From Candidatus Woesearchaeota archaeon (GTDB lineage: Archaea > Nanobdellota > Nanobdellia > Pacearchaeales > GW2011-AR1): a stretch of 64,000 nucleotides of DNA. This document shows, piece after piece, positions 1 through 64,000 of the stretch. Positions within the stretch are counted from its first letter, which is position 1. Each line of letters opens with the position of its first letter. Made by a program: the position numbers and the translations under genes. The stretch covers positions 7,483 through 71,482 of the forward strand of contig CAYIHY010000001.1 of assembly GCA_964363345.1 (NCBI GenBank). Reading direction: 5' to 3'. Under the pieces are notes generated by a model, which saw nothing but the letters and a program-made list of their open reading frames with translations, ran no database searches and was not told the origin of the DNA.

Positions 1-136
1 CTTCCTGGAGCTAAGGGAATTACCAAAGAAAATTTCATAATTAAAAAATAAGAAGTTTTGTCTTTAAAAATTCATTTATTCTCTAAAGATATCTTCAATA
101 CATTAGTTTTAAAAATTTATTTTATCTCTCTTATTA

Positions 137-1654
137 ATGAATGCACGAGAAAACTCTTTTAACATAAGAGATCAAATAATAAAAAATAGTTTTTGGAATG
201 TTATAAACAGCGGGATAAATCGGGTTGGGAGTTTCATATTAGTAATCTTGCTTTCAAGAATATTGATGCCCGAAGGATTTGGAAGATATTCTTTAGCCCT
301 AACTGTTGCTCTTTTTTTTATGACCTTTTCAGATATGGGGATTAATCAAACGTTGATAAGATATGCTTCTATGGGGATAAATAAAAAAAATGGAAAATCT
401 TCATCTTATTTTCGATATCTTTTAAAAATTAAATTCTTCCTTACTCTTTTTTTATCGGGAATTCTGCTTATTCTCTCATATCCTCTTTCTTTTTATATTT
501 TTCAGGATTCAGAATTATTTATCCCCCTTTTAATTCTTAGCTTTTATGTATTCCTAACTTCATTAACCGGATTTTTCGAATCATTGTTCTTTATTAAAAA
601 AAATGTAAGGTATATATCCTTCAAAGAATCTGCTCTTTTAGTTCTGAAGTTAATTGCAATTTCTTTAATCGGTTATTTAATCATTATTCAGGCAAGATTA
701 GTTTGGATTTTTCTTTCTTTCGTGATTCTCTCCATGTTAACTTTCTTCTTTGATTTTTATTTTTCTAAACGGGCGTATCCCAATCTTTTCCAAAAAACAA
801 AAGAAGAAATAGACAAAAAAGAAATTAGGAAGTTTATTCTTTCTTTAAACGTGCAGAATATCGCATTAACTATTCTTGCCCAAGCGGGCATTCTTTTTTT
901 AGGAATTTTTCTACCTGCAAAATATGTTGGATATTATAACTCTTCTTTGATTATTGTGGCAAGTTTAGCTAATTTATTTCTTTTCTCTTCAGTATTTTTA
1001 CCGATATTAACAAATATGAAAGAAGATAAGTTCAGGAATTTTATTAAAAAAATATTCAGATTATTTTTTCTTATTCTTCTCCCTCTTTCCTTTGGATTAT
1101 CTATCTTATCTAGGTTTTTTATTTTTGCAATATATGGAGAAGACTACCTTCCAGCATGGATTTCCTTAAGCGTGCTAGCATTTTTAATTCCCTGCATAGT
1201 CGGGGTAGATTTATCTTTAGTTTCTTTTTCATCCAAGAATAAATTAAAATCATTTTCCCGACTTATGTTACTCTCAACTTTAATTTTCATTTTTTTAAAT
1301 TATATCTTCTTAAAAATATTTTTAAACTTTTCCCCTGAAGCAGTTTTGGTTGGAGCATCAATTGCTGCACTAATAACATGGTTATTTTGTTTTATTTTTT
1401 CAGTTTTCCTTTTAAAAAAAGAATTAAACTTGCAGGTTATTTCTTCATGGATATTTAAGCCGATTCTTTCCTGCATAATTATGTCAGGATTTTTATTATT
1501 GTTTTTAAGATTTGGAGAAATGACTATATTAAAAGGAATTTTTTCAATTGTTCTTGGAGCCTTGATATATTTAATTTGCCTATTTTTAGTAAAAGGAATA
1601 AAAAAAGAAGAGATTGCTTCAATATTAAAAATAATTTTATCCAGAAAAAATTAA
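137..1654 (+). CDS. Polysaccharide biosynthesis flippase (Wzx-like, MOP/MATE superfamily); polytopic membrane protein
   Basis: 505 aa with ~12-14 hydrophobic segments. The N-terminus (NSFWNVINSGINRVGSFILVILLSRILMPEGFGRYSLA) is typical of Wzx/PST-family exporters. It converges on the sugar-biosynthesis operon. Confidence 0.55.
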   Translation: MNARENSFNIRDQIIKNSFWNVINSGINRVGSFILVILLSRILMPEGFGRYSLALTVALFFMTFSDMGINQTLIRYASMGINKKNGKSSSYFRYLLKIKFFLTLFLSGILLILSYPLSFYIFQDSELFIPLLILSFYVFLTSLTGFFESLFFIKKNVRYISFKESALLVLKLIAISLIGYLIIIQARLVWIFLSFVILSMLTFFFDFYFSKRAYPNLFQKTKEEIDKKEIRKFILSLNVQNIALTILAQAGILFLGIFLPAKYVGYYNSSLIIVASLANLFLFSSVFLPILTNMKEDKFRNFIKKIFRLFFLILLPLSFGLSILSRFFIFAIYGEDYLPAWISLSVLAFLIPCIVGVDLSLVSFSSKNKLKSFSRLMLLSTLIFIFLNYIFLKIFLNFSPEAVLVGASIAALITWLFCFIFSVFLLKKELNLQVISSWIFKPILSCIIMSGFLLLFLRFGEMTILKGIFSIVLGALIYLICLFLVKGIKKEEIASILKIILSRKN

Positions 1655-2769
1655 TCCTTTAAAATTTCTTTTAAAGAAGTGCAAACATATTTCATCTCCT
1701 CTTCACTTAAATTGCTTGAACTGGGTAAATAAAATCCTCTTAAGCCTATTCTATCTGAAACAGGATAGTCTCCAGAACAATCAGGAGCATTTTCAACAGT
1801 TTTGTTGAGATATGCTGGTTGCTGGTGCATTGGAATAAAAAAACTTCTTGTTTCAATTCCCTTTTCCTTTAATTTTTCTTTTACTTCATCCCTTAATAAT
1901 TTTACGCTTTCATCTAAAACTACTGCATACATCCAGTAAACATTTTTCATTTCTGGTTTTTCTTTTGGTAAAATAAGTCCTTTGGTTCCGTTTAAAAGAA
2001 CATTATATCTTAATCCAATATTTCTTCTAGCTTCAACTAACATTTTAGCATTTTCTACTTGAGCACATCCTATTGCTGCTTGGATATTCGTTAATCTGTA
2101 GTTGAAACCAACTTCGGTATGAGTAAATCTTGGAACATCAAAAGCATGATTTCTTAATTTTTTCATTTCATCGGCGAGAGCTTTATTATTAGTAATACAC
2201 ATTCCTCCCTCGCCGGTTGTTAAAATTTTATTTGCATAAAAACTAAAACACCCAATGTCACTCATTGCTCCGCACATCTTCCAGTGGTATTCTGCCCCGT
2301 GCGCTTCAGCTGCATCCTCTATCACATAAAGATTATATTTTTTCGCTAACTCATTAATCTCGTCCATGTCACAGGGATGTCCATAAATATGAACAGGCAT
2401 TATTGCTTTTGTATTTGGAGTAATTTTTTCTTCTATTTTTTTAACATCAATGCAATAAGTTTCTTTGTCGCAATCAACAAGAACGGGTTTTGCCCCGGTG
2501 AATATAACTGCATTTATCGAAGCGGCCATAGTGAATGTTGGAACAATAACCTCATCCCCTTTTTTTAAACCTAATGCCGCACAGGCTAAATGTAACGCAG
2601 CTAAACCGCTGGTGCAACAAACCCCATAATCTGCCCCACAGAATTTAGCAAAATCTTCTTCAAATTTTTCAATATATTTCCCACCGCTGCTTATCCAATT
2701 AGTATCAATCGCATCATCTACATATTTTTTTTCATTTCCAGGAAGCCAAGGTTTGCATACAGGAATCAT
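1651..2769 (-). CDS. DegT/DnrJ/EryC1/StrS-family PLP-dependent sugar aminotransferase
   Basis: 372 aa. The N-terminal region (GGKYIEKFEEDFAKFCGADYGVCCTSGLAALHLAC) and overall length match nucleotide-sugar 3-/4-aminotransferases. Confidence 0.85.
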   Translation of the reverse strand: MIPVCKPWLPGNEKKYVDDAIDTNWISSGGKYIEKFEEDFAKFCGADYGVCCTSGLAALHLACAALGLKKGDEVIVPTFTMAASINAVIFTGAKPVLVDCDKETYCIDVKKIEEKITPNTKAIMPVHIYGHPCDMDEINELAKKYNLYVIEDAAEAHGAEYHWKMCGAMSDIGCFSFYANKILTTGEGGMCITNNKALADEMKKLRNHAFDVPRFTHTEVGFNYRLTNIQAAIGCAQVENAKMLVEARRNIGLRYNVLLNGTKGLILPKEKPEMKNVYWMYAVVLDESVKLLRDEVKEKLKEKGIETRSFFIPMHQQPAYLNKTVENAPDCSGDYPVSDRIGLRGFYLPSSSNLSEEEMKYVCTSLKEILKD

Positions 2770-3173
2770 TTTATATATTCTTTCTCTCCTTCTCTGTAAG
2801 GTCCCTGCTTTATCGCTATATATTTTGTTCCTTTTTCTAAACTTTTTAATTCATGTCCCGAATTTAATATTATAAACTCTCCTGGGTTAAGAGTTCTTTC
2901 TGTAAATTTTTCATCTTTTTTAGAATAAATACCAACACTTATTTTTCCCTGAATAACATATATGAATTCTTGAGCAGCTAAAAAATTTAAATTTTCAAAA
3001 GGAGGATGTTTATGCGGGGCCCAGTAATCTTCTTGATTAGAATTTTGTACAACAAGCTGAATGCCAAATTCATTAGGAGTAATGAAGTTAGATTTCCCCC
3101 CTATTTCTTTAGTTTTTCCAACTATCGCTAATATTTTATCTTTATCTAAAATCTGCTCAATATTTTTGGACAT
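2766..3173 (-). CDS. Small cupin-fold protein (possible WxcM/FdtA-like sugar ketoisomerase or epimerase)
   Basis: 135 aa; the His-rich beta-barrel segment (WAPHKHPPFE ... FIILNSGHELKS) fits a cupin metal site. It is translationally coupled (4-nt overlap) to the DegT gene. Confidence 0.35.
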   Translation of the reverse strand: MSKNIEQILDKDKILAIVGKTKEIGGKSNFITPNEFGIQLVVQNSNQEDYWAPHKHPPFENLNFLAAQEFIYVIQGKISVGIYSKKDEKFTERTLNPGEFIILNSGHELKSLEKGTKYIAIKQGPYREGEKEYIK

Positions 3174-3188
3174 TTTTATTATTTTTTC

Positions 3189-3566
3189 TTAAATATTTAC
3201 TCTCACCACATCATCTTCATAACCTGTTCCTGCTCTAGACAAGCTTATCATATCAATCATATCTGAATCTTCTAATGCCTTAAAAACATGCACAATATTT
3301 GAATTTATTGTAATCATTTCTCCAGCATTCAATATGAAAGTTTCCCTTTCTTCAAGATTATCTGGATTAGCAACAGTAACTTCAAATTTACCTTTTAAAA
3401 TATAACTATATTGTATAGACTGTTTGTGGTAATGCTTTGCCCTTACAACCCCTTTTTTAGTTACTATAAATCCTACATGGCTAACTTCTTTATTTAAAAT
3501 ATCAGTTATTGTCCCTCTTTCATCAATATGCACCGGACTTATTTTTTCAACTGTTACTCCTTCCAT
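3189..3566 (-). CDS. Cupin protein, WxcM-like / FdtA-type NDP-4-keto-6-deoxy-sugar 3,4-ketoisomerase candidate
   Basis: 125 aa; HYHKQSIQYSYILKGKFEV ... NIVHVFKALED resembles the WxcM C-terminal cupin (FdtA family). It sits between the aminotransferase and the C-methyltransferase. Confidence 0.45.
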   Translation of the reverse strand: MEGVTVEKISPVHIDERGTITDILNKEVSHVGFIVTKKGVVRAKHYHKQSIQYSYILKGKFEVTVANPDNLEERETFILNAGEMITINSNIVHVFKALEDSDMIDMISLSRAGTGYEDDVVRVNI

Positions 3567-3567
3567 T

Positions 3568-4848
3568 TTATTTTTTTATCCCCTTATCTATGTTAATATA
3601 ACTTCTTATTTCTATACCTTGGGGAGTGATGGGATTTATAAATCTTCCTCCGTTGTCAGAAAATTTTTTATTATTTCTAATAATCTCCTCAGCAAAATTC
3701 CATGCAAAGATTATCCCATAATCTGGTTTATCCTCTAAAATTTTATTTTCATCGACAATTGGAATATGCATTCCGGGGGTGTAATTTCCTAATTTTATTA
3801 TTGATTTTTCTGTAGAATAATCAATAAGATTACTATCAATCTTGCAATAATTCAAAAGGGTATTTCCTTTCGCAGGGGCGCTGATTCCAATAATCTTATT
3901 GCCTTGCTTTTTTAATTCCCTCAGCAATTCAACAAACTGTTTTTTATGATTTTTTACTCTATCCGAAAAATTGTTCAATATTTCTTTTTTGTAAATTCCT
4001 TTTTCATTTTCTAAATCCAAAAACTTTTTTACATTTTCTTCAATCTTTCTTTTTCCATTCCAACAGACAAATACTCTTATTGAAGTTCCATGTATACTGT
4101 ATTTTTCAACATCAAATACATCCATCCCCCATTTGTTAAAAAAGTTAACTAAAGGTTTTACCGAGGTATATTCCAAATGGTCAATGTAAATTGTGTCATA
4201 TTCTAAATTATCAATTAAATCAACTAGATATGGTGCTTCAATTATAAAAACTCCTTCATCATCAAGCATAATCTTCAAGCTTTCCATTAATGATCCCTTG
4301 TTATCTATATGTGCAAAAACATTTGTTCCCGTTATAACTTTTGCTTTTCCCTTAAGTGAAACTATTCTTTCTGCCACTTTTTGATTGATGAATTCTTGCC
4401 AGGTTTCAATTCCGTTTTCATTTGCAATTTTTGCAATTTTAGGTGCAGGGTCAATTCCAAGAATTCTCATTCCATTTTTTTTGAATCCTTCAAGTAAAAC
4501 TCCGACATTGCTTCCTATATCAACTGCGAGGGAATTTTTTTCAAGATTAAGTTTTTTGCAGACTAAATCTGCCATCTCCCAAAAATGTTCCCTTCCCGTT
4601 TTGGTAATTGAAGATTCATACAGATATTTTTTTCCATATAATATCTCGGGATTTGGAGCATAGGTTAATTGGGTTAATCCACAATTTGAGCATTGACAAA
4701 CTTTCAGCGGAAAAAATATTTCTGGTTCATTAATTTCTTCAGAGGAAAGAATTCCATCTGCGGGGGGCATGAATCCCAAATCCAAAAAATTATACAAATT
4801 TTCAGAACCGCACATTCTGCAATTTGTTATTTTTCTTCCAAATTCCAT
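3568..4848 (-). CDS. NDP-sugar C-methyltransferase-like enzyme (N-terminal Zn-ribbon + class I SAM MTase + C-terminal C-MTase domain)
   Basis: 426 aa; N-terminal CRMCGS...C..C.NCG zinc ribbon; central VDIGSNVGVLLE (SAM-binding GxGxG-like); same architecture as the TylC3/NovU-type C-methyltransferases. Confidence 0.6.
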   Translation of the reverse strand: MEFGRKITNCRMCGSENLYNFLDLGFMPPADGILSSEEINEPEIFFPLKVCQCSNCGLTQLTYAPNPEILYGKKYLYESSITKTGREHFWEMADLVCKKLNLEKNSLAVDIGSNVGVLLEGFKKNGMRILGIDPAPKIAKIANENGIETWQEFINQKVAERIVSLKGKAKVITGTNVFAHIDNKGSLMESLKIMLDDEGVFIIEAPYLVDLIDNLEYDTIYIDHLEYTSVKPLVNFFNKWGMDVFDVEKYSIHGTSIRVFVCWNGKRKIEENVKKFLDLENEKGIYKKEILNNFSDRVKNHKKQFVELLRELKKQGNKIIGISAPAKGNTLLNYCKIDSNLIDYSTEKSIIKLGNYTPGMHIPIVDENKILEDKPDYGIIFAWNFAEEIIRNNKKFSDNGGRFINPITPQGIEIRSYINIDKGIKK

Positions 4849-6014
4849 TAGTTATCCTCTTCGTGTAATTTAATCCCATATTTTTCTGCAAATTCTAAAA
4901 GAGGTTTTATTGCAGAACTTATTTTTTCCCCGATTTCTTTTTCTCTGCCTAAAATATAAGCCTCTTTTCTAACTAAATCTAAATCATGCTCAGACATCTT
5001 TCTTACGAGTTCCTTAAATTTTGTTTTTGGTTCCCAACCTAATTTTGTTTTTGCTTTAGAAGGATTTGCGCATAAAAGTTCTACTTCTGCAGGTCTGAAA
5101 TATTTTGGATCAATTTTTACTATTATTTTTCCATTTTCATCTAAGTATTCTTCTTCAATTCCTTTTTTTCCATTTGAATGAATCTTAATCCCTAAAACTT
5201 TTGCAACCTCTTCTAAAAATTCTCTTACCGAATGAGTTTCGCCAGTTCCGATCACATAATCCCCCGGTTCATCCTGTTGCAGCATCAACCACATTGCTTC
5301 GACAAAATCCTCAGAATGTCCCCAATCTCTTTTAGCCTCCAAATTTCCCAGAGAAAAATTTTCTATCAATCCTAGTTTTATTTGAGCCAAGGACTTAGTT
5401 ATCTTTCTTGTAACAAAATTTTCCCCCCTTCTTTCTGATTCGTGATTAAATAAGATTCCATTAGATGCATGTATCCCATAAGATTCTCGATAATTTACGG
5501 TTATCCAATAAGAATAAACTTTTGAACATCCATATGGGCTTCTCGGATAAAATGGGGTTTTTTCTGATTGAGGAACTTCTGCAACTTTTCCAAACATTTC
5601 TGAAGAAGAGGCCTGATAAAATTTTGCTTTTGGACAGAGGTCCTTTATAGCTTCTAATAATCTGAGTGAACCTAACCCCGTAATTTCGGATGTGTTTTCT
5701 GGAATATCAAAACTAATCCTCACGTGGCTCTGGGCTCCCAAATTATAAATCTCGTCGGGCATAACTTCTTTTATTATTTTTTTTAGAGAAGAAGAATCTG
5801 TCAAGTCCCCATAATGAAGCACAATTCCTTCTGAATCTTCAAAGAATCTTTTTCCTTTGCTAAGATGTTCAATTCTTTCCGTATTAAAACTACTCGATCT
5901 TCTGACAATGCCATGGACTTCATACCCTTTTTTTAATAAAAATTCTGCAAGATAACTCCCATCTTGCCCGGTGATTCCAGTAATCAGAGCCTTCTTTTTT
6001 AATTCCATATTCAA
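4848..6014 (-). CDS. gmd: GDP-mannose 4,6-dehydratase
   Basis: [43 protein letters not shown] is the canonical Gmd N-terminus; Y..K catalytic dyad present; 388 aa with a C-terminal extension. Confidence 0.85.
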
Positions 6015-6123
6015 TTTTCATTGGGATACCTTAAATACTTTATTGAAGACAAATATATATCAAAAAAAGCAATATAACTCAGATAATTTATTTTTTGAAG
6101 AGTTTTTTTTATTAATTTAGAGA

Positions 6124-7002
6124 TTAATAAAAATCTTCTTGGATTATACTTTCTAATGCACCTAATGTGGAAAAAATAATCTCTGATTTTTCTCGCATCT
6201 TTTCTTCTTTTATCATCCTTTGCAAAGAGGGATAATTTTTAATAGAAATAAATTTTTTATGTTCTCTTTCTTTAACATTCTTTTTCCACGCTTCTGAGAG
6301 AAAATAAAACTGAGGGATATTGATTTTTACCAAATAACAAAAGTCTAAGTCATCTCCATTCATTTTTGGGTCTGAAAAAAGACCTAAAATTTTTAAATCA
6401 GCTATTTCTTCCAGAGAAATTCCAACTTCTTCATTAATTTCTCTTATCATTTCTTTTTTTAAACTAATCATAGAAGGATTTTCTTGATAGTCAACATTAC
6501 CTGCAATTCCTTGAAGTAATCCGTCATATATATCTTTTTGAACTTGCCTTTCTCCGACTATAATCCTTCTATCCGAAGTTAGAATAATTCCCGTTACTCC
6601 GAGATTTCTTCCAAAAAATGCATAGGGGTCATTAAAGTACCTTTTTCCCAATCTTGTTAATTTCTGTGTCTCATCTCGAGTTCTTTTTTTCTTTTCTATA
6701 ACATCTAAAAAAGTAATGTGACCAAGTTTAATAGTAAGTTTAGAATTAGAAAATGATGATGAATCATATCTCATCTTTCTATCATCATAAGGGCTATTTG
6801 AGCCGTCGCTTATTTTTCCTTCTTTTATCATCGGATTGAGAATATTTTCATCATACCAAGAGATATCTCTCCTATTTAACGGGCTTTTATAATCTGCCCT
6901 ACATAAACCGGGAAGGATAGAAATCTCCTTTAAACTACTGCAATTTTCCCTAGATATTTCAATTCCTTCTACACTTTTTTCTATCTCATATTTGGAGTTC
7001 AT
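6124..7002 (-). CDS. Nudix hydrolase domain protein (C-terminal Nudix domain with N-terminal extension)
   Basis: A Nudix-box-like element GIAGNVDYQENP....EMIREINEEVGI (G-x5-E-x7-REUxEExGU pattern) in the C-terminal half; 292 aa. Confidence 0.45.
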   Translation of the reverse strand: MNSKYEIEKSVEGIEISRENCSSLKEISILPGLCRADYKSPLNRRDISWYDENILNPMIKEGKISDGSNSPYDDRKMRYDSSSFSNSKLTIKLGHITFLDVIEKKKRTRDETQKLTRLGKRYFNDPYAFFGRNLGVTGIILTSDRRIIVGERQVQKDIYDGLLQGIAGNVDYQENPSMISLKKEMIREINEEVGISLEEIADLKILGLFSDPKMNGDDLDFCYLVKINIPQFYFLSEAWKKNVKEREHKKFISIKNYPSLQRMIKEEKMREKSEIIFSTLGALESIIQEDFY

Positions 7003-7024
7003 TTCCTCCCCAAAAAAAAGAACT

Positions 7025-8206
7025 CTATAAACTTTTCTGTTTAGAGTTTTCCCATTCTTTTAAAAGTTCAGAACTTGAGCGTATTTTTCCTCCGCCCACG
7101 TTAAAAATCACCTGACATCCTATTTTTTTACAAGCTTCAATTTCCTTTTCGGAAAATTGACTTAAACTGATCACATCCCCCCCTTTAGCGATAATATTTG
7201 GTTTTATTTTTAATATAACCTCACTAATCTCGGTTTTATCACTTTCTAAGGTTACGACTTCATCTACACAGTTTAATTCTTCAATTATTGCCTTTCTATC
7301 TTCTGCAGGCATAAATACTTTGCCCTTCTTATTCCGGATATAACTATCCCCATCTATAACTACAATTAATTTACCCCCAAGTTTTTTTGCTTCTTTAAAA
7401 TGGGTTAAATGCCCTAAATGGAGAGGGTCAAATCCCCCACTAACCATAATAATTTTATCTTCCTTTTTTTGTCCGATTAAAATCATATTCCAATCTTTTT
7501 CACTTAGTTCTTTATTTATTTCGAAAGAAGGACATTGTTGAATTAATTCTATTCCTTCATCTTCGGCATACTTCCTTAATTCTTGAGGAAAGAAAAATCT
7601 TACTTTATGTTTTTCTTCATAACTATCAATTAAATTTCCATCCTCAAAAACACTGATGTCAAATCTGATATCTACAGAATGATGCGCGTAATCTATAATA
7701 GGAAAACTTTTTCTAACAATTTTTAATCTTTCAACTTCCATAATTTTTTCCCGAGAAGAAGGGGGTTCATGAATCACCCCCAGACCATTCCAGCAGTCAA
7801 TTAGGAGCAATCCATTTTCATTCAAATGTTTTCTGGCAGTCTTAAAGAAATTTTCTATTTGTTTATTTTCAGTTAAATATCCTATCGCCGAAAACATGCA
7901 AATTATACAATCAAATTTTTCATTTATATCAAAATTAGACATGTCCCCCACAAGAAAATTCATGCCTGGATTCTTCTCTTTTGCTATTTGAATCATCTTT
8001 GGAGAAAGATCCAACCCAGTAATGTTATATCCTCTCTTTGCTAATTCTGCATCATGGATTCCGGTTCCACAGCCCAGATCCAAAATTTTTTTAATCGGTA
8101 AAACAGATTTTTTAAAAACCCCATCTAAAAAATCACATTCTTTACTATAATCCTTTCCCCGATTAAATAAATCATAATACTCTGCATAATTTTTATTGAA
8201 ACTCAT
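7025..8206 (-). CDS. Fusion protein: class I SAM-dependent methyltransferase (N-term) + cytidylyltransferase-like nucleotidyltransferase (C-term, RfaE-II/TagD-like)
   Basis: N-term LDLGCGTGIHDAELAKRGYNITGLDLSPKMI (SAM motif I); C-term IIMVSGGFDPLHLGHLTHFKEAKKLGGKLIVVIDGDSY (the (H/T)xGH motif of the cytidylyltransferase family). Confidence 0.65.
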   Translation of the reverse strand: MSFNKNYAEYYDLFNRGKDYSKECDFLDGVFKKSVLPIKKILDLGCGTGIHDAELAKRGYNITGLDLSPKMIQIAKEKNPGMNFLVGDMSNFDINEKFDCIICMFSAIGYLTENKQIENFFKTARKHLNENGLLLIDCWNGLGVIHEPPSSREKIMEVERLKIVRKSFPIIDYAHHSVDIRFDISVFEDGNLIDSYEEKHKVRFFFPQELRKYAEDEGIELIQQCPSFEINKELSEKDWNMILIGQKKEDKIIMVSGGFDPLHLGHLTHFKEAKKLGGKLIVVIDGDSYIRNKKGKVFMPAEDRKAIIEELNCVDEVVTLESDKTEISEVILKIKPNIIAKGGDVISLSQFSEKEIEACKKIGCQVIFNVGGGKIRSSSELLKEWENSKQKSL

Positions 8207-8207
8207 T

Positions 8208-9353
8208 TTAATTTTCTTCCAGAATTTTTTTTAATCTTTTGATAAAATTTTTTTCTGAAAAAAATTCTGCTCTTTTTGAGAATTTATTCGGGTTTAATTT
8301 CCCTTCCTCTATCTTTGAAATTATCTCTTTTAATTTTTCTGCTCCTTCTTGAACATCATTAAAACCATAACCATATTTCCCTTTGTCAAGTACTTCAAGA
8401 TAAGCACCGCTTTCTTTTTGCACCAAGATAATGCTCCCCGTAGCTAAAGCTTCAACAGAAGTTAAAGTCATGCTAACTTTTTTTTGAGAATCAATTAATA
8501 CGCTCGATTCTAAAAGGAGTCTTTTTACTTCTTCAAATAACGGGCTTTCAATTATTTTCACTCTATCTGATATCCCCAATTTATGGATAACCTTATTCAA
8601 ATATTCTGTATAAGTTTTCGTATCCGCAGTTCCTCCCCCAAAAATAACTAAATTGTATTCGGGGAAATTTTTTGTTCCAATAGCAAAGATGCGGATTGAA
8701 TCTTCAATGGACTTATTGGGGGTAATTCTTCCAAATACTGAAACTTGTTTTTTCTTTTTTCTTTTTTCATCCAGAAAAGTATCAATTTTTATCTCGGGAT
8801 ATAAAAATATATCCTGACAATTTATTCCCCATAATTTTAATTCCTCTTTAGTCCAATTATCAACGACATAAACTTTGTGATTTTTGCTGGGGATGCAATT
8901 TTTTGAGCCAAGTAAAATTTTAATAAATTCTTTTGTATTCCTGGAAAAACTATTCTTAACCCATGGTCTCTTTAATCCGATGCAGGAAAATCTCCAAATT
9001 ATATATTTTTTATCAAAATTTTTAGGAAGATATTTATGAACAATTCCCCCATCGATATCAATAATTAAATCTACTTCTTTTGCCATCTCAAGAAACTCTT
9101 TTTTCATAAATCTCCTTGGTAAAAAATTTCCCTTGCAGACAAAAGATTTAATTTTTCCGGGATAATAAATTTTTTTTACTTTAATTTTCCCAAAAAGACT
9201 TTCTATTTTTTTATAATCTAACTTAAAAGGAGTGAGAAGATATACTTCCCTATCTAATTTGTTTAATGCACTAATAAAATCAACTAATACTTTTGGGGCC
9301 CCCCCCGCAGAAGAGATATCAAACATCACAACTAATCCTATTTTTTTATTCAT
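8208..9353 (-). CDS. Glycosyltransferase, GT4-like (GT1 clan / GT-B fold)
   Basis: 381 aa; C-terminal SVEALATGSIILVQKESGAYLEV matches the E-x7-E region of retaining GT4 enzymes. Confidence 0.65.
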   Translation of the reverse strand: MNKKIGLVVMFDISSAGGAPKVLVDFISALNKLDREVYLLTPFKLDYKKIESLFGKIKVKKIYYPGKIKSFVCKGNFLPRRFMKKEFLEMAKEVDLIIDIDGGIVHKYLPKNFDKKYIIWRFSCIGLKRPWVKNSFSRNTKEFIKILLGSKNCIPSKNHKVYVVDNWTKEELKLWGINCQDIFLYPEIKIDTFLDEKRKKKKQVSVFGRITPNKSIEDSIRIFAIGTKNFPEYNLVIFGGGTADTKTYTEYLNKVIHKLGISDRVKIIESPLFEEVKRLLLESSVLIDSQKKVSMTLTSVEALATGSIILVQKESGAYLEVLDKGKYGYGFNDVQEGAEKLKEIISKIEEGKLNPNKFSKRAEFFSEKNFIKRLKKILEEN

Positions 9354-9365
9354 TTTAGATAATAT

Positions 9366-11162
9366 TTATTCTTTTGATTTAATTGCTGCCCTTATAATTT
9401 TTTCTTCCAAGTCTTTCCATTTAGGATCATCAGTTAAGTTATACAATGCTTCTGAAGTCGCAAATAAATTAGCTAATGTAACAAAATTTCTTGATAATTC
9501 TGATTTCTTAGTAATCTCTCTAAGTTTTTCAACTGCTTTTGGTAAATGTAAAAGGGCCTCAATTGAAGCGGTGCGCATTAAAGAATCATTTACTAAAGTT
9601 ATCTCTGGATGAGGAAAGATTATATTTAATTTTGGAACAACTATCTCTTCGCCGATATAATCGTAACCTGATTGTTTATTGTGAAACATTACTTTATCCT
9701 TGAATAATTCCTGCTGATAGGGGAATGTTCTTTTTACTTCATAAATTCCATCCCCCCAAATATCTGTTCCCGGGAGAGGAGTTAAAAATAAAGTTGCAGC
9801 TCCGTCGACATTCATTTCCCCGATATTATAACAGATGCCTAAGGCACTTTCATAAAAAGTTTCTGCGGTTGTAGCAGGAGTATATAAAATATAATTTTCT
9901 GCAGCCTTAAGTCCGTTATCTACAATAATCTTAATTGCTTCTGAATTTTTTTCAGGAGAAGTTTTTTTCCTCATATATTCTAATTCTTTAAGAGAATAAC
10001 TCTCAGAACCTACAGATACCACTTCAAATCCCGCTTCTTTTAAGAGTCTGCATATATCTGGATTTGATACAATATTGTCTGTCCTTGCTCTGCATTGAAA
10101 TTTTAAATTTTTTCTTATCTTACCAGATTTTTTTCTTTCTATAATCATTCCTAGAGTTTCTATCGCCCTTTGGGGATGAACAAGAAAATTTTCATCATCG
10201 ATATAAATGTCCATTGCAGGATATGTAGTCGAAACAGCTTCAATTATCGTCAATATATTTTCTGCATTGATATAACGCACAGGAGAAGTCTTAGTTCCCA
10301 TTGTTCCAGAAAAAAGTATAGAACTCTGGCAGAAAATGCATTTGTATGGGCAATGGTCGCTCGAAACAAAACGAAAATAACTATCTTTTTTTCCGCCAAA
10401 TATCAATCTGCTGAGTTCCCAATATTTCCCGATTGGAGAAAGATCCAAATGTTTTGCAAAGGCATTAAGGCTTATCTCTTGATAAAATTCTGGACTTATT
10501 CTTTCTTTGACAATTGCCAAAGGTTTAGTTTGATTCTCTTCTAAAATAGACATCCCTGAAATTTCATTTATTTTAGTTTCTTCTTTCAAATAATCTAAAA
10601 ATTTTTTCTTTTCTATTTTTTTGTTATTAGAAAATTTATCATAAATCTGAATTAATTTTTGCAAGGGTAATTCCCCCTCCCCCCGAATAATTATATCAAT
10701 TAAACCCCCAAGTTTCCCCCATTGAGGATTAAGTGAGGCTTCAAATCCCCCCGCAATTATAATTGATTCTGGAGAAATCTCAAGAACATGATTTATATTT
10801 TCTAAATCTCGACGCATACTATCATAATATGGACTAAACGCTATAAAGGGGGGATGATATTTGTCGATTCCTTCCCATAATTTTTTGAGATTATCCACAT
10901 CGCAATTGAACATGACTGATTTAATTCCCATTTCCTGCAAAAATGCATGTATTCTAAAAAGACCGTTATGAAGATTTGGAATAAAATAGGGGTCATTGTC
11001 GGTTCTTTTTCCCATATCGGGGGTGATTAAAATTATTTCAGTGTCTGATTCTATTTTTGTATCATACTGAACTAAACTCTCTGGGACATTATAATTTTCT
11101 TTAATCCCTCCGCTGCCCATATCCACAGAGATATGTAAATTTTTTTGGACTGATTCTTCCAT
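9366..11162 (-). CDS. Cobalamin-binding radical SAM protein (class B-like)
   Basis: 598 aa; CxxxCxxC motif DHCPYKCIFCQSS; N-terminal Rossmann-like B12-binding-type region; C-terminal extension. Confidence 0.65.
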   Translation of the reverse strand: MEESVQKNLHISVDMGSGGIKENYNVPESLVQYDTKIESDTEIILITPDMGKRTDNDPYFIPNLHNGLFRIHAFLQEMGIKSVMFNCDVDNLKKLWEGIDKYHPPFIAFSPYYDSMRRDLENINHVLEISPESIIIAGGFEASLNPQWGKLGGLIDIIIRGEGELPLQKLIQIYDKFSNNKKIEKKKFLDYLKEETKINEISGMSILEENQTKPLAIVKERISPEFYQEISLNAFAKHLDLSPIGKYWELSRLIFGGKKDSYFRFVSSDHCPYKCIFCQSSILFSGTMGTKTSPVRYINAENILTIIEAVSTTYPAMDIYIDDENFLVHPQRAIETLGMIIERKKSGKIRKNLKFQCRARTDNIVSNPDICRLLKEAGFEVVSVGSESYSLKELEYMRKKTSPEKNSEAIKIIVDNGLKAAENYILYTPATTAETFYESALGICYNIGEMNVDGAATLFLTPLPGTDIWGDGIYEVKRTFPYQQELFKDKVMFHNKQSGYDYIGEEIVVPKLNIIFPHPEITLVNDSLMRTASIEALLHLPKAVEKLREITKKSELSRNFVTLANLFATSEALYNLTDDPKWKDLEEKIIRAAIKSKE

Positions 11163-11216
11163 TATATTTCTTTTGATTTATCTTTTTTATAACTTACGTA
11201 TTTAAAATAATTGGTA

Positions 11217-12101
11217 TTACGAATTTTTATTTTTTAAATTACTTCTCAAAACTTCTTTATTTCTTTCACTTTCACGATCAAATAAAAAACCTTCCCAAAA
11301 ACCAGTTATATTAGCAATATGAATTAAAGGGGCAATTAATATTAAATAAATTGGGAATAAATGGGGATATTTTCTAAATGGGAACCTGCAGATAATTGAA
11401 ATAAATCCGAATATAGGAATAGATCTTAATATCCTATGCCAAAATCCCCCCTCATTTTCTCCGTAAGAGATGAGGGCATTCGCATGTCTTCTGACTAATT
11501 TCCCATTTCCTTCAGAATAAATTTTTAACTTATCTATCACTCCACGAAAACTTTTTTGTTTGTGCAGATGAAGCACTTTCACATTAGCGCGTGCAAATTT
11601 ACCCCTTTTTTTTAGTTTCATGCTTAGGTCAGCTTCAAGTCCAATTATCTTTGGATCTTCACTAATCAATCCTACCTCCATCAAATCTTTTTTTCTATAT
11701 GCACACGCTCTCATGTCCATGGTGGGATATTGTATATTTCTCTCATTTATCGTAGCTAATCGAAGCATAAATGGATATTTTTTCCAATATTTTTCAGGCA
11801 AGAATAAATCTGAAACTGTTGCAACAATTTTTTTATCTTCTAGCGGTTTGATTAATTTTTCAAGCCAAAATTCGTTTTCTGGGATACAGTCCTGAGCTAA
11901 GATAATGATTATCTCTCCCTTTGCTTCCTTTATTCCCAAATTCATTGAGACCGCTTCGGGATTATTCCATTTTTCAACAATCTCTGCTTTTATTGTCTGT
12001 TTTTTTAACATTTCTTTTACCCTTTCAAAAACTTCTTTTTCTGGCCTGTAAATCGGAATTACCACACTTACTTTTTTTTTGGCAGAACCTTTATTTTTCA
12101 T
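11217..12101 (-). CDS. Glycosyltransferase family 2
   Basis: VSVVIPIYRPEK at the N-terminus (the GT2 hallmark); DxD-type region (AQDCIPE); C-terminal hydrophobic helices. Confidence 0.7.
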   Translation of the reverse strand: MKNKGSAKKKVSVVIPIYRPEKEVFERVKEMLKKQTIKAEIVEKWNNPEAVSMNLGIKEAKGEIIIILAQDCIPENEFWLEKLIKPLEDKKIVATVSDLFLPEKYWKKYPFMLRLATINERNIQYPTMDMRACAYRKKDLMEVGLISEDPKIIGLEADLSMKLKKRGKFARANVKVLHLHKQKSFRGVIDKLKIYSEGNGKLVRRHANALISYGENEGGFWHRILRSIPIFGFISIICRFPFRKYPHLFPIYLILIAPLIHIANITGFWEGFLFDRESERNKEVLRSNLKNKNS

Positions 12102-12177
12102 CTTATCACTCAGAGAGATATCTGTTTTTAAAATTAATTGTAATTAAGTAATAGTTAGATTTTGGAAAGCAAGAACA

Positions 12178-12187
12178 TTTTTAAATA
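12178..12187 (+). promoter_or_regulatory. Archaeal TATA-like box TTTTTAAATA upstream of the 12209/12218 start
   Basis: 31-40 bp upstream of the ATG at 12218; this is the head of the co-directional 12.2-18.4 kb operon. Confidence 0.3.
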
Positions 12188-12217
12188 TTCTAACTTTATT
12201 AATAAATATTGGCGACC

Positions 12218-12901
12218 ATGAAAAAAAGAGCAAAATTTGATATAAAAAAATGTTGTTATAAGGAGAACACGGTATATTTAGCTAAAATAGCTGATCCTTA
12301 CACTGCAAAAATAGCACAATTTGTCTACAATACTTTCGGAATCTCTGCTAATATGATGACTTTGATAACTTTCTTAATAGGTATCGCGAGTCTATCAGTT
12401 TTATTTTTTGTAAGAAGTTATACGGGGTTAATTCTCGCAGCAATTCTCATTTTTATAAGAAATTTAACTGATACTCTTGACGGTAAAATTGCAAGAGGTA
12501 CAGGAAAAACAAGTTCAATGGGGGGATTTAGCGATATAGTCAGTGATTGGGTTTTTTTCCATGCTGCATTTTTTGTAATAATTGGCTATTTGACTAATAA
12601 TATTATCATTGGATTTTTATGTGTAACTGGATATATGAGCAGAGAATTTACAAGAAGAAAATTCACAGAAAAATATGGAGTCAAAATAACTGAAACCTCT
12701 GAAGCAAAAAAAATGCCATTCCTTGTTTCAATTGTAAGGAAATATAATCTCGGAGAAGTTACAATCCTTTCTCCATTGATAATTTTAATTAACCCCGTAT
12801 GGATAATTTATTTTGTGGCCTTTATGGAATATTTCCTTTTATTTGCAGAACTTGCATTTGATTACCTCTGCTTTTTCAAGGAAGAGAAAAATAAAAAATA
12901 G
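12218..12901 (+). CDS. CDP-alcohol phosphatidyltransferase family membrane protein (the track starts at a TTG at 12209; the ATG at 12218 is the more likely start)
   Basis: The motif DTLDGKIARGTGKTSSMGGFSDIVSD fits D-G-x2-A-R-x8-G-x3-D-x3-D; several TM helices. Confidence 0.65.
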   Translation: MKKRAKFDIKKCCYKENTVYLAKIADPYTAKIAQFVYNTFGISANMMTLITFLIGIASLSVLFFVRSYTGLILAAILIFIRNLTDTLDGKIARGTGKTSSMGGFSDIVSDWVFFHAAFFVIIGYLTNNIIIGFLCVTGYMSREFTRRKFTEKYGVKITETSEAKKMPFLVSIVRKYNLGEVTILSPLIILINPVWIIYFVAFMEYFLLFAELAFDYLCFFKEEKNKK

Positions 12902-12949
12902 CTATCTTTACTAAGAAAATTTTATAAATCAATTTCTGGAGGTTATAAA

Positions 12950-13687
12950 ATGAAAGCATTAATTCTTGCAGCAGGAGTTGGAAAAAGATTGCATCCTTTT
13001 ACAGAAGACATCCCAAAATGCCTATTAAAAGTTGGTGAAAAAAGCATATTAGAACATTTGTTGGACAGCATCTCTTCTTCGAAAATTAAAGAGGTAATAT
13101 TAGTTGTTGGATTTAAGAAAGAATTAATATACAAAAAAATTGGAGATTCTTATCAGGGGATGATTATAAACTATGCAACAAATAACTTTTTTGACCAGAC
13201 AAATAATCTATATTCTTTATGGTGCGCTCGACACTTAATTGATGACGCATTTGTCCAATTTAATGGGGATTTAATTGTAAACAGGGAAATAATTAAAAAA
13301 GTTTTCAATTCTCATTTAGAAGATGCAGTTGTAATTGACAGCAGCCCAAATAATTTTGTAGAAGACGCAAATCGAATAAGACTTGAAAAGGGCAGGGTTA
13401 TTTTGTTAAACAAAACAATTTCTAAAGAAGAATCTGCAGGGAGAGCATTTGGAATTTATAAATTTTCTAAAGAGAATGCACAGGAATATTGTAAATCTAT
13501 AGAATTAAATATCTATAAATTTAAAGATGGTTTTGAAACTGGATTAAGACCTTTACTGGGAAATTTTTTTTTCCAGATAATTGATATAAATGGATTACCT
13601 TATGCTGAAATCGATGATATGAATGATTTAGACTCCGCGAGAAAAAAAATTGATTATATAATAAATTATGGAAATTTTAAATCTTGA
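12950..13687 (+). CDS. Sugar/alcohol-phosphate nucleotidyltransferase (NTP_transferase family; IPCT/LicC-like cytidylyltransferase candidate)
   Basis: MKALILAAGVGKRLHPFTEDIPKCLL is the G-x-G-x-R-L signature of small nucleotidyltransferases; 245 aa. Confidence 0.7.
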   Translation: MKALILAAGVGKRLHPFTEDIPKCLLKVGEKSILEHLLDSISSSKIKEVILVVGFKKELIYKKIGDSYQGMIINYATNNFFDQTNNLYSLWCARHLIDDAFVQFNGDLIVNREIIKKVFNSHLEDAVVIDSSPNNFVEDANRIRLEKGRVILLNKTISKEESAGRAFGIYKFSKENAQEYCKSIELNIYKFKDGFETGLRPLLGNFFFQIIDINGLPYAEIDDMNDLDSARKKIDYIINYGNFKS

Positions 13688-15002
13688 AGAAATAGGAACC
13701 ACCCCCCTAAGAAGAAGTGCCTTAGAAATATTGGCTGCAGGGGTTGAAAGTGTTATGCCCGAAAGAGTATTATCCCAATATGTTAATTATATTGACGGAA
13801 AATTAAAAATTAAAAATGATGAATTTGAAATTGGTGATGTCTATGTTCTTGGTTGCGGCAAAGCTGTGGGATTAATGGCCTATGCTCTAGAAAAAATTAT
13901 TCCCTTAGAAAAAATAAAAGCAGGAATAGTTAATTCAATAAAAAATTTTCCAACAAAAAAGATTATAATCAATGTAGCAAATCATCCAATTCCCGACGAG
14001 AGGGGGCTTTATGGGGTTGAAAAAATGTTAGAACTAATTAAACAGATAAAACCCGAAGATACAGTAATCGGTTTATTTTCTGGAGGGGGTTCTGCTTTGC
14101 TTCCTGATCTTCCCCCCGGAATTGAATTGGGGGATATACAAAGATTAACTGAATTATTTATTAAATCAGGAGCAGAAACTTATGAAATGAACATTGTTCG
14201 GAAACATGTCTCTACATTAAAAGGAGGAAATCTTGCGAAAATTTTACAACCTTCCAGAATCATCTCATTAATGATTTCCGATGATTTAGACGGGAGAGAA
14301 GATATCGCTTCAAGGCCGACAACTTATGAAGATTCTACATTTCAAGAGGCATATGATTTGGTGAGAAAATATCATATTCTAGAAAAAATTCCAAAAAATA
14401 TAAGAATTTTCTTGGAAAAGGGATTGAGAAACGAAATTCCCGAAAATCCAAAAAAAGGGGAATCTTTTTTTGAGAATGTTTATAATTATATTTTAGCTGA
14501 CAATAAAACTGCTTTAGAGTCAATGAGAAAAAAAGCAGATTCATTAGGCTTTAATTCCTTTATTTTAGCAGAAACCCTTAAGGGAGAAACAAAAATATCT
14601 GCAAGAAATATGGGAAAACTATTTAGCGAAAAATATTCTTTAACAAAAACTCCTTTAGCTATTTTATATTCTGCGGAAACAATTGTTAAAGTTAAAGGAA
14701 ATGGAAAGGGGGGAAGAGCTCAGGAATTTACCGCTTCATTAATTCCGGAAATATCCGGGAAAAAAAATTCAGTTTTTGCTGCAATTGGTTCCGATGGAAT
14801 AGATTTTATTCCAGGAATTGGAGGAGCAATAATTGATGATACTACTCTTAGTCAATGTGCTGAAAAAGGATTAGAACTACCTAAATTTTTAAAAGAAAAT
14901 GATACCTATAATTTACATAAATATTTGGGGAATTTAATCCTAATGAATTCAACAAATACCAATGTGGGAGATTTGCATGTTTATCTTCAAAAAGATTATT
15001 AA
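13668..15002 (+). CDS. MOFRL-family kinase (glycerate 2-kinase-like, GckA/TtuD family)
   Basis: VLGCGKAVGLMAYALEKI (the GxGKA motif) and LFSGGGSALLPDLPPG (the SGGGSALL motif) are both characteristic of MOFRL glycerate kinases; 20-nt overlap with the upstream gene. Confidence 0.55.
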   Translation: MEILNLEEIGTTPLRRSALEILAAGVESVMPERVLSQYVNYIDGKLKIKNDEFEIGDVYVLGCGKAVGLMAYALEKIIPLEKIKAGIVNSIKNFPTKKIIINVANHPIPDERGLYGVEKMLELIKQIKPEDTVIGLFSGGGSALLPDLPPGIELGDIQRLTELFIKSGAETYEMNIVRKHVSTLKGGNLAKILQPSRIISLMISDDLDGREDIASRPTTYEDSTFQEAYDLVRKYHILEKIPKNIRIFLEKGLRNEIPENPKKGESFFENVYNYILADNKTALESMRKKADSLGFNSFILAETLKGETKISARNMGKLFSEKYSLTKTPLAILYSAETIVKVKGNGKGGRAQEFTASLIPEISGKKNSVFAAIGSDGIDFIPGIGGAIIDDTTLSQCAEKGLELPKFLKENDTYNLHKYLGNLILMNSTNTNVGDLHVYLQKDY

Positions 15003-15010
15003 AAATAAAA

Positions 15011-15772
15011 ATGGAAAATGTTAAATTTAATTTTGAAGGAAAAACAGTTGTAATAACTGGAGCATCCAGAGGAATCGGGTTGGCAATAGCAAACGCATTT
15101 TTAGAAAGTGGCGCATCAGTGATAAATATCTCAAAATCTAACTCAGAAGTAAATTTAGAAAAACCTAATTATATTTTCTTGCAGGAAGATATCTCTAATC
15201 TCCCCTCAATTGAAAAATGGATAAATGAATTCTACAACAGGGGCAAGAAAATAGATTTTTGGATAAACAATGCAGGAATTTATTTTGGTTCACCGCTGAT
15301 TAATGTCTCTGAAGAACATTGGGATGAAATTTTTTCTGTAAATTTAAAATCTCTTTTTTTCCTTTCTAAATTTGTTGCACAACACATGAAAGAAAATGGG
15401 GGGGGAATAATTCTAAATGCTTCTTCTTTTGCTGCAAAAATTCCTTCAATTAATCGAGGGATATATGCGGCTTCTAAATCTGCAGTGGTGAGCTTAACAA
15501 GATCTATGGCCGCCGAATGGGCCCAATATAAAATCAGGGTAAATAGTTATTGCCCCGGAGTTATCTTAACAGATATGACTAAAGATTTAACTGAGAAAAA
15601 AAATGATGAATTAATTTCAAATATAGCCTTGCATCGATATGGTTCCCCCGAAGAAGTTGCAAAGGTTATTCTATTCCTTTGCTCCGACTCTTCGGAGTAC
15701 ATCACAGGAGAAATAATAGAAATAAGTGGAGGAAAATTTCTTGTGCAAAACCAGAAAGACATCATCTTATGA
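15011..15772 (+). CDS. Short-chain dehydrogenase/reductase (classical SDR)
   Basis: VVITGASRGIGLAIANAF (TGxxxGxG); NNAG; YAASKSAV (YxxxK). Confidence 0.85.
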   Translation: MENVKFNFEGKTVVITGASRGIGLAIANAFLESGASVINISKSNSEVNLEKPNYIFLQEDISNLPSIEKWINEFYNRGKKIDFWINNAGIYFGSPLINVSEEHWDEIFSVNLKSLFFLSKFVAQHMKENGGGIILNASSFAAKIPSINRGIYAASKSAVVSLTRSMAAEWAQYKIRVNSYCPGVILTDMTKDLTEKKNDELISNIALHRYGSPEEVAKVILFLCSDSSEYITGEIIEISGGKFLVQNQKDIIL

Positions 15773-17349
15773 TAAAAACTATTTCTACCTCTTATAGTAA
15801 AGAAGATACCATTGATTTTATAATTGAAGATGATGCTGAATTTGATTGGGTTTCAAAATTTGATGATTCTAAATTTGATCGTCTTTTTGTAGTTGTAGAT
15901 AAAAATGTAAATAAATTATGGGGGGATAAGATTTTTTCTCAGTTAAAAAAACATAATAAAGAGATATTTTTATTTGATGTAGAAGCAATCGAAGAGAGTA
16001 AGTCGATAAATTTTTACCCAAAATTAATAGATTTTTTTGAATCTAATCGATGTGGATTATCTGATCTGGTAATTGGTATAGGGGGGGGAATAATAATCGA
16101 TTTAGTAACCTTTACCTGTTCAACATATATGAGAGGACTCCCAGTTTATCTAATTGCAACTACTTTAATCGGACAGATTGATGCTTCAAGCGCAGGCAAG
16201 ACTTGTTTAAATACCCAAAATGCAAAAAATGTTTTGGGAACATTTTATTATCCATTAAAAGTATATAATAATATTAATTTTTTAAAAACATGTTCAGATT
16301 ATCACGCACGCCAGGGCTGGTCCGAGATTTTTAAATACGGGCTTTTGGATTCTAAAGAATTATTGGATATGATTTCGGATTATTTTAAAAATAAGACTGA
16401 TAAAAAATTAATGGATATAATTGAATCCGCGATTAGCGTAAGAATTAAAATAAGAAATAAAAATCCTTTAGCAAGCAATTTAGGGCATACCTTTGGACAT
16501 GCCATAGAAAAAATATCAAACTTTAAAATTCTCCATGGAGATGCTATAGCCGTCGGAACAATCATCTCATTATATTTTTCTAAAAAAATAGGAATAATTG
16601 AAGAAGAAGAATTAAATGAGATAGTTTTAAGGATGAAAGAACTAAATTTGAATATTCTTTTAGACAAAGAGATAGAACCCAATTTAATGGTTGAATTAAT
16701 GATGCATGATAAAAAATCTTCAAGTAAGAATCTCAATCTTGTTTTAATAAAAGGAATTGCTAAACCCTACGAAGAGAAGGGATATTATTTCTACAAAACA
16801 AATCCCGAATTTGTGAAAGAATTCATCAAAGAGTTTCTTGTATCATATCCGTATACCCTCTCTGAATGTTCAAAAGTCATAACCTCCGATGAAATAAATT
16901 ATAATATCATAACTTCCATAAATCATCTAAGCTTTACTGTAAGTGATGCTGAAAAATCAGCAATATTTTATGAAAAAATATTAGGTTTAAAATTAGTAAA
17001 TATCTCAGAACGAGACCAAGTTTTTTCAGAAAAAGTTACAGGTATAAAAAATGCCCACCTAAAAATAGCCTACTTAAGCGGCAATAACTGTTCCATTGAA
17101 TTGATCCAATATCTTTCTCCTCAAGGAGAAAAAATAGATACGAAGACATGTAATGTCGGAAGTGCGCATATTTGTTTTAATGTTAAAAATTTTTCAGAAT
17201 TTATTGAAAATTTAAAAAATAAAAATGTTTTTTTTATAAATTCCCCCCAGATAATTCCCGACGGACCAAATAAAGGAAAAATGGTAGTATATTCTGAAGA
17301 CCCTGATTCAAATAAACTGGAATTTATCTCTGAAGAAAGAATAGAGTAG
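15769..17349 (+). CDS. Fusion: 3-dehydroquinate-synthase-like sugar phosphate cyclase (N-term) + VOC/glyoxalase-like domain (C-term)
   Basis: GIGGGIIIDLVTFTCSTYMRGLPVYLIATTLIGQIDASSAGKTCLN and GHTFGHAIEK....HGDAIAVG closely follow DHQS/EEVS/DOIS family motifs. The C-terminal INHLSFTVSDAEKSAIFYEKILGLK ... GSAHICFNV is a VOC module. The probable start ATG at 15769 overlaps the SDR stop (ATGA); the track ORF starts upstream at 15679. Confidence 0.7.
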   Translation: MIKTISTSYSKEDTIDFIIEDDAEFDWVSKFDDSKFDRLFVVVDKNVNKLWGDKIFSQLKKHNKEIFLFDVEAIEESKSINFYPKLIDFFESNRCGLSDLVIGIGGGIIIDLVTFTCSTYMRGLPVYLIATTLIGQIDASSAGKTCLNTQNAKNVLGTFYYPLKVYNNINFLKTCSDYHARQGWSEIFKYGLLDSKELLDMISDYFKNKTDKKLMDIIESAISVRIKIRNKNPLASNLGHTFGHAIEKISNFKILHGDAIAVGTIISLYFSKKIGIIEEEELNEIVLRMKELNLNILLDKEIEPNLMVELMMHDKKSSSKNLNLVLIKGIAKPYEEKGYYFYKTNPEFVKEFIKEFLVSYPYTLSECSKVITSDEINYNIITSINHLSFTVSDAEKSAIFYEKILGLKLVNISERDQVFSEKVTGIKNAHLKIAYLSGNNCSIELIQYLSPQGEKIDTKTCNVGSAHICFNVKNFSEFIENLKNKNVFFINSPQIIPDGPNKGKMVVYSEDPDSNKLEFISEERIE

Positions 17350-17365
17350 CACTGTTACATAATCT

Positions 17366-17375
17366 TTTTAAATAA
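17366..17375 (+). promoter_or_regulatory. Archaeal TATA-like box TTTTTAAATA 19-28 bp upstream of the ATG at 17394
   Basis: Suggests the GAPDH-like gene also has its own internal promoter. Confidence 0.3.
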
Positions 17376-17393
17376 TTTTTTGCAATTTTTTAG

Positions 17394-18431
17394 ATGGTGA
17401 AAAAACAATTCGGTATAAATGGTTTTGGAAGAATTGGCAGAGCAATCTTCAGAAAAGCTTTAGAAAATGGAACTTTTGATATCCCCCTAATAAACGATCT
17501 TAATCCAGATAATAATAATTTAGCTTATCAATTAAAATATGATTCTATTTACGGAACTCTTCCTTTTGAAATAAGGGGAAATGAAAAAGGTATAACAATT
17601 GAGGGAAAACAGTATGAGATTTCTCATGAGAGAGAGATAAATAAAGTTAATTGGAAAAATCTTGAATGTGTTGTTGATTCGTCGGGGGTAAAAGAAAATG
17701 TTGTCCTTGCAAGAAAATTAGTAGAACAAAATGTTAAGTATGTGATTGTAACCCATTCCCCTGAGGAAAAATTATTGGATAGAAGTGTAATAATGGGAGT
17801 TAATGAAAATGAAATTGATTTTAATAAAGATAGAATTATCTCTAGCAGTATCTGTGATGCAACGGCATTTGCTCCAGTAGTGCAACTTCTTGACTCTGCA
17901 TATGGGGTTGAACACGGATTCTTGACGACAATTCATCCTTGGCTTCAGCATCAACATCTTTTAGACGGTCCATCAACTTCTTGGTCAAAACCCGGACAAA
18001 TCTATCCCGGATACGAGGAAGGAAGAGCGAGCACTGTTTCATTATTGCCCAAACCAACTTCCTGTGTTAGTGCCACTTGCAAAGTGATTAAATCTCTTGA
18101 AGGAAAATTTGACTCTTTTTCTTACCGAGCTCCGACGGCAATTGTTTCAACCGCAAATATCAATCTTAAGCTAAATAAAAATCCTTCAAAAGAAGAAATT
18201 ATCTCATTATTCCTTGAAGCAGAAAAAAATCAAAAATGGAAGATATTTTCAAATAATTTCGAACCTTTAGTGTCAATAGATTTTAAAGGAAATGAACATT
18301 CTGTTTCTGTTGACCATAGATGGACCGCGATAAATAAATTTGGTTATGCTCGGTTGGTTCTTTGGTATGATAATGAACAAGGCTATGGGAGCAGAGTTTT
18401 AGATTTAGCTGATTATTTATTATCTCATTAA
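17394..18431 (+). CDS. Type I (bacterial/eukaryotic-type) glyceraldehyde-3-phosphate dehydrogenase-like dehydrogenase with a divergent active-site region
   Basis: FGINGFGRIGR, YDSIYG and LWYDNEQGYGSRVLDL are GAPDH/E4PDH signatures. The catalytic segment is SSICDATAFAP instead of the canonical ASCTTNCLAP. Confidence 0.65.
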   Translation: MVKKQFGINGFGRIGRAIFRKALENGTFDIPLINDLNPDNNNLAYQLKYDSIYGTLPFEIRGNEKGITIEGKQYEISHEREINKVNWKNLECVVDSSGVKENVVLARKLVEQNVKYVIVTHSPEEKLLDRSVIMGVNENEIDFNKDRIISSSICDATAFAPVVQLLDSAYGVEHGFLTTIHPWLQHQHLLDGPSTSWSKPGQIYPGYEEGRASTVSLLPKPTSCVSATCKVIKSLEGKFDSFSYRAPTAIVSTANINLKLNKNPSKEEIISLFLEAEKNQKWKIFSNNFEPLVSIDFKGNEHSVSVDHRWTAINKFGYARLVLWYDNEQGYGSRVLDLADYLLSH

Positions 18432-20296
18432 ATGTAATCATTAATTAAAAAAGAAGGTTTTTTTCTTGAATCATTCTCGAGAAATAATTTTTTCCATAAT
18501 TCTATATTCATCAAAAACAAAAGTTGTCTAAATGAATTATCTTTAGTTTTTCTTTGCTCTTCCATAAAATTTCCTTCTCTAATCTGTCTTATGAGTTTTT
18601 TTATCCGAGGGATATTATAATATTCTTTTTCTAATTCAGAGTTGGAGAAAATTGTTTCAGAAAAATAAAGAAGCTCTTTTTTAAAATATTCTGATAATGG
18701 CGTAACCATTGGCAATTTTTTTCTGTAAACAATCTCTTTTGGGAGTAATGGTAATGCTAATTTTTGGAGAATTATTTTTTTGTCTGCTCCATAAAATTTA
18801 TATTTTGCAGGAATTGTCATGGCAAATTCAACAACATTATGGTCTAAATAAGGAACTCTTACTTCGTGTGAATGAGCCATGCTGTTCTTATCTAGCTTAT
18901 TGCAATGAAAATAAGGAATTTCTGTTTTTAATTCGTAGAGTAGAGCTTTATTTAATTGGCTTCCGTCGTCATTTTTACAATTTTTTATTGTTTTACCAAA
19001 GGTATTCATAACATCAAGATCTTCAGGTATATTCAAAATACTTTTTTTAAAAAATTCTTCCTTGTCTTTGTCAAACACGCTGGAGGAAATATATTCTACT
19101 TTTTCTTTGAAAGGCATATTTATTTTATTTTTTAAATTTTCATAATTTTCTCTATTCAGTTCATTCTTCATTGGGGGAAGTTCAGTATACACATCATATC
19201 GGTTATACCCCCCAAATAATTCATCAGAACCCTCCCCACAAAGACTTACTTTTACACTTTTGCTTATGCCTTTGTATAAATCATATACCGAAACCATTGC
19301 AGGTCTGGAAAATGGAAATTCCATATGCCATAATGTTTTAATTAAATCCGTAACATAATCTTTTGAACTTAAATGCAACTCGGTGTGATCTGTCTGACAG
19401 TGTTCTGCAACCAACCTTGCAGCAGAATATTCATCTTCCGGAATATCAAATCCCGCAGTAAAAGTTTTTATCGATTCTTTAAATTTACTTGCTAAAGCAA
19501 CTATAACACTGGAATCAATTCCTCCAGACAAAGAAATTCCAACTGGAACGTCACTTATTAACATTCTTTTTACAGAAGAAGAAAGGAGCTCACTCAATTT
19601 TTTTATATAAAATTGTTCATTATTGCAAGTTTCATTTGATTCCAAATTCCAATATCTAAAAGAATCTATTTTATCGTCTTTTAGCACCATATAATGTGCA
19701 GGTTCCAACTGAAAGATTTTTTCTATTAATGTTTCTCCTCTAATTGGGTACTCATAGTAAACAATTTGTTTAAGGCAATTTTCATTCAAATCTCTTTTTA
19801 CTTCATCGGAGGCTAAAATAGATTTTATTTCTGATGCAAATATAAATTTAGAATCTTTGTAATAATAATAAAGAGGTTTTATCCCCATCCGATCTCTAGC
19901 TAAAAATAATATTTTTTTATTTGAATCCCAAATTGCAAATGCAAACATTCCATTAAACAAGTTCAAGCAATCAAATCCATATTCTTCATAAGCGTGGATG
20001 ATTACTTCCGTATCTGAACCTGAGTTAAACCTATGCCCCCTTTTTTCAAGTTCAGGCTTAATCTCCTGAAAATTATATATCTCTCCATTAAAAGCTATAA
20101 TAATGCTTCCGTCTTCATTAGACATAGGCTGTTTTCCCCTCTCACTCAAATCAATTATGCTTAATCTTTTATGCCCGAAAGAGACTGATTTATCCACATA
20201 ATATCCATCTTGGTCAGGGCCCCTATGAGAAATTGAACGAGCCATCTTTTTTATAAGTTCTTCATCCCCCCAGTTAAAACCACATATTCCACACAT
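18428..20296 (-). CDS. Asparagine synthetase B-type glutamine amidotransferase (a WbpS-like sugar amidotransferase is possible)
   Basis: N-terminal MCGICGF (Ntn Cys2); PP-loop SLSGGIDSS; 622 aa. Confidence 0.85.
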   Translation of the reverse strand: MCGICGFNWGDEELIKKMARSISHRGPDQDGYYVDKSVSFGHKRLSIIDLSERGKQPMSNEDGSIIIAFNGEIYNFQEIKPELEKRGHRFNSGSDTEVIIHAYEEYGFDCLNLFNGMFAFAIWDSNKKILFLARDRMGIKPLYYYYKDSKFIFASEIKSILASDEVKRDLNENCLKQIVYYEYPIRGETLIEKIFQLEPAHYMVLKDDKIDSFRYWNLESNETCNNEQFYIKKLSELLSSSVKRMLISDVPVGISLSGGIDSSVIVALASKFKESIKTFTAGFDIPEDEYSAARLVAEHCQTDHTELHLSSKDYVTDLIKTLWHMEFPFSRPAMVSVYDLYKGISKSVKVSLCGEGSDELFGGYNRYDVYTELPPMKNELNRENYENLKNKINMPFKEKVEYISSSVFDKDKEEFFKKSILNIPEDLDVMNTFGKTIKNCKNDDGSQLNKALLYELKTEIPYFHCNKLDKNSMAHSHEVRVPYLDHNVVEFAMTIPAKYKFYGADKKIILQKLALPLLPKEIVYRKKLPMVTPLSEYFKKELLYFSETIFSNSELEKEYYNIPRIKKLIRQIREGNFMEEQRKTKDNSFRQLLFLMNIELWKKLFLENDSRKKPSFLINDYI

Positions 20297-20345
20297 AATA
20301 ATCTATTATAAAAAAAGGTTTAAAGATTTTCGGTATGAATAATAT

Positions 20346-21038
20346 TTACAACTTGACAACCAACACTTGGCTTGCACATAATTCAATAAAAACTTCGGGC
20401 TTATCCCCAAAAAATTCTGCAAATGCTTTTGTAACTCCAATTGAATTTACATAGTCATGAGATATTATTATCCCTCCTTTACTCATTCGCGGATAAAAAA
20501 ATTTAAGACACTCTAATGTAGATTCATATAAATCTGCGTCAAGATGAACAAAAGAAAATTTTTTATTAACAATGGGTTCTGAAGTTGCAGGAAATATGCC
20601 CCTATAAAAATAAACATTTGGAAATTTTCCTAAATATCTTTTTACTTTATCCAATGGAGCAGAAAAATCTCCTTTTTCAAAATGTTTTTCCTCACTTGCT
20701 CCAGGCAATCCCTCAAAAGTATCAAATAAGTACAGACTTCTATTCCCCTTCATTTCACAAATTACCCTACCAGAAGCTCCTTTATAGACTCCAACTTCTG
20801 CAATATCCCCCTTTATTTTCTCTGTTCTTTTTGTGATAGAATAAATTTGATACATCTCGTCGTCGTCAAGAGTTGTTCCTATCTCCTTTTTTATTTGATT
20901 AATTAATTTGAATGCATTTATCCGATCTTCAGAACCATTATAAAAAGTCATTACCCCATTTTCTACAGAAATTCCTTTTTTTATTATCTCCCTCACAATT
21001 CTTGCAGGAATTCTCACTATTTTTGGTATCTTATTCAT
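20346..21038 (-). CDS. TylF/MycF-family SAM-dependent (sugar) O-methyltransferase
   Basis: DTFEGLPG and HLDADLYEST motifs are typical of macrocin-O-methyltransferase-family enzymes; 230 aa. Confidence 0.6.
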   Translation of the reverse strand: MNKIPKIVRIPARIVREIIKKGISVENGVMTFYNGSEDRINAFKLINQIKKEIGTTLDDDEMYQIYSITKRTEKIKGDIAEVGVYKGASGRVICEMKGNRSLYLFDTFEGLPGASEEKHFEKGDFSAPLDKVKRYLGKFPNVYFYRGIFPATSEPIVNKKFSFVHLDADLYESTLECLKFFYPRMSKGGIIISHDYVNSIGVTKAFAEFFGDKPEVFIELCASQVLVVKL

Positions 21039-21061
21039 TTTTAATAATAGAATCTGGGTTT

Positions 21062-23683
21062 TTAATATCTAATGTTTGTTGTTTTAGTTATTTTGTTAAA
21101 TACTTCTTCTCCTTTTTCTTTTCCAAGTCTATCTATTACACAATCATGATATCTAGCCATTGACAACATTTTACTCGTCTCGGAATTAAAATCAGTTTCT
21201 AAAGCCGCTCTTAACCATTTTTCATCGATAGGATTTTCTGTTAAATAATTTTTCCCTTCATTTGACAAAGCGTCCATCCACCTTTCATCAAGTTCTCCTT
21301 TTACATATAATGTTCCGAACTTGCAGATATTCCTTAATCTATTTTCTATCTCTTTAGGAAAACTAATCCCCCCAATTCCTGTATTTGTATCTCCAGAACA
21401 ACTATCATTAATTTGAAATCCTCTTTCCTTTGCTGTTTGTTCCACGTGGGTGTGGGGATAAATTTGCAAAGGGTAAAGAGAAATAATACTTCCTTTTCCA
21501 ATTCTTTTCATTCCTTCTAAGGTTTCTAGAGCATCTTCAACAGGATCAGATATCGGAAGTCCGACAATTGCCTGTAAATTAACCAGATAGCCAAATGAAA
21601 CGAGTCTATCATAAGCCTTTTTTATTTGTTCTTCATTATCCCATTGCCGATTAAATAATTTTAATGATTCTGAACGTATTGCCTGAACTCCAAGCCCGAC
21701 GCAATTAACTATATTTCTTAATTTTTTTAATATTTCATCTGAAGCTTTCAAAACGCTAACCGAAGTTGTTGAAACATACATGGGGATATTTATTTCTTTT
21801 TTCCAAACATCAACAAATTCAGAGAGCCATTCTTCTGCATTTTTACCGGCAAACAAATCATCGTCTACCCATTCAATATCATCAGTGGGATATTTTTTTA
21901 TTATCTTTGCTTCTTCTATAACTGTTTTAATATCCCTTCTTCCCAAAAAATAATTTGCCTGGGCATCATTTCCAAACAATTCTCTTCGATGCAAACTTGA
22001 AGAACTGCAGTAAGTACAAGCATAAGGACATCCAAGCATAGAGAGTATAACTTTCCTGTAACGCTGTCCCATTCTAGGAATATCTTCATAACATTTTTCT
22101 CTTGCGGGCATTGGTAAATCATTTGGATTTCCAGGGATTGTTGTGATTATCCCCCTTTCTCCGTTAAGAAATCTTTCAACTGAGCCATTAACAGGTCCGC
22201 GAACAACAACATCAACATTATTTAACTTTGAGATATCTGGAGAAGCAGTTGCATGGTGTCCCCCGAAAATAGAAATTATTCTAGGATTTTTCTCTTTAAT
22301 TTGATTTAAAATTCCGTACGCCTGCGGGAAAAAAGTAGTCATAGGAGAAAATAAAACATAATCCGGATTCCAATTTAAAATTTTTTCAGCAACTTTTTCA
22401 TCTCCTTCTGCATCAAAGAATTTTATTTCCTGATTAAATTTTTGTAACTCTCCCCCAACATAATATAAACCATATGACTCTTCATTACCAAAACATACCA
22501 ATGCGTGCTTCATTTTACTGCTTACTTTAGACAAAGTTTTTTGTTCATAAAATTCTTTTATTTTAGCGCAGACGTACTTAACATCTTTTTTGCTTACTGC
22601 AGGATTAATTGGCAAATAAAGATATCTCTCGTGGAGATAATCCATATTTGGACAAGGGCTCTTAAATTTTTTAAATATCTCAAATAAATCATTACGTAAG
22701 TGAATCATATTAACATCAACACCATTATTCAGAAGAAATTCTGCCAATTCATCTCTATATTCAGACAAAATTCCAAATAACCAATAAGAACCTCCAGCGA
22801 TAGGAATTACTTCTCTCGGTAATTCTTTTAGATAATCTAATGCTAAAGATTTCCTATACTCCATAATTAAATCTAAATAAGGAAGTGATGCTAATCCAAA
22901 ACAAGCATCAATGTCTGTCGGCTGATATTTATACCCCGCCTCTTCAATATCAAAAGTCATTTCTCTCCGTTCCCATGCCTGATAATTTTTTTTAGCTTTT
23001 AATTCTCTATCAATACCAAACCATCGCAATAATTTAGCCCTATCATAATCTTTTTTATTTTTTAAAACAAGTATTCCCCCATCGGCAGTAGTAATATGCT
23101 TAATTGCTTGAAGAGAATAACAAATGTAATTCCCCTCTAAATTTTTAGGTACATGGTGTTGTGATGCATCTACTATCACAGGGAGATTTTTTTCTTTAGC
23201 TAATTCAAATATTTTAGGATTTACTTCTATTCCTCCGAGATGAACTGCAACAATCGCCTTTGTCTTTTCAGTTATTTTTTTCCTTGCATCAATTGGGTCT
23301 ATATTTAACGTATCTTTTTCAATGTCTGCAAAAACAATTTGTGCTCCGCGTCTCACAAGCCCCATTTGTCCTGCAGTACAGTCCAAAATAGGCACTATAA
23401 CTTCGTCATCTTTTTTAATGTCTAATAAATGATAAGCAATTTCAAGTGCAGCAGTTCCAGAATTCATAAATAAAACATATTCATATCCAAATTTTTTAGC
23501 GAATTCTTTTTCAAATTTTTCTACTTTCGGACCCTGCCCCAACCATCTTCCCTCTAATGTTTCTTCTATTTCCTTTAATATCTCCTGTTTTGGAATAAAC
23601 GGCCAGAAAAGAGGAATCTTTGATTTTTTTGTATCCTGAAAAATTTCTTTCAGAGTTTTATCTTCGTCAATCTCTTTTATCAT
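21062..23683 (-). CDS. Tri-domain fusion: DegT-like PLP aminotransferase (N-term) + B12-binding domain + radical SAM domain (C-term)
   Basis: N-term LFMNSGTAALEIAYHLLDIKKDDEVIVPILD (DegT fold); middle ALVCFGNEESYGLYYVGG (Rossmann/B12-type); CxxxCxxC at MLGCPYACTYCSSS; 873 aa. Confidence 0.7.
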   Translation of the reverse strand: MIKEIDEDKTLKEIFQDTKKSKIPLFWPFIPKQEILKEIEETLEGRWLGQGPKVEKFEKEFAKKFGYEYVLFMNSGTAALEIAYHLLDIKKDDEVIVPILDCTAGQMGLVRRGAQIVFADIEKDTLNIDPIDARKKITEKTKAIVAVHLGGIEVNPKIFELAKEKNLPVIVDASQHHVPKNLEGNYICYSLQAIKHITTADGGILVLKNKKDYDRAKLLRWFGIDRELKAKKNYQAWERREMTFDIEEAGYKYQPTDIDACFGLASLPYLDLIMEYRKSLALDYLKELPREVIPIAGGSYWLFGILSEYRDELAEFLLNNGVDVNMIHLRNDLFEIFKKFKSPCPNMDYLHERYLYLPINPAVSKKDVKYVCAKIKEFYEQKTLSKVSSKMKHALVCFGNEESYGLYYVGGELQKFNQEIKFFDAEGDEKVAEKILNWNPDYVLFSPMTTFFPQAYGILNQIKEKNPRIISIFGGHHATASPDISKLNNVDVVVRGPVNGSVERFLNGERGIITTIPGNPNDLPMPAREKCYEDIPRMGQRYRKVILSMLGCPYACTYCSSSSLHRRELFGNDAQANYFLGRRDIKTVIEEAKIIKKYPTDDIEWVDDDLFAGKNAEEWLSEFVDVWKKEINIPMYVSTTSVSVLKASDEILKKLRNIVNCVGLGVQAIRSESLKLFNRQWDNEEQIKKAYDRLVSFGYLVNLQAIVGLPISDPVEDALETLEGMKRIGKGSIISLYPLQIYPHTHVEQTAKERGFQINDSCSGDTNTGIGGISFPKEIENRLRNICKFGTLYVKGELDERWMDALSNEGKNYLTENPIDEKWLRAALETDFNSETSKMLSMARYHDCVIDRLGKEKGEEVFNKITKTTNIRY

Positions 23684-23884
23684 ATTTTAATTTTAATTTT
23701 ATTATTTAAAAATATTAATGTCTTTTATAATATATTGAATTATGGCTATTTTTTCTTTTTAACTCTTATTGATTATTCATCTATATCTTTTCTTCTTATA
23801 AAAAAAGAATAAATCTTGAGAGATCGAGCAATCTTTATGAAGGGAAATCAGCATATTTAAAAGCGATTAAAATTCTTTATTAAC

Positions 23885-24361
23885 ATGCCAAAAAATCTGG
23901 AAGAAAAGATATCAGAGAAAAAATTAAAAAAATTTTCATTGAGAAAATTTGGTACTGATACTTTTGCAATGGTAAGTTTTTCTTTTGTGGTGGAAGGGAC
24001 AAGAGAATTAATAGTGGGGATGTCTCCAGAACAAACATTATATTCTCGACTTGCAGGAGTCCCAATTGATTTGGTTATTGGAAGACCTTATGGAAAATAT
24101 CTAGATTATCTGCAATCCAAATTTAAGATAACTGAAAAAAGTCCCTTCATAAAAAAAACTGCAGTTGATATCGGTGCATTTGTAAGCGCAATGATGCCGA
24201 TTTATGCAGGAATACTTTATTCAATTGGAGTGGATAAAGAAACAATTGCGGTCTCATGTGCTTCAGCAGCATTATTACAAACAGCTTATGGAAGGCCTTA
24301 TGGATTATATGTTGATTTTTTAAGGAAAAAATTTGGAAAGAAAAATATACCGATTATATAA
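23885..24361 (+). CDS. AlaE-like small membrane exporter (L-alanine exporter family)
   Basis: DTFAMVSFSFVVEGTRELIVGMSPEQTLYSRLAGVPIDLVIGRPYGKYLDYL parallels E. coli AlaE (DTFAMV..GMS.EQS.YSRL..P....I.WPYG.YRD). Confidence 0.5.
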   Translation: MPKNLEEKISEKKLKKFSLRKFGTDTFAMVSFSFVVEGTRELIVGMSPEQTLYSRLAGVPIDLVIGRPYGKYLDYLQSKFKITEKSPFIKKTAVDIGAFVSAMMPIYAGILYSIGVDKETIAVSCASAALLQTAYGRPYGLYVDFLRKKFGKKNIPII

Positions 24362-24459
24362 TTAATTCTCTAGGTATTAATTCAAGTCATCAAGATGAAT
24401 TATTCCTTGAGGAACTTCTATTATTGAATAATCTTTCCTACATATTTGTAATATTAAGA

Positions 24460-25098
24460 TTATTCTTCTCTAAAAGTTTTCTCATAAAGGATTTTTCTGC
24501 ATGTACAATAATTTCCAAGCTGACAAATAGCAATTCTTGAAGCAGTTAATCTCTTCGGAGTACCCCATTGTTTTTTAAGAACCCCATCTCCAATTGTTAT
24601 ATGTGGATTAAATTTTTCATAACTTGACTTTTTTAAAAAATTTTGAATATATTGAAACATCCAAGGGGTATCCTTAGCATCTATTTCAATGGAAGCGTAC
24701 ATCATCCTCTCATTAATTTCTCCCTCTAATAAAAATTCTTTTAAATTTTCTACTACAGACTTATGAATTTTAAATAATAGAGAATTTTTTTTAAGAGAAA
24801 TTCCACTTATGTAAACTTCTTTATCTTTAGTTGGAAGAGTTTCTAGCTCGATATTATTAATGTTTAATTTTGGGGGATTAAATTTAGAAGCAAGATAATC
24901 TAACTTTTTAGCTATCCCTTCTAATTGACTTTCGTCAATCACTCCCATTAACAATGAAATATGTGGAAAGCAATTTTCTTCATTTAAATAAATTTTTGCG
25001 GGAGAATAATCTCTTTTTAATGAATGATTAATTTTAATTAATTTCTTTTCCAAATTTGCAGGAAATAACAAAGCAACATCTACTACTATTTTAGTCAT
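24460..25098 (-). CDS. 2H phosphoesterase superfamily protein (LigT/cyclic phosphodiesterase-like)
   Basis: Two H-x-[ST]-x motifs (FPHISLLMG and NPHITIGDG) separated by ~110 aa. Confidence 0.45.
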   Translation of the reverse strand: MTKIVVDVALLFPANLEKKLIKINHSLKRDYSPAKIYLNEENCFPHISLLMGVIDESQLEGIAKKLDYLASKFNPPKLNINNIELETLPTKDKEVYISGISLKKNSLLFKIHKSVVENLKEFLLEGEINERMMYASIEIDAKDTPWMFQYIQNFLKKSSYEKFNPHITIGDGVLKKQWGTPKRLTASRIAICQLGNYCTCRKILYEKTFREE

Positions 25099-25232
25099 AT
25101 CAAAATTTACTTTATGCTATTTAAATAACCAATCATTTCCTTTGCTAATTCGGGAGAAGTCAGTTTAGTGCGGATTTGAAATAATTACCTAATTAAATTT
25201 ATCGAAGAATTTTTATTTTATTGGCGAGAGAA

Positions 25233-25670
25233 CTAATCGACATATTGAACATTAAGTTTTGTAAATCTTCGATGAGGGTTTATCCCAATCTTTTCAAGTT
25301 TGCCTGTTATTACATCTTCATCATTCTCTGGTCCCTGTAAATAAGCAGTATAAAAAGGAGTAATTTCTCTTGCCTTTGCATTTCCAAAATCTCCTTGAAT
25401 TCCGCTAAATATAACATTATTAACTCTAATTCCATACCCTTTTAGTAAAGAGATTATTCCTCCTCTCTTATATTCTGCCTCGCTTGGACAACGTATGAAA
25501 AATCCAGGTCTTAATAGGGTTAATGCATTTTTTTCAAAAAAATCTCTTAATTCAGATAAATTTATTCCCCATAAATCTTCCCCTCTTAAATCTGGGTGTT
25601 CTTCTAAAAGGTGAACTACTTCTCTTTTCTTTAACTTTGTTCCTTTAATTCCACGACATACTGATTCCAT
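25233..25670 (-). CDS. Hypothetical protein
   Basis: 145-aa ORF with good coding periodicity; no convincing motif. Confidence 0.3.
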   Translation of the reverse strand: MESVCRGIKGTKLKKREVVHLLEEHPDLRGEDLWGINLSELRDFFEKNALTLLRPGFFIRCPSEAEYKRGGIISLLKGYGIRVNNVIFSGIQGDFGNAKAREITPFYTAYLQGPENDEDVITGKLEKIGINPHRRFTKLNVQYVD

Positions 25671-25805
25671 CTAATTGGATGAGTATAGAGATTTATAAAT
25701 GTTTCTTTTTTACTACTCGAAAATTACAATCTGTTATCAGAAATTTTACTAGTCCTCTTTCCATCATGAATTATCTATTAAAAAAAATTTGTCTATTTTA
25801 GCTAC

Positions 25806-25830
25806 TGTTAAGTAAACCTGTAACTTAACA
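25806..25830. promoter_or_regulatory. Operator-like palindrome TGTTAAGT-N9-ACTTAACA
   Basis: Perfect 8-bp inverted repeat read directly from the sequence, inside a 330-bp intergenic region upstream of 26003..26887. Confidence 0.4.
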
Positions 25831-25840
25831 TGAATTTACA

Positions 25841-25867
25841 TTTGGAAAACAGGTATAGGTTTCCAAA
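25841..25867. promoter_or_regulatory. Inverted repeat TTTGGAAA-N11-TTTCCAAA
   Basis: Perfect 8-bp inverted repeat immediately downstream of the first palindrome. Together with ACCTGT/ACAGGT it could form a nested hairpin. Confidence 0.3.
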
Positions 25868-25935
25868 TCTGAGTATTTTAAGGGCTAAAGGCAGTAATTG
25901 TCCAAAAATCGTCAAGGTAAAAAAAAGTGTTAAGA

Positions 25936-25961
25936 TGTTAAGTTTGATTATGCACTTAACA
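25936..25961. promoter_or_regulatory. Second copy of the operator-like palindrome TGTTAAGT-N10-ACTTAACA (plus an extra half-site TGTTAAG at 25928..25934)
   Basis: Same 8-bp arms as the 25806 site; located ~10 bp upstream of the TTTTTAAAAA box of gene 26003. Confidence 0.4.
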
Positions 25962-25970
25962 GCTACGTAA

Positions 25971-25980
25971 TTTTTAAAAA
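25971..25980 (+). promoter_or_regulatory. Archaeal TATA-box-like element (TTTTTAAAAA) ~23-32 bp upstream of the ATG at 26003
   Basis: A/T box at the position expected for a leaderless archaeal promoter. Confidence 0.3.
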
Positions 25981-26002
25981 GGATTGTTTAATTTTTAATA
26001 AA

Positions 26003-26887
26003 ATGAATCTTACCCAAATTACAAGTATCGGAATTGAAGCATTAAGAAATGCTTATTCTATACAGAAAAAACTTTCCGAGGAAGGAATAATAAATGAGTT
26101 TTCTTACAAAGGAAATGGAACAGATAAGGCCTTGAAAGGAGATTGGGAATCAGAAGAGGTTGTGATTGAAACTTTCAAGCAAACAAAATTTCCAGTAAGA
26201 ATAATCTCAGAAGAACACGGACAAATTGACATAGTAAGAAACCCATTGTATCTTGCAGTTTTAGACGGGTTTGACGGAAGCAGTGGTTTGAAAATGAATC
26301 TAAGAGCAAGAGGAGGAACAATGTTGTCTATAGCAACAAATCTCAATCCAAATTATTCCGACTTTATATTAGGAGGATTAACTGAATTTTGCCAAGATAA
26401 AATTTTATATGCAATAAAAAATCAAGGAGCATTTTTAATTGATACTAAAAATGAATCAACCGAAGAAGTTGAAATTAAAAAAAGAGAATCTTTTAGAAAT
26501 AAAAGTCCAATCCATTTAGATGACCCTTCTCTTTATGAATATGCAAAAGGAATAACTTCTGGATTAGATGAAATTGGAAAATGCGTTAATGACACATTTA
26601 CAAAACCTCTCCAAAGAAGAAATTTTACAAATTTATATGCATTAAATTCAAGTTCTGCAATGTGCTTTGATTTAATTATTGGAAATGTTGATGCTGTTTG
26701 CGGAGTAATTGCTAAAGGAGTTTTTGAACCTCCTGCTGAATATGTTTTGTTAAGAGAAATTGATGGAAGTGCTTACGGAAAAGTTAATGGAAAATGGGAA
26801 GAAATTGGAAATAAAAAATGGAGTGGGTATGGGCGTCCTTTAGCTCCATTAATTCGTGTTGCTAATCTGAAATTGGAAATGAATTAA
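26003..26887 (+). CDS. Inositol-monophosphatase / FBPase-superfamily phosphatase-like protein
   Basis: ISEEHG (metal-binding EE), LDGFDGSSG (compare DPIDGT) and a C-terminal DLIIGNVDAVCG segment (compare WDxAAG). Confidence 0.4.
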   Translation: MNLTQITSIGIEALRNAYSIQKKLSEEGIINEFSYKGNGTDKALKGDWESEEVVIETFKQTKFPVRIISEEHGQIDIVRNPLYLAVLDGFDGSSGLKMNLRARGGTMLSIATNLNPNYSDFILGGLTEFCQDKILYAIKNQGAFLIDTKNESTEEVEIKKRESFRNKSPIHLDDPSLYEYAKGITSGLDEIGKCVNDTFTKPLQRRNFTNLYALNSSSAMCFDLIIGNVDAVCGVIAKGVFEPPAEYVLLREIDGSAYGKVNGKWEEIGNKKWSGYGRPLAPLIRVANLKLEMN

Positions 26888-26952
26888 TTAGTATATTTCA
26901 GATACATAAAGTTTAAAATACATTATAAGGAACTATTACCTTAATAACTAAA

Positions 26953-27942
26953 ATGAAAGTTGAAATTTATGATTTGTTAGGCAGAGAATTAACAATTAAT
27001 CCTACTAAAAGACCATTTAGATTTAATGGAGAAGTAGAAGGATTTGCTAGAACAAATTGGCTAGAGAAAAGAGCAAAATGGAATGACGCTATTGTTCCTG
27101 CTGGGAAATCAATTGTTTATACTCGCGATGGTGGAGTCACAATTTCAGCAGATGTTTCTAATTATAGTCAACATCTTGGAGCTATAGAATCAATAAGAGA
27201 AGGGAAAGACTTTGCTCCAAAAAGAGGGGTAAATGGTTTAGGAGTAACTTGTTATGTTGTTTCAAGTGATGATAAAATTATTCTTAAGAGGAGACCAAGA
27301 AATAATCCACATGCCCCAAGTTTTTACGACAGCATAGGTGGGGGTTGGATGACCTCTGCAAATATTGTTGGTTTGAATAAACTTTGCACTGATATGACAT
27401 TAGGGATGGCAGAAGCTCTTTATGAACCCCTTTGGCAGGCAGAAAGTGAGTATGAAGAAGAATCCCATTTGAAGCCAGTTTCATTTGAGTTAGATAATAA
27501 ACCTAGTTTTATTTGTAGGGGATTAAACGATGGATTAAACTTAGGCATTAGTTATATTGGAAAAGCTACTGTAAAAGCAGATGATATTATTGATGCAATT
27601 CAGGGATACGATAGAAAAGGTGAAGTCATAGAGCATGAAAGGGCTTTTGTTGCAGTGGATATAAGCAACTTGGCAAAATTATTGGAGACACAAGCAGAAT
27701 TGCAAAAAATTCCAAGGGAAGAACTAAGAGATTATGTTGTTAATCCTGACGGCACAGATGCTCCAATGGTGGATGAATATTTTGGAGGATTTTGGGCAGC
27801 ATATAAAAAATTAACAGGACGTCCCCTTCCACAATCTTTATCTCTCGACAGCCTTGCTAAACAGGGAATTGAAATAGATTTATTCCCCAGAGACGGAGAA
27901 AATCTAAAAGATGTAGAATACTCTTTTTTTGTAAATGAATAG
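26953..27942 (+). CDS. Hypothetical protein
   Basis: 329-aa ORF, no recognised motif. Confidence 0.3.
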   Translation: MKVEIYDLLGRELTINPTKRPFRFNGEVEGFARTNWLEKRAKWNDAIVPAGKSIVYTRDGGVTISADVSNYSQHLGAIESIREGKDFAPKRGVNGLGVTCYVVSSDDKIILKRRPRNNPHAPSFYDSIGGGWMTSANIVGLNKLCTDMTLGMAEALYEPLWQAESEYEEESHLKPVSFELDNKPSFICRGLNDGLNLGISYIGKATVKADDIIDAIQGYDRKGEVIEHERAFVAVDISNLAKLLETQAELQKIPREELRDYVVNPDGTDAPMVDEYFGGFWAAYKKLTGRPLPQSLSLDSLAKQGIEIDLFPRDGENLKDVEYSFFVNE

Positions 27943-27983
27943 TTATCAGTTTCAAACTTCCTTTTAATTTTTTATAATTAATT

Positions 27984-28955
27984 TTATCTTAATTCAGCAA
28001 GATTTATCTTTCCTTGTTTTAATCTAATTATCTTGTACCCTTTCTTTTTTATAATCTTTAATGCTTGCTTGTATGCTTTTTCTCCTTCAATGTGTCTTAA
28101 TGCCCCAAGTATTGTTCCAAAAGCATCCTCAACAATCATAAAACCTCCTGTTTCTGGATTTACTTCAGGAACATTGCCATAAATGTCTGGTTTTATTTTT
28201 CTTATTTTTCCGTCATTGCCAATAGATTTTAATATTTCAGGCAAGTCTTTCAATTGATAGCATAAGAATTCTTTGCCTTTTGTTCTTTTCATAACCTCTT
28301 CTGCTTTTAAGCTAATCTTAGCATATCCATTAAATAAAGAGGCTAAGCTGACTTCAAATCCTTTGCAGAAACCCGTGTAAAAGATTTTTCCAATCTCTTC
28401 TCTTTTTAAATTTAAATGCCTGATTAAATTCCATTTAGGAAATCCATTCATATCAAAAATATCTTTAATTAATAATGGCTGTTTTTTTCTTGCTTCTTTA
28501 AAGTATATCTCTGCGTTCTGTCCTGCAGTAGGAATGTCATAAAAACCAGCTCCATGCTGAGTTTTCTCCGGAGTCCTTTTCTCTATAAAAAAACATCTGT
28601 CCGAAGTGATAGGCATTATTTCAGTGGCTAACCCATTAATTAATTCAAGCGGTATCTTGTGGGTTTCTTTTGCTATTTTTACCATCCCAAGCAAATGCTT
28701 ATATTCTGTTTTCCCGCAATGTAAAACCATTGCCTCTTTTTTGCAATCGACTTGTATAACATTTGGGATAACTGAACTAGTCCACCCTTTATTTTCTAAT
28801 TCCCATTTGGGATTAGAATAGTCTTTAAATTTCTGACTAAGAATAAGCACACTATCATTTAAAGCACAAACTTTCCCCTCCGCAAGTGGAGTTTTTGATT
28901 GATAAAGATAAATCTCTTTTCTCGGGAATTTATTTTTCATCTTCTTTGAGGACAA
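27984..28955 (-). CDS. Hypothetical protein
   Basis: 323-aa ORF, no recognised motif; immediately downstream of rmlA. Confidence 0.3.
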   Translation of the reverse strand: MSSKKMKNKFPRKEIYLYQSKTPLAEGKVCALNDSVLILSQKFKDYSNPKWELENKGWTSSVIPNVIQVDCKKEAMVLHCGKTEYKHLLGMVKIAKETHKIPLELINGLATEIMPITSDRCFFIEKRTPEKTQHGAGFYDIPTAGQNAEIYFKEARKKQPLLIKDIFDMNGFPKWNLIRHLNLKREEIGKIFYTGFCKGFEVSLASLFNGYAKISLKAEEVMKRTKGKEFLCYQLKDLPEILKSIGNDGKIRKIKPDIYGNVPEVNPETGGFMIVEDAFGTILGALRHIEGEKAYKQALKIIKKKGYKIIRLKQGKINLAELR

Positions 28956-28998
28956 AATTACTTTTTAAATTTGATGTATCTAAAATAGAAGATATAAT

Positions 28999-29898
28999 TT
29001 ATTTCTTCCTCAAATAATCTAATACTTCTGCTTGTTTCTTAGTTATCTGAGAAAGTTTTTCAATAATTGTTTCCTGATCGTCTCCCTTTGACGGGAACTT
29101 AAATGTTTCTGCAAAATCATCTGTATCCAGCCAGAAATTATCTTCTTTAAGTTCTTTGTCTCTAACTAAATTACTAGCTCGACTTAATGATTCTATTGTT
29201 CCTGCATCTGACCAATATCCTTTAACCGGATTATAAAAACATTCTCCTCTTTGAACATAAATCGCAATAGAGTCAGTTATTTCTAATTCCCCTCTTGCAG
29301 AGCGTTTTTGTGTTTTGATTATGTCAAATATTTTGGAATCAAACATATACAATCCAGTCATAGCCAAATTTGATTTTGGATTTTCTGGTTTTTCTTCTAC
29401 CTGCACCACTTTTTCATTTTCAATAATTGCAACACCAAATCTTCTTGCTGCCTTTAGTCCCACTTCCTTCAAGAAAATTCCCGCGCCTCTTCCAGTTTCA
29501 GCAAGTTTTTTTTCAAAGTTTTGAACATAAGCAGACATATTATCTTCAAATATATTATCTCCAAGAATAACAGTTATCGAATCTTTATTTGCAAAATCTC
29601 CTGCAAGTGCCAATGCTTCAGCAATTCCTCCAGCTCCCTCTTGAACCTTGTAAGTTAATTTTATTCCAAAATCAATTCCAGAACCAAGCAGATTTGCAAA
29701 ATCTCCTGCATATTCTCTTCCAGAGATAATTAAGATGTCTTTAATTCCAGCATTAATCAAAGTAAATAAAGGATAGTAAATCATTGGCTTGTTATAGACC
29801 GGGAGCAAATGTTTATTTGTAACTTTTGTGCAGGGCATTAATCTTGAACCTGTTCCTCCTGCTAAAATAATCCCCTTCATTTTAAAATCCTCCACCAA
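28999..29898 (-). CDS. rmlA: Glucose-1-phosphate thymidylyltransferase-like sugar nucleotidyltransferase (long archaeal-type form)
   Basis: MKGIILAGGTGSRLMPCTKVTNKHLLPVYNKPMIYYPL is the RmlA/G1P-nucleotidyltransferase signature; 299 aa with a C-terminal extension. Confidence 0.8.
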   Translation of the reverse strand: MVEDFKMKGIILAGGTGSRLMPCTKVTNKHLLPVYNKPMIYYPLFTLINAGIKDILIISGREYAGDFANLLGSGIDFGIKLTYKVQEGAGGIAEALALAGDFANKDSITVILGDNIFEDNMSAYVQNFEKKLAETGRGAGIFLKEVGLKAARRFGVAIIENEKVVQVEEKPENPKSNLAMTGLYMFDSKIFDIIKTQKRSARGELEITDSIAIYVQRGECFYNPVKGYWSDAGTIESLSRASNLVRDKELKEDNFWLDTDDFAETFKFPSKGDDQETIIEKLSQITKKQAEVLDYLRKK

Positions 29899-30866
29899 TT
29901 TGTATTATTCTTATACCAAGAAACAAGTTCTTTAATTTCTTTTTCTAAATCTTTATGTAGATATTTAAAACCTAAATTTTTTAATTTTTCTCCCGAAATT
30001 GCATATCTAAAATCATGCCCCTTTCTATGCAGAACTTTTTCTATCATTTCTTCTCCAAGTCCAAAATTTTGAAGAAGTAATTTTGTCATTTGAATATTTG
30101 TTCTTTCATTTTCTCCGGGAATATTATAGGCTTCCCCAATCTTTCCATTTTGCGAGATAAACCAAATAGCTCTACAATTATCTTCTACATGAAGCCAATC
30201 CCTCACATTTAATCCCGGATTTTCTTCGGACCACATTAAAGGGACTTTTTTTCCTTCAATAAGATTAGTAATAAATAAAGGCAATAATTTTTCTGGAAAT
30301 TGGTATTCCCCATAATTATTTGCACTTCTAGTTATAATAACTGGGAAATTGTGTGTCTTGAAATAGGACAATGCAGTTATCTCGGCAGAAGCTTTTGTTG
30401 CAGAATAAGGACTAGAAGGATTTAGTTGAGCATTTTCAGAAAAAAATCCTTCATTGAGACTCCCATAAACTTCATCTGTTGAAATTTGTATAAATTTTTT
30501 TACTCCTCTCTCCATTGAGATTTTAAAAAGGTTGCACGCTCCAAGAAAATTTGATTTTTCAAAATCATCAGAATTAAAAATGCTTCTATCTACATGACTT
30601 TCTGCTGCAAAATTAAAAACAATTTCTGGTTTTTCTTCATCAAAGACTTTATCTATAATATCTTTATCACTAATATCCGCTAATATAAATTTGTAATTTT
30701 TATTTTCTGAAATCCCCATGTGAGAAATATTTTTTCCTTTTCCGGCATATGTCTTTTTGTCTACATTTACAACGTTAACCTCTTCTTTAACTTCTGGATT
30801 GGTAAGCAAATATCTTATAAAATTACTTCCAATAAATCCGCATCCTCCAGTTACTAGTATTTTCAT
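29877..30866 (-). CDS. rmlB: dTDP-glucose 4,6-dehydratase
   Basis: MKILVTGGCGFIGSNFIRYLL; YSATKASAE (YxxxK); 329 aa; overlaps rmlA by 22 nt. Confidence 0.85.
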   Translation of the reverse strand: MKILVTGGCGFIGSNFIRYLLTNPEVKEEVNVVNVDKKTYAGKGKNISHMGISENKNYKFILADISDKDIIDKVFDEEKPEIVFNFAAESHVDRSIFNSDDFEKSNFLGACNLFKISMERGVKKFIQISTDEVYGSLNEGFFSENAQLNPSSPYSATKASAEITALSYFKTHNFPVIITRSANNYGEYQFPEKLLPLFITNLIEGKKVPLMWSEENPGLNVRDWLHVEDNCRAIWFISQNGKIGEAYNIPGENERTNIQMTKLLLQNFGLGEEMIEKVLHRKGHDFRYAISGEKLKNLGFKYLHKDLEKEIKELVSWYKNNTNWWRILK

Positions 30867-30958
30867 TTTAATCTCTTTAATCTTATTTATTTAAATATCC
30901 TTATAATAAAAAATACATATTTGTAATATATAGAAAATAATATTTCATCTACATAATT

Positions 30959-30968
30959 CTTATAAATA
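30959..30968 (+). promoter_or_regulatory. Archaeal TATA-like box CTTATAAATA ~20-29 bp upstream of the ATG at 30988
   Basis: Match to TTTAWATA at leaderless-promoter distance. Confidence 0.3.
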
Positions 30969-30987
30969 TTCACTTTTCAACATTATT

Positions 30988-32190
30988 ATGAAAATTGCCC
31001 ACGTAAATATGTTTTTTCTTCCAACATTCGGCGGAGTTGAACAGGTGATATATGAATTAGCCACAAGGCAGGTTAAAGATGGACACGAAGTTCATGTTTT
31101 TTGCTGCGATTCTGACAAAAATAACAGAATAGAAATTAAAGAAGAAATAATTGAAGGAATCCACGTTCACCGAATACCTTATTGGTTCAGACTTTCTTTG
31201 AATACTTTTGTATGGCTGTCATTCTTATGGAAATTTAAGGGGAAATTTGATATTGTTCACAGCCACGTTTCAGGGCATGATTACATTTTATTTGCCGGAT
31301 GGTTATCTAAACTGAAAGGAGCAAAATATATCCACACAACACATTGCCCGTGGACAGATGCTTCATTCAGGCCGAAAATTATTCGCCCATTTTTATTTTT
31401 GAATGATATTTTCATGAACAAATTTTCGTACAAATTTATTGATAAAATAATTGCAATCACCCCCTGGGAATTGGAAACTTTGGAAAAATATTCAGAAAAA
31501 GAAAAAATTGAAATTATCCCAAATGGAGTCGATAAAATTTTATTTAAAGAAGTTAGAAATAAGCAGTTCAAAAAAAATAATAATATCAAAGAAAAATTTT
31601 TGGTTTTATTTTTCGGAAGATTGAATCCGACAAAAGGTCCGGAGATGCTTGCTAAAGCAGCAATAAATATAATAAAAAAAAGAAAAGACATCGCATTTGT
31701 CTGGGTTGGTCCCGATGAAGGAAAAGCCGAGGAAGTTAAGGAATTAATTAAGAATTTTAAAAATATGAAATATCTCGGTCCGATAAAAGGAAAAGAAAAA
31801 ATTGCAGATATGTATCAATCTGCTGATGTTTATGTTCTTCCAAGTTATCGCGAAGGATTGCCCTTAACTTTATTTGAAGCAATGGCCTCGAGACTTCCTA
31901 TCGTTGCTTCGCCTGTCAACGGAGTGCCCTTTGAAATGAAAGAAAATGAAAACGGCTTTTTTTCAAATTACGGAGACATTGATTCTCTGGAAAAAAATAT
32001 AATTAAATTAATTGATAACCCAAAACTTGCAAAAAAAATCTCAGAAAATAACTTTAAAAAATCAAAAAATTATAACTGGGATGACATATACAAAAAATAC
32101 ATGAATGAATATAAAAAACTTTTAATCAGCCGTGAGCAGTATATCAGCGGGAAAATGAGTGTAAAGAAACCGGAGGTGTCGTTCAGGTGA
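30988..32190 (+). CDS. Glycosyltransferase, GT4 family (GT-B)
   Basis: C-terminal EGLPLTLFEAMASRLPIVAS (the EX7E region); 400 aa. Confidence 0.75.
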   Translation: MKIAHVNMFFLPTFGGVEQVIYELATRQVKDGHEVHVFCCDSDKNNRIEIKEEIIEGIHVHRIPYWFRLSLNTFVWLSFLWKFKGKFDIVHSHVSGHDYILFAGWLSKLKGAKYIHTTHCPWTDASFRPKIIRPFLFLNDIFMNKFSYKFIDKIIAITPWELETLEKYSEKEKIEIIPNGVDKILFKEVRNKQFKKNNNIKEKFLVLFFGRLNPTKGPEMLAKAAINIIKKRKDIAFVWVGPDEGKAEEVKELIKNFKNMKYLGPIKGKEKIADMYQSADVYVLPSYREGLPLTLFEAMASRLPIVASPVNGVPFEMKENENGFFSNYGDIDSLEKNIIKLIDNPKLAKKISENNFKKSKNYNWDDIYKKYMNEYKKLLISREQYISGKMSVKKPEVSFR

Positions 32191-33725
32191 AAGTAACACT
32201 AATCTCAACTTCAACTTACCCCTCTGATCAAGGAATAAGAACAATCTCAAGCATTTTAAAAAAAGAAGGGCATGATGTAAAAATAGTTTTCATGTCTCTC
32301 AGCGAAGATTATTCCGAAAATTATTCTTTGTCCGAACTTTATCAATTGCTTAATTTATGCAAGGGAAGTGGATTAATAGGAATAAATTCATTCGCTTCAA
32401 CTTCTCAAAGAGCATCAAGAATAATTTCTTTCCTTAAAAAAAAGCTTAATGTTCCTATTGTTTACGGGGGAGTCCATGCAACAATCTCTCCCGAAGATTG
32501 CATAAAAGTTTCTGACCTCGTCTGTATCGGAGAAGCAGAGGAAGCAATTATTGATTTAGTGAATGCAGCTGAAAAAAGAAAAAGTTTTGATAAAATAAAA
32601 AATCTCTGGATAAAAAAAGACGATAAAATAATAAAAAATCCAGTAAGATCTTTAGTTGACAATTTGGATTCAATTCCTCTCCCAGATTACAACATAGGAA
32701 CTCATTATGTGCTTAACAAAGGAAAAATAAGAAAATTCCGAGATGAAGATTTGGCAGGACAGGTATTCTTTTTAACAGGGAGAGGCTGTCCTTATGGATG
32801 TGACTATTGCAGCAACTCTTTTTTTAACAAGCTCTATGAGGGAAAAAGAAAAGCAATTTTGAGATGGCATTCCCCCGAGTATATAATTAAAGGAATTTTA
32901 GAATTAAAAAAGAAATTTCCAACCTCGTTAGGATTTTTTGATATAAGGGACGATACTTTTTCTCTGAGACCTTTGGAGGATATAAAAAAATTCTGCAAAT
33001 TGTATAAAGAAAATGTAAAAATGCGTTTCAAATGCCTGGCTGATCCGCATACGGTTACTGATGAAAAAATAAAATTGCTTATTGATGCAGGGTGCACTGA
33101 TATTATAATCGGAATTCAGGGAAGTGAAAAAACAAACCAGGAAATCTATCATCGCCATCAAAAAGATGAAGATGTTATTAGAACTGCTAAAATTCTAAAT
33201 AAGTATAAAAATAAACTTGCGGTAATGTACGATGTAATAACCTGCAATCCTTATGAAAAACCAGAACATATTTTGAGTTTAATCAATCTTCTGCAAAAAC
33301 TTCCAAAGCCGTATTATCTTTCAGTAAACAATTTAGTTTTTTTCCCGGGCTCACAATTATTCCGTAGAGCAACAGAGGATAAAATCCTGGAAAAAGAAAG
33401 AAATGCCTCTTACAAATTAAATTATTGGGATAGAGCAAAGCATATTCGCCTAAAGAAAAAAAATGCCTATCTGGTTTTAATTTTAAATTTAATGAGGGGA
33501 AGCGTTACAGAAACAAGATTCGGATTTATGCCATCATTCTTATTGAACGGGCTTCTTGTTCCAAAAAGAGTTAAGAAAAATTTAAGAAATCCATTTCCAA
33601 CTTATTTAATTTTAAACTTAGTAAGTATAGTTGATTTAATGAGAGAGAAAGTAGCAAAGCCGTTTTATCGCTCTCTGCCTGTTGATTTCAAGGTTTGGTA
33701 TGACAAAATAAGATATAGAGTTTAG
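32187..33725 (+). CDS. Cobalamin-binding radical SAM protein (class B)
   Basis: N-terminal MKVTLISTST...GHDVKIVFMS (B12-binding Rossmann); CxxxCxxC at GRGCPYGCDYCSNS; 512 aa; overlaps the upstream GT4 gene by 4 nt. Confidence 0.7.
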   Translation: MKVTLISTSTYPSDQGIRTISSILKKEGHDVKIVFMSLSEDYSENYSLSELYQLLNLCKGSGLIGINSFASTSQRASRIISFLKKKLNVPIVYGGVHATISPEDCIKVSDLVCIGEAEEAIIDLVNAAEKRKSFDKIKNLWIKKDDKIIKNPVRSLVDNLDSIPLPDYNIGTHYVLNKGKIRKFRDEDLAGQVFFLTGRGCPYGCDYCSNSFFNKLYEGKRKAILRWHSPEYIIKGILELKKKFPTSLGFFDIRDDTFSLRPLEDIKKFCKLYKENVKMRFKCLADPHTVTDEKIKLLIDAGCTDIIIGIQGSEKTNQEIYHRHQKDEDVIRTAKILNKYKNKLAVMYDVITCNPYEKPEHILSLINLLQKLPKPYYLSVNNLVFFPGSQLFRRATEDKILEKERNASYKLNYWDRAKHIRLKKKNAYLVLILNLMRGSVTETRFGFMPSFLLNGLLVPKRVKKNLRNPFPTYLILNLVSIVDLMREKVAKPFYRSLPVDFKVWYDKIRYRV

Positions 33726-34435
33726 TTAGCTAATCTAAAATCCTTCATATTTTCTTTATAATCGGTAGGATCTTTTACATCTGCCCAATAAAATCCTTCT
33801 TGTCTCAATCTGCATGCAAGGCAATAACCGCAGTGTTTTCCACGAATGCTTCTGTGACAACTGAAAGTTTCCTTAAAATTAATTTTTAATTTTTCTCCAA
33901 TTTTTACAATCTCTTCTTTGTCTTTTTTTATCAATGGGGCAATTATTTTAAAGTTCTTGTAACATCCTATTCGGCTTAATTTGTTCATTTGTTCAATAAA
34001 TGCCGGAGTCGTGTCAGGGTAATATTCTTTTCCTTCGTTTTTGAAACCAGTAAATAAATCGTATTTCTCTTTCTTTTTAATATAAAGAGATTCTGCAAGA
34101 GCAAGAGAATAAACAAGAAAAACAATATTTCTGCAGGGGACATATAATCTTTCAGATTCCTTAGAGCTATCCTTTAACTCTTTTCTTGTAACTTTTTTCG
34201 GTTTGTTGTCTAAAGAATTTGTAATATTCCCGAGCCATTTTAAGTCCACTTCAATAAATTCCGCAGAAATGTCATTCGCACACTTTTTAGAACAAGCCCT
34301 TTCCGAAGCAAGACTTTTTTGATTATAATTAAAGAAAACAATTTTGATATACTCATAATTTAACTTTTTTTTGACATAATGCGCAGTTACAACACTATCC
34401 AATCCTCCAGAGCACAATACTATCGCATTTTTCAT
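33722..34435 (-). CDS. QueC-like PP-loop ATPase (7-cyano-7-deazaguanine synthase family)
   Basis: IVLCSGGLDSVV (SGGxDS); YNQK; VPCRNIVFL; a C-terminal zinc cluster CHRSIRGKHCGYCLACRLR that parallels the QueC Cys4 site. Confidence 0.6.
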   Translation of the reverse strand: MKNAIVLCSGGLDSVVTAHYVKKKLNYEYIKIVFFNYNQKSLASERACSKKCANDISAEFIEVDLKWLGNITNSLDNKPKKVTRKELKDSSKESERLYVPCRNIVFLVYSLALAESLYIKKKEKYDLFTGFKNEGKEYYPDTTPAFIEQMNKLSRIGCYKNFKIIAPLIKKDKEEIVKIGEKLKINFKETFSCHRSIRGKHCGYCLACRLRQEGFYWADVKDPTDYKENMKDFRLAN

Positions 34436-34456
34436 AACTATTTGATTTAGATAATC

Positions 34457-34465
34457 TTTATAAAT
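34457..34465 (+). promoter_or_regulatory. Archaeal TATA-like box TTTATAAAT ~21-29 bp upstream of the ATG at 34486
   Basis: A/T box at leaderless-promoter spacing. Confidence 0.25.
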
Positions 34466-34485
34466 TTGTTTTATAAGGATAGTTT

Positions 34486-34680
34486 ATGAAAAAATTAGCA
34501 AACCAATTAAAAAAAGGGGATAAAATAATTTTAGCCTCTCAAGAGTATTCTATTGAAGAGCTGGAAATATCAGATATAGGGAAACATGGAATGAGAAAAG
34601 TAAGAATTGTTGCAGTATCTCCAAAACAAGAAAAAATTATTCTAATCCGTCCTGAAGATTATCCTTTTGAATCAAAATGA
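34486..34680 (+). CDS. Small hypothetical protein (64 aa, basic, possible SH3/KOW-like beta fold)
   Basis: ORF with an upstream TATA-like box; 4-nt overlap with the downstream GT2 gene suggests co-translation. No confident family. Confidence 0.25.
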   Translation: MKKLANQLKKGDKIILASQEYSIEELEISDIGKHGMRKVRIVAVSPKQEKIILIRPEDYPFESK

Positions 34681-35579
34681 TAGATGTAATAATAACCTCT
34701 TACAATGAACCAAACTCCACACTAAAAGCGGCACAGATATTTTTAAAGCAATATTCGGGGGAAGATTTGAGATTAATCGTCGTTGATCCCTTCGAAGAAG
34801 TAGGCGAATTTCTGAAGAAAAATATAAATGATAAAAGATTTATTTTTTATCTGGATCCGGGAGAAGGAAAATCATACGCGCTGAATTTATTATTCCAGGA
34901 GTTTCCAGGAACAGATAAAGATATCTTTATTTTAACTGACGGAGATGTTTATGTTTCTGAGAATACACTCCACGAAATATTGGGTACTTTTCAAAATCCA
35001 AAGATTGGTTGCATAACCGCAAAGCCAGTTTCAGTAGACTCGAAGGAGACCAAATTTGGCTACTGGTCTCATCTGCTTTTTTCTGGAGCTAATAAGGTCA
35101 GAAAAAAATTATCCCAAAAAGAGAAATTTTTTGAATGTTCGGGTTATCTATTTGCAATTCGTAAGGGAGTCATTATGGATTTTCCTTTAGATGCTTCGGA
35201 AGATTCTGTTATCCCATATTTATTTTGGAAAAAAGGATACAAGATAAAATATCTTTCAAATGTTGAAGTTTATGTAAAAAATCCAGATAATATTAAAGAC
35301 TGGAAGAATCAAAAAATCAGGAACATAAAAGGACATGAAAATTTAAATAAGTTATTCCCCGAAATGCCAAGAACAAAATCTTTCCTTAATGAAATAAAAT
35401 TTGGGCTTTTTCACTCTTTGTTCTATCCAAGAAACTTAAAAGAATTGAATTGGACAGCAGAGTTATTTGGTGCAAGATATTCTATTTACAAAAAAGCTTT
35501 TAATGATATAAAACAGAAAACAAATTATTCTGATGGGTGGAGAGAAACAGAGATAGAATCAACAAAGCCCTTAGACTAA
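34677..35579 (+). CDS. Glycosyltransferase family 2
   Basis: IDVIITSYNEPNS N-terminus; ILTDGD (DxD); 300 aa. Confidence 0.65.
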   Translation: MIDVIITSYNEPNSTLKAAQIFLKQYSGEDLRLIVVDPFEEVGEFLKKNINDKRFIFYLDPGEGKSYALNLLFQEFPGTDKDIFILTDGDVYVSENTLHEILGTFQNPKIGCITAKPVSVDSKETKFGYWSHLLFSGANKVRKKLSQKEKFFECSGYLFAIRKGVIMDFPLDASEDSVIPYLFWKKGYKIKYLSNVEVYVKNPDNIKDWKNQKIRNIKGHENLNKLFPEMPRTKSFLNEIKFGLFHSLFYPRNLKELNWTAELFGARYSIYKKAFNDIKQKTNYSDGWRETEIESTKPLD

Positions 35580-36268
35580 TTTTTATTTCTATACATTACC
35601 AGTCGATTAAGATAAATAAAAGGAATATCAACTATTCCGACAAGCCACTTTATCATTAAAGTTCCTATAATCAAAGGCAAAAGTGGCTGAATCCCATAAA
35701 ACGCGATTGTTATAAAAATAATCGTGTCTACTGCCATTGAAGGAATTGAAGAAAAAATATTCCTCATCCATAAATGTCTCCCATTGGTTCTTTTCTTAAA
35801 CCAAGAGAAGAGATAGGCATCTATATTTTCGCTGATTAAAAATGCAATCCATGAAGCAAGCATTATCCTTGGAGCAAACCCCAGTATTTTAGTAAAGATT
35901 TCTTGATCGGTCCAAAAAGGGGCAGGCTCTAATGAGATTGCTATAAAAATAAAGAGGGCAGTAGAAATCTGAGTAAGAAATGCAATAAAAATCATCTTTT
36001 GTGTTTCTCTTCTGCCAAATTTCTCATTCACAATATCTGTTAAGAGAAAAGTTACAGAAAAAATTAAAGTTGCAGATGTTGCAAAAAAGGTAACAGATCC
36101 AAAGTCGAAGCTAACTATCTTATAAGCGATTATATTGCTGATTAAAATAAAAGCAATGTATAAACCAATAAGCGCATCAGGCTTATTATATCTCCGAACA
36201 TACCACGAACCAAATAATGAAAATGCGGTCGTTAACACAATCCATAGAATAATTAGTAATAACTCCAT
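35576..36268 (-). CDS. YhhQ/DUF165 (VUT-family) queuosine-precursor transporter-like membrane protein
   Basis: FLLTDIVNEKFG and IDAYLFSWFKKRTNGRHLWMRNIFSSIPSMAVDTIIFITIAF align with E. coli YhhQ blocks (FLATDLTVRIFG; LDVHVFNRLRQ..RWWLAPTASTLFGNVSDTLAFFFIAF). Confidence 0.7.
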   Translation of the reverse strand: MELLLIILWIVLTTAFSLFGSWYVRRYNKPDALIGLYIAFILISNIIAYKIVSFDFGSVTFFATSATLIFSVTFLLTDIVNEKFGRRETQKMIFIAFLTQISTALFIFIAISLEPAPFWTDQEIFTKILGFAPRIMLASWIAFLISENIDAYLFSWFKKRTNGRHLWMRNIFSSIPSMAVDTIIFITIAFYGIQPLLPLIIGTLMIKWLVGIVDIPFIYLNRLVMYRNKN

Positions 36269-36269
36269 T

Positions 36270-36710
36270 TTATTTAATCAAATTATTACCCGGAGTTTTA
36301 TCAGTATCTTTAAATTTCTTTAATTTCTTTTTTAGGTCTTCAAATGTTTTAACGATATCTACAGAATGTATTACTATCGCACTTAAATTTTCAAGAGCAT
36401 CTTCAATCGGTTCATCTTCTTTAATCCCGAGTATTGGAATTCCTTTTGCATAAGCATATCCCAATTCCCATGCAGTTCCAGCCCCAACATGCAATCCGTT
36501 CAGATTAGCAATTACTAAAGAAACATTTTCAAATCCTTGAATTATATCTTCTTTGAATATCCTTTCTACATCATCCATGCACTCCACTAAGCCCGCATCT
36601 CGATGAGGTAAATAAGTCTCAAAACCAATATCTTCTGCTAGTTTTGCTAATTTCTCTAAAAATTCCCTTTCACTTTCTGCACACAATTTTCCCGCAATAT
36701 ATACTTTCAT
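36270..36710 (-). CDS. Nucleoside 2-deoxyribosyltransferase-like (PF05014-like) Rossmann protein
   Basis: MKVYIAGKL at the N-terminus and GTAWELGYAYAKGIPILGI; 146 aa. Confidence 0.45.
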   Translation of the reverse strand: MKVYIAGKLCAESEREFLEKLAKLAEDIGFETYLPHRDAGLVECMDDVERIFKEDIIQGFENVSLVIANLNGLHVGAGTAWELGYAYAKGIPILGIKEDEPIEDALENLSAIVIHSVDIVKTFEDLKKKLKKFKDTDKTPGNNLIK

Positions 36711-36801
36711 AAGTTAAACTTTTTTCACAAGTTTAAAAATTCTTCTTTTCTTTAATTTAAAGAATTTATGGACTTAAATTATATATCTAAACATCTTAAT
36801 C

Positions 36802-36811
36802 TTTATAAATA
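36802..36811 (+). promoter_or_regulatory. Archaeal TATA-like box TTTATAAATA ~27-36 bp upstream of the ATG at 36838
   Basis: Strong match to TTTAWATA. Confidence 0.3.
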
Positions 36812-36837
36812 AACTGACCTGCCCTAGTTTAATCAAA

Positions 36838-38805
36838 ATGATGTATAATTGGAAAAGAAATTGCAGGTATTTTAAAGGGACAACTCCTTGCGATATGGTT
36901 CTTGAAAATCAAGTTGATAATTGTGAGGGATGTTCTTTTTGTGAACCAATTAAAAAAATATTAATTATTAAATATGGTGCTGCAGGAGACATTCTTCGGA
37001 CAACACCGATACTTTCTGCAATAAAAAAGAAATTCGGAGAGAATACTCAAATTTATTGGATTACTAATGAAAGAGATATAATGTTAATTAAAGATAATCC
37101 CGAGATAGATTACAAACTTGTTTTTAATCATCAAAATATCAGGAGATTAAATTTAATAAATTTTCATGCATTATTTAGTTTAGAGGCGGATAAAGAAATT
37201 TTAGCAGTTGCTAATTCAATAAATGCTGAAAAAAAATATGGATTTTTTTTAGACGAAGGAGATAACCCTGCATGTTTTAACAAAGGGGCAGAAGGTTACT
37301 TAGAAAAAATATGGTCTAATAGATTAAATAAAGGAAATAGAAGAACTTACCAAGAATTTCTGTTTGAAATATGCGAATTAGAATATCATAAAGAAGATTA
37401 TTCTTTTTATCTTGATAATTATGAAAAAAAATTATCAGAACAATTAAAAAAAGAAAACTCTCCGATCATCGGAGTGAGTATTGCAGTAGGAAGTAAATGG
37501 CCTTCAAAGCATATTTCAAATGAAAAAAAAATTGAATTGATAGAAAAACTACACAAACTGAATTTAGGAAAAATAATGATTATAAGTGGAATTCAGGAAA
37601 AAGAACTTAAAGAAAATATTCTAAACAAATTAAAGGAAAAGGGAATAAATGATATAATTTCTTGGGAAGGAAATACAACTGCGGATCATATAGCAGAAGT
37701 TGAATCTTGTGATACAGTTATTTGTGGAGACAGTTTATCTATGCATATCGCTCTTGCATTAAAAAAGAAAGTAATCGGATTATTCTTATGCACCCCCCCA
37801 TGGGAAATAGAAGATTATGGGAGGATGACCAAAATTACAAGCCCATTACTAGATAAGTATTTTTTTACAGATCAGTATGAAGAAGAATTAGTGAATAGTA
37901 TAAGTGTAGAAGAAATAATAAATGAATTAGAACTAAAAAAAATTTTTAGAAATATAAATGAAATTAAGGACTTGATAACTAATCTTGAAAAGAAAGGAAA
38001 AAAAGTAATGATAACAAATGGGTGTTTTGATTTGCTTCATGCAGGGCATATAACCTTTCTCGAATATGCAAAGAAACAATGTGATGTTTTGATTGTTGCT
38101 ATTAACTCAGATAAATCTGTGCGAGCATACAAAGGACAAAATCGTCCAATAAATAACGAAGATTTCAGAGCATATCTGCTTTCAAAAATTAAAGATGTAG
38201 ATTATGTCTATATATTTGATGAAACAAAATTTGAAGGAACGCTTAGAGAATTAAAACCAAAATTATATGCAAAAGGAAGAGATTATACTTTGGAAACAAT
38301 AGAACAAACCGAAAGAGAAATAATTGAAAGTTATGGAGGAAAAATAATTATTGTTAAACATCCTATCGAAATTACGACTTCAGAAATTATAAAAAAAATG
38401 AATGAACCTGAAGTTAGAGTGGTTAATGCAATAATAAAAAATCCTTTGAATGAGACTGTTCTTGTTATAAAAAGAAAAAATGAGAGTATCCATGAAGGAA
38501 AATGGGCTTTTCCCGGAGGAATTGTTAAAGAGGGAGAATCAAATGAAATCGCATTAAAAAGAGAAATTCAAGAAGAAGTTGGATTAAAAATAAATAAAAT
38601 TATTAAAAAAATTTCAGAATATACCTACACGCGACCTGACGGAAAATTCACTTTAGGGATTTCTTATTTAGTTGAAGCGGAAGGATATGTCATTATAGAT
38701 AAAAATGAAGTTTCAGATAGCAAATGGGTTACAGTTGAAGAATTTGAAAATTTAGACCACATTGAAGGATTAGAAAAAGAAATATTCGATGCATTTTATT
38801 TGTAA
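36838..38805 (+). CDS. Tri-domain fusion: GT9 heptosyltransferase-like + RfaE-domain-II-like cytidylyltransferase (heptose-1-P adenylyltransferase-like) + Nudix hydrolase
   Basis: GT9: KILIIKYGAAGDILRTTPILSAI ... VICGDSLSMHIALALKKKVIGLF. Adenylyltransferase: KVMITNGCFDLLHAGHITFLEYAKKQCDVLIVAINSDKSVRAYKGQNRP. Nudix: GKWAFPGGIVKEGESNEIALKREIQEEVGL. Confidence 0.7.
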   Translation: MMYNWKRNCRYFKGTTPCDMVLENQVDNCEGCSFCEPIKKILIIKYGAAGDILRTTPILSAIKKKFGENTQIYWITNERDIMLIKDNPEIDYKLVFNHQNIRRLNLINFHALFSLEADKEILAVANSINAEKKYGFFLDEGDNPACFNKGAEGYLEKIWSNRLNKGNRRTYQEFLFEICELEYHKEDYSFYLDNYEKKLSEQLKKENSPIIGVSIAVGSKWPSKHISNEKKIELIEKLHKLNLGKIMIISGIQEKELKENILNKLKEKGINDIISWEGNTTADHIAEVESCDTVICGDSLSMHIALALKKKVIGLFLCTPPWEIEDYGRMTKITSPLLDKYFFTDQYEEELVNSISVEEIINELELKKIFRNINEIKDLITNLEKKGKKVMITNGCFDLLHAGHITFLEYAKKQCDVLIVAINSDKSVRAYKGQNRPINNEDFRAYLLSKIKDVDYVYIFDETKFEGTLRELKPKLYAKGRDYTLETIEQTEREIIESYGGKIIIVKHPIEITTSEIIKKMNEPEVRVVNAIIKNPLNETVLVIKRKNESIHEGKWAFPGGIVKEGESNEIALKREIQEEVGLKINKIIKKISEYTYTRPDGKFTLGISYLVEAEGYVIIDKNEVSDSKWVTVEEFENLDHIEGLEKEIFDAFYL

Positions 38806-38861
38806 TACAAATTTAACCTTCATAATCTTTTTATATTCATTTTTAAATAATTTAAGTACAG

Positions 38862-39731
38862 ATGATAAAAATAGTTTTTTGTGATATAGATGGATGTATG
38901 GGAGATTTTGTAAAGCCAGAGTATCCTCTAAAACAGGATTTGTATGAAAATAGAGAACAATTAGAAGAAATACAAAAAAAAGCTTATCAGATTTCTCTTG
39001 TAGAACCAGAAATTTTATTTGGGGTTTGTACAGGTAGGTCATTTTATCAAGCAGACCATATCATGAAGAAAACAGGATGTCAAGGACCATCTATTTTTGA
39101 AATGGGAAATGTTATTTTTGATCCAAAAGAAGGAGTTTATAACTTGTTTGAAAAATATGACCGATTTAAAGCAAATATCGAATTGCTAAATGCCTTTATT
39201 CAATGGAAAAATAAAATGAAAGGAAGTGAAGAACAACTAAAAAGGAAGTTTCCAAACTCAGGATTAAGACAGATGAAAGATAGAACATGTATGCTGACTT
39301 ACGAATTTGAAGAAAAAATAGGGGAAGAGTTATACCAACATATTTTAGAGATTATACCATCTCAATTTAAAGAAGCGATAGATATGTCTCTTTTAAGAGT
39401 TTCTTTGTCTAAAAATGCAATAGACATACTTCCCAATATTACAAAAGGGGATGCAGTTACTTATTTGATTAATCTCTATGGGATATCTAAAGAAGAAGTT
39501 TTAGCGATAGGAGATTCAAGTCATAGCGATTTGGATTTACTTAAATCTGCCGGGCTGGTTGCTTGTCCTGATAACGCAGATTTAGAGTTAAAGAAGTATG
39601 TTTTTGAACATAATGGATTTGTTGTTCCAAACAGTTCAAATAAAGGGCTGATAAATATTCTTGACTTAGTCGAGAATCTTATTAAATTTACCAACTTAAA
39701 AAATGAATCTAAACTTGTTAGACAGATTTAA
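38862..39731 (+). CDS. HAD-superfamily phosphatase, subfamily IIB-like (Cof/MPGP-like)
   Basis: IVFCDIDGCMGDF (motif I DxD) and C-terminal AIGDSSHSDLDLLKSAG (motif IV); 289 aa. Confidence 0.5.
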   Translation: MIKIVFCDIDGCMGDFVKPEYPLKQDLYENREQLEEIQKKAYQISLVEPEILFGVCTGRSFYQADHIMKKTGCQGPSIFEMGNVIFDPKEGVYNLFEKYDRFKANIELLNAFIQWKNKMKGSEEQLKRKFPNSGLRQMKDRTCMLTYEFEEKIGEELYQHILEIIPSQFKEAIDMSLLRVSLSKNAIDILPNITKGDAVTYLINLYGISKEEVLAIGDSSHSDLDLLKSAGLVACPDNADLELKKYVFEHNGFVVPNSSNKGLINILDLVENLIKFTNLKNESKLVRQI

Positions 39732-40698
39732 AGAAAGAAAAATTTTAGTAGTGGGAGATTATTGTATTGACAAATTTTATTTTGGAGAACCAAGAGGAAT
39801 TTCTCCTGAAGCACCAATCTTAAGAAATGTGGGGAGCAGGAATGATATAAAAATAAATCCAGGAATGGCGGGAAATATCGCTGCTGGAGTTAATGCTCTT
39901 GGAGCAAAATGTTATGTGGTGGGGGTTATTGGAGGTGATGGAGACAGTGCGAGTAGAGAAATGATAAATATTTTTAACAAAATGGGAGTAAATACAGGAG
40001 GAATGATTTTACAAAAAGATAGGACTACTCCAGAATTTATTCGCATAGTTTCAGGAGGTATAAAATACCCTTCTCAACAGATAATCAGACACGACGTAGA
40101 AAATACTGCTCCAATAACTAAGTCAACAATAAAAAAACTAGAATCTTTTATTTATAATCAAATAAATGAAATTGGGGGATTTGATGCAATAATTGTGGGG
40201 GACTATAACGAATTTGGAGAAGGGATAATTACAAATTATTTGCTCAATAAACTAATAGAAATTTCTAGCGATAAAAGAATATTTTCTATCGGAGATTCAA
40301 GAAAAAATTTTAAATCTTTTCATGATTTTACTTGCATAAAACCAAATCTTAACGAAGCAAGACAATTAGAAAAAACAAAAGGTATGTCTTTAGATAATCT
40401 TGCCCTTAAAATTACCAAGGATTTAAAATTAAAGGCAGTTTTGATTACTAAAGATAAAGAAGGAATGTATCTCCTAACAAATTCTGGAATAAAAAAAGAT
40501 TTTCCTGCTTATGCTAAGGAAGTAGTAGATGTTACGGGAGCAGGAGATAGTGTAACAAGTGCATTTACACTTGCATTAACTTCAGGATTTGGTTATGAAC
40601 AATCTGCACAATTAGCAAGTTATGCCGCAGCGATCTCTGTATCCAAGCCAGGAGTTAGCGTTGTTTCATTGGAAGAATTAAAAAAATTTACACTTTAA
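39703..40698 (+). CDS. PfkB-family sugar kinase, RfaE domain I-like (D-glycero-beta-D-manno-heptose 7-phosphate kinase candidate)
   Basis: ILVVGDYCIDKFYFGE (compare RfaE ILVVGDVMLDRYW.G) and VDVTGAGDSVTSAF (the PfkB DxTGAGD signature). Confidence 0.75.
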   Translation: MNLNLLDRFKERKILVVGDYCIDKFYFGEPRGISPEAPILRNVGSRNDIKINPGMAGNIAAGVNALGAKCYVVGVIGGDGDSASREMINIFNKMGVNTGGMILQKDRTTPEFIRIVSGGIKYPSQQIIRHDVENTAPITKSTIKKLESFIYNQINEIGGFDAIIVGDYNEFGEGIITNYLLNKLIEISSDKRIFSIGDSRKNFKSFHDFTCIKPNLNEARQLEKTKGMSLDNLALKITKDLKLKAVLITKDKEGMYLLTNSGIKKDFPAYAKEVVDVTGAGDSVTSAFTLALTSGFGYEQSAQLASYAAAISVSKPGVSVVSLEELKKFTL

Positions 40699-40706
40699 AA
40701 AAGAAA

Positions 40707-41201
40707 ATGAGAGATAAAATAAGAACATTAGATGAATTAAAAGAAATAACTTCTAAGTATAAACAAGAATCCAAAAAAATAGGAACAACAAATGGTTATT
40801 TTGATTTGCTTCATATAGGCCACATTTATATGCTTGAGAGTGCTAAATCTTTAACCGACATATTAATTGTTTTAATAAATAGCGATGATTCTACAAAGAA
40901 ATTAAAGGGTTCAAAAAGACCAATAGTCCCAGAAAAAGAAAGAGCAGAGATGCTTTCTTCATTAGAATGTGTAGATTATGTTACAATATTTGATGGAGAT
41001 AACCCTTTAGATTACATACGAGAATTAAAACCTGATATCCACATAAAAGGAGGAATTTTTGAACAGGACAGGATAAAAACAGAAAGAGATTTAATCGAAT
41101 CCTGGGGTGGAAGACATATAACTCTCCCCTTAGTTGAAGGATATTCTACAACCAATCTTATAGATAAAATAATTAAGGCTTATGAAAACAATTCATCATA
41201 A
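40707..41201 (+). CDS. Cytidylyltransferase-family protein, RfaE domain II-like (heptose 1-phosphate adenylyltransferase candidate)
   Basis: IGTTNGYFDLLHIGHIYMLESAKSLTDILIVLINSDDSTKKLKGSKRP; 164 aa. Confidence 0.8.
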   Translation: MRDKIRTLDELKEITSKYKQESKKIGTTNGYFDLLHIGHIYMLESAKSLTDILIVLINSDDSTKKLKGSKRPIVPEKERAEMLSSLECVDYVTIFDGDNPLDYIRELKPDIHIKGGIFEQDRIKTERDLIESWGGRHITLPLVEGYSTTNLIDKIIKAYENNSS

Positions 41202-41214
41202 AAACAAATAAAAA
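41195..41214 (+). repeat. 20-bp motif ATCATAAAAACAAATAAAAA, copy 1, immediately upstream of the ATG at 41215
   Basis: Identical 20-mer recurs at 42310..42329. Confidence 0.4.
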
Positions 41215-42255
41215 ATGGAAAATAAAAAAAATTTATTTGATAAAACAGAATTAAAAACTATTCCCCTTAGTTTAAGAGAAAGCAAATCTTCAATAGAAAA
41301 TATAGTTGTTAATCCAAATTCAAAATTATATCCTGCCTCAGATGACAGGATAGAACATATTGCTGAACAAATAATTTCTGCAAGAAAAAAAAATAAACCT
41401 GTAATATTAACTTATGGAGCACATTTAATAAAAAATGGACTAGGGTTAGTTTTAAGGAAAATGATTGAAGAAAATATAGTTACTCATCTGGCAACAAATG
41501 GTGCAGGCTCTATCCACGACTGGGAATTTGCCTTTCAGGGTAAGACTGAAGAAGATGTTAAAAAAGCAATTTCCGTAGGGCAATTTGGTTTAGGGGAAGA
41601 AACTGGAAAATATATCAACTTAGCTCTTATTTCTGGAGCAGAAAGAGGAATTGGATATGGAGAATCAATTTGTGAAATGATTCATAATGAAAAATTAATT
41701 CTCTCCGGTATAAAAAATGATAAATTAGAAAGGCTATCAATAAAAAGAGAAGATGTTTCTTTGTTGCATCCTTACAAACATTATTCTGTCCAAGAGGCTT
41801 CATTCGGAAAAATTCCCTTAACAATTCATCCCTGTTTCGGTCAGGACATAATTTACACACACCAATTAAGTGATGGTGCATCAATTGGAAAATGCGCAGA
41901 AATAGATTTTTTAAAATTTGTTGATAGTGTAAGTAAACTAGAAAACGGGGGGGTTTATCTTTCTGTGGGTTCTGCAATAATGTCTCCGATGATTTTTGAA
42001 AAATCTTTATCTATGGCGAGAAATATTGCGATTCAAAAAGGAAAAACCATTGAAGATTTTATGATTGTTGTGAATGATATTCAGGAAGGGAAATGGGACT
42101 GGAGTAAAGGGGAACCTCCAAAAGATAACCCTGCTTATTATCTACGTTTTTGCAAAACTTTTAATCGTATGGGTGCAAGAGAACTGCATTATATTCAAGT
42201 GGATAATAGAAATTTCATTTTATCCCTTTACCAATCTATAAAAAATAAAAAATGA
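41215..42255 (+). CDS. Hypothetical Rossmann-like protein (weak resemblance to deoxyhypusine-synthase-like fold); a candidate for the missing isomerase step
   Basis: 346 aa; YGAHLIKNGLGLVLRKMIEENIVTHLATNGAGSIHDWEF. The family assignment is uncertain. Confidence 0.3.
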   Translation: MENKKNLFDKTELKTIPLSLRESKSSIENIVVNPNSKLYPASDDRIEHIAEQIISARKKNKPVILTYGAHLIKNGLGLVLRKMIEENIVTHLATNGAGSIHDWEFAFQGKTEEDVKKAISVGQFGLGEETGKYINLALISGAERGIGYGESICEMIHNEKLILSGIKNDKLERLSIKREDVSLLHPYKHYSVQEASFGKIPLTIHPCFGQDIIYTHQLSDGASIGKCAEIDFLKFVDSVSKLENGGVYLSVGSAIMSPMIFEKSLSMARNIAIQKGKTIEDFMIVVNDIQEGKWDWSKGEPPKDNPAYYLRFCKTFNRMGARELHYIQVDNRNFILSLYQSIKNKK

Positions 42256-42309
42256 ATCCCCCGATGCAAATTTCTTAGCATATGACCTGCTTCATGCAAG
42301 TTATTTTAT

Positions 42310-42329
42310 ATCATAAAAACAAATAAAAA
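42310..42329 (+). repeat. 20-bp motif ATCATAAAAACAAATAAAAA, copy 2, 21 bp upstream of the ATG at 42351
   Basis: Exact repeat of 41195..41214. Confidence 0.4.
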
Positions 42330-42350
42330 CCCTCGATTAATCAATTATTT

Positions 42351-44084
42351 ATGGAAGAAATAAGCGGGGAAATTAAGCCTTCTGCTAATGAAAAAGAGAT
42401 TGAAAAAGGAAAATCAAAAATAAAAAATTTCTTTTTGGGTTGGGTAAAAGATAATTATGATAAAATTTTCATTGGGATTCTAATTCTTGCTTTTATAATT
42501 CGTCTTTGGATTTTTTTCAAAACAATGAATCAGCCATTCTGGTGGGATGAAGCAGATTATCTTTCTGCCGCTAAAAATTGGGGATTAGGATTGGACATTC
42601 GCGATGTTTGGTATTACCGAAGAGGCTTTTTATTCCCTTTAATTGGAGCATTGATATTCCGATTGGGGCTGGGAGAGATTGGAATGAGATTTTTAGTTGT
42701 TCTTTTCTCAACAGGGATAGTTGCAGTTTCATATTTTATAATTTCAAAGATGTTCAATAAAAAACTCGCTTTGATTACAAGCCTAGTTCTAAGTTTATCT
42801 TGGATATTATTATTTTTTACAGGAAGAGTTCTGACTGATATTCCTGCCGCATTTTTTGCCTTATTGTCTCTTTTGTTTTTCTGGAAAGGCTATGTATTAA
42901 AAGAAGGAAATAAATTTCTTTACCTATTCGGTTTATTTCTGGCACTCGCAGTATTAACAAGAATGCAGTCTTTTATGTTCATTCCCCCATTTTTAATTTT
43001 TATTTTAATTCGAGAAAAATCAAAAATATTCAAAAATAAACATCTGTGGATTACGTTAGGAATATTTTTATTATTACTTGTTCCCCAATTTGTTTTATAT
43101 TCTATGCATTATGGTAATGCTTTTAACGATTTAGCTGCCCATTATCTAGGAATCGGCGCCTCATCTAATTCAACTTATGCTGGAGACCAAAGAGCATTTT
43201 CCTTAGCAACTTTTAATTATTTTGCAAATCTCCCTTACATGCTTTCCACAATCATTTTTGGCCTATTAATAATCGGGGCGATATATTTCTTTACAGATTT
43301 ATTCATCGGCATTGATAAAATTTTCAAAAATGAAATCCTCCAAAAAAAATTATTTGTCTTAATGTGGGTTCTTTCCTTATTTTTAATTATGGGTTATATC
43401 GGTTCAGTTTCTTATGTAGAACAGAGGTATATCACTGCAGGATTGCCATTTTTATTCATGATTGCAGTTTTCCCAATTATTTTTGTTAGTGACTTTTTAA
43501 TGAAACAGAATAAACTAAAAAAAATAATTCCCGGAATTCTTTTTATTGTTTTGATTGCTTTGATGATTCCGAATTTGATATTATCAAATTCTCTTTTGAA
43601 TCAGCAGGCAGACTCATATTCGCAGGTTAAAAAAGTTGGGGAGCTTATGAAATCAGATTCTAATACTCGGGATATAATTATGTCGACCTCTCTTCCCCAA
43701 ATAACTTATTATTCTGAACGTTCAACGTATCCCTATGATATCCAACATGATGGTGTCGCTAAAGGGGATAAGTCCCTATTAAACTATAGCGATGGACAGA
43801 AAGGATTTGAAGAATTCTTGAAGAATAAACAACCTAAGTATTTGATGGCTTCTGTTTTTGAAACTGATCCAGACTGGATTTTAAAAAAAGGTACTTATAA
43901 CGAGGATAACTATATTATCTTACCCTTTTTTAATTCATCAATGTCTTATAACTCCCAAGGACAGATAACTTCGTTAGACTTAAATCAAGAAGTAAAAAAA
44001 GATGGTATGACTCTAACCTTATTCTATCCTAAGACTTCCGGGCAGATTAATGGAATATTTATTTACAAAGTGGAATATTCTTAA
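42351..44084 (+). CDS. GT-C-fold membrane glycosyltransferase of the GT39/GT83 type (PMT/ArnT-like dolichyl- or undecaprenyl-phosphate-sugar-dependent transferase) with a C-terminal soluble domain
   Basis: N-terminal FWWDEADYLSAAKNWGLGLDIR (the extracytoplasmic D-E loop motif of PMT/ArnT); GRVLTDIPAAFFALLSLLFFWKGY; >10 TM helices; 577 aa. Confidence 0.55.
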   Translation: MEEISGEIKPSANEKEIEKGKSKIKNFFLGWVKDNYDKIFIGILILAFIIRLWIFFKTMNQPFWWDEADYLSAAKNWGLGLDIRDVWYYRRGFLFPLIGALIFRLGLGEIGMRFLVVLFSTGIVAVSYFIISKMFNKKLALITSLVLSLSWILLFFTGRVLTDIPAAFFALLSLLFFWKGYVLKEGNKFLYLFGLFLALAVLTRMQSFMFIPPFLIFILIREKSKIFKNKHLWITLGIFLLLLVPQFVLYSMHYGNAFNDLAAHYLGIGASSNSTYAGDQRAFSLATFNYFANLPYMLSTIIFGLLIIGAIYFFTDLFIGIDKIFKNEILQKKLFVLMWVLSLFLIMGYIGSVSYVEQRYITAGLPFLFMIAVFPIIFVSDFLMKQNKLKKIIPGILFIVLIALMIPNLILSNSLLNQQADSYSQVKKVGELMKSDSNTRDIIMSTSLPQITYYSERSTYPYDIQHDGVAKGDKSLLNYSDGQKGFEEFLKNKQPKYLMASVFETDPDWILKKGTYNEDNYIILPFFNSSMSYNSQGQITSLDLNQEVKKDGMTLTLFYPKTSGQINGIFIYKVEYS

Positions 44085-44610
44085 TCTTTTTTGGTCCAAG
44101 TAAAAATATTTTTGTGACTGTAAAAAAATTAACTTTCTTTTTTACCTCAAAATTTTCTTTTAAGATTTTTAGAATGTCTTCATAAGAAGTTATGTGCTCT
44201 TTAGGAACTTCTGTTTTCCCGACGAGTTTTCTCACTTTTCTTGAAATAAAATTTCCGGTAGGAATTGAAACAACTAACTGGAAGTTATCATTCATTTCCT
44301 TAAAATTGTTTATAGTCCTCCTTATCTCTGAAGGGAGAATATGTTCAAATACATCAAGACAGAAAATTTTAGTGGGTTTTAATGTTCTGTAATCTTTAAT
44401 AAAAGTTTTATCTGGATTTATATCATATCCGATTATGTTAAATCCCTTAAGTTTTTTTTCAAGCCATCCTGCTCCGCAGCCAAAATCAAGAATTATATCT
44501 TCTTTTTTTAAATTAGCGATTTTTATGGAAGCATCAATCTTTCTTTTAAAATAAGTTCGTGTCAAAAAATTCTTGTTTTCATATGTATTTTCTAAAAGAT
44601 TATTTTCCAT
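44059..44610 (-). CDS. Class I SAM-dependent methyltransferase
   Basis: ILDFGCGAGWLEKKL (motif I); 183 aa. Confidence 0.6.
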   Translation of the reverse strand: MENNLLENTYENKNFLTRTYFKRKIDASIKIANLKKEDIILDFGCGAGWLEKKLKGFNIIGYDINPDKTFIKDYRTLKPTKIFCLDVFEHILPSEIRRTINNFKEMNDNFQLVVSIPTGNFISRKVRKLVGKTEVPKEHITSYEDILKILKENFEVKKKVNFFTVTKIFLLGPKKIKNIPLCK

Positions 44611-45481
44611 TTTCGTTTTTCTTATTTTTTATTTCTAAAAATATTTTATGCAACTCTTCAACTTTAAGATTCTTTTTAATTCCTTCTCTGTTTAATAAAT
44701 AAATCGCTTTCATTTCTTTGTCTTTCCCGTCATATCCATGCATGGCTTTGACAGGATTTTTCCCCTGCCAATAATTGGGGAGTATTAAGACCCCAGAATT
44801 TGCGAGAAAAATATGCTCCCCATACTTTTTATCTTTCCATTCAATCCATTTTCCGTCTCTGGAATCAAATTGTGGTTTTTGTCCCCAATACCTTGCCATA
44901 TCCGAATCAATAAAACAATTATCTGTTTTTGGGACAGAAATATTTTTTTTAATGTCTATCATCCCATGGTCAGAAAGGATTATATCAAACTTCATCCTTA
45001 AAATCTTTTCATCAACTTTTTTTATTGCGGATATTATTTCTTTGCTTTTCGTCCCATATTTGTGCCCGACAATATCTAAGTCCTGAATATAAAAATATTC
45101 AACTCCTTTAATTTTGTAAAATGGCTCATTAACTGAAAAATCAAATTTCCACAATTCTTTCAGAGGGATATTCTCGGTTCTGAATAATTCATATCTTCTG
45201 ACAAATCGAGGGAAATTAATCATGGAATCAACAATAAATCTTCCAACCTTTCCAAATTTTTCCAGAAATAAAAAATGTTTAATAAATTTTAAAGAAGAAT
45301 TTTCCTTCTTGTAAATCAAAGCAAGTTTGTCTGAACTTCCTTTAAAAAAAATTTCCATTCCCCCTTCATGCCCCGTTGGCATTTCCAGTTCCCCCCATTG
45401 GAATTTTTTTGTCAACGAAGAAAGATAAGGTGCATACTCAAGATATTCTGGCTTGAATGCATCTATCATGACTACCTTCAT
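44600..45481 (-). CDS. Alkaline-phosphatase-superfamily metalloenzyme (nucleotide pyrophosphatase/phosphodiesterase- or phosphomutase-like)
   Basis: N-terminal MKVVMIDAFKPEYLEY (compare the V.IDALRPDYL of AP-superfamily enzymes) and ILSDHGM (DHG metal motif). Confidence 0.4.
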   Translation of the reverse strand: MKVVMIDAFKPEYLEYAPYLSSLTKKFQWGELEMPTGHEGGMEIFFKGSSDKLALIYKKENSSLKFIKHFLFLEKFGKVGRFIVDSMINFPRFVRRYELFRTENIPLKELWKFDFSVNEPFYKIKGVEYFYIQDLDIVGHKYGTKSKEIISAIKKVDEKILRMKFDIILSDHGMIDIKKNISVPKTDNCFIDSDMARYWGQKPQFDSRDGKWIEWKDKKYGEHIFLANSGVLILPNYWQGKNPVKAMHGYDGKDKEMKAIYLLNREGIKKNLKVEELHKIFLEIKNKKNENGK

Positions 45482-45484
45482 TTT

Positions 45485-46927
45485 TTACTTAAATTTTTCA
45501 AGATTATATTTATTTACCGTAAATCTGAATGCATTGTCTATCTCTAAGTCATATTTTCTTTTGTAATAAGCAAAAAATAACCCCAGATCAAACAAGAACC
45601 TAAACGGATTCATTTTTAATCCCTCAAATAGAACTTTTTTTATCTGATAAATTCTGACTTTATTTACCACTTTCTTTATATCTTTCATCTTTACATATTT
45701 TGTTCTGGAAACAGGGGAAGTGAACATAAGATGAGAATCTTTGAAACCTTTCCCCTCAATTAAATTTTCTTTTTCACAGATTTCTTTTATTTCTGTTGCG
45801 GGGAGAGGCATTAATATTGGGAAAAGTGTATAGTTTGCATTTATCTTCATAGCCATTTTGTAACTTTCATTCATTGTTTTCGTAGTTTCATAAGGGGCTC
45901 CGACGATAAATTGCACTCTTAAATGCAAGCCGTATTTTTTTATTATTTTAACCGCATTGTAAATTTGTTCTTCGCTCATTTCTCTTTTGTACAGCTTATT
46001 TCTGATTTCATCATTTCCCGCTTCAACCCCCATACGGACTTCATAACATCCTGCATCTTTCATAGCCTTTATTATTTCATCTGTAACTAAATTTGCTCTT
46101 ACATTAACATTCCATCTTAATTTTTTGTCAAATCCCTTTTCTTTAAATCTTTTGCAGAAATCAAGGGCAAATTTTTTGTCAAGAATAAAAGTATCATCAT
46201 AAAAAAATAAATATCTCATTCCAATAGGATAATATTGTTTTATTCTTAATTCTATTTCTTTTATAATGCTTTCAACACTTCTGATTCGAACATATTTTCC
46301 CTCAAGTTTTTTCCTTATTGCATGATTGCTGCAATAAGTGCAGTTGTAGGGGCATCCTCTCGAGCCCATAATTGGAAGATGATCATTGTTTATTAAAAAA
46401 TATTTTTTTAAATCGTAATCTTCAAAATCAGGAAAAGGAAGCTCATCTAGTTCTTCAATCAATCTTAAATTTGGATTTTTGATAATTTCTCCATTTCCTT
46501 TTTTATACCAAATCCCCCTTACTTTTTTGCAATCTAATTTTTTATCAAGCAAATCTTTCAATACATATTCTCCTTCGCAGGTGCAGACAATATCAACCTC
46601 TTTATTTTTTATTGTTTCTTCGGGCATTAATATTGCATGTACTCCGCCGAAAATTATTTTTATATTATAATGTTTTTTTATAAATTGCGCCATTTTTAAT
46701 GCCTGACTGTAATCAAAACTCATCACAGAAAATCCAATCAAATCTGGTTTAAATTTTTCTATCTTCCTCTTGAGATACATTTCCCAATCTTTTTTATGGA
46801 AAATAAAATCAGCTATCTCTGCTTTATGTTCGGTTTTATTATTTACAAAAGATTTCAAAGTAGCTAAAGCCATGCTGGGCATTAAAGCATACCCTTCTAT
46901 GTTTGGTTCTACTAATAATACTTTCAT
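45485..46927 (-). CDS. Cobalamin-binding radical SAM protein (class B)
   Basis: MKVLLVEPNIEGYALMPSMALATLKSF B12-type N-terminal domain; GSRGCPYNCTYCSN CxxxCxxC; 480 aa. Confidence 0.7.
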   Translation of the reverse strand: MKVLLVEPNIEGYALMPSMALATLKSFVNNKTEHKAEIADFIFHKKDWEMYLKRKIEKFKPDLIGFSVMSFDYSQALKMAQFIKKHYNIKIIFGGVHAILMPEETIKNKEVDIVCTCEGEYVLKDLLDKKLDCKKVRGIWYKKGNGEIIKNPNLRLIEELDELPFPDFEDYDLKKYFLINNDHLPIMGSRGCPYNCTYCSNHAIRKKLEGKYVRIRSVESIIKEIELRIKQYYPIGMRYLFFYDDTFILDKKFALDFCKRFKEKGFDKKLRWNVNVRANLVTDEIIKAMKDAGCYEVRMGVEAGNDEIRNKLYKREMSEEQIYNAVKIIKKYGLHLRVQFIVGAPYETTKTMNESYKMAMKINANYTLFPILMPLPATEIKEICEKENLIEGKGFKDSHLMFTSPVSRTKYVKMKDIKKVVNKVRIYQIKKVLFEGLKMNPFRFLFDLGLFFAYYKRKYDLEIDNAFRFTVNKYNLEKFK

Positions 46928-48318
46928 TTTTTGTCTAATCCCAAAAAAGCAATCCCCGCATTTAGATATATTTTAAATTTTTCAAGGTCTTTAATATTTT
47001 TCAATGCCTTAAGAATTATTTTTGGTCTGAAATAAAATTCCCGATAAGCTTTTTTTTGCATTTCCAAAAGCATTTTTCCGTCAAGATTTCCATGCTTGAA
47101 TATCACATGCCCATAAGCGATATAATCTCGGTAACTTTTTGGGTATATTTCTCCCTCTTCTTTTATTATTTTCCAATAATCTGTATTCGGAAAAGGAATT
47201 GTTATATGAAATGTTGCAGTATCCAAATCAAGGGATTTTGCAAAATTTATTGTGTCTTTCATAGTTTTTTCATCTTCCCCAAAATTTCCAAACATAAATA
47301 ATCCTCGCGTTTCAATTCCCGCTTCTTTGCACCATTTTACCGCAGTTCTGACTTTTTCTAAATCAATACTCTTCTTCATTTTTTTCAAAATCTCTTCATT
47401 TCCGGATTCTATTCCCAAGGAGACCATGTAGCATCCCGCATTTTTCATTTTTCTAAGTAATTCAGGATTTATTCGGTCTACTCTTATTCCGTTAGAGCAC
47501 CTCCAGCTCATTTTTTTGTTTAATCCTTTTTCTATCATCAAATTGCAGAATTTTTCAACACGGTCTATAAAAAGAGTAAAATTGTCGTCGACAAAATCCC
47601 AGTCTCTTGCACCTCTTTTGTAAATTTCTTCAACTTCTGCAATAATACTTTCCGGGCTTCTGAATCGGAATTTTCTGCCGTGAACTAAATGGTCTGCGCA
47701 GAAAAGACATTGATACGGACATCCCCTTGAGCTTAAAATATAATCACTCGGTTTTTGTTTTGAACCCGCACTAAAATATTTATCCATTGGCAATAATTCT
47801 CTTGCAGGAAAAGGAAGTTCATCCAATTTTTCATTTAGTTCTCTTTCTGTATTGTGAACTATTTTTCCATTTTTTCTGTAAGATAAACCTTTAATCTTTG
47901 AAATATTTTCTCCAAGAACAAATTCTAACATCGCAAATTCCCCCTCTCCTCTTACAAGATAATCAAATCTTTCAAATTTTTCTAAAGTTTCCTGGGGCAT
48001 AGAACTTGCATGAATCCCCCCGATAATAACTTTAATTTCTTTTTTGCACAGCCTTGCCAGTTCATGCGCTTCTTCGATCAGAGAAGTAGTTGAAGTAATA
48101 CCAACAATATTCGGAGAATAATTTTCAATTTCTTTTTCTATCTGAGAATGAGTTAAATCAAGTGCATTCGCTTCTAATATTTTAACTTCGACATTATTTT
48201 TTTTCAAAACTGCTGCAATATATGCTAGCCCGAGGGGGGGAAAAATTGGAGTTATTTCCTTTTTCTTGGCATAAGCATAAATTCTCCGATAATTCGGCTG
48301 TATCAATAATACTTTCAT
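46924..48318 (-). CDS. Cobalamin-binding radical SAM protein (class B), in tandem with 45485..46927
   Basis: MKVLLIQPN...PPLGLAYIAAVLKKNNVEVKILEANAL; SSRGCPYQCLFCAD; 464 aa; 4-nt overlap with the downstream paralog. Confidence 0.7.
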   Translation of the reverse strand: MKVLLIQPNYRRIYAYAKKKEITPIFPPLGLAYIAAVLKKNNVEVKILEANALDLTHSQIEKEIENYSPNIVGITSTTSLIEEAHELARLCKKEIKVIIGGIHASSMPQETLEKFERFDYLVRGEGEFAMLEFVLGENISKIKGLSYRKNGKIVHNTERELNEKLDELPFPARELLPMDKYFSAGSKQKPSDYILSSRGCPYQCLFCADHLVHGRKFRFRSPESIIAEVEEIYKRGARDWDFVDDNFTLFIDRVEKFCNLMIEKGLNKKMSWRCSNGIRVDRINPELLRKMKNAGCYMVSLGIESGNEEILKKMKKSIDLEKVRTAVKWCKEAGIETRGLFMFGNFGEDEKTMKDTINFAKSLDLDTATFHITIPFPNTDYWKIIKEEGEIYPKSYRDYIAYGHVIFKHGNLDGKMLLEMQKKAYREFYFRPKIILKALKNIKDLEKFKIYLNAGIAFLGLDKK

Positions 48319-48367
48319 TTTACCTTAGAAATCTCTAAATAATGACATTAATAAATATTATCCTTGT

Positions 48368-49528
48368 TCAAACCAGCTTTTGCAGGTAATATATAGAATA
48401 CAATTTGAGTATTCTGTCTTTTAGAGGCTTTATTTTGTTGGTTAATTTTTTTAGATATTTTAAGGATTCCTCTTCTTCCCCCAAGGAATAAAGAATCAGG
48501 GATAGTGCAATAGTTATTCCAGCATCTCTCCATCTCATCAGACTCTTCAGCAAAAATTCTTTTTTTCTCAATCCTTCTAAAAAAAATCGAATATTCAAAT
48601 AATATTGCGCAGGAAAGAAAAATTTGCCCCCAAGATAATCATTAAAATAAACATAAGGCAATTTTTTGTAAGTTTCTCTGCATATAATCTTCCAGTCATC
48701 TGATTTTATCTCGAGCTGTTCTTTAAGGATTTTTTTCAATCCCCATTCAACCCATTTTTTTGATTCATTAAAAAAAGAGTCAACATTTTTTATTATGTAT
48801 CCATCATACAATTTTGCTTTTGTAGCTTCACTTAGAAATTTTTTTAATTCTTCGGGAAAATCAAGAGAGTAGAAAACTTTTTCTCTTTCTTCTGCTTTTG
48901 ATAAATACTTCCCCCCAAGAATAAGCAATGCAGAGCATAAATCAACAAAACCCTTGATTGCATAAATTGATTTAATTTTTTCTGAATTTCCCTCGGCAAT
49001 TGCAAAATGGTCAAATTTGTTAAATAATAATCGTATTGCATCAGATTTTGAAATCTTTGTAGGGGGGATTTTTTCTAGAATATTTTCATCTCCATAAATT
49101 ACTAAACTTGTTCTTAAATCAAAAGTTCTCTGGGTGGGATATAATTTACCCAACTCATTGCTAAGAATGCAGTGCAGGTCAACATGAAAAAATTTATTTT
49201 CATCATAAGTTTTTTCGAAATTTTCAACAATTTCAAGTCCGCCTCTCCCAATTGCAGCAGAGCATTTCTCTCCAAGTTTTTCTAACAATCGTCCGCTTGC
49301 TTTTTTTTTTGTTATCAAATAAAGATCATAATCATTTAATGGAGTTATTTTCCCTTTAATTTTTTTAAAGCTCCCATTTCCGTGCCCAAATCCTCCAAAA
49401 AAAACTATTGCAATCGGATTAATCTCTTTCAAAACTATTTTCTTTATAATTTCTAAATCTCTTTCAATTTTTTTATCAGCTTCTTTTGATGTGGTGTATT
49501 TCATTTTTTTTATCCAATAAAATAACAA
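48368..49528 (-). CDS. Predicted nucleotidyltransferase (Pol-beta-superfamily minimal NTase fold) with a C-terminal helical domain
   Basis: FFGGFGHGNGSF-x12-NDYDLYLI fits hG[GS]-x9-13-DhD; the start is probably the internal Met (MKYTTSK). Confidence 0.35.
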   Translation of the reverse strand: MLFYWIKKMKYTTSKEADKKIERDLEIIKKIVLKEINPIAIVFFGGFGHGNGSFKKIKGKITPLNDYDLYLITKKKASGRLLEKLGEKCSAAIGRGGLEIVENFEKTYDENKFFHVDLHCILSNELGKLYPTQRTFDLRTSLVIYGDENILEKIPPTKISKSDAIRLLFNKFDHFAIAEGNSEKIKSIYAIKGFVDLCSALLILGGKYLSKAEEREKVFYSLDFPEELKKFLSEATKAKLYDGYIIKNVDSFFNESKKWVEWGLKKILKEQLEIKSDDWKIICRETYKKLPYVYFNDYLGGKFFFPAQYYLNIRFFLEGLRKKEFLLKSLMRWRDAGITIALSLILYSLGEEEESLKYLKKLTNKIKPLKDRILKLYSIYYLQKLV

Positions 49529-50450
49529 TTATCGCGATTATCGAAGGAATTACACTTGCAATAATTATGCTCAAAATTGACATTGAAAATACCTTTGTTG
49601 CCCCAATTCCCAGTACTCCAAATAGTCCAATCAAAGTTAATTCCCTTGTTCCAAAGCCGTTTATGGTTATTGGAATTTGGGCAATTAATGTTGCTATCGG
49701 CAATATTATAAGGAAATATTTGAAACTTATATTTATTCCTAAAGCTAAACCAATAAGATAGATATTAACATAATTAACAACCCAAGTCATCAAATTAACG
49801 ATGAGAGCCATGAATAAAAACGGCACAGAAGGAAGGTCTTCATAAAATGAATTAAATAAAATTCTGCTTTTTTCTTTTAATCTTTGAGGAATAAATTTTT
49901 TATATACAAATCCCAGCAAAAATCTGCTGCTGTCTTTATTGTAAAAAACAATAAATAATAACATTAACAAAATAAATGTTCCAATTAAAATATACCATTC
50001 TCCGTTGGGAATTATTTTTTTATATATTGTAAATCCAAATACAATCAACAGGATGAATAATGAACAAAAATCAAGAACTTTATCTATAACAAAATTGCTT
50101 ACCCCCTTTCCTGTTTCTGCTCCTTTCTTTTTTAGATAATCTGTCCGGATAATTGTTCCTATTTTTCCAGGAGTCACAAACCCATAAAAATTTGAAATAA
50201 AATTTATCTTAAAAGCTTCGTTGAATGAGATGTTTATTTTTTGCCTTTTCGCAAGGATAAACCATTTTAATGTCTGGAAAATTAAAAAAATTAAAACAAA
50301 AACAAAAGAAAGAGCAATATAACTCCAATTTAGATTATTAAACTCTGAAAATATTTTTGTAACATCTAATTTTACAAGAAGGTAAATAAATATAGCAACT
50401 CCGACGATTGGAAGATATTTTTTAATTGTTCCCCATTTCATAAAAATCAA
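49476..50450 (-). CDS. Integral membrane protein, UPF0104 / LPG-synthase-TM-like (flippase-like domain often paired with GT2 in archaeal and bacterial glycan loci)
   Basis: 324 aa, ~8 TM helices, short loops, GxxxG-rich; located next to the radical SAM and GT2 genes. Confidence 0.4.
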   Translation of the reverse strand: MIFMKWGTIKKYLPIVGVAIFIYLLVKLDVTKIFSEFNNLNWSYIALSFVFVLIFLIFQTLKWFILAKRQKINISFNEAFKINFISNFYGFVTPGKIGTIIRTDYLKKKGAETGKGVSNFVIDKVLDFCSLFILLIVFGFTIYKKIIPNGEWYILIGTFILLMLLFIVFYNKDSSRFLLGFVYKKFIPQRLKEKSRILFNSFYEDLPSVPFLFMALIVNLMTWVVNYVNIYLIGLALGINISFKYFLIILPIATLIAQIPITINGFGTRELTLIGLFGVLGIGATKVFSMSILSIIIASVIPSIIAIIVILLDKKNEIHHIKRS

Positions 50451-50485
50451 TGATTTTTTGTCAATAAAAACCTTTTGTATTATTC

Positions 50486-51943
50486 TTACTTCTTCACAAA
50501 ATCTTTCAAATGGCCGAAAACGGCTTTGACTCCTCTCAAATTAAATTTGAAATCATTCCAGGTTCTGATATTTTTCATTCTTTGAAAAATATAATTTGGA
50601 GTTAAAAAAATTGTATAAATTTTTCCGCAGATTCCTGCAATTTCCTGGGCATTTCCGTTTTCAATTTTCAAAACCGGTTCTCTCATGTCATATCTTTCAT
50701 ATTCAAGAGGATTAAACAAAAACCAATTATTTTCTTTTGCTTCTTTCCATAACGGAGTTCCAGGATATGGAACAAGAACTGTTGCCTGAAGTAAATCCGC
50801 TTTTCCGCTTTGCATTAATTTTCTTGCAAGTTTAAAAGTGTACATAGCATCTTCTTTTGTTTCCCAGGGGTAGCCAACAATCATAGTAAGATGAACTGTA
50901 AGTCCTGCCTTTTTTGCCATTCTGCATCCGTTTAAAATATCTTCAACCTTTATCCCCTTGTTTAATCTGTCAAGTGTTTTTTGATTCGCACTTTCTAATC
51001 CGAATTTTAATAATCTAAACCCTGCCTTTTTCATCAAAATAAATTCTTCTTGATTCAGAGCCCCGAAACGCATGTTGCATGAATATTTTATTTTTTTGTT
51101 GTATCCTCGTTTAATTAATCCTTCGCATAAATCTTTCAGCCATTTTCCCGTCATCAAAGTTCCGGAGTCATCAAAAATTTCCTTAACCTTATATTTTTCA
51201 ATTAGCATTCCTATTTCATTTAAAACATTTTCAACACTTCTTACTCTAAATCTCGGAAACAGCGTTGGCCACGCGCAGAATTTGCATTTTCCCCACCAGC
51301 AGTCTCGGCCAGACATTATATAAAAAAATGGATTTCCCTGAAGGTTATACTCTTTTTCATAAAGCTTCCATTTAGTTAATTCTCTGTCAATAAATGGAGC
51401 TTCATCAAGTCCGTGCCTCAAAGCAAATTCCCCCGAATTGATTATTTTTCTATTTTTTTTGTAATAAACTCCTGCAGGACATTTTTTTATTTTTCCAGAA
51501 ATCCAATCACATAATTCCATCAAACTAAAATCAAAATCTCCACCCCTTATAACAAAATCAGCTTCAGAATTTTTCAAGCTTTCTTCTGGAAATGAAGTAA
51601 CATGATCCCCCAAAAGAGCAATTTTCATTTCAGGAAATTTTTTCTTTAGTTCGTTGATAATTTTCCAATGCTGTTTTATTACCGGAGTTTTTGTTTCAAA
51701 TGCAAATAAATTAGGTTTTTCATTTTCTATCTTTTTGATAAATTCATTCCACTGAATTTTTTCTGCAATTGAATCGACCCAGAAAACTTCATGCCCCTCT
51801 TTTTTCAATAAAGTCGCTGCACTTCCAAGAATAACAGGAAATAAATAACTTGGATTTGAAAACCACTGAAATTGCCTGTTTTGGCTCAGCAACGCAATTC
51901 CCTTTTCAGAGTTTGTCGGAGGATAACCAATAAATATCTTCAT
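50486..51943 (-). CDS. Cobalamin-binding radical SAM-like protein with an atypical CX4CX2C cluster motif
   Basis: N-terminal B12-type Rossmann region; SGRDCWWGKCKFCAW (C-x4-C-x2-C rather than C-x3-C-x2-C); 485 aa. Confidence 0.55.
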   Translation of the reverse strand: MKIFIGYPPTNSEKGIALLSQNRQFQWFSNPSYLFPVILGSAATLLKKEGHEVFWVDSIAEKIQWNEFIKKIENEKPNLFAFETKTPVIKQHWKIINELKKKFPEMKIALLGDHVTSFPEESLKNSEADFVIRGGDFDFSLMELCDWISGKIKKCPAGVYYKKNRKIINSGEFALRHGLDEAPFIDRELTKWKLYEKEYNLQGNPFFYIMSGRDCWWGKCKFCAWPTLFPRFRVRSVENVLNEIGMLIEKYKVKEIFDDSGTLMTGKWLKDLCEGLIKRGYNKKIKYSCNMRFGALNQEEFILMKKAGFRLLKFGLESANQKTLDRLNKGIKVEDILNGCRMAKKAGLTVHLTMIVGYPWETKEDAMYTFKLARKLMQSGKADLLQATVLVPYPGTPLWKEAKENNWFLFNPLEYERYDMREPVLKIENGNAQEIAGICGKIYTIFLTPNYIFQRMKNIRTWNDFKFNLRGVKAVFGHLKDFVKK

Positions 51944-51984
51944 AAAGTTAGTGGATTTTCAGGTTATTTAAATTTTATTAAGCT

Positions 51985-52767
51985 CTACTTAATTTTAAGT
52001 TGTTGTGGAAGTTTTCTATAAAATCTTACAAAAAAATTGAAAGGAGAGTGAATTAGTCTAAGTCTTATCGCAGACAGAAACATCATTATTGGGGTTTTTT
52101 TAAGATTGACTTTTGAGCCAACCTCGTCGTGCCAGACTGTCGGGATAGATTTTATTTTTGCATGACTTTCTTTTTTAAGACAATACAACAACGCAATGTC
52201 AAATCCCCAATTGCTTGTAGCGAGTTTAGATATATTTTTTTCAAGAACTTCTCTTTTGAAAACTTTTGCTCCGCATTGAGTATCTCTGTAAGGAAATAAA
52301 AAAAGGCTTCTCACAATCCAATTATATCCTCTGCTGACGAATCTCCTAAACCCGCTTTGTTTCGGAGTTATAACGCTTCTTTTATTCCATCTGTCTGCAA
52401 TTGTTCCATCATACGCATTTATTTTCCTGATTAAATCATAATAAGCTTCTGGCGGAGTTGACATGTCTCCGTCGACAAAACCAATAAGTTTATTCTTCTC
52501 ATTTTTTAAAGCATCTTTAAATCCCTCGGTTATTGCAAAACCCTTCCCTCCTTTTTCAAATCGGATAAACCTAATTTCAGAATACTTCTTTGCAAATTTT
52601 TTAACCACTTCTTCAGTGTTATCTTTGGTATTATTTATAACAATTAAAATTTCAAAATCGCTAATTTCCCGACCCTTCTTTTTCTTTTCAAAAAAGGCCC
52701 CATAATTTTCCAAAATTTTGCCTATCCTTTTTTCTTCATTATACGCAGGAATTACTATCGAAATCAC
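51985..52767 (-). CDS. GT2 glycosyltransferase, Dpm1/GtrB-like (dolichyl-phosphate sugar synthase candidate)
   Basis: MISIVIPAYNEEKRIGKIL N-terminus; FVDGDMS (DxD); 260 aa with a C-terminal hydrophobic tail. Confidence 0.7.
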   Translation of the reverse strand: MISIVIPAYNEEKRIGKILENYGAFFEKKKKGREISDFEILIVINNTKDNTEEVVKKFAKKYSEIRFIRFEKGGKGFAITEGFKDALKNEKNKLIGFVDGDMSTPPEAYYDLIRKINAYDGTIADRWNKRSVITPKQSGFRRFVSRGYNWIVRSLFLFPYRDTQCGAKVFKREVLEKNISKLATSNWGFDIALLYCLKKESHAKIKSIPTVWHDEVGSKVNLKKTPIMMFLSAIRLRLIHSPFNFFVRFYRKLPQQLKIK

Positions 52768-52825
52768 AATTTAACTCCACTTATTCTGCTTAAAAGATTA
52801 ATTATTTCAGAATATATACATATTT

Positions 52826-53851
52826 TTAGAAATTGGGGATAGTTTGAAGCCCAATTAATTCTTTCCAGAAAATAACTAGCCCCAATATTATTATTAAAAT
52901 CTGGAACGCGTTAATCAAGTAAACCACATCTGTTTCATGAACTTTTTTAGTTGGTCTTATTTTTTTAAGAATTAAAATAGATAAATGTTCAAGCCCGTAA
53001 ATTTTGTCATAGGGAATTTCCAGGCTTCCATCTTGATTTACTTTAGCAAAACTTTGTTTTTTTAATTTCCCTCTTGATTTCAAAATTGTTTCAATTATAT
53101 ACGGAATAAAAAAGAAAATTGCTATTTTCTCTAGATTCCCTATTATTGCAATTGTTGCAATTAGTGCTCCAACAGAATACGTCAAAATATTTCCTGGAAA
53201 AACTTTTGCAGGATATTTATTAAATATATAAAAAGGAACCAGCGAAGCAACCATGCATAAGCAGATAATACTGAGCCATTTATTTCCCATAAAAAAAGTT
53301 ATTCCCGCAAGAGAAGAAAGAAGTATTATTCCCTGACTTGATTCTAACCCATTATATCCAGCGAGAAAATTAAAAGTTGCAGATGCTCCAACGATTCCAA
53401 TTGGAATTAAAAGAATTGGGTACAGCAATCCGAAATTTATTCCCAAAACATTTGATTCTCCCGCATTTATTACAATCAAAGGAATTGACGCAAAAAAAAG
53501 CAAAATCAATCTTGATCGAATAGATAACCCCCCTTTTTTCCACCCCAGTAAGTCATCAAGAATCCCAATAAATGCAATTACCAATACGACACTTAATAAT
53601 GCAAAAATTGCTATGATATTATCCTGAGATCTGAAATAAAATGTTTTTATCGCAATATAAGTAAATGTTCCGACGATAAAAGCTAAAAATACTGCGACTC
53701 CTCCAGAACCCGCAACTTCTTTGGGATGCTCTGGCTTGTTCATATCTTCCCAAATCAATCCGATCTCTTTTGCTTTTCTAATCCAAAAAGGAATTAAAAA
53801 CAAACACACAAAAAAACTGAGCAGCAATGGAAGAATTAAAATCAGATTCAT
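52826..53851 (-). CDS. aglH: Polyprenyl-phosphate HexNAc-1-phosphate transferase (MraY/WecA/AglH family, glycosyltransferase family 4)
   Basis: ILDDLLGWKKGGLSIRSRL (DDxxG loop); NFLAGYNGLESSQG (the NxxDGxDGL-like motif); ~10 TM helices. Confidence 0.7.
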   Translation of the reverse strand: MNLILILPLLLSFFVCLFLIPFWIRKAKEIGLIWEDMNKPEHPKEVAGSGGVAVFLAFIVGTFTYIAIKTFYFRSQDNIIAIFALLSVVLVIAFIGILDDLLGWKKGGLSIRSRLILLFFASIPLIVINAGESNVLGINFGLLYPILLIPIGIVGASATFNFLAGYNGLESSQGIILLSSLAGITFFMGNKWLSIICLCMVASLVPFYIFNKYPAKVFPGNILTYSVGALIATIAIIGNLEKIAIFFFIPYIIETILKSRGKLKKQSFAKVNQDGSLEIPYDKIYGLEHLSILILKKIRPTKKVHETDVVYLINAFQILIIILGLVIFWKELIGLQTIPNF

Positions 53852-56653
53852 CTAATACACTCCAGGGTTTACGGTTTCTAATTCAGCAGGATATTCTGTA
53901 TCAAGATAAGTTTGATTAAGTTTAATCTCTGTTGGATAAGATATCTCCCAGATTTTAATTGGACCTTGTACTCCCTGGTAATAAACAAAATCTTCAACAT
54001 TCATCCCCTGTTGTTTTAAACTATCCATCAATAAATTTCCTTCGGTATGAACTAATTTAAAATAATTTGAGGGTTCATTAAATAAATATAGTTTTACTAA
54101 TTCTGAATTAACTGTTCTCTCACTCAAATAAAATGCCGCTCCGATTGGATTAATCTTCGTTTTTCCGTCTGAAGATGGACTAATCGATGGGAATATATAA
54201 ATCCCCCCCTCAAATCCCGAATCAAAATTATACAATTTTCCATTTATGTAAATATGTTTCAATGGAAGTTGATGCTGATTCCCATTGTAACTTATGAAAA
54301 CTTTTGGTTGAGAGATTTCATTATTTTTGTTTTCTGAAAAAATAACCCCCATGATTATCGCTTTCCTTTGAGGAAGAAGAATTTCTTTTCCATTATCCAG
54401 AAAAATAAAATCCTGATCAATTGGGGTTCCAACAGGATATACATAATTTGTTCCATTATTTGTTTCACTAATCTGTGTTTCATCTAAGAATATTGTTGGG
54501 ATCCATGAATATCTATCATAGCTTCCATTTGAACCAATACTTGAAAATGCACCATATTTTCCAATATCCGTTGAATCAATTAAAAGATGAGTTCCCTTGT
54601 GGGTATAAAGGAAATCCAAGGCTTCTCTTTCGTTAGTTCCGGTTAAAACGTTTCTCCCCATAAAATAATCCCAGTATCCAATTGCATTTCCGCCATCTAA
54701 TATAGTCGCTCTTTCGCCTATTGATTGCACCCAGTATCCATAATCCCACCAGTGTGCGAATACCGCGGTCGTCGGAGTATTATCTCGTACCCAGGCCATT
54801 GTTTTTTGCCATTGCCATTGATACAATCCGGGAACATAATTTTCCGCAGTATTTTTATCTGTTTGATAATATGTCCAAATAGTAAAAATCGCAGACATTA
54901 AAATCAGAAGAACTAAAATTCCCCCAATCAATTTTTTAAAATCTTCTTTTTCAGAAAGATAATTTTTTATTGTTTTAACTATTAAAAATCCAATAACTAT
55001 CGGACTTACCGCCCCGAGAACCATGATAAGTCTTACTGCGCCTCTCGCCGCCATGATTGTTATTGTTAAGATGATTAAATAAAATATATAAGCAAAATTT
55101 AATTCTGAAAATTCAGCAACTTTTCCTTCTTTATTTTTTTTGTAATACAGCCTAACCAAAGTCCCGATAAAAAATAAAGCCCCCCCAAAATAAACTAGCA
55201 AACTTAGCAGATTATCCCCATTAAGGATACTGCTCGAAGAATATTTGCTGAATATTAAACTACTTAAAAAAATCAGGTAACTTATTATTAAAATTCTTTT
55301 CTCTTTTTTCTCCAAATATTTTACTGCATAGCTAAAAAGAAATACTGCCCCCGCAAAAAATAACCAAAAATAAAGAGGGATATTAAATGCAGAAGGACCA
55401 AAAGAATCCGCCCAATCATTCATAAAATAAGATTGTTTGTTTTCTGCAACGGTTATACTGAATCTCCCTTGACTTATCGGATTGATTGTACTGGAAATAA
55501 CATCTTCAACCATTCTTGGAACAAATGAGATTCCAACTGTAACAGAAGCCAATATCACTAATAATAATCCTCCTAAGATAACCGAACTTATTTGGTGAGG
55601 TAATTTTATCTTGTTGAATTTTTGTTTAATCTTCGAGTCTTTTCCGAATATGATTAAGTCAATTAGTAAGATAAAAAAGACAATAAAACATAATGCCGTT
55701 GAAGTGGATTTAATTAGGTCTATAATATTATATCTTTCTGAGAAAGGAGTTGTGAATGCAATAAACCCGACAATCCAGACCGAAAAATAATAAAATTTAT
55801 TTCTATCGATTCTTCCAAGAATAAATTCTATAAAAACAGTTCCCGCAATAATCACAAATACCAAGTCTCCAAATCCGGAAATTAAACTTAAGATTCCTGT
55901 TGAAATCCCGGCAAGGGTCCCGAATATAAGCCCTCTTTTTAATTTATCTGAAGTAAAGGCTTCAAGGAAAAAATAAAATGCAATGAATATAAAAAAGAAA
56001 GCCGCGGATTCTTTTTCAGGAATTCCTGCAATTGCTCTTGGCAAAAGTGAAGGGACTAAAACGAAAAAAGCAGTTGATATCAATGCGATTACATTAGCTG
56101 TTTTTTTATCTTCTTTATAGAATAATTTCCTTGCAAAAATAAAAAATGCAATTCCAGTCAGAACTGCCATAACTACTGGGAAAATAATTGCAGCATATGT
56201 AACGCTGGCGTTGCTGTTAAAAATAGAAATTAAATGATAAAACCAGCTTATCATATAAGGAAGAAGAATTGTTTCCCCCGAAGGGTCAACCGGAGAACAG
56301 GATGCTCCTGAACAAATCTGCGCTGTTGGGACATATCTCATCAAATCTAATACGAATAATTTTCCGTGTTCTGCAATATATTTTGCCCATCGTAAAAATA
56401 AAAAAGGATCCAAGTCTGGCCCCAAAGTCCAGTTATTTGTGGCAATATCCCACAACCCCGGTTTTCCCGTTGAGGGATTTATTTTCATTGGCAAGATTCT
56501 GATATAAACACTAACAGAAAGTATTACCGCAAGTATAGCATAAATTACTAAATTTGTTTTTTCTTTAAAAAAATGAATTAGATTTTTTTTTCTGTTTTCT
56601 ATCTCTTTGCCGATAGAATCTTCTTTTGAATTATTCATCACTTCCATCCTCAA
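53852..56653 (-). CDS. aglB: Archaeal oligosaccharyltransferase AglB (STT3 family)
   Basis: The WWDYGYW signature (AHWWDYGYWVQSIGERATILDGGNA); 13-TM N-terminal domain with the DxD-type loop (LGPDLDPFLFLRWAKY); large C-terminal periplasmic-type domain; 933 aa. Confidence 0.85.
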   Translation of the reverse strand: MRMEVMNNSKEDSIGKEIENRKKNLIHFFKEKTNLVIYAILAVILSVSVYIRILPMKINPSTGKPGLWDIATNNWTLGPDLDPFLFLRWAKYIAEHGKLFVLDLMRYVPTAQICSGASCSPVDPSGETILLPYMISWFYHLISIFNSNASVTYAAIIFPVVMAVLTGIAFFIFARKLFYKEDKKTANVIALISTAFFVLVPSLLPRAIAGIPEKESAAFFFIFIAFYFFLEAFTSDKLKRGLIFGTLAGISTGILSLISGFGDLVFVIIAGTVFIEFILGRIDRNKFYYFSVWIVGFIAFTTPFSERYNIIDLIKSTSTALCFIVFFILLIDLIIFGKDSKIKQKFNKIKLPHQISSVILGGLLLVILASVTVGISFVPRMVEDVISSTINPISQGRFSITVAENKQSYFMNDWADSFGPSAFNIPLYFWLFFAGAVFLFSYAVKYLEKKEKRILIISYLIFLSSLIFSKYSSSSILNGDNLLSLLVYFGGALFFIGTLVRLYYKKNKEGKVAEFSELNFAYIFYLIILTITIMAARGAVRLIMVLGAVSPIVIGFLIVKTIKNYLSEKEDFKKLIGGILVLLILMSAIFTIWTYYQTDKNTAENYVPGLYQWQWQKTMAWVRDNTPTTAVFAHWWDYGYWVQSIGERATILDGGNAIGYWDYFMGRNVLTGTNEREALDFLYTHKGTHLLIDSTDIGKYGAFSSIGSNGSYDRYSWIPTIFLDETQISETNNGTNYVYPVGTPIDQDFIFLDNGKEILLPQRKAIIMGVIFSENKNNEISQPKVFISYNGNQHQLPLKHIYINGKLYNFDSGFEGGIYIFPSISPSSDGKTKINPIGAAFYLSERTVNSELVKLYLFNEPSNYFKLVHTEGNLLMDSLKQQGMNVEDFVYYQGVQGPIKIWEISYPTEIKLNQTYLDTEYPAELETVNPGVY

Positions 56654-56688
56654 AAATTGGAGTAAAAAACCTATTTAAACATTATGTA

Positions 56689-57549
56689 TTATTTGAACAG
56701 AAGCGGAGTAAAATAAACTTCTATAACTGCTGCACCGACTAAGATTATTGACGCAATTAAGATTAATGCGATTACATTAAGAACAACTTTGACGAATTTT
56801 TTATTTCCAATTCCGTGTCTTATTACTCCGACCCCCAAAATTCCGCCTGCAAGCGCAGTAATGAAATAAGCTGCAATTTCAGGGAATCCATGAATCATAT
56901 ATCTAACTAATCCTAATGGAATCTCGCTGATTTTATAACTTGTGAATATTCCTATCGCCGCAGAGATAACACTTGCATTCCACGCTAAAACAAAAATTGC
57001 TCCTGCTCCGAAAATCAATGAAAAAATTAAAGTAAATATCATCACTCCGAAATTATTTTCTATTATAGAAAAAAATCTTGCCCCATTATTTAATGCGTTT
57101 GTTGATACTACTTGACTAGTGAAAGAATATTGTGCAATGCAATTTTCAACTGCTCCGGGATTATTTATATTGCAATAAGTTTCTATCTGCGCATTTAATA
57201 AATTGGGATCCTGAAGAACCGCATATCCGACGGAAAATGCGACTATAAAACCAAGGAAAAGCCAGAGGAATGCATAAATTGCATCTTTGTGCATTTTCCA
57301 AACTCCTAAAAATCCCTCTGTTTCTTCGTCTTCCATTTCTTCCTGCCTGAAAATAAAATACATAAATGGAATTGAAAACATCACACAAAATAAAACAACC
57401 ATCAGTCCAGAAAATTTCGCAAGGATTGTATCACTCTTAAAAAGAAAATGAACTAACAAAAGTGAAAGCGATGCATACAAAAAACCAATGAAAAACATTT
57501 TCCATGGTCCCTTCTCAGCTCTTTTTGGATTAATCAAAGACTCTAACAT
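56689..57549 (-). CDS. Hypothetical integral membrane protein
   Basis: 286 aa, 6-7 TM helices; immediately upstream of aglB on the same strand. Confidence 0.3.
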   Translation of the reverse strand: MLESLINPKRAEKGPWKMFFIGFLYASLSLLLVHFLFKSDTILAKFSGLMVVLFCVMFSIPFMYFIFRQEEMEDEETEGFLGVWKMHKDAIYAFLWLFLGFIVAFSVGYAVLQDPNLLNAQIETYCNINNPGAVENCIAQYSFTSQVVSTNALNNGARFFSIIENNFGVMIFTLIFSLIFGAGAIFVLAWNASVISAAIGIFTSYKISEIPLGLVRYMIHGFPEIAAYFITALAGGILGVGVIRHGIGNKKFVKVVLNVIALILIASIILVGAAVIEVYFTPLLFK

Positions 57550-57599
57550 ACAATCTTATAGAAAAGAGATTTTTTAAACTTTCATATCTTATTTTCTTA

Positions 57600-58424
57600 A
57601 TGGGCAACAAAAAAAGATTTGATAAAATAGTTAGTGATATAAAATCTGTAAAAATTCAGGGTGCAAGAAATATTGCAAAGGCCGCTTTTTTTGCTTATTC
57701 TTTAATTCCTACAAAAAATTCTATTAAAAAGCTTCTCTCTCTCCGCCCGACAGAGCCAATGGTTGAGAAAGTTTTATCTCTCGTCGGTAAAATGTCCGAC
57801 AAAAAAATTATTGAGCATTTTGATTCCGCGCAAAATCAGATTAACAAATATGTTTTGAAATTAATAAAGCCAAATGACAGAATTTTCACTCATTGTCATT
57901 CAACAAATGTTTCTAATGCTTTGATTTTCGCAAAAAAATCCTGGGCTAAGTTTGAAGTTTACAATACTGAAACACGCCCATTATTTCAGGGAAGAAAAAC
58001 TGCAAATGAATTGAGAAAGGCAGGAATAAAAGTTACAATGTTTGTTGATTCTGCGATGGCAACTGCAATTGAAAAAGGAAATTCAAAAGATAAAGTGTTT
58101 GTTGATAAAGTTTTTCTCGGCGCTGATGCTTTGCTTACAAACGGCGTAATAAATAAAATAGGAAGCGGAATGCTCGCAGAGCTCGCATATAATCACAAAA
58201 TTCCGTTTTATGTAATTGCAGATTCATGGAAATTTTCAAAAAAGAAAGTTCCAATAGAAAACCGTAGTTTGAATGAGGTTTGGAATCGTGCGCCAAAAAA
58301 TGTTAAAATAAAAAATCCTGCTTTTGAATTTGTTCCAGAAAAATATATTTCAGGAATTGTAACTGAATTAGGAATTATGAAATATAGGGATTTTGTAAAG
58401 AAGATGAGAAAGGAGAAAAAGTAA
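57600..58424 (+). CDS. eIF-2B alpha/beta/delta-like (e2b2) family protein (aIF-2BI / ribose-1,5-bisphosphate isomerase / MtnA-like)
   Basis: LGADALLTNGVINKIGS matches the conserved GAD.(I/L).NG...NKIGT block of the family; 274 aa. Confidence 0.6.
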   Translation: MGNKKRFDKIVSDIKSVKIQGARNIAKAAFFAYSLIPTKNSIKKLLSLRPTEPMVEKVLSLVGKMSDKKIIEHFDSAQNQINKYVLKLIKPNDRIFTHCHSTNVSNALIFAKKSWAKFEVYNTETRPLFQGRKTANELRKAGIKVTMFVDSAMATAIEKGNSKDKVFVDKVFLGADALLTNGVINKIGSGMLAELAYNHKIPFYVIADSWKFSKKKVPIENRSLNEVWNRAPKNVKIKNPAFEFVPEKYISGIVTELGIMKYRDFVKKMRKEKK

Positions 58425-58425
58425 A

Positions 58426-58962
58426 ATGCCACAAGCAGTTACTCATTTTTTAATTCCTGTAATTTTGCTTGAATTATTCAGAGAACTTTTTATTATGAAG
58501 AAAAAATCTTTCCCAGTTCATTATATTTTCATCGGCGGATTAGCCGGATTAATTCCCGATTTGGACATTGCAGTTTATTATTTTCTGAGTTTTTTTGGAT
58601 TTACAATTAAGGAAGTTCACAGAACTTTTTCCCATAATTTATTTGTTCCCTTGATTTTTGTTCTTCTTGGATTATTTTTCTCAAAATTTAAGAATAAAGA
58701 ATTGGGAGAGCATCATTTAAAATTAAGCAAAATATTTTTTGTAATTGCATTTGGAATTTTTATCCATCTGCTTCTTGACGCAACAATTTCAGGAATGATA
58801 ATGCCGTTCTATCCATTTTCAACTTTGACAATCGGATTAAATTTAGTAAACCTTCTTCCCCATCCTTGGCAGTCTACAATTTTGCCTACTCTCGACGCTA
58901 TTATGCTGATTTTATGGATGATTTATTTAGAAGTAAAGCACAAAATTTCTCAGTTTATTTAA
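58426..58962 (+). CDS. Membrane-bound metal-dependent hydrolase (DUF457/YdjM-like)
   Basis: N-terminal VTHFLIPVIL (His near the N-terminus) and HRTFSHNL; 4-5 TM helices; 178 aa. Confidence 0.4.
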   Translation: MPQAVTHFLIPVILLELFRELFIMKKKSFPVHYIFIGGLAGLIPDLDIAVYYFLSFFGFTIKEVHRTFSHNLFVPLIFVLLGLFFSKFKNKELGEHHLKLSKIFFVIAFGIFIHLLLDATISGMIMPFYPFSTLTIGLNLVNLLPHPWQSTILPTLDAIMLILWMIYLEVKHKISQFI

Positions 58963-59002
58963 AATAAGGAAAGTTTAAAAATAGAGTATTTGTGATAAAT
59001 TT

Positions 59003-59380
59003 ATGAATAAATTGCAAAAAATTATTGGTATCGGAGTGACGGTTTTAGGTTTGGCAAGCTGTATGCCTCCGAAACTTGAATATTCTGGAAATATTGAGGG
59101 AGAACAAGTTGCATATTTTGAACATTTGATTTACGATGGAGATTTTTGTACTTATGATGGATTTAGCCAATATGAAATAGACATAACAAAAAAAGATGGA
59201 ACTCAAATTAAATATTTTTGTAGAAGTTCAAAAGGAGAATTAATTCTTTTTGAAAAACAAATTAATAATGGCGAAACAACACGAACTTATAACCGAGGAG
59301 AGGTACTTCATACAAATGAGATAAAATCTGGACAGAGTGAAGTTAATAATTATATAAATAAAATTAGAGAATTTAAATAA
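59003..59380 (+). CDS. Putative secreted lipoprotein (lipobox-like LASC)
   Basis: N-terminal hydrophobic signal IGIGVTVLGLASCMPPK with Cys after the signal; 125 aa. Confidence 0.4.
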   Translation: MNKLQKIIGIGVTVLGLASCMPPKLEYSGNIEGEQVAYFEHLIYDGDFCTYDGFSQYEIDITKKDGTQIKYFCRSSKGELILFEKQINNGETTRTYNRGEVLHTNEIKSGQSEVNNYINKIREFK

Positions 59381-59386
59381 AAAATT

Positions 59387-60259
59387 ATGATAAAAGCAGA
59401 CTTAAAACATTGGGGAGGACGAAGAGGAGTAAACGGACCATATGAAATAGATTATGGAAGATTTGTTCAACAAGCCCGTAATAGGTTAGGAGATGGGGGA
59501 GTTGTAGGAATTCCAAATGCACGAGGACCAGATAATTTACTAGGTGCAGAATACAGATTTGAAGAACTTTATGATCTTGCAAAAAAATCAAATTCAATTA
59601 CTCCTTTAGGAGACGGAAGAGTTTTTCATGATAATGAATATAATATCTGGTTTGTTAAGTCTCAAGAAATCAATAGTAAATTTAATGAAAGAAAGTTAAC
59701 TTATTTAGCTTTTAATGTTCCTTTTGGAAAAAATTTCAAAGAATGGAATGACGAAGCTCTTTATAATGCAGAAGCAATAAATGTCTTAACTCTTCCATCT
59801 TGCATAGAACAAATAAAAACAGATACTCTGACATCTTTTCTAATGGAATATTTTGCCGGAGTCATTGTTCATTCAAGCAGTGCAGCGATTTTAAATGGAG
59901 TAAACAAACAAGCTGAAGAATCTTATAACCAATTTGTTAGGGGGAAAATCTTTGATGGGAGAAAAGGAACAATTCACCAAATCGGAGCAATTGTTGTGAG
60001 TGGAGGACATAGAACCCCTAAAGAAGGCTTACTTCAAAAAATTATTTCTCCAATTTCAATAGCTTCAAGTTATACTCCTCTTCCAGAATTTGAAGGAGAA
60101 ACTTTAGATGACTTTAACTATTGGTTAAAAACTTCAATAGAGGATTCTCAAGATACAGACAAACTTGTTAAGGGAAGTAGCATAAGAGAAATGGCTTTTC
60201 AGCATCTTCCCAGAATGATTCAAGGAGTATTAACCAGAGAAAGGAAAGCAATTAGATAA
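59387..60259 (+). CDS. Hypothetical protein
   Basis: 290-aa ORF, no recognised motif. Confidence 0.3.
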   Translation: MIKADLKHWGGRRGVNGPYEIDYGRFVQQARNRLGDGGVVGIPNARGPDNLLGAEYRFEELYDLAKKSNSITPLGDGRVFHDNEYNIWFVKSQEINSKFNERKLTYLAFNVPFGKNFKEWNDEALYNAEAINVLTLPSCIEQIKTDTLTSFLMEYFAGVIVHSSSAAILNGVNKQAEESYNQFVRGKIFDGRKGTIHQIGAIVVSGGHRTPKEGLLQKIISPISIASSYTPLPEFEGETLDDFNYWLKTSIEDSQDTDKLVKGSSIREMAFQHLPRMIQGVLTRERKAIR

Positions 60260-60277
60260 TTAACATTAATAAAAATT

Positions 60278-61198
60278 TTATGCAGCTCTCTCATATTGTC
60301 TTTGCTGAACATGACGATTTTCTTGCTTTTCCCAATCTTTATTAAACAATTTGTTCAACACAATCATCAAGACGTGATGAAAAATTCTGTAAATTGGAAT
60401 TGGGTGGTAATGAGTTTCAAAATTATTTTCTCTGACTTGATTATTTATTGAATCTCTAAATACTCTTTCAGAAGAATATTTTAATGATTCTGATTTGAAT
60501 ATATTGTAGCACTTTCCTATATCTTTTGGATGATGTCCATCCGCATCTGTGATTAATGGAATATTATATTTTTTAGAATATTTAATTACTTTATAATCCG
60601 CAAATGAAAATGGGAGGTAAAAATTTCCATTTCTTTCTAAAGCATCGACTTTATCAGATATTTCTTTAGGATTTTTTGATTTGGCCATAACTCCATTCTG
60701 TCCTCTTATTCCGCAAAATGGATGGTCTGCAATTTTTAATTCGCCGTCATTTGATTCTTTAAGAGTTTCATCTAATGATTTCCCATCAGAAAATTTTTTT
60801 CCTCTTTTTATTCCTGCAAAAAGCATATGCCCTTGTTCTGTTGGAACCTCTTCAGATTTTCCAATTGCTTTAACTTTCCCATCTTTTTTAACAAATGTAA
60901 AGTAATCTCCTTGTTCTATTTGATAACCCGCAAGTTTTGCAATTTCTAATTGTTCTTTTGAAGTCCAATTTTCATATCTTGAATCAGAAAAATTAGTGAC
61001 ATATAAAACATCTAGGTCTGATTTATACAATCCATTCAAAAGCTGAGACAAATTCTCAAAACCTTCAGATAAAAATAATCCTTTGATCTTATTTTTCAAT
61101 CCTTTTTGTTTTTGTCTGAATACGCTTCCAGTCTGTCCGTGATTATGAAAATCAATTCTAATTTCTTTATTTTTTGCTAATTCTTCTAATAATGTCAT
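60278..61198 (-). CDS. Hypothetical protein, possible PHP-like phosphoesterase
   Basis: N-terminal IRIDFHNHGQTGS resembles the PHP-domain HxH start; weak. Confidence 0.25.
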   Translation of the reverse strand: MTLLEELAKNKEIRIDFHNHGQTGSVFRQKQKGLKNKIKGLFLSEGFENLSQLLNGLYKSDLDVLYVTNFSDSRYENWTSKEQLEIAKLAGYQIEQGDYFTFVKKDGKVKAIGKSEEVPTEQGHMLFAGIKRGKKFSDGKSLDETLKESNDGELKIADHPFCGIRGQNGVMAKSKNPKEISDKVDALERNGNFYLPFSFADYKVIKYSKKYNIPLITDADGHHPKDIGKCYNIFKSESLKYSSERVFRDSINNQVRENNFETHYHPIPIYRIFHHVLMIVLNKLFNKDWEKQENRHVQQRQYERAA

Positions 61199-61232
61199 TA
61201 CTACAGAATTAAGAAATATCTTATAAATGTTT

Positions 61233-61955
61233 CTACATATAATCTTCCGAGTTTGATTTTGGCAAATATCCCAAGACTTTTTCTAAATGAGATAAATCAA
61301 TAAATTTCTCAGAATTATCTGAAACACAAACAATATCTGCATTTTCTTCGAAGTTAATTGCTCTTTTTACTATTTCAATTAAATCTTCGTGGCTTAACCA
61401 GGTTGAAAAATCAAAAGGATAATTTGTATAAGGTTTATCTTCTGAACTAACTCCCCCCAGTCTTAAGTTTAAATATTTTATTCCAAATCCTTCACTATAA
61501 TTTTTTAATAAATTTTCACACATTATTTTTGAGATAGAATACATCCCTCTTCCTGTTCCGTCTTTCCATTCTTTAACATTTGGTTTTAGCGGAGTGTCTT
61601 TAGTGATTTTCTTTCCTTCTCGGTATAAATTATCGAAATCATAAACATGAATTGAACTTGAGAAAATAATTCTTTTAACCTCACCTGAAACACTTGCATT
61701 AAGCACATTCCACATCATTAAAACATTTTCTTCTGCTTTTTCAAAATCAATATAAGGCTGAGGATTTGCAGCTAAATGTATTGCTAAATTTGCCCCCTTA
61801 AAATATCCGGAGAGATCATCTTTTAAGATATCAATCCCAAGCTTCTTGTCAATTAAAATAAGTTCATGCTCCAACAAAGCTTTTTTAACCACTTGTCCAA
61901 CAGTTCCTTCAGAATCTGTAATTAATATTTTCATTCTTCTTTCCCATTTTCGCAC
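61233..61955 (-). CDS. Short NAD-dependent epimerase/dehydratase-like (extended-SDR-related) protein
   Basis: MKILITDSEGTVGQVV (Gly-rich NAD motif variant); YSISKIMCE (YxxxK); 240 aa. Confidence 0.45.
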   Translation of the reverse strand: MRKWERRMKILITDSEGTVGQVVKKALLEHELILIDKKLGIDILKDDLSGYFKGANLAIHLAANPQPYIDFEKAEENVLMMWNVLNASVSGEVKRIIFSSSIHVYDFDNLYREGKKITKDTPLKPNVKEWKDGTGRGMYSISKIMCENLLKNYSEGFGIKYLNLRLGGVSSEDKPYTNYPFDFSTWLSHEDLIEIVKRAINFEENADIVCVSDNSEKFIDLSHLEKVLGYLPKSNSEDYM

Positions 61956-62380
61956 TCACATTCTCCTTCTCCGCAATGTTGACATTCGTGTGGTTGAGTT
62001 TGTTCCATCGTTCTGTTGATTTCTTTTCCCAATTCATCAAGATTATTCTCTAATTCAGTTTTTATTCCTTCTAATTTTTTAATCTGTTCTAAAATTAATT
62101 TTTTTGTATCAGGAATATTTTTCGTTACAAGATTTCCGTTTCCGATATCAACATTAAGTTCTTCAGAAATTAATTTAGCCTTTACAAAAATTCCTTTTCC
62201 TAACGGAGCATAAATTTCCTTTCCCGTATTTCCAACAAGTTCGTCCATCGCAAAATTAAGAGAAGTCAAATCAACAATTCCATTTTCAACCGCTTCAATC
62301 TGCTGCTGCATTTCTCTTATTTGTTTTTCATACATTGCAAACTTAAAATAAAGTTCCTGCTGTTCTTGTTCATTTTCCAT
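61931..62380 (-). CDS. Prefoldin alpha-subunit-like coiled-coil protein with an acidic Cys/His-rich C-terminal tail
   Basis: Coiled coil - beta hairpins (IYAPLGKGIFVKAKL; VDIGNGNLVTKN) - coiled coil, i.e. the prefoldin alpha layout; tail HECQHCGEGECECENGKEE. Confidence 0.5.
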   Translation of the reverse strand: MENEQEQQELYFKFAMYEKQIREMQQQIEAVENGIVDLTSLNFAMDELVGNTGKEIYAPLGKGIFVKAKLISEELNVDIGNGNLVTKNIPDTKKLILEQIKKLEGIKTELENNLDELGKEINRTMEQTQPHECQHCGEGECECENGKEE

Positions 62381-62414
62381 GGGAATTAGATTTAGTTTTG
62401 GCTTTTAAAAGTTA

Positions 62415-62873
62415 CTATTTTGAATTCTTAAAAAGAATTTTCATATTGTTAAATAAAACCCCTAAAACAAAGAAAATAATTATTATTAAAGAAAGTAAAA
62501 AATATACTATTCCAATATTAAAGAAAAAATAAGAATAAAAGGCAATTATTAAAAACAAAATAATTTCTCCCATCCAAGCAGTTCTAGAAAAAAATGTTTT
62601 ATCCAATTGTTTTTTCATCTTTACTTCATCTATCTTCTCCATTAATGTTATTTGAATCCTTTTCTTAGTTCCGCAACCTAAGATTGCTAAAACCGAATAA
62701 ATAAGGCAAATAAATCCAAAATACAAACTTAAAATTTTAAAAGTAAAGTTATATAAAAAAGGTTCTCCATATGAAAGATAAATTATTGCTAAAGATATTA
62801 ACACTCCTGTAGAAAAGATAGTCCAAATCTGCTTTTCATATTCTATAATGTCCGTCATAATTAACCTGTTCAA
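62415..62873 (-). CDS. Hypothetical small membrane protein
   Basis: 152 aa, 4 TM helices. Confidence 0.3.
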   Translation of the reverse strand: MNRLIMTDIIEYEKQIWTIFSTGVLISLAIIYLSYGEPFLYNFTFKILSLYFGFICLIYSVLAILGCGTKKRIQITLMEKIDEVKMKKQLDKTFFSRTAWMGEIILFLIIAFYSYFFFNIGIVYFLLSLIIIIFFVLGVLFNNMKILFKNSK

Positions 62874-62899
62874 GGTAACTTTAAATCATTTATCTTCTT

Positions 62900-63451
62900 T
62901 TAAACAACCTTCATATACTTTCTAAGAAATCCACTGAATACAATCGTGAAGATAAAATAAAACCAGAACCAGCTCAAAAATCCAAAGAATATTGGATCTC
63001 CCATTGCAGTGAAAACATCAGTGAACCATCTGAAGAATAAAACAAACGGAATACCTGTAAATAAAATTGCTCTGCTGGTAAGTCTAAAAGTTCTTGGAAG
63101 AAATTCCATTTGTTTCTTCGACAATTCAGCAACTTTTTCAGGGTGGTCTTTGAATTTTTTCATTTCTTCCTGAAGAATTTTCTGTTCTGCTCTAAGTTCT
63201 TTCAATGCTTTTTGGTCTGTCGCATATTTCTGAATCAAAGTTGTTATTAATGAAATAATCAAAACAATAAGCATCATTCCCCAAGTAACATTCCAGTTTA
63301 GCAACGCTCCTGCGCTTGGATTAAGAACCGCATGAACAGAATCTTTTATAATTGGAATCTTGTCCCAATAACCTGCAATAACTAAAGAAGCAATCATTAC
63401 AATAATTATCGGAAGAAAACTTCCTTTCTTATTTTGATTTAAATTTTCCAT
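62900..63451 (-). CDS. DUF106-family membrane protein (archaeal EMC3/TMCO1/YidC-like insertase homolog)
   Basis: TM1 - long basic coiled-coil (LKELRAEQKILQEEMKKFKDHPEKVAELSKKQMEFL) - TM2/TM3, the characteristic DUF106 layout; adjacent to secY. Confidence 0.5.
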   Translation of the reverse strand: MENLNQNKKGSFLPIIIVMIASLVIAGYWDKIPIIKDSVHAVLNPSAGALLNWNVTWGMMLIVLIISLITTLIQKYATDQKALKELRAEQKILQEEMKKFKDHPEKVAELSKKQMEFLPRTFRLTSRAILFTGIPFVLFFRWFTDVFTAMGDPIFFGFLSWFWFYFIFTIVFSGFLRKYMKVV

Positions 63452-63487
63452 TTTATATATTTGAAGATGGTATTTTGATTTTTAAAT

Positions 63488-64000
63488 TTACGTCTTCATG
63501 AACTTTCTGAATGCGGGATTCATATCTGTCTGATGCTGCTGAACAATGTTCTGATAGAACTGGAAGAATATCATGATTACCAAAAGAATCGCTGTTCCGG
63601 AAACTAACGCGCCCATAAGGTTTGTCACCGACGCCAAAAGCCCAATTGCAATTCCACCCATCACTGTTAACGGCATTACATATCTTTCAAGTATGCTTTC
63701 TAAAACTCTTTCATCCTGTCTGAATCCTGCGATTTGCAATCCGGATGCTGTAATTTTGTGCGCCTGCGCTTTAGCATCCATTCCAGAAGTTTTAACCCAG
63801 AAGACAGCGAATACCGTCGACAAAACAACATAAATAAATGTGTGAGTCAATCCCTGAAGAAGATATTTAGGCAAAAGTCCGCCTCTGATTATTAATTCTA
63901 AAAGATTGCTTGAACCCATCCAGAATGATAATCCTGAAACTGGCTGTCCGTTTATGAAGTGTCCTAAAAATCCAAAGTATGATGCAAATTTAGCGACGCC
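63488..64000 (-). CDS. secY: Preprotein translocase SecY, C-terminal part (the gene continues beyond the window end)
   Basis: The reading frame stays open through base 64000 (...GVAKFASYFGFLGHFINGQPVSGLSFWMGSSNLLELIIRGG...); C-terminal TM8-TM10 region ends ...MNPAFRKFMKT. Confidence 0.8.
   Translation of the reverse strand, partial: GVAKFASYFGFLGHFINGQPVSGLSFWMGSSNLLELIIRGGLLPKYLLQGLTHTFIYVVLSTVFAVFWVKTSGMDAKAQAHKITASGLQIAGFRQDERVLESILERYVMPLTVMGGIAIGLLASVTNLMGALVSGTAILLVIMIFFQFYQNIVQQHQTDMNPAFRKFMKT

What the first reader, a model, noticed from the sequence alone, without database searches (positions are those of the whole stretch)
9366..51943. Six cobalamin-binding radical SAM paralogs embedded in one archaeal glycosylation island
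Six proteins carry a B12-type Rossmann N-domain and a radical SAM Cys triad: 9366..11162, 21062..23683 (fusion), 32187..33725, 45485..46927 and 46924..48318 (tandem), and 50486..51943. Each is interleaved with, or overlaps by a few nucleotides, glycosyltransferases and nucleotide-sugar enzymes. Class B radical SAM enzymes usually do C-methylation, and sometimes ring contraction or epimerisation, at unactivated carbons (Fom3, GenK, TsrM-like). This density inside a sugar locus, next to aglB, suggests a glycan carrying several radical-installed modifications such as C-methyl branches. To my knowledge that has not been described for archaeal N-glycans. It also implies the organism can obtain cobalamin.
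Basis: partly seen in the sequence, partly recalled or inferred. Interest (0 to 1): 0.85.

Follow-up and report, generated by a model that had tools for sequence, protein, structure and literature searches.

The report
Radical SAM-rich archaeal glycosylation island
A tiny groundwater archaeon (Pacearchaeota, DPANN) carries six vitamin-B12-type radical enzymes wired into its protein-glycosylation genes, which points to unusual and so far undescribed sugar chemistry on its surface, although the actual reactions are still unknown.

Summary
All six ORFs exist at the stated coordinates. Each passes Pfam thresholds for B12-binding (PF02310) and Radical_SAM (PF04055) and has a cluster Cys triad; RS6 has a conserved CX4CX2C variant. 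No seventh copy is in the window. Models of RS1 and RS5 (pLDDT about 91) match cobalamin radical SAM structures (OxsB, TsrM, MgmA, TokK) but also the cobalamin-independent sugar dehydratase AprD4.

The window comes from a groundwater Pacearchaeota/Nanoarchaeota (DPANN) genome. The six are old paralogs (21-34% identity), each with orthologs in related genomes. They sit in conserved cassettes:
- GT2-RS1-GT1
- sugar aminotransferase fused to RS2; in relatives these are two adjacent genes after RmlB/RmlA-type genes, followed by a GT2
- GT4-RS3
- aglB-GPT-GT2-RS6-flippase-like-unknown-RS5-RS4-phosphodiesterase-methyltransferase, beside a GT-C transferase

This strongly supports a role in tailoring nucleotide- or dolichol-linked sugars. 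C-methylation, cobalamin use and the N-glycan as target remain inferences. None of the six reaches the cut-off of any characterised family (HpnJ, BchE, AprD4, MgmA and others).

I found no paper linking radical SAM enzymes to archaeal glycosylation. Verdict: a new variant of a known kind, and a good lead.

The parts
9366..11162 (-). RS1: 598-aa class B-type radical SAM protein (B12-binding aa 67-170, Radical_SAM 267-437, CPYKCIFC at 271). It has extra N- and C-terminal elements.
   Evidence: Pfam and Cys motif. The family is restricted to Pacearchaeota, with a sharp score cliff from 326 to 89 bits. Model pLDDT 91.6; best PDB matches are OxsB, TsrM and TokK. The GT2-RS1-GT1 triad is conserved in L012 and L013.
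22514..23683 (-). RS2 N-terminal half: DegT/DnrJ/EryC1 PLP sugar aminotransferase domain (aa 1-390).
   Evidence: PF01041, 210.7 bits. Best NCBIfam hits are PseC, dTDP-4-amino-4,6-dideoxygalactose transaminase and ArnB, all below cut-off. PDB hits 4zwv, 4xau and ArnB.
21062..22513 (-). RS2 C-terminal half: B12-binding plus radical SAM module (CPYACTYC at 552). It begins MKHALVCFGNEE, the same N-terminus as the stand-alone 483-aa orthologs.
32187..33725 (+). RS3: 512-aa class B-type radical SAM protein (CPYGCDYC at 201). It overlaps the upstream GT4 gene by 4 nt.
   Evidence: The GT4-RS3 pair is conserved in L004 and L007. In L005 and L009 the orthologous GT4 (79-81% identity) is paired with a different 455-aa B12 radical SAM protein.
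45485..46927 (-). RS4: 480-aa class B-type radical SAM protein (CPYNCTYC at 192). Tandem partner of RS5.
   Evidence: Ortholog at 65% identity in L009, directly upstream of the RS5 ortholog with a 16-nt gap.
46924..48318 (-). RS5: 464-aa class B-type radical SAM protein (CPYQCLFC at 200). It is the paralog with the strongest domain scores, and its close homologs are the most numerous.
   Evidence: All 120 listed cluster hits have 49-100% identity, and those that carry a name are Pacearchaeota or Nanoarchaeota. Model pLDDT 91.4; PDB matches TsrM, MgmA, AprD4, OxsB, CysS and TokK.
50486..51943 (-). RS6: 485-aa class B-type radical SAM protein with a non-canonical CX4CX2C cluster motif (CWWGKCKFC, 215-223).
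   Evidence: The motif is conserved in orthologs (81% identity in L009, 53% in L010) and in 34 of the top 150 representatives.
53852..56653 (-). AglB oligosaccharyltransferase (STT3 family; WWDYG at residue 640; 14 predicted TM segments). First gene of the operon that contains RS6, RS5 and RS4.
52826..53851 (-). Polyprenyl-phosphate sugar-1-phosphate transferase (Glycos_transf_4; weak WecA/MraY-like hits).
   Evidence: There is a 0-nt gap to aglB. The AglB-GPT pair is also found in L010.
51985..52767 (-). Small GT2 glycosyltransferase directly upstream of RS6. It is a candidate polyprenyl-phosphate sugar synthase, by weak resemblance to the ArnC, AglJ and Dol-P-hexose transferase models.
   Evidence: Orthologs lie next to RS6 orthologs in L009 and L010.
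49476..50450 (-). Flippase-like membrane protein (LPG_synthase_TM / TIGR00374).
   Evidence: PF03706, 139 bits. TIGR00374 at 114.8 bits is above its cut-off of 43.2. 8 predicted TM segments. Conserved in L009, L010 and L011.
48368..49528 (-). Conserved 386-aa protein with no family assignment, between the flippase-like gene and RS5.
   Evidence: No Pfam, NCBIfam or PDB match. Homologs occupy the same position in L009, L010 and L011.
44600..45481 (-). Alkaline-phosphatase-superfamily phosphodiesterase-like protein, 3 nt downstream of RS4.
   Evidence: PF01663. Recurs in L009-L011.
44059..44610 (-). Small class I SAM methyltransferase. Last gene of the aglB operon.
   Evidence: PF13489. Orthologs in L009 and L010.
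42351..44084 (+). GT-C fold glycosyltransferase (PMT_2, 11 predicted TM segments), convergent on the aglB operon.
   Evidence: It lies near the RS5 ortholog in L009, L010 and L011.
30988..32190 (+). GT4 glycosyltransferase, translationally coupled to RS3.
34677..35579 (+). GT2 glycosyltransferase. It is the usual third member of the GT4-radical SAM-GT2 cassette; here it is separated from RS3 by queC on the other strand.
11217..12101 (-). GT2 glycosyltransferase upstream of RS1.
   Evidence: Its orthologs follow RS2 or the stand-alone RS2-type gene in L004 and L005, lie about 1.7 kb downstream of RS2 in L007, and lie a few genes upstream of RS1 orthologs in L012 and L013.
8208..9353 (-). GT1-domain glycosyltransferase downstream of RS1.
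28999..30866 (-). RmlA-like nucleotidyltransferase (28999-29898) and RmlB-like NDP-sugar 4,6-dehydratase (29877-30866). They are the probable suppliers of the keto-sugar used by the RS2 aminotransferase domain.
   Evidence: In L005 and L006 they directly precede DegT and the radical SAM gene.
18428..21038 (-). TylF-type methyltransferase (20346-21038) and asparagine-synthase-type amidotransferase (18428-20296), downstream of RS2.
137..1654 (+). Wzx-type polysaccharide flippase (13 predicted TM segments). It marks the left end of the visible island.

Best explanation
The window is a large (at least 56 kb) modular surface-glycan / protein N-glycosylation island of a groundwater Pacearchaeota (DPANN, Nanoarchaeota in NCBI naming) archaeon. 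The six genes are real, ancient paralogs with class B (B12-domain) radical SAM architecture. They are soluble cytoplasmic enzymes.

I propose they act as sugar-tailoring enzymes on activated sugars, either nucleotide-linked or dolichol-phosphate-linked, on the cytoplasmic face before flipping and transfer. Each would use a 5'-deoxyadenosyl radical to functionalise an unactivated sugar carbon.

Three kinds of cassette are visible:
1. RS2. RmlA/RmlB-type enzymes make an NDP-4-keto-6-deoxyhexose. The fused DegT domain aminates it. The fused radical SAM module modifies the amino-deoxy sugar before a GT2 transfers it.
2. RS1 and RS3. Each sits between two glycosyltransferases. It would modify the residue added by the first GT, or that GT's donor, before the next GT acts.
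3. RS6, RS5 and RS4. These lie in the aglB operon with a small GT2, a flippase-like PF03706 protein, a phosphodiesterase-like protein, a methyltransferase and a nearby GT-C (PMT_2) enzyme. This is the logic of an Arn/Gtr-type 'make a polyprenyl-P-sugar, tailor it, flip it, transfer it outside' system, with radical SAM tailoring.

Shown: domain architecture, fold, paralog age, organism, the fusion, and conserved synteny.

Inferred: the substrates, the order of steps, and the chemistry. The chemistry is most probably C-methylation for several of the six, because that is what most characterised class B enzymes do, but ring contraction, dehydration or deamination are live options for some. Cobalamin use is also inferred.
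For: Architecture and fold.

Old paralogs with separate orthologs: 21-34% identity between paralogs, against 49-88% identity to orthologs in other genomes.

Organism: the exact RS5 sequence occurs on Hainich groundwater contigs. The closest genomes are labelled 'Nanoarchaeota archaeon H41-bin124_1' and 'uncultured archaeon LFW-273_1'. Named homologs are Candidatus Pacearchaeota.

Link to sugar metabolism:
- The DegT-radical SAM fusion appears as two adjacent genes, 1 nt apart, after RmlB/RmlA-type genes and before a GT2 in L005 and L006.
- The closest relatives of the aminotransferase half are fused instead to SAM methyltransferases or GNAT acetyltransferases, which are typical enzymes for modifying amino sugars.
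- GT2-RS1-GT1 is conserved in L012 and L013.
- GT4-radical SAM-GT2 is conserved in L004, L005, L007 and L009. In some of these a non-orthologous B12 radical SAM protein replaces RS3 beside an 80%-identical GT4.
- The aglB operon is tightly packed, with gaps of 0, 58, 41, 35, -53, 49, -4, 3 and -11 nt. Its GT2/RS6/flippase-like/unknown/RS5/MT/PMT_2 core recurs in L009-L011, with AglB and GPT in L010.

Location: no predicted TM segments in any of the six.

Flippase-like assignment: TIGR00374 is above its cut-off.

Precedents for class B enzymes acting on sugars or lipid-linked sugars: GenK, GenD1, Fms7, MoeK5 and HpnJ.

Rossmann-domain motifs shared with cobalamin-bound TokK: GGxH..P and GEGE are present in RS3, RS4 and RS5 and partly in RS1, RS2 and RS6.
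Against: - No biochemical evidence exists, and no glycan structure is known for any Pacearchaeota.
- None of the six, nor six further B12 radical SAM orthogroups from related loci, reaches the curated cut-off of any characterised family. The reaction type is therefore open.
- RS5's best TM-score is to AprD4, which has the same architecture but does not use cobalamin.
- DPANN genomes are reported to lack most cofactor biosynthesis. Six cobalamin enzymes would therefore require scavenging, which is untested here.
- RS6 is only at threshold for PF02310, has LG instead of GG in the Rossmann motif, and has a non-canonical cluster motif. RS2 lacks the GEGE motif.
- Synteny is evidence for a shared pathway. 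It does not show a particular substrate or order of steps.
Confidence: 0.68

Rival explanations
1. Some or all of the six are cobalamin-independent enzymes that merely keep a B12-like Rossmann domain, as AprD4 does. They would carry out radical dehydration, deamination or deoxygenation of sugars rather than methylation. For RS2 in particular, the aminotransferase plus radical SAM pair would work like DesI/DesII: aminate C-4, then remove the amine by radical chemistry to give a 4-deoxy sugar.
For: - AprD4 (6fd2) gives the best TM-scores for the RS5 model (0.76/0.77), and its sequence E-value is close to that of MgmA (7e-23 against 2e-23).
- The review lists AprD4 and ArsL as B12-independent proteins sitting within the B12 radical SAM similarity network.
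- DPANN archaea are poor in cofactor pathways.
- The DesI/DesII precedent for coupling an aminotransferase to a radical SAM enzyme is established knowledge, recalled from memory and not tested here.
- Other DegT-radical SAM fusions without a B12 domain exist (P0084-P0086).
Against: - The AprD4 family model is far below cut-off for all six (at most 110 bits against 500) and ranks below HpnJ, BchE and the methylase models.
- No DesII-family hit was returned for RS2.
- The Rossmann domain is strongly conserved in the RS5 family (GG-x-H and RGEGE are invariant or nearly so). That is easier to explain if it still binds a cofactor.
- Cobalamin-bound TsrM, MgmA, OxsB, CysS and TokK are equally good structural matches.
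Confidence: 0.2
2. The RS6/RS5/RS4 module is an HpnI-J-K-L- or calditol-synthase-like system. A GT2 puts a hexose or hexosamine on a lipid. A B12-type radical SAM enzyme contracts or rearranges the ring into a carbocyclic (cyclitol-like) head group. A PF03706 protein flips it. The product would be a glycolipid or an unusual lipid-linked donor, not a methylated N-glycan residue.
For: - HpnJ is the top NCBIfam hit for RS4, RS5 and RS6 (169, 236 and 193 bits, nearly full length).
- The neighbouring membrane protein hits the HpnL model weakly and the 'flippase-like' and 'GlcN-PG flippase' models.
- L011 has a polysaccharide deacetylase next to the GT2, methyltransferase and flippase-like genes. 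Hopanoid synthesis likewise has a deacetylation step, by HpnK, before HpnJ acts.
- HpnJ and Cds are proposed ring-contraction enzymes acting on lipid-linked sugars.
Against: - HpnJ scores are less than half the cut-off of 577.6. HpnJ is also the generic top hit for most other Pacearchaeota B12 radical SAM orthogroups, so the similarity is not specific.
- HpnL scores 41.6 bits against a cut-off of 195.65.
- No hopanoid or lipid-synthesis genes are in the window.
- Pacearchaeota are reported to lack Tes, and most DPANN archaea are thought to lack lipid biosynthesis genes.
- The module is co-transcribed with aglB and a GPT.
Confidence: 0.15
3. The enzymes modify isoprenoid lipid chains (membrane lipids or the dolichol carrier) rather than sugars, like the B12-binding radical SAM lipid enzymes GrsA/GrsB (ring synthases) and Gmm (methylase).
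For: - Archaeal B12-binding radical SAM proteins with lipid substrates are known (GrsA/B, Gmm). Gmm resembles MoeK5.
- RS3's best NCBIfam hit is the ladderane-lipid model TIGR04072 (87.5 bits).
- A CDP-alcohol phosphatidyltransferase and a flippase-like gene lie in the island.
Against: - All such hits are far below cut-off.
- Pacearchaeota lack Tes/GDGT synthesis.
- The fusion to a sugar aminotransferase and the GT-radical SAM-GT cassettes point to sugars.
- No isoprenoid or lipid biosynthesis genes are in the window or in the related loci.
Confidence: 0.05
4. The enzymes modify peptides or proteins, for example the glycoprotein substrates or a RiPP, as the class B enzymes MgmA, Mmp10, PoyB/C and ApyD do. 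Their position among glycan genes would be incidental.
For: - MgmA (9ccb) is the best PDB sequence hit for RS5.
- The ApyD and RiPP C-methyltransferase models give moderate scores.
Against: - All these scores are below cut-off.
- No precursor-peptide, protease or exporter genes typical of RiPP clusters were found.
- Synteny with GTs and nucleotide-sugar genes is conserved, and RS2 is fused to DegT.
Confidence: 0.04

Closest known systems
Class B radical SAM sugar C-methyltransferases of antibiotic pathways (GenK, GenD1/GntE, Fms7, MoeK5)
   Same: Same two-domain architecture (B12-type Rossmann domain plus radical SAM barrel). They act on sugar carbons of glycosylated intermediates; MoeK5 works in the pathway to moenomycin, which the Gmm paper describes as structurally similar to archaeal lipids. 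Their genes are embedded among GTs and sugar-nucleotide genes.
   Different: Those are bacterial secondary-metabolite enzymes. Here the genes lie in a protein-glycosylation / surface-glycan island of a DPANN archaeon, in six diverged orthogroups, one of them fused to an aminotransferase. Direct sequence comparison was not possible because no models or sequences of these enzymes were available, so methylase activity is not shown.
HpnJ with HpnI/HpnK/HpnL (hopanoid cyclitol ether synthesis) and calditol synthase Cds
   Same: A B12-domain radical SAM protein working next to a GT2 and a PF03706 membrane protein on a lipid-linked sugar. HpnJ is the best NCBIfam model for RS4, RS5 and RS6.
   Different: Scores are less than half the HpnJ cut-off and are equally high for unrelated Pacearchaeota paralogs. 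The context lacks hopanoid or lipid genes and is an aglB operon. HpnJ chemistry itself has not been reconstituted.
AprD4 (radical SAM 1,2-diol dehydratase of apramycin biosynthesis)
   Same: Same overall fold (TM 0.76/0.77 to the RS5 model), and its substrate is a sugar.
   Different: AprD4 is treated as B12-independent. The family model scores at most 110 bits against a cut-off of 500.
Structurally characterised cobalamin radical SAM enzymes (TsrM, MgmA/QCMT, OxsB, TokK, CysS)
   Same: They are the top structural matches for the RS5 and RS1 models (E 1e-14 to 1e-27). GGxH and GEGE motifs are shared with TokK.
   Different: 14-22% identity and entirely different substrates (tryptophan, a protein glutamine, a nucleotide, carbapenem and other small-molecule intermediates). 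RS1 has extra N- and C-terminal elements.
Arn / Gtr-type three-component glycosylation (GT2 polyprenyl-P-sugar synthase + flippase + GT-C transferase, with tailoring of the lipid-linked sugar such as ArnD)
   Same: A small GT2, a flippase-like membrane protein and a GT-C (PMT_2) enzyme are clustered with tailoring enzymes.
   Different: The tailoring enzymes here would be radical SAM proteins, for which I know no precedent. The flippase-like protein belongs to PF03706, not to the ArnE/F or GtrA families. The analogy is inferred from gene content only.
DesI/DesII (aminotransferase plus radical SAM deaminase in desosamine biosynthesis)
   Same: A DegT-family aminotransferase functionally coupled to a radical SAM enzyme on an NDP-4,6-dideoxyhexose. 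This resemblance is from established knowledge, recalled from memory.
   Different: DesII has no B12-type domain, and no DesII-family hit was returned for RS2. The DesI model scores 86 bits against a cut-off of 650.

Membership tests
Class B (B12-binding domain) radical SAM superfamily | N-terminal B12-binding Rossmann domain (PF02310) above the gathering threshold | tested here: met
   All six score at or above 32.1 bits (36.2, 49.6, 43.8, 48.8, 78.6, 32.1). RS6 is exactly at threshold.
Class B (B12-binding domain) radical SAM superfamily | Radical SAM core (PF04055) with a three-Cys [4Fe-4S] motif | tested here: met
   PF04055 scores 45-95 bits. RS1-RS5 have CxxxCxxC. RS6 has a conserved CX4CX2C variant.
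Class B (B12-binding domain) radical SAM superfamily | Three-dimensional architecture matching solved cobalamin radical SAM enzymes | tested here: met
   Tested for RS5 and RS1 only. Models have pLDDT 91.4 and 91.6. Top Foldseek hits are TsrM, MgmA, OxsB, TokK and CysS, and also AprD4.
Class B (B12-binding domain) radical SAM superfamily | Actual binding and use of cobalamin | not testable with these tools
   No sequence criterion exists: the cofactor is bound base-off with no protein ligand, and B12-independent AprD4 and ArsL are nested in the network. DxHxxG is absent, as expected for the class. The alignment to the TokK W76 position is unreliable.
HpnJ (TIGR03471, hopanoid cyclitol ether radical SAM) | Score at or above the curated equivalog cut-off (577.6 bits) | tested here: not met
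   RS5 235.7, RS6 192.6, RS4 168.9 and RS1 36.7 bits. Other Pacearchaeota paralogs score 100-222 bits.
HpnJ (TIGR03471, hopanoid cyclitol ether radical SAM) | Hopanoid biosynthesis gene context (shc, hpnH, hpnI, hpnK) | tested here: not met
   No such genes are in the window or in the related loci. The neighbouring PF03706 protein scores 41.6 bits against 195.65 for HpnL.
BchE (TIGR02026, anaerobic Mg-protoporphyrin cyclase) | Score at or above the cut-off of 481.35 bits | tested here: not met
The best score is RS5 at 197.7 bits.
AprD4 family diol dehydratase (NF033070) | Score at or above the cut-off of 500 bits | tested here: not met
   RS5 109.8, RS4 90.9, RS6 40.3 and RS3 25.4 bits.
MgmA / MCR glutamine C-methyltransferase (TIGR04014) | Score at or above the cut-off of 360 bits | tested here: not met
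   RS5 139.1, RS4 100.6 and RS6 69.3 bits.
GenK / GenD1 / Fms7 / MoeK5 / Fom3 (characterised sugar- or nucleotide-linked-substrate class B methylases) | Phylogenetic placement within the clade of a characterised member | not tested
   No profile or sequence of these proteins was available in the libraries offered. Only the literature statement that Fom3, MoeK5 and HpnJ co-cluster at a stringent network threshold is available.
DegT/DnrJ/EryC1 sugar aminotransferases (N-terminal half of RS2) | PF01041 above threshold over the full domain length | tested here: met
   210.7 bits over profile positions 4-359 of 360. No NCBIfam equivalog cut-off is reached (best is PseC at 158.7 bits against 423.5).
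AglB / STT3 oligosaccharyltransferase (53852-56653) | STT3 domain, multi-span N-terminal region and the WWDYG catalytic motif | tested here: met
   PF02516 scores 35.1 bits (cut-off 24.5), with a weak PF21436 core-domain hit. 14 predicted TM segments. WWDYG at residue 640.

The most novel reading that the evidence does not exclude
Pacearchaeota, symbionts with very small genomes, may build surface N-glycans or glycoconjugates whose sugars are repeatedly rebuilt by a lineage-specific radiation of cobalamin-dependent radical SAM enzymes. At least ten orthogroups are visible across the loci examined. They include a DegT-radical SAM fusion and a subfamily with a CX4CX2C cluster motif. They would act on nucleotide- and dolichol-linked sugars to give C-alkylated, deoxygenated or carbocyclic residues not yet seen in any protein glycan. 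Radical SAM 'tailoring cassettes' would be swapped between glycosyltransferases as a way to diversify the surface. This would also make the cell surface depend on cobalamin scavenged from hosts or neighbours.
Probability: 0.3. Interest if true: 0.85.

Novelty: new variant of a known kind. Interest (0 to 1): 0.62.

Why it matters
Class B radical SAM enzymes that act on sugars are known only from a few antibiotic pathways and from hopanoid head-group synthesis. None has been tied to protein glycosylation or to archaeal surface glycans.

If these genes do what their context implies, four things follow:
- Archaeal N-glycans would gain a new type of modification chemistry: C-C bond formation or rearrangement at unactivated sugar carbons.
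- Enzymologists would get compact, conserved, soluble targets with a predictable substrate. The best example is the RS2 fusion, whose first half should make the substrate of the second.
- It would show that a genome-reduced DPANN symbiont invests a substantial share of its coding capacity in elaborate surface sugars, which is relevant to host attachment and to evading viruses.
- It raises a testable question about cobalamin dependence in organisms that apparently cannot make it.

Tried and rejected
1. Membership in HpnJ, BchE, HpnR, PhpK, MgmA, AprD4, ladderane, BzaD, KedN5, TsrM-type and other NCBIfam equivalogs. All scores are far below cut-off, for the six paralogs and for six further orthogroups from related loci. 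Rejected as memberships. HpnJ similarity is generic.
2. hpnI/J/L analogy for GT2-RS6-PF03706. The HpnL and HpnB models score far below cut-off. Kept only as a mechanistic rival.
3. Using the 'lower axial residue' (TokK W76) to separate methylases from non-methylases. The only usable alignment scores 20 bits, and the six paralogs show S/F/S/P/T/D at that column. Too unreliable, so not used.
4. PDB sequence searches for the conserved unknown 386-aa protein and for the phosphodiesterase-like protein. Nothing informative. Permissive Pfam searches for the unknown proteins also gave nothing.
5. Foldseek against AFDB50. The library was unavailable.
6. Literature searches for prior descriptions: DPANN + radical SAM + glycosylation + cobalamin; radical SAM + AglB/N-glycan; cobalamin-dependent radical SAM + nucleotide sugar/polysaccharide; Pacearchaeota + radical SAM. 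No relevant paper was found.
7. Search for cobalamin uptake or synthesis genes in the window. None found. The 'vitamin uptake' Vut_1 gene (35576-36268) sits near queC, so my guess from that position and family knowledge is a queuosine-precursor transporter. Whole-genome checks were not possible.
8. Not done, because their sequences could not be obtained with the tools offered.
9. Sequencing or assembly artefact as the cause of the RS2 fusion. Rejected: it is in frame with an 11-12-residue linker, and it is present in several independent assemblies.

Full report

Yes. The six ORFs are present at exactly the stated coordinates. I call them RS1 to RS6:
- RS1: 9366-11162, minus strand, 598 aa
- RS2: 21062-23683, minus strand, 873 aa
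- RS3: 32187-33725, plus strand, 512 aa
- RS4: 45485-46927, minus strand, 480 aa
- RS5: 46924-48318, minus strand, 464 aa
- RS6: 50486-51943, minus strand, 485 aa

All six pass Pfam's gathering thresholds for both PF02310 (B12-binding) and PF04055 (Radical_SAM). RS6 is exactly at threshold for PF02310, at 32.1 bits. RS1 to RS5 have CxxxCxxC. RS6 has CWWGKCKFC, a CX4CX2C variant.

Profile HMMs built from the RS5 and RS1 families detect exactly these six ORFs in the window. None has DxHxxG, which is normal for this enzyme class: the cofactor is bound base-off without a protein ligand (review PMC12931638).

RS2 is a three-domain fusion: DegT/DnrJ/EryC1 aminotransferase, then the B12 domain, then the radical SAM domain. 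RS4 and RS5 overlap by 4 nt, and RS3 overlaps the upstream GT4 gene by 4 nt.

AlphaFold models of RS5 (pLDDT 91.4) and RS1 (pLDDT 91.6) have class B radical SAM structures as top PDB matches.
- RS5 matches TsrM, MgmA, AprD4, OxsB, CysS and TokK.
- RS1 matches OxsB, TsrM, TokK, MgmA, CysS and AprD4.

RS1 had no sequence-level PDB hit, so its assignment was the least certain of the six. It is now confirmed at the fold level.

**2. Where does the window come from?**

GC content is 28-33% throughout. The exact RS5 protein is encoded on contigs from Hainich groundwater metagenomes, from 0.1 and 0.2 um filter fractions.

A scan of species-representative genomes with RS2 found two relatives:
- 93% identity in 'MAG: Nanoarchaeota archaeon H41-bin124_1'
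- 88% identity in 'uncultured archaeon LFW-273_1'

Named homologs of RS5 and RS1 are almost all 'Candidatus Pacearchaeota' or 'Nanoarchaeota'. The organism is therefore a Pacearchaeota-type DPANN archaeon.

**3. What surrounds the six genes?**

Nearly every gene from the left end of the window to about 56.7 kb belongs to glycan biosynthesis. In order:
- A Wzx-type flippase.
- A GDP-mannose 4,6-dehydratase, a TylC3-type NDP-hexose C-methyltransferase, two cupins and a DegT aminotransferase. Together these form a classical pathway to a branched amino-deoxy sugar.
- GT1, RS1 and GT2.
- A block with a CDP-alcohol phosphatidyltransferase, a nucleotidyltransferase, a glycerate-kinase-like protein, an SDR, a DHQS-like/VOC fusion and a GAPDH-like protein.
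- An AsnB-type amidotransferase, a TylF-type methyltransferase and RS2.
- RmlA- and RmlB-like genes.
- GT4, RS3, queC on the opposite strand, and GT2.
- A heptose-type block: a GT9/cytidylyltransferase/NUDIX fusion, an HAD phosphatase, a PfkB kinase and a cytidylyltransferase.
- A GT-C (PMT_2) enzyme.
- One tightly packed minus-strand operon: aglB - GPT - GT2 - RS6 - flippase-like PF03706 protein - conserved unknown - RS5 - RS4 - phosphodiesterase-like - methyltransferase. The gaps are 0, 58, 41, 35, -53, 49, -4, 3 and -11 nt.

AglB has the STT3 domain, 14 predicted TM segments and WWDYG. The six radical SAM proteins have no predicted TM segments. They are therefore cytoplasmic, as expected for Fe-S enzymes acting before the flipping step.

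**4. The paralogs are old, and each has its own conserved context.**

Identity between the six is only 21-34%. Each nevertheless has orthologs in other Pacearchaeota genomes:
- RS2: 72-88% identity
- RS3: 71-79%
- RS4: 65%
- RS5: 49-95%
- RS6: 53-81%
- RS1: 39-65%

*RS2.* Only three full-length fusion clusters were found among 5.8 billion sequences. The other close homologs are stand-alone 483-aa proteins. In L005 and L006 the gene order is RmlB-like, nucleotidyltransferase, DegT (379 aa), a 1-nt gap, the B12 radical SAM gene (483 aa), then GT2. In the window, the stop codon is replaced by an 11-12-residue linker in front of the same MKHALVCFGNEE start. This is a textbook Rosetta-stone case for functional coupling to a sugar aminotransferase. 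The closest relatives of the aminotransferase half are fused instead to SAM methyltransferases or GNAT acetyltransferases, which are the usual enzymes that modify a newly made amino sugar.

*RS1.* Its family is found in Pacearchaeota only, with a score cliff from 326 to 89 bits. It sits in a GT2-RS1-GT1 arrangement next to a CDP-alcohol phosphatidyltransferase in L012 and L013, as in the window.

*RS3.* The GT4-RS3 pair recurs in L004 and L007. In L005 and L009 the orthologous GT4 (79-81% identity) is instead followed by a different 455-aa B12 radical SAM protein (about 31% identical to RS3) and a GT2. The radical SAM slot in this cassette is therefore exchangeable.

*RS4, RS5 and RS6.* The GT2-RS6-PF03706 unit, and the unit of conserved unknown, RS5, methyltransferase and PMT_2, recur in L009, L010 and L011. 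AglB and GPT are present in L010.

Related loci are just as rich in these enzymes. L009 holds five B12 radical SAM genes plus a SPASM radical SAM gene within 21 kb. L004, L012 and L013 carry a further 422-423-aa orthogroup that is absent from the window. The dense association with glycan genes is thus a lineage trait, not an accident of this window.

**5. What do they do?**

No paralog, and none of six additional orthogroups from related loci, reaches the curated cut-off of any NCBIfam equivalog. The highest scores are for HpnJ (RS5 236, RS6 193, RS4 169 bits; cut-off 578) and BchE (at most 198; cut-off 481). HpnJ is also the top hit for most other Pacearchaeota paralogs, so this similarity is generic.

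At the PDB sequence level, RS5 is about equally close to MgmA (a Cbl-dependent C-methylase, 9ccb; identity from PMC11796369 and PMC12931638) and to AprD4. AprD4 is a sugar 1,2-diol dehydratase that the review treats as unrelated to B12 chemistry despite sitting in the same similarity network.

Known class B enzymes that act on sugars or lipid-linked sugars are GenK, GenD1/GntE, Fms7, MoeK5 and HpnJ. Fom3, MoeK5 and HpnJ co-cluster at stringent network thresholds (PMC9204698). HpnJ and the calditol synthase Cds are proposed ring-contraction enzymes, not yet reconstituted (PMC13459092).

From this I conclude three things.
- The shown facts (architecture, fusion, synteny, cytoplasmic location) make a sugar-tailoring role very likely.
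- The type of reaction is not determined. C-methylation is the most probable single guess for several of the six, because it is the commonest activity of the class. The RS3, RS4 and RS5 Rossmann domains also keep the GGxH..P and GEGE motifs seen in cobalamin-bound TokK.
- Ring contraction, dehydration or deamination remain credible for some, notably a DesI/DesII-like deoxygenation for RS2 and an HpnJ-like reaction for the RS6 module.

The aglB-operon module has the gene content of an Arn/Gtr-type system: a GT2 that makes a polyprenyl-P-sugar, tailoring enzymes, a flippase-like protein (TIGR00374 above cut-off), and a GT-C transferase. That is an inference from gene content.

**6. Rivals considered.**

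- Lipid-chain modification, as by GrsA/B or Gmm (PMC11214058). This is unlikely. Pacearchaeota are reported to lack the tetraether synthase (PMC8941075), and no lipid genes are nearby.
- Peptide modification. This lacks any supporting context.

Cobalamin supply could not be examined. The window holds no uptake or synthesis genes, and published DPANN surveys report cofactor pathways as rare or incomplete (PMC8407392 and PMC8421398). This cuts both ways: either cobalamin is scavenged, or some of these enzymes do not need it.

**7. Novelty.**

Four full-text searches found no paper connecting radical SAM enzymes with AglB or archaeal N-glycans, or with DPANN or Pacearchaeota glycosylation. The searched library is incomplete, so this is absence of evidence only.

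The enzyme class and its ability to act on sugars are known. What is new:
- the setting, a protein-glycosylation island of a genome-reduced archaeon
- the number of distinct orthogroups
- the DegT fusion
- the exchangeable GT-radical SAM-GT cassettes
- the CX4CX2C subfamily

I rate it a new variant of a known kind, with interest 0.62. It is a well-supported and experimentally tractable lead with unknown chemistry, not a demonstrated new mechanism.

Noticed in passing
window 15679-17349 (+), with neighbours at 12209-18431: A DHQ-synthase-like protein of the sugar phosphate cyclase superfamily is fused to a VOC/glyoxalase domain (aa 414-549). It scores 239 bits for aroB (cut-off 305) and 190 bits for TIGR04425. 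It sits beside an SDR, a glycerate-kinase-like DUF4147/MOFRL protein, a GAPDH-like protein, a nucleotidyltransferase and a CDP-alcohol phosphatidyltransferase. My guess is a cyclitol/carbasugar or phosphoglycerate-type substituent pathway inside the glycan island. Parts of the block recur in L004, L012 and L013.
   Followed up: partly
window 1651-6014 (-): A classical, non-radical branched-sugar pathway: GDP-mannose 4,6-dehydratase (4848-6014), a TylC3-type NDP-hexose C-methyltransferase (3568-4848; Methyltransf_13/14), two small cupin (FdtA-like) proteins (2766-3566) and a DegT aminotransferase (1651-2769). The island therefore already encodes at least one C-methyl sugar without radical chemistry.
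   Followed up: partly
window 50486-51943 (RS6); representatives P0312-P0461: The RS6 subfamily has non-canonical cluster motifs: CX4CX2C (CW[WY]G[KR]C.FC) and CX7CX2C (CWWRKDGGCTFC). A few close full-length homologs lack the Cys triad altogether (P0323, P0325, P0331) and could be inactive paralogs.
   Followed up: partly
homologs P0312, P0314, P0317, P0318 (RS6 type); P0199 (RS5 type); P0017-P0019, P0021, P0024, P0027, P0033, P0079 (DegT type): Long homologs of the glycan-island radical SAM and aminotransferase proteins carry, or appear to carry, inteins. The DegT-type and RS5-type ones have Pfam intein or homing-endonuclease domains. P0317 and P0318 (RS6 type) have intein-like inserts at or right after the Fe-S cluster motif; P0312 and P0314 are inferred from their length only.
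   Followed up: no
window 33722-34435 (-) and 35576-36268 (-): QueC (7-cyano-7-deazaguanine synthase family) and a Vut_1 'putative vitamin uptake transporter' are inserted on the opposite strand between RS3 and the GT2 that usually follows it. From their position and family knowledge I guess this is a salvage pair for archaeosine/queuosine precursors, not a cobalamin transporter.
   Followed up: no
window 36838-41201 (+): A heptose-type activation block: a 655-aa fusion of a GT9 heptosyltransferase-like domain, a cytidylyltransferase-like domain and NUDIX; an HAD phosphatase; a PfkB kinase; and a small cytidylyltransferase-like protein (a split HldE-like arrangement). The triple fusion is unusual.
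   Followed up: no
window 26003-28955; L004 6903-9890: Three consecutive proteins of about 300 aa have no Pfam match. They are conserved at 46-75% identity and at the same position, between the RmlA/RmlB-like genes and RS2, in L004.
   Followed up: no
L005 4370-6905 and L009 18921-21404, compared with window 30988-33725: The same GT4 (79-81% identical) is paired with non-orthologous B12 radical SAM proteins (455 aa against 512 aa, about 31% identity) in different Pacearchaeota. This suggests cassette-like exchange of the tailoring enzyme.
   Followed up: partly
one search hits P0012-P0016: The aminotransferase half of RS2 is 63-65% identical to proteins labelled Patescibacteria (CPR), in which it is fused to a SAM methyltransferase. 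This hints at exchange of glycan genes between DPANN archaea and CPR bacteria sharing groundwater habitats.
   Followed up: no
L009 2847-3935; L011 10515-11549: A SPASM-domain radical SAM protein (weak hits to the AhbD/NirJ-like models, far below cut-off) occurs in the same glycan modules of related genomes but not in this window.
   Followed up: no

Follow-up and report, generated by a model that had tools for sequence, protein, structure and literature searches.

We propose that six genes within the 64,000-nucleotide stretch of DPANN archaeal DNA analyzed here (the window) form an operon that makes a glycerate-like 2-hydroxy acid and installs it, through a phosphodiester linkage, on a surface glycan. 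To this reading we give slightly better than even chances, with a membrane lipid as the less likely acceptor. The original prediction for this region had named a CDP-activated cyclitol or pseudo-sugar as the product of six co-directional, tightly packed genes. The open reading frames were verified and every domain call was upheld, and the logic of CDP activation and transfer is well supported, whereas the cyclitol idea is not favored. The features concerned are as follows.

12180..12187, + strand: TATA-box-like element TTTAAATA, read directly from the sequence, lying 22-31 nt before the start of g1; a possible archaeal promoter of the operon
12218..12901 (alternative TTG start 12209), + strand: g1, membrane CDP-alcohol phosphotransferase (PF01066, E 1e-12)
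12950..13687, + strand: g2, LicC/IPCT-type (COG1213-like) nucleotidyltransferase (PF00483 and PF12804)
13668..15002, + strand: g3, homologue of MOFRL-family (class II) glycerate 2-kinases (DUF4147 3.7e-57, MOFRL 4.7e-24)
15011..15772, + strand: g4, classical SDR (adh_short_C2 2e-55; under all equivalog cut-offs)
15769..16908, + strand: g5, N-terminal part, DHQS-superfamily enzyme (PF01761 and PF24621, DHQ_synthase N and C)
16909..17349, + strand: g5, C-terminal part, VOC/glyoxalase fold (PF00903 3.5e-13, PF13669)
17394..18431, + strand: g6, GAPDH-like aldehyde dehydrogenase (Gp_dh_N PF00044 and Gp_dh_C PF02800)
18428..20296, - strand: AsnB-type glutamine amidotransferase (Asn_synthase and GATase), convergent with g6 and overlapping it by 4 nt
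20346..21038, - strand: TylF-type O-methyltransferase (PF05711 2e-20)

Profile searches with each reading frame, as had been suggested, matched PF01066, PF00483, DUF4147 with MOFRL, SDR, DHQ_synthase with VOC, and Gp_dh_N with Gp_dh_C in turn. Gaps of 48 nt (g1-g2), 8 nt (g3-g4) and 44 nt (g5-g6) alternate with overlaps of 20 nt (g2/g3) and 4 nt (g4/g5). The TTG at 15679 listed as the start of g5 is probably incorrect; we prefer the ATG at 15769, which forms an ATGA overlap with the SDR stop and matches a 526-aa database protein (P0001). Similarly, g1 probably starts at ATG 12218 and not at TTG 12209.

Comparison with about 30 related loci places these genes in one conserved unit. The gene order of the operon is identical in L001 and L002, at 63-85% protein identity, and over 20 other loci, archaeal as well as bacterial, contain the gene set, so the arrangement is not due to chance; the synteny whose absence had been named as telling against the original prediction is strong. 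Two variants are informative. A minimal version (L174, L177) consists of the GAPDH-like enzyme, glycerate kinase, cytidylyltransferase, CDP-OH transferase and AsnB, without SDR, cyclase or VOC; in type B loci, an acyl-CoA-ligase-type enzyme (AMP-ligase) with a carrier domain stands in place of kinase and nucleotidyltransferase.

The activation and transfer end of the pathway is the most readily assigned. g1 scores 49 bits against PF01066 (cut-off 22) in the profile search, has several hydrophobic segments and keeps the whole motif D88xxDGxxAR-x8-GxxxDxxxD, in agreement with a catalytically intact CDP-alcohol phosphotransferase; its closest solved structures are IPCT/DIPPS (4mnd) and AF2299. 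The top PDB matches of g2 are LicC (1jyk, 2.8e-13), IPCT (4mnd/2xme) and PntC (6pd1), which bears out its assignment to the LicC/IPCT kind, and we predict from its relatives a CTP:phospho-acid cytidylyltransferase. The IPCT/DIPPS and archaetidylinositol-phosphate synthase systems likewise combine a LicC-like CTP-dependent nucleotidyltransferase with a PF01066 phosphotransferase and are the source of the closest solved structures and NCBIfam matches for both genes; however, the scores are 42-70 bits against 580 and 57 against 180 for the equivalog cut-offs, the window genes are unfused, their partner kinase is a glycerate kinase, and the neighboring genes scanned included no inositol-phosphate synthase. 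That kinase, g3, matches 1x3l at 4.8e-75 and reaches 183 bits against the NCBIfam glycerate 2-kinase model (cut-off 670).

Replacement of enzymes by unrelated ones defines the substrate class further. Among type A loci, a MOFRL kinase is carried by the window, L001, L003, L010, L094, L104 and L176, while eight others (L006, L091, L097, L098, L103, L105, L111 and L113) have the unrelated class-I glycerate kinase PF02595; each type A locus holds one or the other, and none holds both. A CTP_transf_like::MOFRL fusion of cytidylyltransferase and kinase in L174 and a nucleotidyltransferase::SDR fusion in L103 indicate that the kinase product passes to the cytidylyltransferase. Its subsequent transfer is consistent with the situation in L091 and L103, where the CDP-OH transferase gives way to a TagF-like PF04464 enzyme; the acceptors of TagF-like enzymes are normally glycans. 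These swaps, and the TagD-like cytidylyltransferases of minimal versions, recall the teichoic acid systems (CDP-glycerol, CDP-ribitol and CDP-2-glycerol; TagD/TarI with TagF/TarL; pneumococcal Gtp1-3), in which a small CMP-activated polyol phosphate is likewise passed to a glycan. The unit predicted here differs in being a carboxylic acid, not a polyol, served by a biosynthetic branch of its own and by an enzyme for amidation. Taken with the minimal version, the exchanges of MOFRL for class-I kinase, CDP-OH transferase for TagF-like enzyme, AsnB for ATP-grasp ligase, and kinase plus nucleotidyltransferase for AMP-ligase with carrier thus indicate a 2-hydroxy carboxylic acid.

The neighboring genes, which are those of glycan biosynthesis, can be read in the same context. 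The AsnB-type enzyme scores 505 bits against TIGR01536, also matches a model for EPS-associated amidotransferases, and is kept beside the module in L001, L003, L093, L174 and L176; an ATP-grasp ligase adjoins it in L105 and L111, where no AsnB-like gene was detected. On these grounds AsnB is the probable amidating enzyme for the carboxylate of the acid. The TylF-type O-methyltransferase is a possible tailoring enzyme of uncertain membership, and methyltransferases, often of the FkbM type, adjoin the module in L001, L003, L006, L091, L103 and L172. FAH-family enzymes carry out keto/enol-acid chemistry; in L091 and L097 such a gene is flanked by the VOC gene on one side and the GAPDH-like gene on the other, and in L173 one adjoins the GAPDH-like gene. 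Together with a KARI-like enzyme in L175, this suggests keto-acid intermediates.

The GAPDH-like enzyme accompanies the cyclase family every time (about 20 loci with enough flank). g6 scores 226 against TIGR01534 (cut-off 367), and 23 orthologues invariantly retain Cys149, His176, Arg231 and Asn313, with equally invariant changes of S148 to I, T150 to D and T179 to L and loss of R194/R195, in addition to an insertion of 8-15 residues and an invariant SSICD motif. As catalytic Cys and His are kept and most phosphate-site residues are gone, g6 belongs to a distinct GAPDH-like subfamily, probably one of non-phosphorylating aldehyde dehydrogenases. A non-phosphorylating GAPDH paralogue is known in E. 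coli Epd, the erythrose-4-phosphate dehydrogenase, which shares the fold, Cys149, His176 and Arg231. Position 179 is hydrophobic in authentic Epd too (M, against L in the g6 subfamily), a point that weighs against our reading. Epd is only 27-32% identical, keeps the S148, T150 and R194/R195 that the g6 subfamily has lost, and differs from it in the insertion and the SSICD motif. The invariant Arg231, part of the substrate-phosphate site in GAPDH, could mean that the aldehyde is still phosphorylated, in which case the order of steps would be altered.

The N-terminal part of g5 scores 239 against TIGR01357 (cut-off 305) and 190 against TIGR04425 (cut-off 400), and belongs to a distinct, unstudied clade, separate from AroB and from the known cyclases. 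Identity is at least 43% within this family, found in DPANN and CPR organisms, against 26-35% to genuine AroB. Grouping with AroB, which would have spoken against the original prediction, was not observed. Every residue that binds Zn, NAD or phosphate is identical to its counterpart in DHQS and the sugar-phosphate cyclases (EEVS, DDGS, DOIS, EboD/DEIS), and the fold is shared (TM 0.76-0.83), with the AF2 model (pLDDT 94.7) at the same distance from DHQS, ValA, DOIS and DDGS. The family is set apart by 20-26% identity to solved members in structural alignment, by a fixed six-residue deletion that removes the AroB DExExGxR segment with R264, by new invariant Arg225 and Arg229, and by its constant GAPDH-like partner. 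We infer that the enzyme may strip phosphate from a sugar phosphate to yield a deoxy glycerate analogue. To our knowledge, the characterized DHQS-family sugar-phosphate enzymes, simple dehydrogenases aside, are all cyclases, so this non-cyclizing role would be without precedent. The VOC domain, with conserved His/Glu motifs NH.SFTV, ELI.Y, GSAH.CF and LE.I in 16 orthologues, is a gene of its own in most relatives and fused to the DHQS-like part only in the closest. The SDR, a predicted ketoreductase, is present in all cyclase-family loci with enough flank except L093.

Taking gene content, active sites, synteny, fusions and replacements together, we infer the chemistry, the acid and its acceptor to be as follows. 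The DHQS-like enzyme would act on a sugar phosphate, most simply erythrose-4-phosphate and possibly a pentose-5-phosphate, by transient oxidation with NAD+, beta-elimination of phosphate and re-reduction, without carbocyclization. The VOC domain could then catalyze an epimerization or keto-enol shift adjacent to the new ketone, the SDR would reduce that ketone, and the GAPDH-like enzyme would convert the aldehyde to an acid through a Cys149 thioester, without inorganic phosphate, to give, most simply, 2,3-dihydroxybutanoate (3-methylglycerate); the data leave the order of these four steps unfixed. The MOFRL kinase may phosphorylate the 2-hydroxyl, the LicC-type enzyme would form the CDP-acid with CTP, and the CDP-alcohol phosphotransferase would move the phospho-acid to an acceptor hydroxyl with release of CMP. 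Adjacent AsnB would probably amidate the carboxylate, for which glyceramide 2-phosphate offers a parallel. We know of no glycan bearing a dihydroxybutanoate phosphate.

The alternative that survives best, itself unlikely, divides the genes between two branches: the GAPDH-like enzyme, kinase and nucleotidyltransferase would provide CDP-glycerate, the SDR/DHQS-like/VOC trio a cyclitol or aminocyclitol, and the CDP-OH transferase (acyl transfer in type B) would join them, in a DIPPS-like manner, into a glycerate-phospho-cyclitol. A module lacking the trio does exist, and the nearest relatives of the transferase, DIPPS and AIP synthase, couple CDP-alcohols with cyclitol phosphates. An inositol-monophosphatase (Inositol_P) family gene adjoins the transferase in L176 and hints at a phosphorylated intermediate that would be superfluous in the glycerate-like acid scheme. 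DegT aminotransferases are frequent neighbors and could serve an aminocyclitol route, and the type B set of NeuD-like acyltransferase, DegT and Bac_transf could merely be that for bacillosamine; both points count against our reading. However, among the sampled loci with enough flank, the GAPDH-like gene was present wherever the trio was, which suggests one pathway and not two, and the FAH-family and KARI-like partners again point to keto acids. g1 has orthologues in L002 (77% identity) and in L174 (76%), and as L174 lacks the trio, the trio product is unlikely to be the g1 acceptor; the glycan acceptors usual for the TagF-like replacements argue in the same direction.

Slightly less probable again is the product first predicted, a cyclitol made by a true sugar-phosphate cyclase, a VOC epimerase of the CetB/ValD type and an SDR, then phosphorylated, CDP-activated and transferred. 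g5 is equally close in fold to ValA, DOIS and DHQS and retains every residue needed for oxidation and for elimination of phosphate, its fusion parallels the known pairing of EEVS with a VOC epimerase, and nucleotidyltransferase and transferase resemble IPCT/DIPPS. Yet a cyclitol leaves no job for the aldehyde-oxidizing GAPDH homologue that is the cyclase's constant partner, nor for the AsnB, ATP-grasp and AMP-ligase enzymes, carboxylate-acting neighbors that interchange with each other, nor for the FAH-family neighbors; two unrelated glycerate-kinase families would be unlikely to fill the slot of a cyclitol kinase; and kinase, cytidylyltransferase and transferase occur cyclase-free in L174 and L177. 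The suggested link to a sedoheptulose-7-phosphate pool or to ADP-heptose genes found no support.

Also raised originally was a substituent of the phosphoglycerate type, derived from what the MOFRL kinase makes; it lies nearer to the evidence than a cyclitol, but plain glycerate is not the preferred form. We consider it doubtful, and a little less probable than the cyclitol, that the product is D-glycerate 2-phosphate or its amide, with SDR, cyclase and VOC in a separate nearby sugar pathway. Both CDP-2-D-glycerate and D-glyceramide 2-phosphate are established, the minimal module suffices in L174 and L177, and g3 resembles bona fide glycerate 2-kinases. Nonetheless, g4 and g5 lie inside the operon between kinase and GAPDH-like gene with junctions of 4-8 nt, loci from different domains of life show the same interleaving, the L103 fusion links the SDR to the activation step, and the nucleotidyltransferase is of the LicC type in full versions versus TagD in minimal ones, consistent with a different substrate. 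A chance cluster of housekeeping genes (shikimate AroB, glycolytic GAPDH, glycerate kinase and a phospholipid synthase) is very improbable: the top single-model matches are indeed aroB, type I GAPDH and glycerate 2-kinase, but all score well under curated cut-offs, in-family identity exceeds that to real AroB, the R264 loop and GAPDH phosphate sites are gone, and the glycan-gene neighborhood showed no other shikimate gene among the neighbors scanned.

Our preferred reading, a glycerate-like acid, can be placed beside two known systems. In Caulobacter crescentus, CpgD is a CTP:phosphoglycerate cytidylyltransferase of COG1213, described in 2025, that forms CDP-2-D-glycerate, the proposed donor for a ceramide diphosphoglycerate headgroup; the acceptor is a sphingolipid and the transferase CpgA is uncharacterized, and no dedicated acid-forming or kinase genes are known, the authors asking whether one exists (PMC12275187, PMC13228409). 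g2 is comparable to CpgD by fold class (LicC/IPCT, COG1213), such an enzyme and CTP activating a 2-phospho-hydroxy acid; the window adds a dedicated kinase, a GAPDH-like acid-forming enzyme, the DHQS-like/VOC/SDR trio and a glycan-gene setting. The Providencia alcalifaciens O22 O-antigen carries a D-glyceramide 2-phosphate substituent, in which the amide of a 2-hydroxy acid is attached to a glycan through a phosphodiester, just the type of product to be expected from kinase, cytidylyltransferase, transferase and AsnB. The version in the window has three further enzymes, and therefore a modified acid is implied. CDP-glycerate and D-glyceramide 2-phosphate are thus real precedents for a 2-hydroxy acid as the product of this modular system, of which the GAPDH-like subfamily is the hub.

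The six-gene operon probably encodes a variant of the systems that attach a CDP-activated phospho-alcohol or phospho-acid as a decoration, and two of its enzymes belong to uncharacterized clades. The original prediction is confirmed as to the genes and supported in part as to their function, while the cyclitol product that it proposed is not favored here. Six plus-strand open reading frames are present between 12209 and 18431, as had been predicted, and Pfam recovers every domain that had been named: CDP-OH_P_transf (g1), NTP_transferase (g2), DUF4147 with MOFRL (g3), adh_short (g4), DHQ_synthase N and C with Glyoxalase (g5), and Gp_dh_N with Gp_dh_C (g6). Each protein scores far under its NCBIfam equivalog cutoff, and we therefore regard them as divergent paralogues and not as housekeeping enzymes. 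The source is a DPANN archaeon, with a "Nanoarchaeota archaeon" protein in the same 90% cluster and a 71% relative from Pacearchaeota. The G+C content is about 31% across the whole window, in which scans found no Rfam family and no tRNA. The corrected starts of g1 and g5 and the promoter-like elements are as follows.

12180-12187: TATA-like TTTAAATA upstream of g1, from direct reading of the sequence
12218, plus strand: ATG, probably the start of g1
15769, plus strand: ATG start of g5, in an ATGA overlap with the stop of the SDR gene, in agreement with the 526-residue database entry P0001
17367-17374, plus strand: second TATA-like TTTAAATA, 20-27 nt before the start of g6 and within the 44-nt gap between g5 and g6

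The second element may provide g6 with a promoter of its own as well.

For transfer and activation, g1 scores 49 bits against PF01066 (CDP-alcohol phosphatidyltransferase; gathering score, 22), carries the complete motif DxxDGxxAR-x8-GxxxDxxxD from residue 88, and has IPCT/DIPPS and AF2299 as its nearest solved relatives. Scores against the bifunctional IPCT/DIPPS model NF041135 are 42 and 70 bits (cutoff, 580), and the NTase and the transferase are unfused here. The NTase g2 matches PF00483 and PF12804, with LicC, IPCT, and PntC as best solved matches, and its N-terminal GxGxR(L) signature is readable as LILAAGVGKRL; these are features of a LicC/IPCT/CpgD-type (COG1213) cytidylyltransferase, and use of CTP is predicted. 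The kinase g3 combines DUF4147 (3.7e-57) and MOFRL (4.7e-24) and matches PDB entry 1x3l at 4.8e-75; its closest solved relatives are the glycerate kinases PH0495 and TM1585, and it lies under the equivalog level for class II (MOFRL) glycerate 2-kinase (183 and 164 bits, for cutoffs of 670 and 550, respectively). CDP-OH transferases of a divergent subtype, 24-30% identical to g1 and with the final catalytic Asp replaced by His (DxxDGxxAR-x8-GxxxDxxxH), adjoin related clusters in other genomes or metagenomes (L003, 19007-19855; L006, 4422-5189, minus strand; L104, 4938-5696, minus strand).

The best solved relatives of g6 are phosphorylating GAPDHs, and its Cys149 and His176 align with the catalytic residues of 1gd1, whereas its score against the type I GAPDH model TIGR01534 is 226 bits (cutoff, 367). 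The subfamily to which it belongs is large and widely spread taxonomically in homologue searches. Across 23 orthologues from all context types, Cys149, His176, Arg231, and Asn313 are kept, while the phosphate sites are invariantly changed (S148 to I and T150 to D in the SSICD motif, T179 to L in HPWL), Arg194/Arg195 are lost, the TGAAKA segment (T208-G209) is altered, and 8-15 residues are inserted. With loss of the inorganic-phosphate site, g6 is most likely non-phosphorylating. Models of the erythrose-4-phosphate dehydrogenase Epd score 165-170 bits against cutoffs of 531-539; Escherichia coli Epd shares a hydrophobic residue 179 with the subfamily but retains other residues lost there, and identity is only 27-32%.

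The DHQS-like part of g5 is similarly set apart from AroB, with 239 bits against TIGR01357 (cutoff, 305), 190 bits against the AroB-related putative phospholyase model TIGR04425 (cutoff, 400), and only 26-35% identity between genuine AroB genes and the g5 cyclase family. Members of this family, mostly of about 378 residues and 43-61% identical, come from Nanoarchaeia, Woesebacteria, Lachnospiraceae, and other taxa, and the VOC fusion is restricted to the four closest relatives of g5. Solved relatives by sequence are DHQS (136 bits), DDGS (102), ValA (97), and DOIS (70), and the AF2 model of the cyclase (pLDDT 94.7) is equidistant from DHQS, ValA, DOIS, and DDGS (TM 0.76-0.83, 20-26% identity). 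The positions for Zn ligands, NAD, and phosphate binding are all kept (E..K, GGG, R130, D146, K152, N162, E194, K197, N268, H271, H275, H287, and K356), and the machinery for redox chemistry and phosphate elimination is therefore intact. When the family was aligned with eight AroB sequences, a fixed six-residue deletion was found in 29/29 members to take out the R264 segment of AroB (K250 ... DExExGxR264xxLN268), which binds the C1/C2 end of DAHP, the role of R264 being that in the Aspergillus nidulans structure. Arg225 and Arg229 are new invariant residues of the family, and the pocket for the far end of DAHP differs from that of AroB. The VOC part scores 50 bits against PF00903 (threshold, 20.6), and its His/Glu motifs, conserved in 16 orthologues, would by analogy be the paired metal ligands of a VOC/glyoxalase-fold metalloenzyme; the nearest named models (glyoxalase I, YaeR, FosB, and methylmalonyl-CoA epimerase) are all below their cutoffs.

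Additional insight is gained from genomic context. A profile scan of genome contigs with the full cyclase alignment, in which the generic NLGHTFGH motif was used, returned almost only genuine AroB genes, with L011 as the sole useful locus, and a tblastn search of plasmids, meant to find the cluster in a cultured organism, gave matches at the AroB level only. In metagenomes, a family-specific subalignment placed cyclase family members at 60% or above and all others at 49% or below on that segment. Gene maps of about 30 loci show the cyclase with the GAPDH-like gene in every locus having enough flank; SDR and VOC genes are also adjacent in nearly all of these, with no SDR detected in L093 and no VOC in L011, L099, and L100. 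Around this core two activation modules alternate, namely, type A, which combines a glycerate kinase with a LicC-type NTase and in many cases a phosphotransferase, and type B (L008/L092, L099/L100, and L107), with an acyl-CoA-ligase-type enzyme bearing a carrier domain and, in L008/L092 and L107, a NeuD/PglB/VioB-type acyltransferase and a DegT gene close by. The kinase slot is filled by MOFRL or the unrelated class I glycerate kinase PF02595, never by both in one locus, the transferase slot by PF01066 or a TagF-like PF04464 enzyme, and the amidating neighbor is AsnB or an ATP-grasp ligase. Steps are also linked by three fusions: the cyclase::VOC of the window, the NTase::SDR of L103, and the cytidylyltransferase::MOFRL kinase of L174. 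Each of these nonhomologous replacements and fusions points to a 2-hydroxy carboxylic acid that is phosphorylated and activated with CMP.

Other neighbors at these loci include a small FAH-family protein (YcgM/PRK10691-like) whose gene either separates the VOC and GAPDH-like genes or adjoins the latter (L091, 11253-11864; L097, 7176-7805; L173, 11073-11678), which hints at enol or β-keto-acid intermediates. Just downstream of the type B cluster in L008, at 15172-21149, lies an open reading frame for a protein of more than 5,000 residues that has no Pfam match on record.

When loci were sampled from the GAPDH-like gene instead, the full gene set was present in one of six contexts (L176). The minimal modules of L174 and L177 consist of a MOFRL kinase, a TagD-type cytidylyltransferase, the GAPDH-like gene, and a CDP-OH transferase, with AsnB added in L174, and are without SDR, cyclase, and VOC. 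The organism of L174 is closely related to that of the window, as the identities of the g1 orthologue (76%), DegT::B12::radical-SAM fusion (79%), GT2 (55%), and AsnB (50%) indicate. In L172, L173, and L175, the GAPDH-like gene has a 2-hydroxyacid dehydrogenase, HpcH aldolase, FAH-family, or KARI-like enzyme as its partner, together with CMP- or NDP-transferases. Because of these contexts, including the modules without the trio, the GAPDH-like enzyme is taken as the hub and the SDR/cyclase/VOC trio as a dependent add-on. The cassette of L172 (from a Denitrovibrio sp. metagenome-assembled genome, 8322-12461) and L173 (9001-12636) is a different one, in which the subfamily is accompanied by a CTP_transf_3 of the CMP-ulosonate type, a 2-hydroxyacid dehydrogenase, and either an HpcH aldolase or an FAH enzyme; it may be a route to a CMP-activated keto-deoxy acid. 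In the full-version cluster of L176, an inositol-monophosphatase-family gene (12563-13375) adjoins those for the CDP-OH transferase and for an AAA_33-type P-loop kinase; this small kinase is also encoded directly after the GAPDH-like gene in L001 and L002, and the window lacks it.

The minimal module is most simply read as making CDP-glycerate from an aldehyde, via glycerate and 2-phosphoglycerate, and then installing the glycerate unit, often amidated. The SDR and cyclase::VOC added in the window would convert a sugar phosphate to an aldehyde or acid of modified structure. Oxidation as in DHQS, followed by loss of the phosphate and re-reduction, would yield a terminal methyl ketone, next to which the VOC domain would act and which the SDR would reduce. 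Starting from erythrose-4-phosphate, this would give 2,3-dihydroxybutanoate (3-methylglycerate), a natural substrate for a recruited glycerate kinase. The acceptor may be a glycan or a lipid. The FAH-family and KARI-like partners elsewhere fit α-hydroxy-β-keto-acid intermediates. It can be proposed, tentatively, that the DHQS-like enzyme is a phosphate-eliminating deoxygenase that joins a VOC isomerase, an SDR, and a member of the new non-phosphorylating GAPDH-like subfamily in turning erythrose-4-phosphate or a pentose-5-phosphate into an ω-deoxy aldonic acid (e.g., 2,3-dihydroxybutanoate), which would be installed as a CDP-activated phosphodiester or an N-acyl group.

The fold search did not discriminate between DHQS and cyclases, and it is still conceivable that a sugar-phosphate cyclase forms a carbocycle and hence a cyclitol, but this would account for neither the GAPDH-like enzyme, nor the two glycerate-kinase families, nor the carboxylate-directed neighbors. 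A first scheme in which the GAPDH-like enzyme acts on erythrose-4-phosphate to give 4-phosphoerythronate, ahead of the DHQS-like enzyme, was demoted, as the GAPDH-like product would go straight to the kinase in L174 and L177. A lactate or methylglyoxal route from triose or glycerol phosphate was rejected for chemical reasons, as its elimination geometry is at odds with an oxidation of the DHQS type and the SDR would have no part in it.

For CDP activation of a glycerate-like acid, precedent exists in Caulobacter CpgD, which belongs to COG1213 (LicC/IPCT fold) and forms CDP-glycerate, a compound first described only in 2025, with 2-phospho-D-glycerate preferred and glycerate contacts at Met147 and Lys161 (structures 10WG-10WK); its authors speculate on a dedicated, unidentified phosphoglycerate source (PMC12275187, PMC13228409). 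Similarly, the O-antigen of Providencia alcalifaciens O22 carries a D-glyceramide 2-phosphate substituent. We know of no genes that supply or install glycerate-phosphate or glyceramide-phosphate on glycans. Literature searches found no published description of the gene set, and those on glycans that carry dihydroxybutanoyl or dihydroxybutanoate and on descriptions from DPANN or CPR organisms, with results partly swamped by generic terms, returned nothing relevant.

Other genes of the window are listed here.

9366-11162, minus strand: B12-radical-SAM gene
21062-23683, minus strand: 873-residue fusion of DegT-type aminotransferase, B12-binding domain, and radical SAM domain, with the 79% identical orthologue in L174
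23885-24361, plus strand: AlaE-family L-alanine exporter homologue (PF06610, 2.9e-33), within the glycan-biosynthesis island of a DPANN archaeon
32187-33725, plus strand: B12-radical-SAM gene
36838-42255, plus strand: GT9 heptosyltransferase::cytidylyltransferase-like::NUDIX fusion (655 residues), then HAD phosphatase, PfkB kinase, and small cytidylyltransferase-like protein

The B12-radical-SAM genes suggest C-methylated or otherwise radical-modified amino sugars. The operon had been proposed to share a sugar-phosphate pool with ADP-heptose genes downstream; an ADP-heptose-like set is indeed present in this archaeon (36838-42255), and we found no evidence tying it to the operon.

Together with its relatives, the operon offers a complete candidate gene set, with enzymes to form the acid, a kinase, a cytidylyltransferase, a transferase, and an amidase, and its minimal and elaborated versions are directly comparable, giving unusually clear natural variants for experimental dissection. 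The strict partnership of the two unstudied clades, a DHQS-superfamily branch and a GAPDH branch, suggests new chemistry, and the current names aroB, GAPDH, and hydroxypyruvate-reductase-like for these genes mislead metabolic reconstruction of the reduced genomes that carry them. If the tentative proposal is true, the glycans of DPANN archaea, Asgard archaea, CPR bacteria, and ordinary bacteria would share a substituent not seen before, an ω-deoxy aldonic acid. DPANN and CPR organisms live as episymbionts, and a phospho-acid decoration, whether anionic or amidated, would bear on their attachment to the host.

Follow-up and report, generated by a model that had tools for sequence, protein, structure and literature searches.

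Enzymes of the 3-dehydroquinate synthase (DHQS) family are textbook cyclases. They include AroB (EC 4.2.3.4), the SH7P cyclases (EEVS such as ValA and CetA, DDGS and EVS) and DOIS, and adjacency of a DHQS-like gene to a VOC gene is typical of C7N-cyclitol clusters, with CetB and ValD as the VOC-fold partners. In pyridoxal phosphate synthesis, Epd and PdxB take erythrose-4-phosphate to 4-phosphoerythronate and on to 2-oxo-3-hydroxy-4-phosphobutanoate, and in F420 biosynthesis nucleotide-activated 2-phospholactate is an established metabolite. Small phospho-hydroxy acids are also activated with CTP: Caulobacter CpgD, a CTP:phosphoglycerate cytidylyltransferase of the COG1213 type (PMC12275187), makes CDP-glycerate (PMC12275187, PMC13228409). 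Acids of this kind have precedent as glycan decorations, with phosphoglyceric acid on S-layer glycans (PMC2943079) and D-glyceramide 2-phosphate on the P. alcalifaciens O22 antigen, the latter as cited in PMC6222762. Here we describe an archaeal operon, contained in a 64 kb stretch of DNA that we call the window, in which a DHQS-like domain is fused to a VOC domain. Our leading interpretation, to which we give about even credence, is that the operon builds a CDP-activated hydroxy-acid phosphate that is attached to a surface glycan via a phosphodiester, with the fusion as its central enzyme.

The DHQS-like/VOC fusion and its architecture

The fusion gene (15769-17349, + strand, 526 aa) starts at an ATG at 15769 that shares nucleotides with the stop codon of the preceding SDR gene (ATGA), and it sits in a seven-gene operon (12209-18431, + strand) within an STT3/AglB archaeal N-glycosylation island. 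The original prediction of a DHQS-like domain joined to a VOC/glyoxalase domain is borne out by the Pfam domains, by an AlphaFold2 model and by the presence in the translation of every motif it had quoted (GIGGGIIID, ATTLIGQIDASSAGKT, NLGHTFGHAIE and LHGDAIAVG). From the N terminus, the protein consists of a DHQS-type domain with the NAD+/Zn sugar-phosphate-lyase fold that ends in a clade-specific extension (residues 1-360, 15769..16848, + strand; extension ~320-360), a linker of ~20 residues (361-380, 16849..16908, + strand) and a complete VOC domain of the glyoxalase I/methylmalonyl-CoA-epimerase type (381-526, 16909..17349, + strand). Pfam places DHQ_synthase N at residues 71-178 (E 1e-27), DHQS_C at 183-317 (E 6e-24) and Glyoxalase/VOC PF00903 at 384-519 (E 3e-13, 50.5 bits, above the cutoff). 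The model has a mean pLDDT of 90.4 and a pTM of 0.78, with low confidence only in the linker (~361-380, pLDDT 57-58), which is also the site of the stop codon and start codon in unfused homologues (their DHQS-like proteins end ...KY* here). The fusion is not a sequencing artefact, because the same unbroken ORF recurs in independent metagenomic contigs (P0002-P0004, 71-79% identity). The fusion is restricted to this locus and close relatives; in most related loci the VOC gene is separate, and in the distant relatives it starts 1-10 nt past the stop codon of the DHQS-like gene.

Fused or directly adjacent in 27 of the 33 informative loci, the VOC domain is a genuine and conserved functional partner. 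Its model contains two beta-alpha-beta-beta-beta modules, as expected for the VOC superfamily, and none of its four metal ligands, His/Glu/His/Glu, varies among 29 cassette VOCs, which suggests a probable metal-dependent isomerase or epimerase that acts via an enediolate. Among solved or curated relatives, those closest to the domain are generic (glyoxalase I, YaeR, FosB and MMCE, 30-42 bits). There are ~120 stand-alone homologues at 40-71% identity, and close homologues (~60% identity) also occur outside the cassette beside a CoA-transferase, so the VOC family is not specific to this pathway.

Active site and clade of the DHQS-like domain

The modelled two-domain NAD+/Zn fold of the DHQS-like domain superposes on solved DHQS chains with TM-scores of 0.75-0.88. 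Its best family match is aroB TIGR01357 (E 6e-71), DHQSs are its best solved relatives and most DHQS catalytic residues are kept, which would suit a housekeeping 3-dehydroquinate synthase accidentally fused to a VOC protein. We regard such an accident as very improbable indeed: the match reaches 239.5 bits against a 305-bit equivalog cutoff, identity between AroB and the clade is ~24-31%, and the clade is monophyletic in 98/100 NJ bootstraps, apart from the AroB, SH7P-cyclase, DDGS-like and DOIS references. All members of the clade have lost Arg264 of AroB. Wherever it occurs, the gene belongs to a glycan cassette, not to the shikimate pathway, and there are no aro genes in the window or in the 42 related loci. 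To our knowledge, the DPANN and CPR organisms that carry it generally lack aromatic amino-acid synthesis. The original prediction had likewise argued against a housekeeping aroB, and the bit score, the AglB/STT3 island and the missing aro genes uphold it; its premise that archaea are without bacterial-type DHQS is, as far as we know, an over-generalisation.

Conservation within the clade separates the two ends of the DHQS active site. The Zn ligands (Glu194, His271, His287), the NAD motifs and the phosphate-binding residues of DHQS (Arg130, Lys152, Asn162, Asn268, His275, Lys356) are all kept: the equivalents of Arg130, Asp146, Lys152, Asn162, Glu194, Lys197, Asn268, His271, His287 and the DKK motif are invariant (in fusion numbering, the invariant positions include Glu186, His240, His256, GGG105-107, Asp111, Arg122, Lys144, Asn154, Asn237 and DKK314-316), and the equivalent of His275 (His244) is nearly so. 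The DAHP-binding set is incomplete, with an invariant Arg at the Lys250 position and a 5-6 residue deletion that removes the Arg264 loop in all 33 clade sequences, seen both in HMMER alignments to three solved DHQSs and in a MAFFT alignment with E. coli AroB. In the A. nidulans DHQS structure, the Arg264 loop and Lys250 are what we take to be the contacts of the distal C1 carboxylate end of DAHP, and the deletion would fit a shorter substrate. Two conserved arginines near the deleted loop, Arg225 and Arg229, could still bind a distal anion, which counts against this model. The clade is further distinguished from AroB by invariant AGKTCLN, GTFYYP and RQGxSE motifs and by an extra C-terminal segment of ~45 aa. 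If it is right that the elimination machinery is retained while the cyclising-end pocket has been lost, the reaction space of the superfamily would extend.

The original prediction had favoured an EEVS-, DDGS- or DOIS-like cyclitol synthase. On that account, which can be widened to EVS and EboD-like enzymes, the DHQS-like domain would make a C6 or C7 cyclitol, the VOC domain would epimerise it as CetB/ValD do, and the cyclitol would be reduced, phosphorylated, CDP-activated and transferred, in parallel to CDP-inositol/DIPPS. The shared superfamily, the DHQS-like/VOC adjacency known from C7N-cyclitol clusters, and the kinase and nucleotidyltransferase in the cassette are consistent with it; the DOIS likeness extends to NAD+-dependent elimination of phosphate from a sugar phosphate, here predicted. 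The clade adjoins the SH7P-cyclase references in the NJ tree (a position without tested support), and Foldseek against the PDB with the fusion model fails to separate DHQS, DOIS, EEVS (ValA) and DDGS. The active-site fingerprint argues otherwise. At positions 250/264/268/275/356 the clade has Arg, a deletion, Asn, His and DKK, whereas the SH7P-cyclase references (EEVS/DDGS/EVS) have Met250, Glu/Asp264, Asp/Ala268, Pro275 and no DKK, and the DOIS reference has Gly at 264 and Glu at 268 (BtrC Glu243), where the clade has the invariant Asn237. This fingerprint was rebuilt from annotated references and DHQS residue numbers, and the SH7P-cyclase references (EEVS/DDGS/EVS) are plasmid genes named by PGAP or inferred from context, not the characterised enzymes. 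Solved ValA aligns with the DHQS-like domain over the N-terminal domain only, solved DOIS is the weakest sequence match among the matches listed (71.5 bits), and the model for AroB-related putative sugar phosphate phospholyases (cyclizing), TIGR04425, gives 190.6 bits against a cutoff of 400. The proposed alignment against AroB and the cyclases separated the clade from AroB, through the lost Arg264 loop, and matched none of the cyclase signatures. A cyclitol synthase is in our view unlikely, and the clade is an undescribed and uncharacterised one, neither an enzyme of aromatic amino-acid synthesis nor a known cyclitol synthase. Database names such as '3-dehydroquinate synthase', 'iron-containing alcohol dehydrogenase' and 'VOC family protein' would need correction.

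The cassette and its variants

The clade is found in DPANN, Asgard, CPR and Lachnospiraceae-type contigs (42 non-redundant loci). Across these loci, the recurring partners of the DHQS-like gene are VOC, a GAPDH-like gene, an SDR and an NTP-transferase, with a glycerate kinase from one of two non-homologous families and a CDP-alcohol phosphotransferase as further conserved neighbours, always among glycosyltransferases, flippases and AglB. Gene order varies, yet the gene sets stay contiguous across very distant lineages and stop and start codons overlap. A contig scan with the clade alignment keyed on NLGHTFGH, which is common to true AroB, so AroB genes dominated the matches and the sole informative one was L009 (Heimdallarchaeota). 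A tblastn of plasmids found no cassette members (best 31% identity) and yielded the reference AroB, SH7P-cyclase, DDGS-like and DOIS genes. Cluster look-ups returned no cultured organism that carries the cassette, and a literature search found nothing relevant on the cassette itself or on a glycan bearing 2,3-dihydroxybutanoate; we know of no glycan with such an acid. The 64 kb window contains no tRNA genes or Rfam matches. The cassette is one of few multi-enzyme biosynthetic pathways kept by genome-reduced DPANN and CPR organisms, and its location in their surface-glycan loci means that the product probably matters to the cell surface, possibly for host attachment.

At the 5' end of the operon here is a membrane CDP-alcohol phosphotransferase (12209..12901, + strand; likely start ATG 12218; Pfam CDP-OH_P_transf, E 1e-12), which has the full signature DxxDGxxAR-x8-G-x3-D-x3-D, present as DTLDGKIARGTGKTSSMGGFSDIVSD. 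The same gene occurs in cassettes L002, L003, L007 and L125/L135 and in one unsequenced JGI contig. Next comes a LicC/IPCT (COG1213)-type cytidylyltransferase (12950..13687, + strand; Pfam NTP_transferase), named 'phosphocholine cytidylyltransferase family protein' by PGAP. The best solved relatives of the cytidylyltransferase are LicC (CTP:phosphocholine) and IPCT (CTP:inositol-1-P), and the best NCBIfam matches of the phosphotransferase are archaetidylinositol-phosphate (AIP) synthase and DIPPS, neither of which comes near its cutoff. The similarity of both enzymes to inositol-phosphate enzymes would fit a cyclitol and is a counter-point to our interpretation.

The remaining enzymes point elsewhere. 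A glycerate-2-kinase-like kinase (13668..15002, + strand; Pfam DUF4147 E 4e-57, MOFRL E 5e-24) scores 164-183 bits against the NCBIfam glycerate 2-kinase models, below their cutoffs, and about half of the related cassettes have the non-homologous class I glycerate kinase PF02595 in place of this MOFRL-type kinase. Kinases of SH7P-cyclase clusters, in contrast, are of the ROK/glucokinase type, and those clusters differ further in that the present cassette has GAPDH-like and CDP-alcohol phosphotransferase genes and a predicted acyclic acid product. The SDR is a classical ketoreductase (15011..15772, + strand; Pfam adh_short_C2, E 2e-55) that, among NCBIfam models, comes closest to those of sugar-acid and hydroxyketone reductases (glucose 1-DH, gluconate 5-DH, BudC and KduD). 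Downstream of the fusion lies a GAPDH-family dehydrogenase (17394..18431, + strand; Pfam Gp_dh_N and Gp_dh_C) that falls below the GAPDH-I (TIGR01534) and E4P-DH cutoffs. The equivalents of Cys149, His176 and Arg231 are invariant in 23 sequences, Thr150 is invariably replaced by Asp and Ser148 by Ile in 22/23, and the S-loop has a 10-aa insertion. The Pi site (Ser148, Thr150, Thr208, Gly209) and the Ps site (Thr179, Arg195, Arg231) of phosphorylating GAPDH are altered (Thr179, Asp181 and Arg195 are not conserved, with Thr179 replaced by Leu and Arg195 by Glu), and the enzyme is probably non-phosphorylating; Asp in place of the Pi-site Thr150, with Cys and His kept, suggests hydrolysis to a free acid. 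A cyclitol pathway leaves this invariant aldehyde dehydrogenase without a role, and it does not explain the two unrelated glycerate-kinase families or the AMP-forming ligase found in some variant loci; together these point to a hydroxy acid instead of the cyclitol product first proposed.

That variant is seen in six loci, where an AMP-binding ligase stands beside the DHQS-like gene in place of the kinase, cytidylyltransferase and phosphotransferase (the GAPDH-like gene is visible as well in four of the six, and the SDR in L100 and L109). Since the ligase is AMP-forming and takes the place of kinase and cytidylyltransferase, we conclude that the product is a carboxylic acid. One could also take the swap to mean that the cassette is two modules, of which the kinase, cytidylyltransferase and phosphotransferase would install ordinary phosphoglycerate from free glycerate (glyceramide phosphate with the AsnB-like enzyme), while the DHQS-like/VOC, SDR and GAPDH-like proteins would make something else that is attached separately. 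Both CDP-glycerate and phosphoglycerate decorations are indeed on record (PMC12275187, PMC2943079, PMC6222762), the L007 kinase passes the glycerate-kinase cutoff (TIGR00045, 215.9 vs 168.45 bits), the AsnB-like gene is a frequent neighbour, and the DHQS-like/GAPDH-like/SDR trio also stands beside the AMP-ligase without the kinase module. We nonetheless doubt that the cassette divides in this way: genes of both sets are interspersed within a single operon, where stop codons overlap start codons, and the sets remain contiguous across very distant lineages, glycolytic 2-phosphoglycerate as substrate would need no kinase, and the trio would be left without an activation or transfer enzyme in most loci.

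A further alternative is that the pathway handles three carbons, with the DHQS-like enzyme forming hydroxyacetone or methylglyoxal by elimination of phosphate from glycerol phosphate or a triose phosphate, the VOC domain acting as a glyoxalase I to give lactaldehyde or a lactoyl product, the GAPDH-like enzyme forming lactate, and 2-phosphorylation and CDP activation following, as in the F420 precursor lactyl-diphospho-guanosine. Nucleotide-activated 2-phospholactate provides the precedent, glyoxalase I models match the VOC domain best, and the DHQS superfamily includes glycerol-1-phosphate dehydrogenase, which the DHQS-like domain matches at 43.5 bits. This route needs the VOC enzyme, however, and six loci without VOC keep the DHQS-like gene (four of the six with the GAPDH-like gene); it also gives the conserved SDR no necessary role, and it cannot account for the phosphoglycerate-mutase-like His_Phos_1 gene inserted in L125 and L135, since lactate lacks a 3-OH. 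We therefore consider it quite improbable.

A candidate pathway to a CDP-activated hydroxy acid

Returning to the hydroxy-acid interpretation, a glycerate-like kinase substrate is suggested by the two unrelated glycerate-kinase families and the His_Phos_1 insert, and a keto- or enol-acid intermediate by the FAH-family genes that separate the GAPDH-like gene from VOC in L096, L104 and L122 and by the kept H/E/H/E metal site of VOC. While domain content, residue conservation and cassette conservation are observed, we infer every chemical step below, which of steps 1 and 2 comes first and how long the substrate chain is. In step 1, the GAPDH-like enzyme would oxidise an open-chain aldose phosphate to an acid, our best guess being erythrose-4-phosphate to 4-phosphoerythronate. 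In step 2, the DHQS-like domain, with bound NAD+ and Zn, would run the first three DHQS steps without cyclisation: the hydroxyl two carbons from the phosphate would be transiently oxidised, the phosphate lost by E1cB and the carbonyl re-reduced. Because the substrate would be too short to cyclise, the product would be an omega-deoxy keto acid such as 2-hydroxy-3-oxobutanoate. In step 3, the VOC domain would isomerise or epimerise the labile alpha-hydroxy/beta-keto intermediate via a metal-bound enediolate, with direct hand-over of the intermediate favoured by the fusion. Reduction of the ketone by the SDR would then yield a 2,3-dihydroxy acid such as 2,3-dihydroxybutanoate ('3-methylglycerate') (step 4), the glycerate-2-kinase homologue would phosphorylate the 2-OH (step 5), the cytidylyltransferase would convert phospho-X and CTP to CDP-X (step 6), and the CDP-alcohol phosphotransferase would transfer the phospho-X moiety of CDP-X to a hydroxyl of a glycan or lipid-linked acceptor (step 7). 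It is also possible that steps 1 and 2 are reversed, since the altered S-loop and Ps site of the GAPDH-like enzyme mean that its substrate might be unphosphorylated.

Erythrose-4-phosphate is preferred because GAPDH-family enzymes act on non-cyclising aldehydes and because the pathway would work in loci without VOC, a preference that comes from chemical reasoning only. Epd and PdxB are precedents for GAPDH-family oxidation of erythrose-4-phosphate without phosphorylation and for NAD+-dependent C2 oxidation of 4-phosphoerythronate. There is no sequence orthology with these enzymes, and the E4P-DH models match less well than the GAPDH models and miss their own cutoffs by a wide margin; we know of no counterpart to the proposed phosphate elimination after 4-phosphoerythronate oxidation. 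We speculate, tentatively, that the DHQS-like domain is a 4-phosphoerythronate (or erythrose-4-phosphate) phospho-lyase that, with VOC, makes 2,3-dihydroxybutanoate, which the cassette would add via a new nucleotide, CDP-2,3-dihydroxybutanoate, as a hitherto unknown phosphodiester-linked 'methylglycerate phosphate', or, where the AMP-ligase variant occurs, in acyl form, to N-glycans or other surface glycans of DPANN, CPR, Asgard and some Firmicutes. If the erythrose-4-phosphate route is right, the activated 2-phospho-hydroxy acid would be 14 Da heavier than CDP-glycerate.

The activation steps have their nearest parallels in the CpgD/CDP-glycerate pathway (PMC12275187, PMC13228409), IPCT/DIPPS and LicC, which share a COG1213-type cytidylyltransferase, a CDP-activated small phospho-alcohol or phospho-hydroxy acid and phosphodiester transfer. 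CpgD takes glycolytic 2-phosphoglycerate, whereas the present operon has a dedicated kinase and a four-enzyme upstream module, which implies a non-glycolytic acid; the acceptor here is probably a glycan, in contrast to ceramide phosphate or inositol phosphate. Two other products were considered and rejected: ordinary glycerate, because DHQS-type chemistry leaves a methyl group, and a DIP- or GPI-type compatible solute, because the cassette is always embedded in glycosylation genes. Convergent with the operon is an AsnB-type glutamine amidotransferase (18428..20296, - strand; Pfam Asn_synthase and GATase_7; TIGR01536, 505 bits) that flanks the cassette in 8 of the 42 related loci and, speculatively, is an accessory enzyme that might amidate the free carboxylate.

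A DHQS-like clade distinct from AroB and known cyclitol synthases

The fusion gene runs from an ATG at 15769, in an ATGA overlap with the stop of the SDR gene before it, to a stop codon at 17349, and its product is 526 aa long. Pfam places DHQ_synthase N at residues 71-178, DHQS_C at 183-317 and a glyoxalase/VOC domain at 384-519, all well above their gathering scores, and every DHQS-family motif listed in the original prediction is found in the translation. An AlphaFold2 model with 60 aligned sequences as input is confident (mean pLDDT 90.4, pTM 0.78), with low confidence limited to the inter-domain linker at residues ~361-380. Its C-terminal part consists of two beta-alpha-beta-beta-beta modules, and domains and model together bear out the DHQS-like plus VOC architecture that had been proposed. 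The fusion is genuine, as the same unbroken ORF recurs on independent contigs in close relatives (P0002-P0004, 71-79% identity).

The original prediction considered the DHQS-like part more likely to be a cyclitol synthase-like enzyme of the EEVS/DDGS/DOIS kind than a housekeeping aroB. Among curated models aroB (TIGR01357) matches best, but the 239.5 bits fall short of the 305-bit equivalog cutoff, and TIGR04425 reaches 190.6 bits against a cutoff of 400. Solved DHQSs are the top sequence matches (137-101 bits), with DDGS (104 bits) and DOIS (71.5 bits) ranked after them; ValA/EEVS scores 99 bits in an alignment confined to the N-terminal domain. Comparing folds did not discriminate among DHQS, DDGS, ValA/EEVS and DOIS.

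Active-site positions were compared by aligning members of the clade that groups with the fusion's DHQS-like domain with references drawn from annotated plasmids, namely E. coli aroB, two PGAP-named sedoheptulose-7-phosphate (SH7P) cyclases, one DOIS and a Nostoc DDGS-like gene, which adjoins an O-methyltransferase gene. Residues carry what we take to be the A. nidulans DHQS numbering, put on the alignment via the motifs. Arg130, Asp146, Lys152, Asn162, Glu194, Lys197, His271 and His287 are common to all the aligned enzymes. At the discriminating sites the clade is DHQS-like, with Asn268, His275 and the DKK of Lys356. Position 268 is Asp/Ala in the SH7P cyclases and the DDGS-like reference, which also have Pro275 and lack the DKK, and Glu in the DOIS reference; these fingerprint residues disagree with a cyclitol synthase. 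Where DHQS has Lys250, every clade member has Arg, and the SH7P cyclases have Met. The one striking difference from DHQS is the loss of Arg264 in a deletion of 5-6 residues, which shows up when HMMER aligns the protein to three solved DHQSs and is shared by all 33 clade sequences. The clade also has invariant motifs of its own (AGKTCLN, GTFYYP and RQGxSE), and its C-terminus is extended by a structured segment of ~45 aa. Members from very distant organisms share 45-61% identity, and a neighbour-joining tree recovers the clade as monophyletic in 98 of 100 bootstraps, distinct from AroB and the other references. Given the sub-cutoff scores, the discriminating residues, the loss of Arg264, the private motifs and the tree, the protein falls outside AroB and outside the EEVS, DDGS and DOIS groups, and represents a separate, well-conserved clade. 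Housekeeping AroB, which would have explained the TIGR01357 match, is essentially excluded by that score and by the tree, as the original prediction had it.

A conserved cassette and its variants

The fusion gene lies within a seven-gene operon on the + strand, together with genes for a CDP-alcohol phosphotransferase with an intact signature (start 12209), a LicC/IPCT-type cytidylyltransferase (12950), a DUF4147/MOFRL glycerate-2-kinase homologue (13668), the SDR (15011) and a GAPDH-family dehydrogenase (17394). The seventh gene listed, for an AsnB-like amidotransferase (18428-20296), is convergent. Looking up homologues and scanning metagenomes with a motif specific to the clade gave 42 non-redundant loci, which were mapped with the window's proteins; by source names, the carriers include Pacearchaeota, Nanoarchaeia, Woesebacteria, Lachnospiraceae and Heimdallarchaeota. 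The VOC association is widely kept, with the VOC fused or directly downstream in 27 of the 33 loci that have enough downstream sequence, but the fusion itself, whose conservation the original prediction had asked about, is confined to the window's close relatives.

Across these loci the recurrent partners are GAPDH-like, SDR and NTP-transferase genes, and the kinase is either of the MOFRL type or an unrelated class I glycerate kinase (PF02595), which in locus L007 passes the TIGR00045 cutoff. Six loci (L095, L100, L109, L110, L114 and L133) carry an AMP-binding, adenylate-forming ligase gene next to the DHQS-like gene and in place of the kinase, cytidylyltransferase and phosphotransferase; the GAPDH-like gene is seen in four of the six and the SDR in L100 and L109. 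This variant implies that the same acid is attached there as an acyl group. Among other additions, a FAH-family (fumarylacetoacetate hydrolase-like) gene separates the GAPDH-like gene from the VOC in three loci (L096:842-1477, -; L104:6334-6987, +; L122:2110-2721, -), and a His_Phos_1 (histidine-phosphatase / phosphoglycerate-mutase-like) gene adjoins the kinase or the GAPDH-like gene in two (L125:5337-5630; L135:1157-1768, -). A Heimdallarchaeote carries no VOC alongside its GAPDH-like, DHQS-like, SDR and NTP-transferase genes. In this cassette a 221-aa ORF (L009:5119-5787, -) occupies the place of the kinase, between SDR and NTP-transferase, and has no family assignment beyond a weak DUF6206 match. 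The window's closest relatives have an extra 201-aa P-loop kinase-like gene (AAA_33 / Zeta_toxin / KTI12 matches) after the GAPDH-like gene (L001:5591-6196, L002:6136-6741), which is missing from the window's operon.

The His/Glu/His/Glu metal site, a hallmark of the enediolate-stabilising VOC enzymes, that is, isomerases and epimerases, is kept in all 29 cassette VOCs. The GAPDH-like proteins retain Cys149, His176 and Arg231, but the Pi-site Thr150 is Asp in all, Ser148 is Ile in nearly all, and the S-loop is altered with a 10-residue insertion; because of this combination we read the enzyme as a putative non-phosphorylating aldehyde-to-acid dehydrogenase. Stand-alone VOCs ~60% identical to the fused one lie outside any DHQS-like cassette (L138/L139 from Candidatus Entotheonella, 9001-9441, and L136), beside an acetyl-CoA hydrolase/transferase-family gene (a CoA-transferase, in Entotheonella) and an isochorismatase-like hydrolase, so this VOC subfamily is not exclusive to the pathway.

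A proposed route to a dihydroxy acid

Three independent lines indicate a glycerate-like 2,3-dihydroxy carboxylic acid as the pathway product, made by a mechanism that we infer: the recruitment of two unrelated glycerate-kinase families, the adenylate-forming ligase as an alternative activating enzyme, and the GAPDH-family aldehyde dehydrogenase in the cassette core. A cyclitol route has some support, as C7N clusters also combine DHQS-like and VOC genes, and inositol-phosphate enzymes are the best matches of the activating enzymes, but besides failing the fingerprint comparison it leaves the GAPDH-like enzyme, the glycerate kinases and the AMP ligase without a function. Two independent modules, one making ordinary phosphoglycerate and the other a separate product, are a possible but less parsimonious reading, since the genes are interleaved and tightly coupled. 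A lactate route is a further rival reading, but it requires the VOC, and some loci have none.

For the dihydroxy acid, the most economical substrate is erythrose-4-phosphate, an obligately open-chain aldehyde of the kind used by GAPDH-family enzymes; E. coli Epd is a precedent for such an enzyme acting on it. In DHQS-type chemistry the substrate is oxidised two carbons away from its phosphate, the phosphate is eliminated by E1cB and the carbonyl is reduced again, steps that would leave a terminal methyl beside a ketone, which the SDR could reduce. The route would thus run from erythrose-4-phosphate through 4-phosphoerythronate and 2-hydroxy-3-oxobutanoate to 2,3-dihydroxybutanoate. On so short a substrate the carboxylate and 2-OH could chelate Zn where the C4/C5 hydroxyls of DAHP do, cyclisation would be impossible, and nothing would correspond to the portion of DAHP that Arg264 holds, in keeping with the deleted loop. 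The intermediate would be a labile alpha-hydroxy-beta-keto acid. An enediolate-forming VOC (isomerase or epimerase), whether fused or adjacent, would suit such a compound, as would the FAH-type enzyme where a locus has one, and this match could also account for the fusion. After 2-phosphorylation and conversion of the acid to CDP-X, phospho-X would be passed on to an acceptor, and we speculate that the flanking AsnB-like enzyme might form an amide. The chain length, which of the first two reactions comes first, the VOC's function and the acceptor are all tentative.

CDP activation of a hydroxy acid has a direct precedent in the COG1213 enzyme CpgD, which makes CDP-glycerate (PMC12275187, PMC13228409). 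The proposed phospho-X would be the same type of decoration as the phosphoglyceric acid on S-layer glycans (PMC2943079) and, going by a citation in PMC6222762, the D-glyceramide 2-phosphate on an O-antigen. Our literature search found no paper describing the cassette or clade, whose members are named in databases '3-dehydroquinate synthase', 'iron-containing alcohol dehydrogenase' and 'VOC family protein'. The superfamily and activation logic are already known, and it is probably the reaction and product that are new.

The surrounding glycan island

The whole window is an archaeal surface-glycan / N-glycosylation island, with STT3/AglB (53852-56653, -), a GT4 initiating transferase (52826-53851, -), PMT_2 (42351-44084), a flippase (137-1654), many glycosyltransferases and several sugar-nucleotide enzymes. 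Its 64 kb hold no aro genes, tRNA genes or Rfam matches. At least six B12-binding radical SAM proteins are encoded (9366-11162, -; 21062-23683, -; 32187-33725, +; 45485-46927, -; 46924-48318, -; 50486-51943, -), and so many in one glycan locus suggest that sugars are extensively C-methylated or modified by similar radical chemistry. One of them, encoded at 21062-23683, is a DegT-type aminotransferase fused to a B12-radical-SAM domain (872 aa). Two further ORFs have unusual multidomain architectures, a 655-aa triple fusion of GT9 (heptosyltransferase-like), cytidylyltransferase-like and NUDIX domains (36838-38805, +) and a 392-aa fusion of a SAM methyltransferase with a cytidylyltransferase-like domain (7025-8206, -). 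Also within the island, QueC (7-cyano-7-deazaguanine synthase) is encoded near Vut_1, a putative vitamin/queuosine-precursor transporter (the two genes lie at 33722-34435, -, and 35576-36268, -).
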